Shown here one piece after another: positions 1-29,501 of a stretch of DNA of 29,501 bases. Both the position numbers and the translations under genes were made by a program. Below the pieces are notes generated by a model. That model was not told the origin of the DNA. It did no database searches and saw only the letters and a list, made by a program, of their open reading frames with translations. Within the stretch, counting starts at the first letter, position 1; each line of letters begins with the position of its first letter. Where the stretch lies: the IMG/VR virus record IMGVR_UViG_3300037462_000657, positions 1 through 29,501 of that record, one strand, 5' to 3'. The DNA comes from a virus (Duplodnaviria > Caudoviricetes).

Positions 1-228
1 CTGCCGACCGACACCCGGCTCACGCATCTGCGGACGGTGGACGCCCCTGCCGTCGTTGCCGAGGTGAGGCAACTGCCGACCGACACCCGGCTCACGCATC
101 TGCGGACGGTGGACGCCCATGCCGTCATCGCTGACGTGAGGCAACTGCCGACCGACACCCGGCTCACGCAGACCGGCGTGGTTGACGCCCATGCCGTTAT
201 CGCTGACGTGAGGCAACTGCCGACCGAC
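1..228. repeat. 72-bp coding tandem repeat (at least 3.2 copies) inside the methyltransferase
   Basis: Units begin CTGCCGACCGAC at 1, 73, 145 and 217. On the minus strand they encode GVGRQLPH(V/L)xxxGxGVxxxxxREP. Confidence 0.95.
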
Positions 229-720
229 GCCGCGGCTGCCCTTGCGCTTCTCGATCCGCCCGTCAGCGCCCACGATCCACGGACCTTCGCCGGAGCACCA
301 GCCGCCACCGATCCAGGCGGACTGTCCCCACAGCCACCACCCGGCCATGCGGATGTCGTGAAAGTCAGGGTCGCCCATCAGGTGCTCGAGCTGGCGTTCC
401 TCGCGCCAGCGCAAGAGCGCCAGGTGCCGCGCGTGCAGGTCCGCCTCGCACACCGGCCAGGACGCCGCCTCGACCACGCCGTCCGGGTCCGCAGCGATGG
501 CGCGCCAGGCGTTGCAGAGCAGGCCATCGAGGTCGTTGACGGTCTCGGAGTAGTAGGTCCGGTTGCACGGGTGCGGGCGGCGCAGCAGGACGGCAAGGCT
601 CCCGGCGAACGGCTCGCAGTAGTGGTCCACGTCGCCAAGCGCCTCCCACACCGCGGGGGCCGCGTCGGCCTTGCCCCCGAACCACGGGAACGGCGTCTTG
701 CGCAGGTCGATCAAAGTCAT
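1..720 (-). CDS. DNA adenine methyltransferase, Dam/D12 class (runs off window edge)
   Basis: Missing from the ORF track because no stop is in the window. ATG at 720 overlaps the upstream TGA (ATGA). Translation MTLIDLRKTPFPWFGGKADAAPAVWEALGDVDHYCEPFAGSLAV...ETVNDLDG shows motif X (PWFGGK), motif I (EPFAGS) and motif II (NDLD). Catalytic DPPY lies outside the window. Confidence 0.9.
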   Translation of the reverse strand, partial: MTLIDLRKTPFPWFGGKADAAPAVWEALGDVDHYCEPFAGSLAVLLRRPHPCNRTYYSETVNDLDGLLCNAWRAIAADPDGVVEAASWPVCEADLHARHLALLRWREERQLEHLMGDPDFHDIRMAGWWLWGQSAWIGGGWCSGEGPWIVGADGRIEKRKGSRGVGRQLPHVSDNGMGVNHAGLREPGVGRQLPHVSDDGMGVHRPQMREPGVGRQLPHLGNDGRGVHRPQMREPGVGRQ

Positions 721-1013
721 GATCTGGAGCTCCCGGAGAGAAGTCGAGCGCGCCGCTGGTGGTCGTTTTTCATCTGCCGAGCGCGCTCCTTGCGGCAGGG
801 CGGGCACCGCTCGGCGAGGCGGCCCCGCTGGGCGTGCGGGGAGATCCGGTAGGTGGCCCCGCAGTCGGGGCAGGTGAGGGCGCGGGCCTGTCGCTGGGCC
901 TGGTGGCGGTCGGTCTCGATCTGGTGGGCCGCGTCGCGGGCGCACCGTTCGGAGCACCACCGACGGCGCGGGGGCGCGATCTCCGCGGGGCAATCGGGGT
1001 GGCTGCACTTCAC
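717..1013 (-). CDS. Small Cys-rich (zinc-finger) protein
   Basis: CSHPDC, CSERC, CPDC and CPPC pairs. 4-bp overlaps with both neighbours. Confidence 0.8.
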   Translation of the reverse strand: MKCSHPDCPAEIAPPRRRWCSERCARDAAHQIETDRHQAQRQARALTCPDCGATYRISPHAQRGRLAERCPPCRKERARQMKNDHQRRARLLSGSSRS

Positions 1014-1261
1014 GGCTTGCCTCCGAGGCGCCAGCCATCGCCCTCCGCGTCGTGCTCAACCAGGCCCCGGGCCAGTAGCCGGGCGAGCGCCGCTTCCACC
1101 TGCGCTTCGGAGGGCTCGCGCGACGGTGAGCCGTACCAGGCGACGTACTTGGTCAGGGTAGGGAGATCGAACCACATCTGACCGCAGCGCAGCTGAGAGA
1201 GCACCTCTGCCTCAAGCTCTCCGTCCCCCAGCTCAGCCGTGAATAGTGCCTGCTGGATCAC
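1010..1261 (-). CDS. Hypothetical protein, possible winged-helix
   Basis: Coupled overlaps. C-terminus VEAALARLLARGLVEHDAEGDGWRL resembles a wHTH wing. Confidence 0.7.
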   Translation of the reverse strand: MIQQALFTAELGDGELEAEVLSQLRCGQMWFDLPTLTKYVAWYGSPSREPSEAQVEAALARLLARGLVEHDAEGDGWRLGGKP

Positions 1262-1497
1262 CGCTCACCTCCGAAGAGAGGGCCGAGATCCTCCGACACC
1301 GGCAGCTCTCCGCGCTCCTTCGCGCGGCGCTGCTCCTCGCGGCGGCATGCGGTGCGCCACGCCTTGTACGGCCAGTGGGATCGAGGCCCCCAGGGGTACC
1401 CCTCCCGGAGCGCCTTCCGCAGCTCCCCCACCGTGGCGCGCGGGTGCTGGGCGGCGATCTCGGCGACTAGCCTGCGGGCCTCGGCGCTCCAGTCCAT
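1258..1497 (-). CDS. Hypothetical phage protein (79 aa, YPWGPRSHWPYKAW motif)
   Basis: ATG at 1497 with GGGAGG upstream. MDWSAEARRLVAEIAAQHP... is the credible part of track ORF 1258..2112. Confidence 0.8.
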   Translation of the reverse strand: MDWSAEARRLVAEIAAQHPRATVGELRKALREGYPWGPRSHWPYKAWRTACRREEQRRAKERGELPVSEDLGPLFGGER

Positions 1498-1865
1498 AAG
1501 GCTCGCCTCCCTTCGAGCGCCGTGCGGAGCAGGCCCGCGGGGCTGGCGATCCGGCGGTCGCTGCGAAGCGCACCGATTCCCCGGTACAGGTGCGCCCGGA
1601 GGGCCTGCGGAGCATCGGTCCCGTGGCGCTCGACCACACAAGCCCAGTAGATCGGCGCGTACCTGCCCCCGAGGGTGGCCCAGCTGATCTCCAGCTCGCC
1701 CCCGGGGAGCGCGTGCGAGGGGGGCGGAGAGGGCTCCGCCAGCGACAGGGCCAGGGCCCAGCGGCAAGGAAGGGCGTAGGTGAGGGCGCCGGTCTTCTGG
1801 CGGATCCAGAGGAGCCAGGCCCGCTCCTGGGCGGAGAGGCGCAGGGTGGCGGGGGGCGCGATCAT
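1497..1865 (-). CDS. dndE: DndE-family (DNA phosphorothioation) DNA-binding protein homologue
   Basis: LRLSAQERAWLLWIRQKTG...PCRWALALSLAEPSPPP...EISWATLGGRYAPIY...LRAHLYRGIGAL follows the DndE pattern (RLS..K.KTG, CRWA..LSLAEP.PP, W.T.GG, HL.RGIG.L). ATG at 1865 is an ATGA overlap. End drawn at TTA 1499-1497; the standard code extends to TAG at 1467. Confidence 0.82.
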
Positions 1866-2314
1866 GCGGCCCCCAGGGCCAGCGCGGCATCGCAGCGGCG
1901 AAGGCGGCAGTAGGCCAGCCTGCCCTCGTGGGCGAGGGGACCCCCGCAGGCGGGGCACACGGGCGCGGGAGCAGGTCGGCGCCGGGTGCGCTGGTCGTGG
2001 CAGGCGTGCCGCGGGCAGTAGCAGGGGCGTGCTCCCACGGGGGGCGCGGGGGCGACCGGCTGATCGCACCCCCGGCGGCGACACGTTCGGCGCTCCGGGA
2101 GAGGCTGGGCAAACAGCCTCACCAGGGCCTCCCGGGTATCAGGCGAGACGCGGCCCCCGGTGTGCGCCCTCCGCAGCACGGAGTGCCCCGACAGGCCCGC
2201 GCGGGCCGCTACGGGCTGTAGCCCGATGGCCTCGACCCAGGCGGCGAGCTGGGCCCGCTCCCCGGGGGTGAGCGGGGCGCAGTCCTTCCAGCGGTGATTT
2301 TCAATCGTGATCAC
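1862..2314 (-). CDS. HTH-like plus Cys-rich zinc-ribbon protein
   Basis: GTG at 2314 (GTGA overlap). VAARAGLSGHSVLRRAHTGGRVS is HTH-like, followed by CRRRGC, CYCPRHAC, CPAC and CRLRRC. Confidence 0.7.
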   Translation of the reverse strand: MITIENHRWKDCAPLTPGERAQLAAWVEAIGLQPVAARAGLSGHSVLRRAHTGGRVSPDTREALVRLFAQPLPERRTCRRRGCDQPVAPAPPVGARPCYCPRHACHDQRTRRRPAPAPVCPACGGPLAHEGRLAYCRLRRCDAALALGAA

Positions 2315-3210
2315 GATCGCCTCCCCCGGGCCTGGTAGTGGCTCGGCTCGGGGCGCTCGATCTCGCCCCTCCTGGTCATCTGCGACAGGATCGATCCCAC
2401 CGTCGCTCTCCCCGACCCGATCCGATCGGCGATCTCGGCAGTAGGGAGCGCTCCCTTGTGCTCCGCCAAGAGGGCGAGGATCTTCTCTCGAATCGTCGCC
2501 GCCGGGGGCTGCCCGAGGGCTCGATCGCCAGCCTCGCGGGCGCTGGCCTCCAGTTGGGCGGAGCGGGCGCGGAGGTCGCGGGCGGTGTCCAGATCCCTTT
2601 TTGCAGCGCAGAGGGCGCGCCAGTCGGCGAGGGGGAGATCGAGAATCGCCCTCGCCAGCTCCCGAGGGCCGAGGGCGACAGGGGTGGGGGCAGCCTCGGC
2701 GGCGAGGGCGCGGCGCTGCCACTCGGCCCCGGAGGCGAGGGCGCGGCCAAGCTGCTCCCGGAGAGAGTCGCGCTCGGCGGCGAGGGCGTCTCGCTCGGCG
2801 CCGACTCGGGCGAGCTGGCGGCTCGCGTCGAGGAGGGCGTTCTCCTCCTTCGTCAAGGTCGCCCGGACGATCTGCTCCGGAGTAGGGGCCGGGGCCGGGG
2901 CGGGCGGGGGCGGCCTCACCGCTCGCACCGCGCTCACCGGGGGCGGGGTGGGAGAGGGCGAGGGCTCGACCGGCGGGGCCTCGGGGGCGCGCTGGACGGG
3001 GCGGTAGATCGCGGTGCCATCGGGGCGCTCCTCGCGCGAGGCGAGGCCCTCCGCCACCAGGGCGAGGGCGACCGTCTCGGCGGTCGAGGGGCCGATCGGA
3101 GGGCGCTGCCGCCGGGCCCACGCGAGGAGGGACGCCTCGCCCATGGCGGGGCGATCCTGGAGGGTTGTGAGCAGGGAGGCCCGAAGGGCGGCGCGGTCGG
3201 AGGGCTTCAC
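2311..3210 (-). CDS. Protein with Pro-rich linker, coiled coil and C-terminal winged HTH
   Basis: Heptad region AERDALAAERDSLREQL. C-terminus TAEIADRIGSGRATVGSILSQMTRRGEIER. Coupled overlaps. Confidence 0.78.
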   Translation of the reverse strand: MKPSDRAALRASLLTTLQDRPAMGEASLLAWARRQRPPIGPSTAETVALALVAEGLASREERPDGTAIYRPVQRAPEAPPVEPSPSPTPPPVSAVRAVRPPPPAPAPAPTPEQIVRATLTKEENALLDASRQLARVGAERDALAAERDSLREQLGRALASGAEWQRRALAAEAAPTPVALGPRELARAILDLPLADWRALCAAKRDLDTARDLRARSAQLEASAREAGDRALGQPPAATIREKILALLAEHKGALPTAEIADRIGSGRATVGSILSQMTRRGEIERPEPSHYQARGRRS

Positions 3211-3710
3211 GGCGCTCCTCCGGGCAGGGGTACCACCGGCACGGTGGCGCGTATCAGATCGGCGAGGGCGCGGAGGTGAGCCTCGGCGTCGCTGGCCCAG
3301 TCGGCCGTCTCAGAGGCGGCGTTGTGGCAATTGTTGGCGTTGTTACGTACGCGCAAGGCTGCTACCGCAGCGCTTTCGGCCGCGTCGTCGGCGTTTACAG
3401 CAATCGTGAACGCCTCTCCCCGTCGATCCTCGCCGCCCAGGGCCCACGCTTCGATCAGGTCGAGGGCATGGGCGCCCGGTTCGGACAGACGTGGGTCCGT
3501 TCGGGCACATCGGCACGCGACCAGCACCGCGCGACGGTGCTCGGGCGAGCCGTCGCCGGCCATCTCGGCCAGCCTGCCCAGGCACCAGGCCATCCAATGC
3601 CCATCGGTGCAGGCATCCCAGGCGGATTGGGGGTCGGGGTAGTCCTCGGCCCAGCACAGGGCGTCGTCGCACGCGCCAGCCTCGCGGAGAAGTTCGAGGG
3701 TCGTGGTCAT
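3207..3710 (-). CDS. Hypothetical phage protein (167 aa, ACxxAxxW...AWxxCxxGxWMxW type)
   Basis: ATG at 3710 (ATGA overlap). MTTTLELLREAGACDDALCWAEDYPDPQSAWDACTDGHWMAWCL. Confidence 0.78.
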   Translation of the reverse strand: MTTTLELLREAGACDDALCWAEDYPDPQSAWDACTDGHWMAWCLGRLAEMAGDGSPEHRRAVLVACRCARTDPRLSEPGAHALDLIEAWALGGEDRRGEAFTIAVNADDAAESAAVAALRVRNNANNCHNAASETADWASDAEAHLRALADLIRATVPVVPLPGGAP

Positions 3711-3919
3711 GATAGCACCCGTGGCTCGTCGAGCATCGTCGCGGCGAGGGCGAGGGCGGTCTCCAACCGGAGCCGCTCCAGGGAACTGGGGCGGCGCTGG
3801 AGGAGGCGCAGCGCCCCCTTGCGGAGGCACCGGACGGCGGCTGCTCGGTCGGCCACCGGGATTTGCCCGTGCTCGATCTGCACGAGCACGCGGAGGGGGT
3901 CGGGGGGCGTGGGGATCAC
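3707..3919 (-). CDS. Hypothetical protein (70 aa)
   Basis: Fits between neighbours with 4-bp overlaps. GGAGG upstream. Confidence 0.65.
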   Translation of the reverse strand: MIPTPPDPLRVLVQIEHGQIPVADRAAAVRCLRKGALRLLQRRPSSLERLRLETALALAATMLDEPRVLS

Positions 3920-4179
3920 GGCTTCGCCTCCACGAGGGCGCGGAGACGGTCACGTACCTGGTACGCGGCGTCCCAGGTGCTCAGGGTGCCATCGACCGTG
4001 AGGTATTCCCGGGCCGCGTCACGTAGGGCGTCGCGCTCGGCACGGAGGGCGTCGCGCTCGGCTTCGACCTGGGCGAGGGTGGCGAGAAGGTGGTGGACCC
4101 GGACATCTAGATCGATCTTGGTGGCAAGGCGACGGAGCCAGGCCAGGTCTTCGGTGGTGTAGGGGGCGTAAGCCATCAC
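3916..4179 (-). CDS. Hypothetical coiled-coil protein (87 aa)
   Basis: 4-bp overlaps. Contains an AERDALR tandem duplication. Confidence 0.7.
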   Translation of the reverse strand: MMAYAPYTTEDLAWLRRLATKIDLDVRVHHLLATLAQVEAERDALRAERDALRDAAREYLTVDGTLSTWDAAYQVRDRLRALVEAKP

Positions 4180-4415
4180 GCCACCCCTCCACGGGCCAGC
4201 CGGCGACGGAGGCGGCGGCGGCGCTTGGGGCCGATGTCCTGGCGGGCGAGGTCGGCGACGGCCTGGCTCAGGCTCATGGCGTGCCGGTCCGTGCGGAAGG
4301 CCGGGTCAGGCGGTGGGCGGCGCACCGGCTCCCGGAGGAGGGCGGCGTCCTGCGCGGTCTCGAACGTGGCGAGGAGGCTCGCCGTGGCGGCGAGGATGAC
4401 TTTCGTGTTGTTCAT
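4176..4415 (-). CDS. Hypothetical protein with Arg-rich C-terminus (79 aa)
   Basis: GGAGG then ATG at 4415. MNNTKVILAATASLL...PKRRRRLRRRLARGGVA. Confidence 0.7.
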   Translation of the reverse strand: MNNTKVILAATASLLATFETAQDAALLREPVRRPPPDPAFRTDRHAMSLSQAVADLARQDIGPKRRRRLRRRLARGGVA

Positions 4416-4498
4416 AGGGATCCTCCATAGGTGGCCGTCGTCGGCCTCGTGCTGCCGTCCTTGCGTGGGAGAGCGGCAACCCGCGACCGGCGAGGGTG

Positions 4499-4894
4499 TC
4501 AGACGGGCTTGTCGGCTTCGTCCAGGCGAGCGCTCGTCTTGGTGGCGATGACTCGGAAGATCCTGTGCAGGTCCGCCGGGATGTCGCTCCAGGTGAGGGC
4601 CTTGCGGTACGCGATCACACGAGGCTTCTCGCCCTCGCGGGCGTACTCCCGCATGTCCCCTCCGGCGAGCACCCACGCGGTCACGTCCCCGGCGAGCTGA
4701 AGAGTCCACTTGCTGTGCGACCACTTCCCGTTCTTCACGTAATCGTTTCGCAGCACCCGCACGGTCCCGGGGATTGAGTCCCCGGTGAACCGGACAACAG
4801 CCTCTCCTTGCTGGAGCCACAACAGAGGGCGCTCGCGGTTGCTCGCTCCGCCGTTCCCTGCCCACACAAGCTCATCGCTAAAATTGATCTGCAT
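4499..4894 (-). CDS. Hypothetical protein (131 aa)
   Basis: GGAAGGA then ATG at 4894. MQINFSDELVWAGNGG...KNGKWSHSKW has globular composition. Confidence 0.8.
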   Translation of the reverse strand: MQINFSDELVWAGNGGASNRERPLLWLQQGEAVVRFTGDSIPGTVRVLRNDYVKNGKWSHSKWTLQLAGDVTAWVLAGGDMREYAREGEKPRVIAYRKALTWSDIPADLHRIFRVIATKTSARLDEADKPV

Positions 4895-4976
4895 GATCGT
4901 GTCCTTCCTGGCCGTCGTTGGCCCGGCGCTGCCCCCGAGGCGAGGGCAGGGCGAGGCCCCCGAGGGGGCGAGAGGG

Positions 4977-5456
4977 TAAGAACGGAGCGTCCTGGTCGAG
5001 CGGCACGGGGTCCGGGGCGCGGCGCGCGCCACGAGCGGCCTTGGCTGCGCGGAAGGCGTCGCGGATGCTCGCGGCGGTGCCCGCGTCGACGGGCTTCGCC
5101 TCGCTGATCTCGTTGATGTACGCGACCCGCACCTGGACACGCTCGCGCCACTCCTCGTGGCGGATCACGATCTGGACGGGGCGCAGCTTCCCGGGGAGCT
5201 GGTCGGCGTGCTTCGCGCGGGCGAAATCCACCAGCGGGTCTTCGCCGTCGTAGCCGAGTGCGGCCAGGTCGGTGCTCACGCGGTCCACCGTCTTCTCGGT
5301 GAGCCAGCCGTACCAGTCGACGACCCGGCCCGTGTACTCGCCTTCGAGGATCTTGAGACCGAGCTTCACGAACGGGGTGCTCTTCGCGGCGGAGAGCCCA
5401 GTGCTCCAGTCGTGAACAATCGCCTTGCAACGGCCTTCGGGGATGATGTTTTCCAT
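4977..5456 (-). CDS. DUF669-like phage single-stranded DNA-binding protein
   Basis: MENIIPEGRCKAIV...LKILEGEYTGR..., adjacent to the AAA_24 ATPase, with acidic SSB-type tail DQDAPF. End drawn at TTA 4979-4977; the standard code extends 33 aa to TAG at 4878. Confidence 0.8.
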
Positions 5457-5473
5457 GATGTTTTTCCTTTCTT

Positions 5474-6352
5474 TCAGTTGTTCAGGGTGGTCTTGATGCG
5501 AGCCAGCACGCCCACGAGGGCGGCGGCGTTGGACGCGTGCTCGTCGCGGGCAGCGCGGGCCTTGGCGCGCTTGTCCTCGGGGAGCTGGTCGAGGAGCTGG
5601 TCGATCTCGGCCAGCAGGGCAGGGGCGCCGCGCACGTGCCCCCAGAGCGCAGCCCAGGAGAGCGGGAGCACCGGCGGGAGGCCGTGGCGGTTCTTCGCCA
5701 CGTGCCCTGCGGTCCACTCGGTATGCAGCACCCGCTGGCCGGTGCTGACGCCGCGCAAGCGGGGGCCGTCCTTGCGGGCCATCGCCTCGTGGGTGGCGTA
5801 GAGCACGGCGTCGCACCACTCGCAGATCAGGTCCGCTGCGGCCTGGTGGAGCTTGGGCGACCAGCGCTTCCAGCTGTCGAGCTCGGGGTCGCGGTGGTCG
5901 CGGGCGACGGCGTGGCCGAGAAGGATGACGTGCATCCCGCGCTTCGCCTGAAGCTGCTCCAGACGCGCCAGGAAGAGGCGCCAGGCGTCAACGGCGGCAA
6001 CGTATCCTTTGCCGTAGCCGAAGGCTTCGATATCGGGCTTCCCGGCGGCCTTGCACACGTGCGCCCAGCACAGCGGCTCCAGCCAGTCGATCGTGTCGAT
6101 CACCAGCGTCTTGAACGGGTGATCTTCCCGGGTGAGGGCGTCGACGGCCGCAAGCACGTCGGTCCAGTTCTCCGGGGTCGGGAACCGCTGCACGTCCAGG
6201 TGAGCCACGCCGTCCTCGGCGCAGAGGAACACGGGGGCCGGGGCATGGGCGCCGAGGGTGCTCTTGCCTACCCCGGCGTTGCCGTAGACGAGCGCGCGAA
6301 GCGGCCTGTCGGCGCGGCGAGAGGAAGAGATGGATGAAAGACTCAATCGCAC
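5474..6352 (-). CDS. AAA_24-family ATPase (Sak4-like recombination protein)
   Basis: Walker A YGNAGVGKST, Walker B TLVIDTIDW, GYGKGY and AKNR motifs. Start is GTG 6352 or TTG 6346. Confidence 0.9.
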   Translation of the reverse strand: MRLSLSSISSSRRADRPLRALVYGNAGVGKSTLGAHAPAPVFLCAEDGVAHLDVQRFPTPENWTDVLAAVDALTREDHPFKTLVIDTIDWLEPLCWAHVCKAAGKPDIEAFGYGKGYVAAVDAWRLFLARLEQLQAKRGMHVILLGHAVARDHRDPELDSWKRWSPKLHQAAADLICEWCDAVLYATHEAMARKDGPRLRGVSTGQRVLHTEWTAGHVAKNRHGLPPVLPLSWAALWGHVRGAPALLAEIDQLLDQLPEDKRAKARAARDEHASNAAALVGVLARIKTTLNN

Positions 6353-6525
6353 GGGGGGCTCACTTTCTGCCGCAGACGGGCAACGACCTCGCGCTCGAGC
6401 GCGGTGATCTCGGCCTGCCGCTGGTCGATGAAATCGGGGTCTCCAGACCCGCACATATCGCGGGCCATCTCGAAAACCTCTCTCAAATCCTTGAGGATGG
6501 GGCGCAGGCCCCGGCGTTTGTTCAT
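6343..6525 (-). CDS. Hypothetical protein (60 aa)
   Basis: ATG at 6525 overlaps the nuclease stop (ATGA). Confidence 0.6.
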   Translation of the reverse strand: MNKRRGLRPILKDLREVFEMARDMCGSGDPDFIDQRQAEITALEREVVARLRQKVSPPCD

Positions 6526-7400
6526 GGGGTGTTCAGCTCCGGGTGGGGGTCGGTCTGGACGAAAGAAGAAGCGCTGCGCTGGCCGGTGCAGAGGCCGAAG
6601 TAGGCGCAGGGGCGGGACCACCGGACGCAGGCGTCGCTGTTGCGAGGCCAGCGGCCCGACAGTTCGCTCTCACGGATGGCGCGAGCGGTGGCCCAGGCGT
6701 CGGCCATGGCGTCGTCAATCTCGCGGGTGAGAATCGGTAGCTCGACCTGCGCGTAATAGCGCTCGGGGTGGTCGGTCACTTCGGCGAAGCAACGCTCCTG
6801 GAAGTCCTCGGCGCGCTCGCCCTTCTTCGGGCGAAGCTTCGGCTTCGCGAGCACGTCGTAGAGCACGCCGTCGCAGCGGTGGCCCAGGCTCTCGACGCCG
6901 CGCAGGTAGATCGGGATCTGGGTGTCGATCCGCAGCCGCTGCCAGTAGGGCGACCCGGGGGCGATGTCCTCGCTGGTGGTCTTGTGCTCGACCAGCAGGG
7001 TGCGTCCGCCGAGCACCGTGAGCGCATCGATCTTGCCGGCAAGCTCGAAGGTGCGCGAGTCGGCCCCCGTGGCGGGGTTGGTGAGGGCGCAGCGAAACTC
7101 TTTCTCGACCAGCAGCACGGACCCCGCGGGCTTGCGCCAGTGCGCGACATAGCCGGCAAAGAGGGCGGATGCGCGGGCAAGCTCGAACGGATCGTCAAGG
7201 CCGTTGATCGCTTCGATGGCCTCGGCGAGAGGAAAGCCGGCCCACCAGCAGGCAAGCGCCTGATGAATCGCGGTGCCGAAGCGCAGGGGCGCCGCGTCCG
7301 GCTCGACGGAGCGCAGCCCCTGGCGGTAGGCCAGGGTGTGCTCGCGGGCGCACCTGCGGTAGGTCCGCAGCTCGCTCTGGGTGAGGATCGGGAGCTTCAC
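6522..7400 (-). CDS. PD-(D/E)XK (RecB/Cas4-like) exonuclease
   Basis: N-terminal RCAR, FGTAIH, VEKEF, GKID, VEHKT, Q..IY and C-terminal C..(x)..C.Y..LC Fe-S-type ligands. Confidence 0.9.
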   Translation of the reverse strand: MKLPILTQSELRTYRRCAREHTLAYRQGLRSVEPDAAPLRFGTAIHQALACWWAGFPLAEAIEAINGLDDPFELARASALFAGYVAHWRKPAGSVLLVEKEFRCALTNPATGADSRTFELAGKIDALTVLGGRTLLVEHKTTSEDIAPGSPYWQRLRIDTQIPIYLRGVESLGHRCDGVLYDVLAKPKLRPKKGERAEDFQERCFAEVTDHPERYYAQVELPILTREIDDAMADAWATARAIRESELSGRWPRNSDACVRWSRPCAYFGLCTGQRSASSFVQTDPHPELNTP

Positions 7401-7708
7401 GCCGCCACCTCGCGCAGCAGGGCGATCCCTTCGGCGGAGAGCTCGGCGCGGTGCTGGAGCAAGAGGAGCGCACGCTCGCAGGCGACGCCGGCAGCGGCCA
7501 CGGCGGGCTCGTCCTCGCCGGCCAGCTTGCTGGCGACGATCAGGGCCTTGATCGCCGTCTCGACGAAGGCGATGCTACGCTGGCGGGCTGCCTGCCGGTC
7601 CAGGGCTTCCGCAAGGTCTGTCGCCGAAACGCGACGGACGGGGGCATCGGTTTGATCGTGGGCCCGGCAGGGGTCGCCGGCGCAGTGGGTGCAGGTCCTT
7701 GGCTTCAT
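7397..7708 (-). CDS. Hypothetical protein, first gene of the leftward operon (103 aa)
   Basis: ATG at 7708 lies just downstream of the putative promoter. CTHCAGDPCRAH at the N-terminus. GTGA overlap with the nuclease. Confidence 0.65.
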   Translation of the reverse strand: MKPRTCTHCAGDPCRAHDQTDAPVRRVSATDLAEALDRQAARQRSIAFVETAIKALIVASKLAGEDEPAVAAAGVACERALLLLQHRAELSAEGIALLREVAA

Positions 7709-7869
7709 GGGATACAAGTATAAGCGTACTTGTGGGCCGGTCAACAACTTTCTACAAGCACGCTTGTAGATTCCCTCCTTACGCTAGGATCCATGCGGTA
7801 CGCGGCGGTTGGGCTACATGCGCTTCCTTTCGGGTTGACCAGGTACAACCATAAGCGTACTTATAGACC
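7709..7869. promoter_or_regulatory. Divergent promoter/operator region
   Basis: Relatively AT-rich. Leftward TTGACC(7744-7739)-16 bp-TATACT(7722-7717). Rightward TTGACC (7835-7840) with a weaker -10. Three 16-bp quasi-palindromes: TATAAGCGTACTTGTG (7719), TACAAGCACGCTTGTA (7753), CATAAGCGTACTTATA (7850). Confidence 0.8.
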
Positions 7870-8124
7870 ATGCAAGGGATCACCGAAGGACACAAGAAAT
7901 TGAGGGCGTGGCTCGAAGCGGAGGGCAGGTCACAGAGTGCCCTGGGCCGCAAGCTGGGGGTGTCGCAGACCGCCGTGGCCCTGTGGGTCAAGCCGGGCCA
8001 CCGGCCGAGCTACCTGCACCGCGCGGCGCTGGAAAAGCTGGGGGTCTGCCCGGCGACCGACTGGGAGACCAAGGCGGAGCGCAAGAAGCGGGAAGAGCTG
8101 GAATCCCTGGGAGGTGCGGCGTGA
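7870..8124 (+). CDS. Cro/XRE-family HTH regulator
   Basis: SQSALGRKLGVSQTAVALWVKPGHRP HTH. First gene of the rightward operon. Confidence 0.88.
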   Translation: MQGITEGHKKLRAWLEAEGRSQSALGRKLGVSQTAVALWVKPGHRPSYLHRAALEKLGVCPATDWETKAERKKREELESLGGAA

Positions 8125-8423
8125 ACCTCCGGGAGTACCAGGCGCAGGCAGAGCGCACGCTCAACTCCGGGCTGCCGTTCCGGGAGCAGCTGTCGATGGC
8201 CACGCTCGGCCTCGGGGGCGAGGCCGGGGAGGTGCAGGAGCTGGTCAAGAAGGCCCTGTTCCACGGCACCGACCTGGACCGGGCGCGGGTGGCCGAGGAG
8301 CTGGGCGACGTGCTGTGGTACCTCTCGGCGCTGGCTAGCACGCTGGGCCTGTCGCTGGACGAGTTGGCGCAGCGGAACCTGGACAAGCTGCGGGCGCGCC
8401 ACCCGCACGGGTGGGGCCGATGA
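8121..8423 (+). CDS. MazG-like nucleotide pyrophosphohydrolase
   Basis: GTG at 8121. LGLGGEAGEVQELVKK...EELGDVLWY...N..KLRAR motif. Confidence 0.92.
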   Translation: MNLREYQAQAERTLNSGLPFREQLSMATLGLGGEAGEVQELVKKALFHGTDLDRARVAEELGDVLWYLSALASTLGLSLDELAQRNLDKLRARHPHGWGR

Positions 8424-9736
8424 ACTTGCGCGACTACCAGGCGAGCGCGCTGGACAAGGTGCGCGCGCGGCTACGCGAGGGGGCGCGTAGCGTGCTGCTT
8501 GTGGCCCCCACCGGCGCGGGCAAGGGGACCATCGCGGCGCACGTGCTGCGCTCCGTAGTCGAGCGCGGGGGCCGGGCGTTGTTCCTCGTGCACCGGGGCG
8601 AGATCCTGGCCGACGTGCAGGGGCGGCTGGCGGCCGGCGGGCTGCTCGACACCGCGATCCTCAAGGCAGGGGTGGCGGCCCAGCTGAGCGCCCCGGTGCA
8701 GCTGGCCAGCGTGCAGACGCTGGCGAGCCGCGGGCACGTCCGGCCTCCGGCCAACGTCGTGGTCTGGGACGAGGCGCACCACGCGGTGGCCGAGACCTAC
8801 CGGCAGATCCGCGAGGCCTACCCCGACGCCGTGCACCTGGGGCTCACGGCCACTCCGCAGCGGGCCGACCGGTCGCCGCTGGGGGACTGTTTCGAGCAGC
8901 TGGTGGTGGCGGCCACGCCCGCGCAGCTGCGTGACAAGGGGTTCTTGGTCCCCTGTGACGTGATCGCGCCCCCTACGGTGGGCGAGGGGGGCGAGCTCGC
9001 CTTGCACCCGGCCGACGCCTACCAGCGCTGGGGACAGGGCCGACGGTGCGTGCTCTTCGCCGCCACCGTGTCCGAGTCGCAGGCGTTCGTGGCGGCGCTC
9101 AACGGCGCGGGTGTCGCGGCCGAGCACCTGGACGGGGCCACGCGCGCGGCCGAGCGACAGGCGATCCTCGCGCGGCTGGCGAGCGGGGAGACCCGCGTGG
9201 TGAGCAACGTGTTCGTGCTCACCGAGGGCGTGGATATCCCCGCCGTGGAGGTGTGCATGCTGGCGCGTGGCTGCCAGGCCGAGAGCACCTTCCTGCAGAT
9301 GGTCGGGCGCGTGCTGCGCCCGGCCCCCGGCAAGGAGAGGGCACTGCTGATCGATCTGCGCGGGGTGGTCTGGCAGCACGGCCTCCCGTACGCCGAGCGT
9401 GAATACACGCTTGACGGCGAGGGGATCACGGCGCGCGAGAAGAAGCCGCAGGTGTGGTCCTGCGAGACGTGCTTTGCGGTCAACCCTCGCAGCGCCAAGG
9501 TGTGCCAGCGCTGCGACGCGCCGAAGCCGATCAGGATCGTCGCCCAGGAGATACGCGAGCGCAGCATGCAGGAGATCGACGAGAGCGCCGAGGTGCCCGA
9601 GATGTTCAAGCGCAAAGCTTTCCTGGCCCTGGCCAAGGCGCAGCGGGAGCGGGGGTACAAGCCGGGCTGGGTCGGCGTTCAGTTCAAGGAGAGGTTTGGG
9701 CACTGGCCGAACTGGCCACTTCCGGGGGCGCTATGA
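8420..9736 (+). CDS. SF2 DEAD/DEAH-box helicase with C-terminal zinc ribbon
   Basis: LRDYQ, APTGAGKG, DEAHH, GLTATP, LTEGVD, QMVGRVLR, CETC...CQRC, GYKPGW. Confidence 0.95.
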   Translation: MNLRDYQASALDKVRARLREGARSVLLVAPTGAGKGTIAAHVLRSVVERGGRALFLVHRGEILADVQGRLAAGGLLDTAILKAGVAAQLSAPVQLASVQTLASRGHVRPPANVVVWDEAHHAVAETYRQIREAYPDAVHLGLTATPQRADRSPLGDCFEQLVVAATPAQLRDKGFLVPCDVIAPPTVGEGGELALHPADAYQRWGQGRRCVLFAATVSESQAFVAALNGAGVAAEHLDGATRAAERQAILARLASGETRVVSNVFVLTEGVDIPAVEVCMLARGCQAESTFLQMVGRVLRPAPGKERALLIDLRGVVWQHGLPYAEREYTLDGEGITAREKKPQVWSCETCFAVNPRSAKVCQRCDAPKPIRIVAQEIRERSMQEIDESAEVPEMFKRKAFLALAKAQRERGYKPGWVGVQFKERFGHWPNWPLPGAL

Positions 9737-10080
9737 GCGAGTCGACGATACAGGCAGAGATCCGGCTAGCGCTGGGGTCGGAGCATGACCTCACGCTCTG
9801 GCGCAACAACACCGGCGTCGGAACCTTCTGGATGCCGAGCGGCAAGACGCAGCGGGTGCAGTACGGTCTGTGCGTCGGGTCGGCGGACCTGGTGGGGCTG
9901 CTGGCGCCGTCCGGGCGCTTTGTCGCCCTGGAGGTCAAGACCGAGGTGGGGCGCCTGACCAAGGAGCAGCGCGCTTTCCTGACTCACGTGCGGCAGATGG
10001 GCGGGTTCGCTGCGGTGGTGCGCAGCGTCGAGGAGGCGCGCGCCGCGGTGCAGCGCGCACGAGAGGGGGCGAGCGAATGA
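9733..10080 (+). CDS. VRR-NUC domain nuclease
   Basis: ESTIQ...WRNNTG...GSADLVG...ALEVKT..GRL..EQ..F. Confidence 0.92.
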   Translation: MSESTIQAEIRLALGSEHDLTLWRNNTGVGTFWMPSGKTQRVQYGLCVGSADLVGLLAPSGRFVALEVKTEVGRLTKEQRAFLTHVRQMGGFAAVVRSVEEARAAVQRAREGASE

Positions 10081-10463
10081 GCGTCGAACGAGCCATGAAG
10101 CTGGTCATGCTGGCAAGCAGCCCAAACGAGCACGAGGCGCGGACAGCGGCCTTTCTTGCCTGCAAGGCGATTCGCGAAGGCAGGCTGGTGCTGCTCCACC
10201 CCGATGACCCGAGGCTGCACGCTCGAGCGGAGTCGCCGCCGCGCGAGCAGAAGACGCGGGATCCCGAGGCCAGGGCCCGCGAGGAGCAGAAGCAACGGCA
10301 GGCCTATCAGGACGCCAAGGCCAGGACAAAGGCGAAGGATCGCAAGCTGATCGAGCTCCGCTTTGACGGCTGGTGTCGTTCGTGTCGCGTGGGGATTCCT
10401 GCGGGGCAAGAGGCATGGTGGGCCAGCGGCGAAGGCGTGCTTTGCGGGAGGTGCTACCGATGA
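10077..10463 (+). CDS. Hypothetical protein (DUF2786-like N-terminus, C-terminal zinc finger)
   Basis: LASSPNEHEARTAA and CRSC...CGRC. ATGA overlaps on both sides. Confidence 0.72.
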   Translation: MSVERAMKLVMLASSPNEHEARTAAFLACKAIREGRLVLLHPDDPRLHARAESPPREQKTRDPEARAREEQKQRQAYQDAKARTKAKDRKLIELRFDGWCRSCRVGIPAGQEAWWASGEGVLCGRCYR

Positions 10464-12670
10464 GCCCCGCGCTGGAGCTGTCGGTCATGGGTCACGCGGC
10501 GCTGGGGCTGGCGGCGCGGGGGTTCCGGGTGTTCCCCGTGTGGGAGATCGTCGATGGGGTCTGCGCCTGCCACAAGGGCGCGAAGTGCGACCGACCGGGG
10601 AAGCACCCGCGCACCAGGCGCGGGCTCTGGGAAGGCACCACCGACGCGGGGCGGATCACCTCCTGGTGGATCGAGTCGCCCGAGGCCAACGTCGGGATCC
10701 GCACGGGCGTCGATCTCTTCGTTGTCGACCTCGACGGCGAGGAGGGGCAGGCCACGTGGGCGCGGCTGTGCCGGGAGTGGGGGCTGCAGGTCGACACCCT
10801 GCGCGCGTACAGCGGCGGAGGCGGCGTGCACCTGTTCTTCCAGGGCAGCGGGAAGACCACCGTGGGGCTGCTGGGCAAGGGCGTCGACACCCGGGGCGAG
10901 GGCGGCTACGTGGTCGCGCCGCCCTCGCTGCACGCCAGCGGGCGGCGGTACCGCTGGGACGACGAGGGCACGACGGAGATCGCCGAGGTGCCGGCGGTCG
11001 TCGTCGAGGCCGCGGGCAGGCTACGACCCGCCCCCGAGGCCGACGTGGGCAACGCCACCTTCGTCCACGGCAGCCGCAACAAAGCGCTGACCAGCGTGGC
11101 CGGGGCGCTCCGGCGCCGCGGGCTTGACGCCGAGGCGATCCTGGCGGCGCTGCTCGCCTTGAACGCCGCGAAGTGCAGGCCGCCCCTCGACGAGCAGGAG
11201 GTGAAGCGGATCGCTCAGAGCGTCGGCCGCTACCCTCCGGCGAGCGAGGCTACGCGCGAGGGTGTGGGCCCCGACGGCGTGGGGCACGTCTCGAAAGCGG
11301 TGCAGCTGATGCGCCTGGTGGAGCAGTGGCCGGTGGTGCAGTCCCCCACCGGGCGCTTCTACGCCGAGGTCGACGGCGCGGCGCTTCCTCTCGACGGCAA
11401 GGCGTGGGGGGCGTGGGTCGCCGCCCAGTACCAGGCGCGCCACGGCGGGGTGGTGTCCGGGGGGCTGATCAAGGACACCAGCACCGTGCTGATGGGCCGA
11501 CCCCAGCGCGCCGCCGAGGTCCCCCTGCGGGTCGGAGTGCGCGACGGCGCCCCGTGGCTCGACCTCGGGGAACAGGGGGCGGTGCCGCTGGCGGACGTCG
11601 AGGAGGAGGCGCTGCCCCCCGCCTTCTTCCGCCCCTCGGGGACGCTGGGGCTCCCGGTCCCCGAGGACGCAGGGCCCGAGGCGCTGGAGGAGCTGCGCGT
11701 CTTCCTCGGCTTCGACCACGGGCACCTCTGGACCTGCTGCCTCGCGTGGCTCATGGCCTGCTTGCGCCCCGCGGCGCCGTACCCGGTGCTCTTCCTCCAG
11801 GGCGAGGCGGACAGCGGCAAGAGCACGCTGGGGGAGATCCTGCGGTCGCTGGTGGACCCCCGGGGCCTGGAGAGCCTGAGCCTGCCACGGGGCGCCGAGG
11901 CGCTCCGCAACCTCGCCATCCAGGCGGAGCACAATCACGTGCTCGTCTACGACAATGTGTCGTCCCTCGACGGGGACCTGTCGGACGCCTTCTGCCGCAT
12001 CGCCACGGGCGACGGTTTTGCGATTCGGTCGCTCTACAGCGACCGTGACCTGGTGGTCTTCCGCGCCGCCCGGCCCGTGCTCTTCACCTCGATCGTCGAC
12101 GCCCTCGTGAGGCCCGACCTCTTGTCGCGGGCGCTGATCGCGCAGCTCCCCGTCCGCGCCATCGAAGGCGGACGCCGGGTCACCCCGGGCGAGCTCCGGG
12201 CGGGGGTGGCGGCGCGAGCCCCGCGGGTGCTCGGGGCGCTGGTGGCTGCGGCGCGGGGCTCACGGCCCGTCGAGGTGCCCGCAACCATCCGCATGGGGGG
12301 CCCGGCGGCCTTCGCTGCGGGGGCTGAAGAGGCGCTGGGGCTGCCGCCGGGGTCGGTCGTGGGGGCTTACCTGGCCAGCCGCAAGAGGGCCCACGAGACC
12401 GAGGCCGAGGACCCGCTGGTCGAGGCGCTTCTGGAGTACCTTCGACCCGGTACCCACCTACACCTCACGTACCGTCAGCTTCTGGACGAGCTGACGGCAC
12501 GAGCCTGGGGGGACACCCGGCCGCCGGCCTGGTGGCCAGGCCACGGCAAGGCGCTCCAGGCCCACCTGCGCCGGCATGCGGGGCTGCTGCGGGCTTCGCG
12601 GGTGACCTGGGAGGTACGCGAGGAGGGGCACGCGAAGGTCAAGAAGCTGTACCTGCGCCGCGAGGCCTGA
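10460..12670 (+). CDS. Bifunctional primase-polymerase (Prim-Pol) with PriCT-1 and P-loop ATPase/helicase domain
   Basis: VFP, GKHP, NVGIRTG, VVDLD, GGGVHLFF, GVDTRGEGGYVVAPPSLH, GSRN..L...PPL..EV..I..S, Walker A GEADSGKST, YDN. Confidence 0.93.
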   Translation: MSPALELSVMGHAALGLAARGFRVFPVWEIVDGVCACHKGAKCDRPGKHPRTRRGLWEGTTDAGRITSWWIESPEANVGIRTGVDLFVVDLDGEEGQATWARLCREWGLQVDTLRAYSGGGGVHLFFQGSGKTTVGLLGKGVDTRGEGGYVVAPPSLHASGRRYRWDDEGTTEIAEVPAVVVEAAGRLRPAPEADVGNATFVHGSRNKALTSVAGALRRRGLDAEAILAALLALNAAKCRPPLDEQEVKRIAQSVGRYPPASEATREGVGPDGVGHVSKAVQLMRLVEQWPVVQSPTGRFYAEVDGAALPLDGKAWGAWVAAQYQARHGGVVSGGLIKDTSTVLMGRPQRAAEVPLRVGVRDGAPWLDLGEQGAVPLADVEEEALPPAFFRPSGTLGLPVPEDAGPEALEELRVFLGFDHGHLWTCCLAWLMACLRPAAPYPVLFLQGEADSGKSTLGEILRSLVDPRGLESLSLPRGAEALRNLAIQAEHNHVLVYDNVSSLDGDLSDAFCRIATGDGFAIRSLYSDRDLVVFRAARPVLFTSIVDALVRPDLLSRALIAQLPVRAIEGGRRVTPGELRAGVAARAPRVLGALVAAARGSRPVEVPATIRMGGPAAFAAGAEEALGLPPGSVVGAYLASRKRAHETEAEDPLVEALLEYLRPGTHLHLTYRQLLDELTARAWGDTRPPAWWPGHGKALQAHLRRHAGLLRASRVTWEVREEGHAKVKKLYLRREA

Positions 12671-12681
12671 CGCGCGGCCTG

Positions 12682-12960
12682 TGCGGGTCGTTGCGGGTCG
12701 TTGCCGGGAGCCCTTGCGGGTCGTTGCCGCAGCCTTTTTAGGCTGCGGTTTTGCATTTGCGGGTCGTGCGGGCTGTTTGCGAGCGTCGCCCACCTATCCA
12801 TTTTTGTCATCACAGTATGGGGGCAGCCATGACCCACACTTGTATCTATCTATCTATTTTTTTTCTAGATTTTAAAACAACGACCCGCACGACCCGCACG
12901 ATACGCAAGAGCCAAATTTGGCTTTGAGGCTGCGGGTCGTTGCGGGTCGTTGCGGGTCGT
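12682..12960. repeat. Iteron-like 10-bp repeats around an AT-rich core (putative replication origin)
   Basis: TGCGGGTCGT at 12682, 12692, 12715, 12758, 12931, 12941 and 12951; inverted ACGACCCGCA at 12880 and 12889. AT-rich tract at 12840-12880. Confidence 0.8.
12727..12752 (+). terminator. Putative intrinsic terminator after the primase gene
   Basis: CCGCAGCCT-TTTT-AGGCTGCGG 9-bp stem followed by TTTT. Confidence 0.6.
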
Positions 12961-13006
12961 TCACAAGCGTAGTTTTGTGCTTACGCTTGTGCTATTCGTA
13001 CTTGAC

Positions 13007-13249
13007 ATGAGCGAGCCGACCCAAAAAGCAGGGGAGATAGATGGGGTCTCTTTCGCCCCCAGACTGGAAAGCCTGCGGGTCGTCCTGCCCGGACAGACGC
13101 GGGGCCGCACTGACCCACCTCCCCGCACCCGGTGCTGTCGGTGCGGGTTGGTGGAGGTGGAGGGCGACCGGGAGGACATGCCTGCGTGCGCGCCGTGCCT
13201 GCGGGAGGTTGAGGAGGAGATCGCGGGGGGCCGGGAGCGCTCCCCGTGA
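13007..13249 (+). CDS. Small Cys-containing hypothetical protein (80 aa)
   Basis: ATG at 13007, CCRC...CAPC, GTGA overlap with the next gene. Confidence 0.55.
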   Translation: MSEPTQKAGEIDGVSFAPRLESLRVVLPGQTRGRTDPPPRTRCCRCGLVEVEGDREDMPACAPCLREVEEEIAGGRERSP

Positions 13250-13686
13250 CCAAGCGGAAGGGCGCCGCAAGCGGCGCAACAGGGGCCGAAACGGCGGCGG
13301 AAGTGATCTCCCTCCCGGGGCTCCCGCTGGCCGGTGAGCAGGCTGCGGTGGTGCTGGGGCTCAAGCTCACGGGCCAGTGGCACCACCGCTCAGCAACCTC
13401 GCTCGCGGCCCAGTGGGGCACAAGCGACACCTGGGTGCGGCAGATGGCCGTCCGGGTGGATGAGGCGCTGGAGCAGCTCGCCGGCCGGGAGCCGACCCGG
13501 AGGCTGGTGATGCACCAACTGCTCCTTGCGCTGAGCGAGGTGGACCAGATCACCGACGCCGCCAAGCGGGTCGCCGCACGGGTCAAGGTGTGCGGCGAGA
13601 TCGCCAAGGTCACCGGGCTGGTGAAGGGCGCCACCTTCACCCTCGGGGGGCCGCCCCCTCCGCTGACCGACGAGGCGCTGCGCTGA
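13246..13686 (+). CDS. Putative terminase small subunit
   Basis: HTH-like LAAQWGTSDTWVRQ plus helical region. Directly upstream of and coupled (TGATG) to TerL. Confidence 0.6.
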   Translation: MTKRKGAASGATGAETAAEVISLPGLPLAGEQAAVVLGLKLTGQWHHRSATSLAAQWGTSDTWVRQMAVRVDEALEQLAGREPTRRLVMHQLLLALSEVDQITDAAKRVAARVKVCGEIAKVTGLVKGATFTLGGPPPPLTDEALR

Positions 13687-15239
13687 TGGTCCGCAAGGCG
13701 CCCGTGGCCGCAGGGCCGCTCAGCCTCGAAGGGCTCCTCACGGGAACCCGGGGCTTCGGCTTGACCGGCGCCACGGCGGTGCAGCGGGCGGTCTGCCGCG
13801 TGATTGAGGGCGAGCCGCTAGGGGACCTGGCCGACCACCCCAGAGTGGTGCGCGCGCTCGGTGGCCAGGAGGCGGCGGCCTTCCTCGCCGCGCCGCCGGG
13901 GCGACCGCGCAAGGTATACAACGTCTCAGGGATCCGGGGGGCCAAGAGCCTCACGCTCGCCGCCGTGGCGACCAGCGCCAGCCAGCGCATCGACCTCAGC
14001 AGCCTCGGAGCCGGCGAGATCCCCCGGTTCTCGATCCTCTCGACCAGCCTGGATATCGCCCAGGTGAGCTTCAACGACCACCTGGTCGGCAAGATCATGG
14101 CCTCGCCCAACCTGAAGGCGCTGCTGATGGACGAGCCCAAGAGCGACTCGCTTTTGCTGCGCCACCCCTCGGGGCGCCCGGTGGAGATCAAGGTGGTCGC
14201 GGGCTCTCGGGCGGGCTCGACGCTGGTGGCCCGCTGGTCGGCGGGGCTCGCGGCGGACGAGGCCCCGCGCATGCACGGGGATGAGGCTGTGGTGAACTTC
14301 GAAGACAGCGTGCGCGCCGTGGAAGGGCGGCTGCTCCCTGCTGCACAGATCTTCGCTTGGGGCTCTCCCTGGGCGCCCGCGGGCCCGGTGTACGAGACCG
14401 TGATGGAGCGGTGGGGGCGGCCGGGGCTGGACCTGGTGGTGATCCGCGCGCCTGCCTACGACCTCAACCCGGTCAAGTGGACCCCCGAGGAGTGCGAGCG
14501 CATGCGCCGGGAGAACCCGGACGCCTACCGCACCGACGTGGAGGCCGAGTTTGCCGACGCTGACGCGGCGCTGTTCTCGTCGGTCGAGATCGAGCGGTGC
14601 ACGCGCCACGGGGCCACGGAGCTGCCCTACCGCCCCGGCCGCTCCTACGTCGCAGCGATGGACCCGGCGACCCGTGGCAACGCGTGGACGGTCATGGTTG
14701 GCCACGAGGAGGGGGGCCGCTTGGTGATCGACGCCGCGCGACAGTGGAAGGGGAGCAAAGCCGACCCGCTAGACCCGCGCGTTACCCTCGCCGAGATCGC
14801 GGCGTTGCTGCGCTGCTACCGGCTCGACGCCGCCGACACCGACCAGCTGGGGTTTGACTTCGTGCACGCGCTCGCCGCCGACGCCGGGCTCACCCTGACG
14901 CAGGTGGCCTGGAGCGCGAGTAACAAGATGCTCGCCTTCGATGCTTTGCGGCGTCGGCTGGCGACCGGCACGATCGAGCTACCACCGGACCCGCAGGTGC
15001 GCGCCGATCTCGTCGGCGTGCGCCGCCGCGTGACCACCAGCGGCGTACAGATTCACCTGCCATCCACGGGGGACGGCAGGCACAGCGATTACGCGCCACC
15101 GCTTGCGCGGCTGGCCGCCCAGAGCCTCGACGACGTGTTCGAGGAGCACCAGGAGGACCCATGGGAAGCACGAGCAGAGCGAGAGGCAGAAGCGCGCGAG
15201 GCGAGGCTGCGCCGGAGACGGGAGGAGGAGACGTGGTAA
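13686..15239 (+). CDS. terL: Terminase large subunit
   Basis: ATG at 13686. Walker A variant SGIRGAKS, Walker B LAADEA, coupling GSPW, EAEF, RNase H-like AMDPA and C-terminal HSD. Confidence 0.9.
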   Translation: MVRKAPVAAGPLSLEGLLTGTRGFGLTGATAVQRAVCRVIEGEPLGDLADHPRVVRALGGQEAAAFLAAPPGRPRKVYNVSGIRGAKSLTLAAVATSASQRIDLSSLGAGEIPRFSILSTSLDIAQVSFNDHLVGKIMASPNLKALLMDEPKSDSLLLRHPSGRPVEIKVVAGSRAGSTLVARWSAGLAADEAPRMHGDEAVVNFEDSVRAVEGRLLPAAQIFAWGSPWAPAGPVYETVMERWGRPGLDLVVIRAPAYDLNPVKWTPEECERMRRENPDAYRTDVEAEFADADAALFSSVEIERCTRHGATELPYRPGRSYVAAMDPATRGNAWTVMVGHEEGGRLVIDAARQWKGSKADPLDPRVTLAEIAALLRCYRLDAADTDQLGFDFVHALAADAGLTLTQVAWSASNKMLAFDALRRRLATGTIELPPDPQVRADLVGVRRRVTTSGVQIHLPSTGDGRHSDYAPPLARLAAQSLDDVFEEHQEDPWEARAEREAEAREARLRRRREEETW

Positions 15240-15430
15240 GCGCGGTGGTGGCGCTGGCCACGGCGGCGAGGGGGGCAGGGGTGACGCACCTGCGGCTGAG
15301 GCAGGGGCCGGTGGCGGAGCTGGTGCTGCTGCCCGCGGACCCGCCCATGCTGCCGGCGCCGAGCGAGGACGCCGAGGGGGATGCGCGGCTGGAGCGTGAG
15401 CTGCGCCTGCGCGGCGGCGGTGCACCGTGA
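15233..15430 (+). CDS. Small hypothetical protein (65 aa)
   Basis: GGAGGAG then GTG at 15233. Fills the TerL-portal gap with a GTGA overlap. Confidence 0.6.
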   Translation: MVSAVVALATAARGAGVTHLRLRQGPVAELVLLPADPPMLPAPSEDAEGDARLERELRLRGGGAP

Positions 15431-17220
15431 GGGACCGTGGCGAGACGCGCTGGTGGCGGGCCGAGGAGCGCCACCGGCTGACCGTGCTGCGGGCGGCGCT
15501 GGACGACGTGTACCGGTCGAGCGACCGGCGCATGGCGTCCTACGAGCGCGCCGTGCGGCTCTACCAAGAGAAGCAAGAGGTGGTGATCGGGCGCAACCTG
15601 GCCACCCCTGCACGGCTGGACTTCAACCTGACCGCGACACTGGCCTTGACGGCGCGCGCTCACTACGCCGAGTTCCCGCCCCCGCGAGCGGCGATCACCA
15701 CCACCGGCGGCCTGAGCGAGGTCCGCCAGCGGGGCCGCGCGCTCCAGAAGTGGAGCAGCGGCGCGGTAGCTACGACGAAGCTCGATAAGATCGTCAGAGA
15801 AACCGTCGCCGTACGATCGGCCCTGTTCGGTGACGGCGTGGTGCGGGTGGGCTCACGCTGGGGGCAGTTGACCGCAACGGCGGTGCGCCCCTGGGACCTG
15901 TGGGCGCACGAAGAAGACGAGCGCACCGGCGACCTCCGCAGCCTCTACTCGATCACCGAAGAAGACCGGGGCGTCCTCGCCCATCTGTACCCGGATCAGG
16001 CGAAGGCCATCGACGACACCGACGGCTATGGGCTCGTGCCCTGGTCGTCGCTGGGCAGGCTCTACAGCGGGCGCTCGCACCGGATCCCGGTGCTGGAGGC
16101 ATGGCACCTGCCGAGCGCACCCGACGCCGACGATGGGCGGCACGTGGTGGCGATCCAGGACCTGGTGCTCGTCGATGAGCCGTGGCAGCAGAGCCGGTTC
16201 CCGTTCACGTTCTGGGGCTGGCGTGCGCCGGTCGGTGGCGGCTTCTGGTCTACGGGCATCGCCGACGGCGTGGGCGAGTTCCAGCGGCAGATCGGTCTCT
16301 TGCTGCACCGGTTGCAGCAGGCAATCGACCTCACCACCAACCCCCGGATGCTTGCGCCGATCGCGTCGAAGCCGCGCCCTTGGCCCCCCACGAACGAAGC
16401 GGGAGGCATCCTCTGGTACCACGGCAACGTCCCTCCGGCGTGGGATGTGGCGCGTGCGGTCAGCCCCGAGATCGCCGCCCAGATCGAGCGGCTCTATTCC
16501 CAGGGGTTCCGCCAGGAGGGCATCAGCGAGATGGCCTCGATGGGCGTCAAGCCCGCGGGGCTCAACAGCGGCGAGGCCCTGCGCGTCTACGCGGACAAAT
16601 CCTCGGGGCGCCTCGCGTCGTGGACGCTGGGGGCGCAAGAAATGTACGTCGAGGTCACCGACCTCATGCTCGACGAGGCGCGTCGCCTCACCGAAAAAGA
16701 CCCTGACTTTTCGATTGTCTACGAGGACCAGGAGCAGGGGATCGTCGAGCGAATCCCGTTCCTCGACGTGGACCTTGAGCGCGACGCCTACGTGGTCCAG
16801 AAGGGCGCGGTCAGCAGCCTGCCCGAGAGCCCGGCAGGTCGCCGCGCGCTCGTGGCCGACATGCTCGCCACCGGGCAGATCGACCCGGCGCGGGCTGCGC
16901 GGTTGACCCGCGACCCGGACCTCGAAGCCGACGCCGACCTCGACGAAGCGCGCGTCACCTGGCTCAAGCGCACCCTGGAAAACATGCTGTTCGGCGACGG
17001 CGCCTACGTGCCGCCGGAGCCGATGGACGACCTCGTGAACGGCAAGGCTTTGATCGCTCAGTACTACGCCAAGGCGCGGGCCGAGGGCGTGGCCCCCGAG
17101 CGCCTTGCCCTGGCCCGCAAATGGGCCGCCGCGTGCGTCGCGCTGATGACGCCACCCCCAGCCCCACCCCCAGCCCCCGGCGCCGCGCCAGCGCCCCTAC
17201 CTGAGACGGAGATGCCATGA
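15427..17220 (+). CDS. Portal protein
   Basis: 597 aa after TerL. FGDGVVRV and GISEMASMG...SGEALR are typical of P22-like portals. Pro-rich tail. Confidence 0.85.
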   Translation: MRDRGETRWWRAEERHRLTVLRAALDDVYRSSDRRMASYERAVRLYQEKQEVVIGRNLATPARLDFNLTATLALTARAHYAEFPPPRAAITTTGGLSEVRQRGRALQKWSSGAVATTKLDKIVRETVAVRSALFGDGVVRVGSRWGQLTATAVRPWDLWAHEEDERTGDLRSLYSITEEDRGVLAHLYPDQAKAIDDTDGYGLVPWSSLGRLYSGRSHRIPVLEAWHLPSAPDADDGRHVVAIQDLVLVDEPWQQSRFPFTFWGWRAPVGGGFWSTGIADGVGEFQRQIGLLLHRLQQAIDLTTNPRMLAPIASKPRPWPPTNEAGGILWYHGNVPPAWDVARAVSPEIAAQIERLYSQGFRQEGISEMASMGVKPAGLNSGEALRVYADKSSGRLASWTLGAQEMYVEVTDLMLDEARRLTEKDPDFSIVYEDQEQGIVERIPFLDVDLERDAYVVQKGAVSSLPESPAGRRALVADMLATGQIDPARAARLTRDPDLEADADLDEARVTWLKRTLENMLFGDGAYVPPEPMDDLVNGKALIAQYYAKARAEGVAPERLALARKWAAACVALMTPPPAPPPAPGAAPAPLPETEMP

Positions 17221-18026
17221 CCGAAGAGACCACGACGACCCCCGAAGAGACCACCGAAGAGACGAGCGCCGAAGCACTAGCCGAGACGCCGCCGGCGGTG
17301 CCGAAGAAGAGCCCCTCCAAGCTGGTCGAAGGCATCAAGCGGCTGCGGGCCGAGCGCAACGCGTTGCGCGAGCAGCTGCAAGCCAAGGCCAGCGCCCCCG
17401 CCCCCGAGGGCCCGCAGATCGACGCGGCGCTCGCCAAGAAGAACCCGCTGGCGGCGCTGGAGAAGATCGGTCTCAGTCGAGCGGAGGCGATCGAGCTGAT
17501 CCAGCAGGAAGCCCTGACCACCGGTGCCCTCCCTCCGGCCATGGCCCGCGTGGCCCAGGAGATGCGTGAGCAGGTGGAGCGCCAGGAGAAGATCATCCGG
17601 GAGCTCCAGGAGCAGATCCAGGCACGCGAGGCCGAGCAGGTGTACGAGCGCGCCGTAGCCGAGCTGCGCAAGGAAGCCAGCGACGCCAGCAAGTACCCCG
17701 AGCTCGACGGCTACGATTGGGCCGTGATCGAGCAGGCGGCGGTGGACGCTGCGGCCTACTGGGACAAGGCCCACCCGAACAAGAAGGCCAGCGCGTCCGA
17801 CCTTCTGAGCCTGGTGAATCGTGCCTTCGCTCAGCACCACGAGACGGTCAGCAAGCGGGCCGCGAAGAAGGCCCCTCCGCCCCCCGCGCCACCGGCGACC
17901 GTTTCCCCCCCTGCGACTCGCAAAAAGCCCGAGCTTCCGCCGGTGACCCCGGCGGGTCGTCCAGGCAAGGTACGCATGCCCTCGCGGGCCGAGATTCGCG
18001 CGAGGGTTGAAAAGGCCGTGGGCTGA
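17217..18026 (+). CDS. Capsid scaffolding protein
   Basis: Acidic, Thr-rich N-terminus and coiled coil. Lies between portal and capsid. Confidence 0.75.
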   Translation: MTEETTTTPEETTEETSAEALAETPPAVPKKSPSKLVEGIKRLRAERNALREQLQAKASAPAPEGPQIDAALAKKNPLAALEKIGLSRAEAIELIQQEALTTGALPPAMARVAQEMREQVERQEKIIRELQEQIQAREAEQVYERAVAELRKEASDASKYPELDGYDWAVIEQAAVDAAAYWDKAHPNKKASASDLLSLVNRAFAQHHETVSKRAAKKAPPPPAPPATVSPPATRKKPELPPVTPAGRPGKVRMPSRAEIRARVEKAVG

Positions 18027-18034
18027 GGTAAGAT
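18007..18034 (+). promoter_or_regulatory. Putative sigma70-like promoter upstream of the capsid gene
   Basis: TTGAAA-16 bp-TAAGAT ahead of a 130-bp intergenic gap. Confidence 0.4.
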
Positions 18035-18156
18035 GCTCACCACGGACGCTTGGCGTCCGGTTCGCCGCCAGCCCCCGGCGCCGTCTCAGTCGGCAAACGC
18101 TGCCCGCCCCCGCGCGGATCGCCCAGCGACCTTGACCCTCGACCTGGAGACGGCCC

Positions 18157-19443
18157 ATGGCCCTCGGTCCCGAAGACCTGATTTCCGCAGCGAACAGCCT
18201 CAAGAGCGTCTACAGCCCCGAAGAACTCCTGCTCATCATCTGCAAGAAGCGCCCGTTCATGGCCGCGCTTCCGATGGTGGACGACTTCGAGGGGAAAACT
18301 TTTGAACATACCGTGCAGCACGGTTACAACCAGAGCGCCGGCCCAACCGTGGCCGTCGCGCGCAACACGATCAGCACGAACGCCGAAGAGCGTTTTGTGC
18401 TCCAACGGAAACAGTACTACGGCTACGGCAAGATCAGCCGCGAGCTGATGCTCGCCACGCGCTCGAAAAAGGGCGCCGTGGCGAACAAGTACAAGCAAGC
18501 AACCGACATGATGATCATGTCGCTGGGTCGCTTCCTCGACTATTCGGTCTGGGGCAACGGCGGCGGCGCGTACGGTCGCCTTGCTGCCGTCGGTGTCGCT
18601 GGCGGCTTGCTCGCCACCCAGGTGCGCCTCGCCAACCCGGCGATGGCGCAATGGCTGGAGAGCGACATGCAGGTGCAGTTCAGCCAGAACACCGGCTACG
18701 GCGGTGTCACCACCGTGCGCCAGCCCGGCGGCGGTGCGGAAGGCTCGGCTGCCACCGGCATCACGCTGACGATCCTCGCGGTCAACAAGCGTACCGGTCT
18801 GATTACTTTCACCACCAACGTTCCCGTCGGCGCTGGCGAGGTGACGCTGAACGACTACCTCTTCCGGCGCGGGACCAAGGGCCTCACGCTCGACGGCGTG
18901 CGCGGCTGGATCCCGCAGGACGACGCGACCGCGGTGCTGAACTACCTCGGCGCTGTCCGCAGCCAGAACACCGAGCGCCTCTCGGGGCACCGGTGGACCG
19001 AGGGCGCGGGCACCTACGCCGAGACCATCCGCAAGGCGTGCGCGCACTTCGCCAACATGGGCACGGATGCGTCGAACATTTACATGAACCCCATGTCGAT
19101 CGACGAGATCGAGGCGTCGGAGCGGCAGCGTGTCGTGACCGTCGATGTGGGCGATCTCGAGATCGGCTTCGAGACCATCAAGTTCAAGACGGCCATCGGT
19201 GACCTCGACCTTCAGAGTGAGCCCGGGGTGCCTCCCGGTTGGGCCTTCGTGACCAACCCGGGCTCGTGGGCGTTCAAGCACCTGGGCAAGATGATCGGCT
19301 TCTTCGAGGAGGACGGCCTTCTTCACCGCGTGCCTGGCGAGGACAACTACGATTTTGAGGCCGGCGGCTACGGCAACCTGATCTGCGAACTGCCCGGCAA
19401 CAGCGGTTGGATCAAGCTCGATCCGGCGGCGCAGGACTTCTGA
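18157..19443 (+). CDS. Major capsid protein
   Basis: 428 aa after the scaffold, GGAG RBS, strongly biased codon usage, HK97-fold-like composition. Confidence 0.85.
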   Translation: MALGPEDLISAANSLKSVYSPEELLLIICKKRPFMAALPMVDDFEGKTFEHTVQHGYNQSAGPTVAVARNTISTNAEERFVLQRKQYYGYGKISRELMLATRSKKGAVANKYKQATDMMIMSLGRFLDYSVWGNGGGAYGRLAAVGVAGGLLATQVRLANPAMAQWLESDMQVQFSQNTGYGGVTTVRQPGGGAEGSAATGITLTILAVNKRTGLITFTTNVPVGAGEVTLNDYLFRRGTKGLTLDGVRGWIPQDDATAVLNYLGAVRSQNTERLSGHRWTEGAGTYAETIRKACAHFANMGTDASNIYMNPMSIDEIEASERQRVVTVDVGDLEIGFETIKFKTAIGDLDLQSEPGVPPGWAFVTNPGSWAFKHLGKMIGFFEEDGLLHRVPGEDNYDFEAGGYGNLICELPGNSGWIKLDPAAQDF

Positions 19444-19445
19444 CC

Positions 19446-19847
19446 ATGAGCAACAAGGCCCACCACCACCTGCTTGCTCGATCGGAGCAGACGCGCGTTG
19501 TGAGCTTCTCGTGGCTCTGCAACAACGCATCGAACCCGGACCCCGCGAGCTTCGTCGGAGAGGGCGTCCTCAGCGTCACCAAGACCGCCAACGCAGGCGA
19601 ATTCGAGGTGACGCTGGACGACACCTACGCGCGCGTCGTGAACATCATCGGGGCCAAAAGCTCCGACGGTGCCGAGCCTGCGGCGGCCTACGATTTCCAC
19701 TTCCCGGACGCACCTGCGACGATCCCCACGACCGGGAAATTCCTGGTCGAGTACCGGCAGAACGGCGCGGGCGTGAACCGCACCGCCGCCAACAACGTGC
19801 GCATCGGCTTCACGCTGATCGCGCTCAACCGCGTGCGAGGGGTCTGA
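19446..19847 (+). CDS. Putative virion structural/decoration protein (133 aa)
   Basis: ATG at 19446 immediately after the MCP. Beta-rich (GVLSVTKTANAGEFEVTLDDTY). Confidence 0.65.
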   Translation: MSNKAHHHLLARSEQTRVVSFSWLCNNASNPDPASFVGEGVLSVTKTANAGEFEVTLDDTYARVVNIIGAKSSDGAEPAAAYDFHFPDAPATIPTTGKFLVEYRQNGAGVNRTAANNVRIGFTLIALNRVRGV

Positions 19848-20059
19848 TGGACTTCGCACGCGCCCTCCGTGACAAAAAGCGCCCTCCGCCCTCGCCCATG
19901 GCGAGCGAGGAGGGGTACGGCGAGGACGACGACGGGGAAGAGATGCCCGACGCCGCCGAGCTCGCCCTCACCTTCCACAAGGAAGCCAGCGCAGGGAACG
20001 GCAAGGACGCCGCAGAGGCTCTTCGCGCGTTCGTCCTCCTGGTGATGGAGGAAGAGTAA
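19847..20059 (+). CDS. Small acidic hypothetical protein (70 aa)
   Basis: TGATG overlap. MDFARALRDKK...VMEEE, TAA stop. Confidence 0.7.
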   Translation: MDFARALRDKKRPPPSPMASEEGYGEDDDGEEMPDAAELALTFHKEASAGNGKDAAEALRAFVLLVMEEE

Positions 20060-20060
20060 G

Positions 20061-20858
20061 ATGCCCCTCGTGACGCTGGGCAGCCTGGTCGCCAAGGCCA
20101 GGCGCCGCGCTGACATGACGAACAGCACCTTCCTCCCGGACACGGAGTGGAAGGAGCTGATCCTCAGCGGCGTGCAGGCCCTGCGTCAGCGTCTCCACCG
20201 TGGCGGACAGGAGTGGGAGCGCTCCACCGCAGAGATCGACACGGTGGCGGGGCAAGCCCTCTACGAACTGCCGGAGGATTTCCTCACGCTGATCCAGCTG
20301 CTGGCCAACCGAAGCGCCGTCCAGGCCGCGCCGGTGGCCGGACGCTGGCAGGCTGCCACGAGCGACGCCACGGGCTGGGTGCCCCTGTGGCCGTTCGAGA
20401 TGAACGAACTGGCGGGGCTGCTCAACCGCACCGACGGCAACGCCGACACGGTGCGCTACCGCCTACGCAACGAGCGCGCCGACGTGGGCGGCGTGCTCAC
20501 CCCGGTGCGCAAGATCGAGCTGCGCCCGACGCCGCGCTACGCCTTCACCCTGCGGCTTGAATACCTGCCCACGACCATCGCCTCGACCGCTGACAACGCC
20601 GTGGTTGAGGGCCTCGACGGCTTCGAGGACATCCCCGTTCTTCAGGCCGCCATCTACGCGCTCCAGAAGGAGGAGAGCGACGCGACGGCGCTGGTCGCCT
20701 GGCTCCAGCGCGAAGAAGCGCGGCTGGACGAGATGGCCACGGCGCAGGACCGCAACCGGCCCGAGCGCGTGGTGGACGTGTACGCCCAGCAGCACGAGAC
20801 GCTGCTCGACGGCGTGCCTCACCGGCATCACCTCCGGCCGGGCGGGTACTGGCCGTGA
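20061..20858 (+). CDS. Head-tail adaptor protein (podovirus type)
   Basis: TLGSLVAKARRRAD, TVAGQALYELPEDF, IELRPTP...LEY, AIYALQKEE. Position after the capsid genes. Confidence 0.75.
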   Translation: MPLVTLGSLVAKARRRADMTNSTFLPDTEWKELILSGVQALRQRLHRGGQEWERSTAEIDTVAGQALYELPEDFLTLIQLLANRSAVQAAPVAGRWQAATSDATGWVPLWPFEMNELAGLLNRTDGNADTVRYRLRNERADVGGVLTPVRKIELRPTPRYAFTLRLEYLPTTIASTADNAVVEGLDGFEDIPVLQAAIYALQKEESDATALVAWLQREEARLDEMATAQDRNRPERVVDVYAQQHETLLDGVPHRHHLRPGGYWP

Positions 20859-21154
20859 GCGCCCCCGGACGCGACCAGCGCACCGGCGACCCGCGAGAGG
20901 ACGCGCGCTACGCGCAGCTTCTGGCGGACCTGCAACGGCTGCTGCGGATCCCGTTCCTTCGGGGGACGCTGGTCGAAGTGCAGCTCCAGGTCGGGGCCAA
21001 CGAGGTCGCCCACGGGCTCGACCGCGTGCCCGTCGGCTGGTTCCCCGCGCGCGTCACCGGCGCCGCCTTCTCGGCCTTCGAGCGCGAGGCTTCGCGCCGC
21101 TTCCTCTCCCTCGACTCGGCCACCGCGTGCCGGGTCTGGCTGTGGGTGTGGTGA
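20855..21154 (+). CDS. Small tail-region protein (99 aa)
   Basis: GANEVAHGLDRVPVGW (HGLGRxPxGW-like motif). Coupled on both sides. Confidence 0.7.
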   Translation: MSAPGRDQRTGDPREDARYAQLLADLQRLLRIPFLRGTLVEVQLQVGANEVAHGLDRVPVGWFPARVTGAAFSAFEREASRRFLSLDSATACRVWLWVW

Positions 21155-24100
21155 TGGCGCTCCAGAAGATCCGCGTCCCCGTGCTCATCCGGGGCGGCCT
21201 CGCGCAGGACCGCGAGGACGTGGCCCTCGGGCTGGGCGAGGGCTTCGTGACGATGGAGAACCTCCGCTACGACCGGGCCGGTGTGCTGAAGAAGCGCAAG
21301 GGCCACGAGGCCGTCAGCAACGAAGGCTTCCGCGGGCTGTCGTCGCTGCCGACGGGGCAGATCCGGAGCCTTCATACCTACCGCGGCGCCATCGTCGCGG
21401 CGATGGGGTTCAATGACCCGATCCTGGCGACTCACACCGCAGTGGGCTGGTCGCAGCACGGCCTTGCGTGCCCGCTGTCGATGCGCCGCCGGGCCCTGCT
21501 CCGCGTGACCGAGAAGCCCGTCGCTGCCGCGCAGACCGTGGTGGTCGGGCCGTATACGATCGTCGTCTACCGGGTCGATACTTTCCTCTTCTACAAGCAG
21601 ATCCTCACCTCCACCGGCGCCGTCCTCCAGGACGATCGAAGGCTCCAGGACGACTGCTCTCAACACCGCGCGTTCGCTGTCGGCGACGACGTGGTGGTGG
21701 TCTACTGGAACAACCTCGACAACGAACTGCGCGCCTTCCGGCTCAAGCCCAACCTGGGCTCGCCGGTCGTGCAGAGCGCGGAACTCACGCTCGAAATCAA
21801 CCCGATCACGTTCCCCTTCGACGGCTGCGCCGCGCAGGAAGCCGGGCAGTTTTACGTCGCGTGGGTGCCGTTTCGCACAGGCGTTCGCGTCATCAAATGC
21901 TCCATCGGTGGGCTTCCGCTCGACGCGCCCACGGTGGTCGCGGGACCGCTCACGCACGCCGACATCGATGCGGTTTCGCTGCATGCGGTGGTGCACGAGT
22001 CGAGTAACCGACTGTGGGTTTCGTTCGCGCGCTTCAACGGCGGCGTGGCTGACATTCGCCTCGGGCGCTGGAACGCCGCTCCCTTCGCGCTCGCAGGCGT
22101 CGGCACCGTCTACACGGACCCGACGGCGGTGGCGACCAGCGCTCGGACCGTGTGCTCTCCCGGCGGCTGGGTCGGCTGGGAGCAGATCCCCGGCGACGAT
22201 GGCGGTGGAGCGATCCTGCTGGACGCGGGGGGCGGGAGCCCCGGAGCGCGGGTGCGGGTGCGCGAGCTGTTCCAGAGCCGCTTCTTTCGCCGTGCCGGGG
22301 CTGACTGGATCTTCCTCGGGGAGGACGGCTCGTACGCGCTGGTGCGTCTCGACCAGGGCGAGGACCTGCCCCCGGTGCACACCTACCACGGCGCGATCTG
22401 CTGGCGCGAGGCGATCCCCACGCCCATCGCGGCCCCGCTGGCGGACGTGTGCGTCAGCGGGACGCAGGCGTGGCGCTGGGGGGCGCTGGTACTCACGGGG
22501 ATCCCCTCGACCGCGAGCGCGGTGCCTGCGGGGCGCAGCGGCGTGGACCTGGTGGACCTTGACTACTTCATCGACCAGGCGCCGGTGAACCTTGCCACGG
22601 AGAGGGCCAACTGCTTGACCTTCGGTGGCGCGATGGCGCCGATCTTCGACGGCGCGCAGGTGGTCGAGAGCGGATTCTTTCGACCTCCAACGATCCGCGC
22701 GGCGGTGCCCTCGGCGGGCGGTGGCGGCGCCATCGAAGGCGGCGACGTCGCCCCCGGGCAGCCGTTCGTGTACCTCTACCGCGCCGTCTACGAATGGCAG
22801 GACGCGCGGGGAAACTGGCACTACAGCGAGCCTTCGCAGCCCGTGGCCGTGCAGATCGGCTCTGCGCTTCCGCTGGCCCGCGTGGACCTGGAGGTCACCT
22901 GCCTCGCCCTCACGCGCCGTGGTGACCTGGCCGGGTTCCTCGGGCGCCGGGCCCGCGTGGCCCTGTTCCGGACGCTCAAAAACACCACCGGGCCCTACTA
23001 CCGGATCGACGACCCGAACGTCACCACCTACGCCAACGAGCGCAACAGCGCCGTCGTTTTCCCGGACGATGGGCTGAGCGACGCGGCGCTGTTGGCCACG
23101 GGTTTCGGGCAGCTTTACACCACCGGCGGCGTGCTGGAGTCGCAGCTCGCGCCCCCCGCGCTTGCCCTGGCGGCGTGGCAAAATCGGCTGTGGCTCGTGT
23201 CCGGCGAGGACCCGCGCGTTGTTTGCTACTCCAAAGAAATCCTCCCTGGCGAGGCGCCGCAGTTCCACCGGACGCAGCTCTTCGTTCAGATCGAAGAGGA
23301 GGCCACGGCGGTCGCGGCAGCGGGGCCGGTGCTGCTGATCTTCAGCCGCACGCGCACCCATGCCCTCAGCGGCCTCGGGCCCGCGATGACCGGCGCCTTG
23401 GCTGACTGGCGTGGCCCCACGGTGGTCAGCGAGACGATCGGGTGCGTGGACGCGCGCAGCGTCGTGACCTTCCCCGGAGGCACGCTGTTTCTTGCAGAAA
23501 AAGGCTTCCACCTGCTGACCTCGCCGCAGGCCCCGCCGGCCTTTGTCGGCGGCCCTGTGCAAGCCATCACCGACGAGTACACGGTCTGCCGCGCAGCAGC
23601 GCACGACCCCGAGAACGGGCGCGTGCTGTGGGTGATGGCACGCGCGTCGGTCACCGCGCCGAGCGTGATCGTCGTCTGGGACTACCTCCGCAGCGCGTGG
23701 TTCGCCTGGACCGCTGGCGGCACGTCGGACAACCGCTACCCGCGCGCCCTCGCGGTGCTCGACGGCGCGACCTGGTACGCGAACAACGCGACCGTGCTGC
23801 GCCAGAGCGACACAGCGACGGGCGACGGCGGCGAGTATTTCTCGTGGCGGCTGCGGCTGCCCTGGGTGCGGCTCCAGGGGATCACGGGCTTTCAGCGGCT
23901 CTGGCGCGTGGTGGTGGCGCTCAAGCGCAGCGCTGGCGTCAAGGTGCTGACGATCTTGCGCAGCGACGACAGCGACGCGGCCGACCAGACCGCAGAGCAC
24001 AACCTCGCGGCGCTGGCAGCCGAGGCCAACGGACGGTTGCAGCTCGAAACGCACGTCGTCCAGCAGAAAGGGCGCAGCGCTCAGGTCGAGCTGGTCGAGG

Positions 24101-24213
24101 CCCTTACCGGCTCGTCGCTCGATGAGAGCGGGACCCTGGAGCTCTACGGGATTGACCTCGAAGTCGGGCAAAAACGCGGGCGAAACAAGGTCACGGCGGA
24201 CAACCGGAGGTAA
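21154..24213 (+). CDS. Tail nozzle/hub protein (P22 gp10 / tail tubular B analogue), 1019 aa
   Basis: ATG at 21154. N-terminal GGL...ENLRYD.G.LKKRKG, beta-propeller-like repeats (WQNRLW, IGCVDARSV, VWDYLRSAW), GFQRLWR. Confidence 0.78.
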   Translation: MALQKIRVPVLIRGGLAQDREDVALGLGEGFVTMENLRYDRAGVLKKRKGHEAVSNEGFRGLSSLPTGQIRSLHTYRGAIVAAMGFNDPILATHTAVGWSQHGLACPLSMRRRALLRVTEKPVAAAQTVVVGPYTIVVYRVDTFLFYKQILTSTGAVLQDDRRLQDDCSQHRAFAVGDDVVVVYWNNLDNELRAFRLKPNLGSPVVQSAELTLEINPITFPFDGCAAQEAGQFYVAWVPFRTGVRVIKCSIGGLPLDAPTVVAGPLTHADIDAVSLHAVVHESSNRLWVSFARFNGGVADIRLGRWNAAPFALAGVGTVYTDPTAVATSARTVCSPGGWVGWEQIPGDDGGGAILLDAGGGSPGARVRVRELFQSRFFRRAGADWIFLGEDGSYALVRLDQGEDLPPVHTYHGAICWREAIPTPIAAPLADVCVSGTQAWRWGALVLTGIPSTASAVPAGRSGVDLVDLDYFIDQAPVNLATERANCLTFGGAMAPIFDGAQVVESGFFRPPTIRAAVPSAGGGGAIEGGDVAPGQPFVYLYRAVYEWQDARGNWHYSEPSQPVAVQIGSALPLARVDLEVTCLALTRRGDLAGFLGRRARVALFRTLKNTTGPYYRIDDPNVTTYANERNSAVVFPDDGLSDAALLATGFGQLYTTGGVLESQLAPPALALAAWQNRLWLVSGEDPRVVCYSKEILPGEAPQFHRTQLFVQIEEEATAVAAAGPVLLIFSRTRTHALSGLGPAMTGALADWRGPTVVSETIGCVDARSVVTFPGGTLFLAEKGFHLLTSPQAPPAFVGGPVQAITDEYTVCRAAAHDPENGRVLWVMARASVTAPSVIVVWDYLRSAWFAWTAGGTSDNRYPRALAVLDGATWYANNATVLRQSDTATGDGGEYFSWRLRLPWVRLQGITGFQRLWRVVVALKRSAGVKVLTILRSDDSDAADQTAEHNLAALAAEANGRLQLETHVVQQKGRSAQVELVEALTGSSLDESGTLELYGIDLEVGQKRGRNKVTADNRR

Positions 24214-24214
24214 C

Positions 24215-24901
24215 ATGCTCCCTTTGATTTTGGCAGGCGCAGGGCTCGCGGCGGCGGGCGGAATCGGCGCGGCGACCTCCGGGGCGCTGGGCAAGGGGCG
24301 CCAGCCCGACCGCGCGGCGTATGACTTCAACTATCGCCCCGAGTTTGACTGGGCAAAGGCCGACCAAGCGCTAGACCAGCAGCGCGCCGCCGGCGGCGGC
24401 ATGATGTCCGCTGCGGAGCAAGCGCGCGCCGTGGCCGAGGGGCGCGCGGGGCGCACCCTGGCGCAACAGCAGCTCGCCGCCGGGATGGCTGCGGGAGCGC
24501 AGGCCACGGCGCAGACCGCCGCCAGCGCTCGCGGGGGGCCGGCCCAGGTGGCGCAGGCGCAGCGCATGGCGCAGGCGCAGCAGGTCGAGGGGCAAGCGCA
24601 GCTCGCTCAGGCCGCGGGGATGCAACAGGTGGCCGAGAGCAGCGCCGCCTACCAGCGCGAGCTCGCGGCGCTCCAAGGCGCGGGGCAGCTGGCCAGCGTC
24701 GAGCGCCAGGGCTCGCAGATGGAGCAAACGGCACGCGTTGACGCTGAGATGGCAGCGGCGCAGGCACAGCAGCAGGGCGCGATGGCCTACGACCAGACCG
24801 CGATCGGCGCGGACCAGAGCATGCGCAAGCGGCGCGGCGAATTCTTTGGCAAGGTGATGGACTTCGGCGGCGGCGCGGCGATGAAAGGGATCGCCGGCTG
24901 A
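24215..24901 (+). CDS. Putative DNA ejection/pilot protein (Gln/Ala-rich)
   Basis: GGAGG then ATG at 24215. Gly/Ala hydrophobic N-terminus followed by Q/A-rich helices. Confidence 0.7.
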   Translation: MLPLILAGAGLAAAGGIGAATSGALGKGRQPDRAAYDFNYRPEFDWAKADQALDQQRAAGGGMMSAAEQARAVAEGRAGRTLAQQQLAAGMAAGAQATAQTAASARGGPAQVAQAQRMAQAQQVEGQAQLAQAAGMQQVAESSAAYQRELAALQGAGQLASVERQGSQMEQTARVDAEMAAAQAQQQGAMAYDQTAIGADQSMRKRRGEFFGKVMDFGGGAAMKGIAG

Positions 24902-27207
24902 TGCCCACATACCAGACCTACGAGCGGCTGCCCGATGGGCGCGTCAAGCTCACCGACGCCGACGGTGGGGCGCTCACGCTCTTGCCTTCGCCTTCGGTGG
25001 ACCAGCAGATCGCCCAGATCGACGCGCAGCGCACGGCGACGCCGGCCCCGGTGCCTGACGGCATCGTCGCCGCCGAGAGCCCGAAGCTGAGCGACACGCG
25101 GGCCTTCATCCCGGTGCCGACGCCGCCAGCCGCGCCGGCCCCCGAGGCCGCTCCGGCGGGGCTTGCGCAAGCCTCTCCGCTGGTCGGCGTAGCACCGGCG
25201 CCAGCGCCCCCCGTGGCCCCCGCAGCGGCGCCAGCGCCGGCCCCTGCCGCCGCCCCCGGAGAGCCGCCCAAGATCGTGCGTGGCGGGCAGCCCGTGGCCT
25301 CCCAGACGCCGGGCTCGGTCGCAGCGAACCTCTACGCGCAGGCCGCCGAGCGAGAGCTTACGGGGAGCCCCGGAACGTTTGTCCCCGGAGGCACCTTCAA
25401 AACGGGCGCGACGCAGCAATACAGCCCCGGTCCGGACCCGATGGCCACGCTGGCGCGCGAGGCGGCCGAGAAGCGCCTTGCCAACGTGCGCAGCGACCTC
25501 GCGTACCTCGAAGGGAACGCGGCGACGCAGCGCGCGGAGCTTGCGGAAGCGGAGGCGCAGCGCGCCGCCGCGAGGCAAGCGGAGATCGAGCAGCTTCAGG
25601 CACGTCAGGCGGAAAAGCTTGGCGGCGTGCTGGGCGAGATCGACCAGAAGCGCAAGGAAATCGCTGACGCGAAGCTCGACCCCAACCGACTGCTCCGGAA
25701 CATGAGCACGGGGCAACAAGCGCTCGCGGGTCTGGCAATGGTTTTTTCTGGGCTGGGCAAGGCGCTGGCCGGTGGCGACGGCCCGCCAATGGCTTTCGCG
25801 GTGCTGGACGAGGCGCTCAAAACCGACCTGCAAATGCAGCAGCTCGCGGTCGAGCAGAAGCGCGGCGAGATCAACACCCTGGGCGAGATCTACAAGCTCA
25901 CCAAGGAGCAATTCGGCGACGAGCGCATGGCCATGGACGCCGCGTACCTCGCCGGGCTGGAGACCTACAAGGCCAAGATCGCGCGCACCGCCGCCGAAGC
26001 GGAAGCGGCGATGGGCGTCGAGACGCAGTACGACGAGAACGGGCAGATCGTCCCTTCGTCGCCCTACAGCGTGCGAGCGAGGGAAGCCCTTGCGCTCCTG
26101 GAGGCCGAGCAAGCACGGCTGCGTGAGCAGCTGTCACAGGCCGCCAACGGGCAGGTGGCGCAGCAGTACCAGACCACGCAGGATAAGGTAGTGGGGGGCC
26201 GCGCGCCGAACCTCACCAAGGCCGCTGAACTGCTGGAGAAGGCAGAAAAAGCCGGCGGCGCCGGAGGCCAGCAGGTCACCTACGAAGGGAAAAAGTACCG
26301 GCTTGGGAGCTTCGTCGAGGACGGCGAGGGAAAAACAATCCGCAAGGAAATCGGGGATATCGAGGTCCTCAAAAAGGACATCAGCCTTCTCGAAAAAGAG
26401 CTGCGGGATCACCCGGTGGACAGCAAGACCTTCAACAAGTCGAAGGTCAAAGGGCTGATGGAGCGCGTGTCCAGCAAGGCGAACGTCGTGCTGGGCCAGG
26501 GCGCCAAAAACAACGACGAAGCCGCGCGGTGGGAGACGATCCTTGGCGGCGTGTTGACCAACGGTGTTGGCGCCGTGCAAGACATGTTTCGCTGGGCCGA
26601 CGACCAGGCGCGAGCGAAGCTCGACCAGGTGAACGCCACGCCGGCCACGGCGGCGTCACCGGTGCGTGTCGGGGCGCGTGCGCAGGCTGCTGCGGAAGGG
26701 CGCGCGTTGCCCGGCGGCGGTGGCGTGGTGGGGGCTCCTCGCGCAGCGCCTCCCGCGCCCGTGGTGCGTGCGAGCGGCGTGCGAGCGACGCCGCTGGACC
26801 GCGCCGGTGCCTCGCTCGTGACCGCGACGCAGGCCACGGATCCGGTGGCCCGGGGCAAAGCCGTCGGCGTCGCCAAGGCGGCAATCCGCGACAGCGTGAA
26901 CGCGAGACAACTCGGGCCCCGCGAGGCAAGCGTAGCGATGCAGCTGGCCGAGGCCGGGGACATCGACGGGCTTCTCTCGTTCCTGTCGAGGATGCGCGGC
27001 ATCGATTCGGTGAGGCCGTCGGAAGAGTCGTTCCAGCGGCAGGTCAGCGCATCGCTTCTTCGTCGTGAGCTGGAGCGCGCAGGCGCCGCTACTGATGCCG
27101 CGCTCCGCTCCGGCCCCGCCGTGGCTTCGGTCACCACCAAGGTCAAGGGCGGGGCGCCGACCATCAAGCCCATCAAACCCGTCAACCTCAGCGGGAAGGC
27201 CAAATTA
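24901..27207 (+). CDS. Putative internal virion/ejection protein (768 aa to TTA)
   Basis: TGATG start, Pro/Ala linker and long coiled coils. End drawn at TTA 27205-27207; the standard code adds 54 shadow-like residues to TGA 27369 inside the next gene. Confidence 0.78.
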
Positions 27208-29501
27208 TGGCCGACCCCGCGCGCACGATCACGGTCTACGGCCCCGACGACCAGCCCGTCGAGGTGGCGGCGTCGGAGGCCGCGAGCCTGCTGCGCTCGG
27301 GGCAGTATGGTCTTGCCGAGAACGCCGCGATCCCGGTGCAGAAAGCTGACGGCTCGTGGGAGACCGTGAGCGGCGCCGAGGCCGTGGCGCGGGCGCAGAG
27401 CTTCGCCACGCGGCTCGGGACTGAAGCGGACGTACGCGACGCAGCGCGCGAGGAGGAGTTCCGCGGGCTGGGGATGAAAGCGCTGGCCGCAGGGACCGGC
27501 GTCGTGGACTCGCTTGCGCTGGGCGCAGGCGACGCGCTGCTGGCCAAGGGGGCCGACCTGGTAGGGCGCGGCGGCGAGTTTCGCCAGTTCGTCCAGGACG
27601 CCGATCGCTTCGCGCCGGGCTCGCGCATGGCGGGGCAGGCCGCGGGCTTCGTGGCCCCGCTCCTGGCCACCGGGGGCAGCAGCGCCGCGGCGTCCGGGGC
27701 CAGCACCGCAGCGCGTGCGGCGCGGGCCGTCACCGCGCTCCCACGGGCCCTGACCGCCGTGGCCGAGGGGGCCGGCGGCATGGCCGCTCGTGCGGTCGGC
27801 GGCGGGCTCCCGGGGCGGTTCGTGGCCCCGGTCGTCGGGCAGGCCCTGGAGCTCGGTGTGTACGGCGCCGGGCAGGGGCTGAGCCGCACCGTGATCCGCG
27901 ACCCCCAGGCCGACGGCGAGGCCCTTGCCGCAGCGATGGGCAGGGGCTTCTTGAGCGGCGCCCAGGTAGGGGCGAGCTTCGGCGGGCTGTTCGGCGCCGG
28001 GAGCGTCGCGGTGGGCCTGGCGGGGCGGGGGGCCGAGCGCGTGGCCGAGGCGGGGCGGGCGCGGCTGGCCAGCGTGCTCGACACCGGGCGGGGACTGGAG
28101 CAAAGCCTTGCGCGGGGCGAGCTGCCGGCGGTGCTGGGCGAGCGCGTAGGGCAAGGGCTCGACCGGGCGACAGAGCTAGCGGAGCAGGTCACCGGGCGCA
28201 GCGCACCCGCGGCGGAAGGGCTTGCGGGGAAGGCAGACCGTCTCGCGCGCACCGTGATCGACGTAGACAAGGCCGCGATCGAGAAGGCATTTCAGAGCAC
28301 CGGCGCGACCGACAAGATTTTGCAGAAAGCTGAGCGGCTAGGCAGCTCACGCGAGATCGCGGCGCGGCAGATCGTCGAAGAGCTGCCACGGCTGGCGGGC
28401 AAAGACGGCAAGGTGCTCACCTTCGCCGAGCAAGCGGAAGCGGCGCTGAAGCTGCGGCGCGAGGTAGGCGAGCGCGTGGGCGCGTCGCTCGACCGACTGG
28501 AGGCCACCGGGCAGAAGATCGAGATCGCCACGGTGGTCACCAAGGCGCAGAAGGAGGTGGTCGAAAACCTCAAGAAAATCGCTGGTGCCGAGAGCTACGC
28601 GGGGCGCGTAGAGGACTACCTCGCCTCGCTGGAGAGCAAGGCCACCGAGGGGCGTATGACCCTCAAGGAGTTCCACGGCCAGCGCTCGTTTCTCGATGAC
28701 ATGGTGTTCGAGGCGAAGGCCAGCAACAGCCCGGCGCGCAAGGCGCTGGAGCGCGTGCGCGGCATCATGGAGGAGACCTTCGAGGCGACGGCCGCGAAGG
28801 CTGCGAAGGAAGCCGGGAGCGACGCCGCTGCCGCGTACAAGGCTGCGAAGGCGGAGTACCGCGCAGCGAAGTGGGTGGAAGAAGCGACGGCGAAGGGCGC
28901 CGGGCGCAGCAACGCCAACCGCGCCATCGGCTTCTCCGAGCAGGTAGGGGCGCTGACCGGCGCGGTGCTGGGGGGCGGCGGGATCACCGGGCTGGCGACC
29001 AGCGTGGCCAGCGCCGCCGCCAACCGCGCGATCAAACAGGTTGGAGATCAAACGACCGCTGCGGTGCTGCGCGAGATGCAGCTGGGCAAGCCGCTGGCCG
29101 AAGCCGTGGCGGACGTGAGCCGGCGCAATCTGGGCGACAAGATTGACAGGTTTTTCGAGCTGTCGGCGCCGGTGCGCGAGCGCGGGGCGTCGCTGCTCCG
29201 TCGTGGCCGAGAGCGCGCGGCAGACGCCGCCAGGGCGACCGGCGACGCCGTGACGACGGTGGGCCGGGCGGTGGGCCGGGGGGCGCAGGCCACGGCGCGG
29301 GGAGCCGAGTACGGGGCGCTCGTGGCGACCTTCAACGACCGGCGCCGGCAGGTGATCGAGGCGCGTGCGGGCGGGCCTACGCGGGCGGCAGAGGTGGCGC
29401 TGCGCTACCAGCGGGCCGGCGCCTCCCCCGAGGCCGCAGAGGCCGCCGCGCGCACCCTGATGCGCGGGGCGGACCTGCTGGCCGCGCGCCTCCCTCCGGT
29501 G
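27207..29501 (+). CDS. Large Ala/Gly-rich internal virion/ejection protein (runs off window edge)
   Basis: Missing from the ORF track because no stop is in the window. GGAAGG then ATG at 27207, MADPARTITVYGPDDQPVEVAASEAASLLRSGQY..., open with high GC3 to the window end. Confidence 0.82.
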   Translation, partial: MADPARTITVYGPDDQPVEVAASEAASLLRSGQYGLAENAAIPVQKADGSWETVSGAEAVARAQSFATRLGTEADVRDAAREEEFRGLGMKALAAGTGVVDSLALGAGDALLAKGADLVGRGGEFRQFVQDADRFAPGSRMAGQAAGFVAPLLATGGSSAAASGASTAARAARAVTALPRALTAVAEGAGGMAARAVGGGLPGRFVAPVVGQALELGVYGAGQGLSRTVIRDPQADGEALAAAMGRGFLSGAQVGASFGGLFGAGSVAVGLAGRGAERVAEAGRARLASVLDTGRGLEQSLARGELPAVLGERVGQGLDRATELAEQVTGRSAPAAEGLAGKADRLARTVIDVDKAAIEKAFQSTGATDKILQKAERLGSSREIAARQIVEELPRLAGKDGKVLTFAEQAEAALKLRREVGERVGASLDRLEATGQKIEIATVVTKAQKEVVENLKKIAGAESYAGRVEDYLASLESKATEGRMTLKEFHGQRSFLDDMVFEAKASNSPARKALERVRGIMEETFEATAAKAAKEAGSDAAAAYKAAKAEYRAAKWVEEATAKGAGRSNANRAIGFSEQVGALTGAVLGGGGITGLATSVASAAANRAIKQVGDQTTAAVLREMQLGKPLAEAVADVSRRNLGDKIDRFFELSAPVRERGASLLRRGRERAADAARATGDAVTTVGRAVGRGAQATARGAEYGALVATFNDRRRQVIEARAGGPTRAAEVALRYQRAGASPEAAEAAARTLMRGADLLAARLPPV

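Follow-up and report, generated by a model that had tools for sequence, protein, structure and literature searches.

This study addressed a question raised by the 29,501-nt record of an uncultured tailed phage from a wetland (the whole stretch is hereafter called the window), namely whether UUA, a leucine codon in the standard code, is read there as a stop. A first-pass annotation had noticed only three in-frame TTA codons, each where a stop belongs, and our codon census of the phage record, which took in 9,617 inner codons from 38 genes set by hand, recovered the same three. These are codon 123 of 133 in the DndE-like gene (1499-1497, context gccTTAtgg), codon 160 of 193 in the SSB-like gene (4979-4977, ttcTTAccc), and codon 769 of 823 in the ejection-like gene (27205-27207, aaaTTAtgg). 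The features concerned are listed in Table 1.

Table 1. Coordinates of the TTA codons, the genes around them, and the genes and junctions used for comparison.
Feature	Position	Strand	Remarks
79-aa gene	1258..1497	-	its ATG shares the A of the dndE TTA
TTA closing the DndE-like gene	1497..1499	-	A of TTA is the A of the next ATG (TTATG)
DndE-like gene	1497..1865	-	Pfam PF08870, E 5e-14; 122 aa if it closes at the TTA, 132 aa under table 11
TTA closing the SSB-like gene	4977..4979	-	directly after ...DQDAPF
SSB-like (DUF669) gene	4977..5456	-	159 aa with TTA as stop; adjoins Sak4 and exonuclease
Control TGATG junction	13684..13688	+	likewise at 19845, 21152 and 24899; at 4178 on the minus strand
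Scaffold-like gene	17217..18026	+	ends in TGA in the window; orthologue ends in TTA in G810 and G811
Putative major capsid gene	18157..19443	+	TGA in the window; TTATG at the end of distant homologues (G002, G003, G004)
Ejection-like protein gene	24901..27207	+	label inferred from gene order; no family match
TTA closing the 768-aa ejection-like gene	27205..27207	+	TTATG overlap with the next ATG
Next gene (MADPART...)	27207..29501	+	open at record end; ATG shares the A of TTA

The GC content of the window is 70.6%, and TTA trinucleotides occur 19 times on the plus strand and 17 times on the minus strand. The 942 leucine codons of the 38 genes comprise CTG (419), CTC (366), CTT (82), TTG (50), CTA (22), and TTA (3). 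When the CTA count is scaled by TTG/CTG, 2.6 internal TTA codons are expected in the window by chance, with a probability of about 0.07 of finding none, and two sets from bacteria of the same GC content use TTA twice in 66,432 codons and twice in 37,955 codons. At about 71% GC, a lack of internal TTA carries little weight by itself; it is where the three TTA codons lie that goes beyond chance. The neighboring codons keep their usual meanings: TTG has 50 inner uses as leucine in the window and 46 inside the alignments of relatives, and TCA has 14 uses as serine.

Among the 33 junctions after a standard stop, the largest overlap is 10 nt, and all four TGATG junctions listed by the first-pass annotation are present, together with a fifth on the minus strand (4178-4174). 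The overlaps of 31, 17, and 163 nt that this annotation had given for TTA as leucine were reproduced from the table-11 ORF ends, and with TTA as a stop, the gaps at the three genes are -1, -1, and +82 nt.

Among the homologues of the ejection-like protein, 23 of 30 stop at the slot occupied by TTA in the window, and all seven that run on have leucine in it (7/7), the codon being seen as DNA for P0088 (equivalent to G810) and inferred from the protein in the other six. The same junction reads TTATG in the window and G810, TAATG in G001, and TGATG in G811, and the orthologues of the MADPART... gene that follows are 51-70% identical. A quick tree of the ejection homologues, built without bootstrap, requires at least six switches, each imposed by branches whose SH-aLRT is 95 or higher; as shuffles reach six changes in about 80 of 500 cases, the slot state is scattered rather than clustered. 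Under a chance model with five equally likely one-base sense neighbors of TAA/TGA that keep the third A, leucine in every case has a probability of 1.6e-3 for four independent events and 6e-5 for six. The tails past the slot vary from 54 to 114 aa on this one protein and are not retained by homologues.

TTA was also found at other gene ends in relatives. The scaffold-like gene ends in TGA in G001 as in the window, and reading the TTA of its orthologues as leucine adds 605 codons in G810 and 5 in G811. In the G002-G004 group, the corresponding capsid run-ons are 42 versus 102 codons on near-identical proteins, and at the capsid slot P0113 stops and P0111 has leucine. One gene end reads ...PGLWRRR-TGA in G002 versus ...PGLWRRK-TTATG in G004; these two records are near relatives. 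Across six records (53,210 codons), the 222 gene ends comprise 187 TGA, 18 TAA, 14 TTA, and 3 TAG; two of the 14 TTA ends are followed by a standard stop 3-5 codons on and are uninformative, and no TTA stop occurs in the 24 kb of G001. One and the same slot in orthologous genes can hold TTA, TAA, or TGA, in many cases within an NNATG stop-start overlap, and the alignment of TTA with the TAA/TGA of relatives, which the first-pass annotation had put forward as a check, was seen at both the DNA and protein levels.

No TTA was found at a conserved internal leucine site, with 0 of 1,898 aligned leucine codons in 52 alignments to five relatives (0.9 expected, hence low power) and none inside the 38 genes; two upstream cases precede the likelier ATG start. 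As controls, 16 loci of distant Sak4 phages contained 61 in-frame TTA codons, 47 of them internal, and G725 uses TTA inside genes. In a search for cultured relatives, none of 50,697 phage records matched the capsid or the ejection protein, and Sak4 matches were only 30-40%. Scans of viral sequences with the SSB alignment and terminase gave no match; a metagenome scan gave two loci.

The label of the SSB-like gene derives from DUF669, which was found in seven of the nine members of its alignment; the alignment had no sequence match in the PDB. Six of the eight homologue clusters end in ...DTPF at 158-159 aa, and a seventh, P0008, reads PF-L and then continues into an HTH-like reading. For DndE, nine of ten homologue clusters are 117-120 aa long, compared with 122 aa up to the TTA; this is the weakest of the three cases because the C-terminus is not conserved.

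As TTA replaces TAA/TGA at gene ends in the phage family, UUA is likely a fourth stop codon. From these sequence comparisons, we put the probability that UUA terminates translation in the family, most likely via a host release factor, at roughly 0.7. The first-pass proposal that TTA acts as a stop is supported by the homologue stop slots, and the contrary signs that it had named, such as conserved tails or TTA at conserved internal leucine positions, did not appear where they were looked for. In the mechanism that we propose, the host would lack a working tRNA-Leu(UAA), and its RF2, which normally reads UAA and UGA, would also accept U at the second base; after release of the protein at UUA, the ribosome would start again at the overlapping AUG. 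Two features favor RF2 as the reader: TTG stays leucine, and TAG closes hardly any genes (0 of 36 closed genes in the window; 3 of the 222 ends above). The host would probably be a GC-rich myxobacterium-like organism. It also seems fairly probable that a lineage of free-living GC-rich bacteria and the whole podovirus-like phage family use a four-stop code (UAA, UAG, UGA, and UUA) via a naturally retuned RF2.

The search for such a host took DNA samples of 56 genomes, drawn from the groups surrounding two myxobacteria-like MAGs. No TTA-stop code was found in these samples, which amounted to 2-40 kb for most genomes, 80 kb for G316, 300 kb for G146, and 440 kb for G022. The samples contained internal TTA or no informative TTA; judged from the printed context, the few 'stop-like' flags resembled noisy calls, antisense frames, or sites lying 1-12 codons ahead of a normal stop. 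A GC-rich genome whose 20-kb sample has no in-frame TTA still counts as a possible host. In a prophage search, the DndE alignment gave 0 loci in 185,579 genomes, and the helicase gave nine loci in the same genomes at 28-46% identity, of which L043 shares six genes and L045 two; no TTA stops were found at these nine loci.

The window itself contains no tRNA, tmRNA, Rfam family, or release-factor gene. A strict pattern for tRNA-Leu(TAA), which also misses true copies, was found in 289 of 401 genomes, and a ten-genome group lacking it reads TTA as leucine in five members. Among genomes without the tRNA pattern, the SPF serine of RF2, which may differ from the Ser204 described in the accessible text of PMC12574857, was intact in 78 of 80 (the other two gave no match) and in 31 of 31. 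Matches to SPF changed to G/C/W or A/T among the 401 genomes were all noise. Alanine at the RR[HQ]T-x-F position occurred in 166 of the 401, many with the tRNA, and is not tied to tRNA loss; G022 has cysteine there, keeps tRNA-Leu(taa), and showed no TTA stops in its 440 kb. No RF2 was found in G291 and G295, and no release-factor change tracking a TTA-stop code was found in the sampled genomes.

Several other explanations of the TTA codons have to be weighed. The letters could be TAA or TGA altered by sequencing or assembly error or by base editing, and the support for them within the window comes from contigs of a single run; Logan contigs of this run, X1 (depth about 12), carry TTA at these sites and show 0 differences over 1000-6000 and 22000-29481, but X1 is possibly the record's own source and provides contigs rather than reads, so that this letter-for-letter agreement of two assemblies argues against an assembly slip only. 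Since five further IMG/VR records (G002, G003, G004, G810, and G811) also have TTA at gene ends, and the internal stops and frameshifts that error should produce as well are absent from the 38 genes, error is scarcely credible and was rejected, and the TTA letters appear genuine. The codons could instead be ordinary leucine left by tolerated stop-loss mutations, with junk tails. A single base separates every TTA from TAA or TGA, long forms such as P0001 and P0021 exist in databases, and all bacteria sampled fit the standard code. However, stop loss should also yield K, Q, E, S, R, and G, whereas leucine is present in all ejection run-ons (8/8), both SSB run-ons (2/2), and the capsid cases; the variable tail lengths on single or near-identical proteins and the 605-codon extension also speak against it, and we regard it as very unlikely.

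UUA might also be an unassigned or 'hungry' codon at which ribosomes stall and the chain is freed by rescue (ArfB-type, ArfA plus RF2, or drop-off), so that the protein would still end at TTA. Ribosome rescue usually needs a truncated mRNA, and a tmRNA-tagged product is destroyed; moreover, genes for abundant structural proteins end in TTA (capsid in G002-G004, scaffold-like in G810 and G811), and its TTATG couplings are tight. These points make stalling unlikely, although no diagnostic RF1/RF2 change was found in the sampled genomes, the GC-rich relatives of the suspected hosts hardly use TTA, and pausing at rare UUA is documented in Streptomyces in the accessible text of PMC10732093. The same text offers a precedent for bldA-like recoding, in which UUA bypassing or frameshifting, as proposed for the terminase of Streptomyces phage Hau3, would fuse a gene to its neighbor or time its expression, and the next ATG does abut two of the three sites. 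In Hau3, however, a conserved protein is interrupted by UUA, whereas here the homologues are separate genes with normal slot stops; no gene adjoins the SSB site, the three TTA sites show no significant RNA structure (z -1.54, +1.01, and -1.38), and TTA is carried by different genes in different relatives, all of which leave recoding highly improbable. Finally, a host with the standard code could be made to stop at UUA by a phage release factor or tRNA-Leu nuclease. Such a gene could lie outside the record, which is a fragment (CheckV 34%), and no host with such a code was found among the samples. Against this, three genes end in TTA in G004, a record classed as complete (36.8 kb, terminal repeats), and two of these ends are not shared with the window; the early-region SSB-like and dndE genes also end in TTA, and a phage-borne factor appears quite improbable.

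Among known systems, phages and bacteria with stop-to-sense recoding (TAG as Gln, TGA as Trp or Gly) also have a non-standard code, but the change proposed here runs in the opposite direction, from sense to stop. The Thraustochytrium mitochondrial code (NCBI table 23) is a case of UUA as a stop. According to the accessible text of PMC12574857, UUA is a stop in labyrinthulean (Thraustochytrium) mitochondria, UUA and UCA are stops in peDinoflagellate plastids, and an RF2-type factor is proposed as the reader of organellar UUA stops. As in those organelles, UUA in the phage family lies at 3' ends where homologues stop, UUG stays leucine, and an RF2-type reader is proposed; the differences are that a tailed phage of a GC-rich bacterium is concerned here, that TCA stays serine, and that the release-factor change at Ser204 and the tRNA loss of the organelle case are both only presumed for the phage system. 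The same text describes UUA and UUG as stops in mitochondria of Marsupiomonadales and Pseudoscourfieldia, via mtRF1a; these share a Leu-to-stop change including UUA, but both UUR codons are affected there, unlike in the phage. The Streptomyces bldA/UUA control and Hau3 (PMC10732093, in the text accessible) resemble the present system in giving a very rare UUA a special translational role in a GC-rich host-phage system, but UUA is there leucine inside genes or the start of a bypassed gap in one protein, whereas TTA replaces stops here.

Sense-to-stop changes in the searchable literature were confined to mitochondria and one plastid lineage, with no bacterial or phage case found, and PMC12574857, in its accessible text, calls its plastid case the first outside mitochondria. 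The accessible part of bioRxiv 10.64898/2026.04.02.715157 lists TGA recoding cases, raises CGA-to-stop in two archaeal assemblies as a mere possibility, and states that Codetta and KACI cannot infer stops directly. As stops are beyond the reach of code-inference tools, a bacterial sense-to-stop code may have escaped notice until now. If the four-stop reading is true, termination can take over a sense codon in free-living cells, and a natural release factor with new specificity would make second-base reading rules testable. It would also bear on codon-capture models in GC-rich genomes and would imply a host-range barrier, as phages with internal TTA would yield truncated proteins in such a host. 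Standard gene calling misannotates such genomes, and run-on forms are already in the protein collection (P0001, P0008, P0081, and P0111).

This analysis provided comparative evidence supporting the interpretation of the first-pass annotation, in which TTA serves as a stop codon in this phage, and we consider it about 90% probable that proteins terminate at TTA. The earlier finding that only three in-frame TTA codons exist, each at a gene end, was reproduced: the same three were the only TTA among 9,617 inner codons (942 of them Leu) of 38 window genes. When TTA is counted as a stop, TGA terminates 30 of the 36 closed genes, TAA and TTA three each and TAG none; the two TAG ends that appear under table 11, the standard bacterial code, are termini of run-on tails, namely readings through TTA to the next standard stop. 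As had been stated, reading TTA as Leu would give overlaps of 31, 17 and 163 nt, whereas the largest overlap at the 33 junctions after standard stops is 10 nt. The missing internal TTA is itself weak evidence, since 2.6 would be expected by chance in the window and two bacteria of similar GC hardly use this codon (2/66,432 and 2/37,955 codons).

TTA also ends other genes in related phage records. Both the window and G001 close the scaffold-like gene with TGA, and G810 and G811 close it with TTA, where the next standard stop lies 605 and 5 codons away, respectively. In G002, G003 and G004 the capsid gene ends in LTGIS-TTATG, and reading on past the TTA would add 42, 42 and 102 codons; one capsid homologue, P0113, stops at this place, and another, P0111, has Leu there. 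Furthermore, one G002 gene ends in PGLWRRR-TGA and its G004 orthologue in PGLWRRK-TTATG. Across six records (the window, G001, G002, G004, G810 and G811; 53,210 codons), a basic gene caller, for which the window served as training set and TTA was neutral in scoring, gave 14 TTA, 187 TGA, 18 TAA and 3 TAG ends out of 222; a standard stop lies 3–5 codons past TTA in 2 of the 14 TTA ends. TAG is common in the sampled GC-rich bacteria (e.g., 119 TAG vs. 209 TGA in one scan). The table-11 reading of four of the six records contained six in-frame TTA codons, four terminal and two upstream of a likelier ATG. Conserved internal Leu positions, a possible source of contrary evidence, were compared in 52 alignments with five relatives; of the 1,898 Leu codons within them none is TTA, about 0.9 being expected. 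No TTA gene end was found in 24 kb of G001.

Concerning the SSB-like gene, homologues in six of eight clusters are 158–159 aa long, 71–81% identical, and end in ...DTPF, which coincides exactly with ...DAPF-TTA in the window; seven of the nine members of the set match DUF669. SSB proteins carry an acidic tail with a terminal Phe that requires a free C-terminus. P0009 is related only in part to the SSB-like protein. P0008 (51% identical; protein only) reads DAPF-L and continues into HTH-like sequence, and is probably a database fusion created by a TTA stop. The window DndE-like protein has 122 aa up to TTA and 132 aa beyond, and its homologues have 117–120 aa in nine of ten clusters, the tenth holding 130- and 145-aa forms with different tails. 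As this C-terminus is not conserved, the DndE case rests mainly on the TTATG overlap. Close DndE-like homologues recur in G002–G004, and the phage product is possibly a DNA-binding or counter-defence protein.

For the ejection-like gene, the expected coincidence of TTA with TAA or TGA in relatives was observed directly: the window and G810 share a TTATG junction, in place of which G001 has TAATG and G811 has TGATG. Among 30 homologues, 23 stop at the basic tail or earlier, and all seven run-on forms have Leu in the slot, the position of the TTA or standard stop at the gene end: six read L-W, the translation of TTA-TGG, and the seventh reads L-R in the other frame. Their tails are 61–114 aa long (54 aa in the window). 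The run-on state is scattered on a quick tree (31 rows), because it requires six changes, all forced by starred branches, vs. a shuffle mean of 7.3. Under random stop loss, with five one-base sense neighbours keeping the third A and equal rates assumed, four independent events would give Leu throughout with P = 1.6e-3, and six with P = 6e-5.

In 16 distant phage loci found via Sak4, 61 in-frame TTA codons occurred, 47 of them internal, and G725, a phage with a capsid protein 26% identical, has four in called genes; six other GC-rich loci had no TTA at all. The distant phages with internal TTA indicate that the trait is limited to part of the family.

TTA, TAA and TGA replace one another at a given slot, in many cases within a one-base stop–start overlap. 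We infer that the host takes UUA as a stop, and that chain release at UUA would be followed by ribosome restart at the overlapping AUG; with GC at about 71%, TTA is so rare that codon capture may have been possible. This termination is likely due to a host release factor that reads the codon. RF2 is the likelier reader, since TTG keeps its Leu meaning and the stops are mostly TGA and hardly ever TAG, and since, in organelles, UUA-alone or UYA stops go with RF2-type factors and UUR with RF1-type factors (PMC12574857).

Among the alternatives, an unassigned UUA, with stalling and rescue, ranks highest, followed by a phage factor encoded beyond the sequenced fragment; the record has a CheckV completeness of 34%, and none of the 38 window proteins matched a release-factor family. 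Tolerated Leu run-on comes next, with the stop-loss estimate against it. Hau3-type bypassing, as described in PMC10732093, is more doubtful still. Error is the least likely: Logan contigs of the metagenome run X1, which may be the source run, show 0 differences at the three sites.

A host with a TTA-stop code was not found in the DNA samples of 56 genomes, which were small samples of large groups. The best host links, which are weak, are to two MAGs, labelled 'delta proteobacterium' and 'Myxococcaceae', with replication genes 29–58% identical. Among 401 genomes from the phylum of the bacterial genome G007, 289 matched a strict tRNA-Leu(TAA) pattern, which misses real copies. The RF2 SPF serine was intact in 109/109 matches from 111 pattern-negative genomes, and SPF variant patterns gave only noise in 401 class-level genomes. 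The RR[HQ]T-x-F position, which we take to be Ser204 of the organelle release-factor paper, is Ala in 166/401 genomes (44/112 without and 122/289 with the tRNA pattern). G022 C109 (L110) encodes an RF2 with Cys in RRHT-x-F, keeps tRNA-Leu(taa) and nearly lacks TTA; 440 kb of G022 contained no TTA stops, and Cys or Gly at this position occurred in 0/141 order-level genomes. The bacterial genomes G146, G316, G311 and G321 have a divergent RF2 loop (VRMSPFNAD...), and internal Leu TTA is still in use in G146 and G321.

A UUA-stop code is known from organelles; the literature searched yielded no bacterial or phage case, subscription journals being mostly outside the coverage. In the available text, the term 'UUA' is absent from the Codetta (PMC8629427) and gTranslate (PMC13695967) papers and the KACI preprint (10.64898/2026.04.02.715157), as is 'TTA' from the latter two; stops are not directly inferable according to KACI.

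Coordinates of the TTA sites and of other features
Record	Position	Strand	Feature
Window	1497..1499	-	TTA end, DndE-like gene
Window	4977..4979	-	TTA end, SSB-like gene
Window	27205..27207	+	TTA end, ejection-like gene
Window	1497-1865	-	lone DndE-like gene (DNA phosphorothioation family); no other dnd genes
Window	1-240	-	near-identical ~60-nt repeats forming the 3' part of the adenine methyltransferase gene, which leaves the record end
Window	7710-7870		divergent promoter region
Window	7723, 7854	-	two related AT-rich motifs with TTA; possible operator sites
Window	12670-13007		336-nt AT-rich gap with short repeats after the primase-polymerase gene; possibly a replication origin
G002	22524-23300		TTA-ended gene; likely GTG of next gene 5 bases upstream (GTGCCTTA), 8-nt overlap
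G004	6856-7632		as in G002

The window is a whole linear record of 29,501 bases (G000; GC 70.6%), and its sequence was found in one run, a wetland metagenome. The leftward arm carries methyltransferase, DndE-like, Sak4 and exonuclease genes, and the rightward arm Cro-like, MazG, helicase, VRR-NUC, primase-polymerase, terminase and SU10-type adaptor genes; the capsid, scaffold and ejection names are putative, from gene order. No tRNA, tmRNA or Rfam matches were found in the window, and no clear CI was seen, yet a Cro-like gene is present. The TTA of the motif at 7723 lies in frame, 5 codons ahead of the ATG at 7708, so an upstream TTG start would be ruled out.
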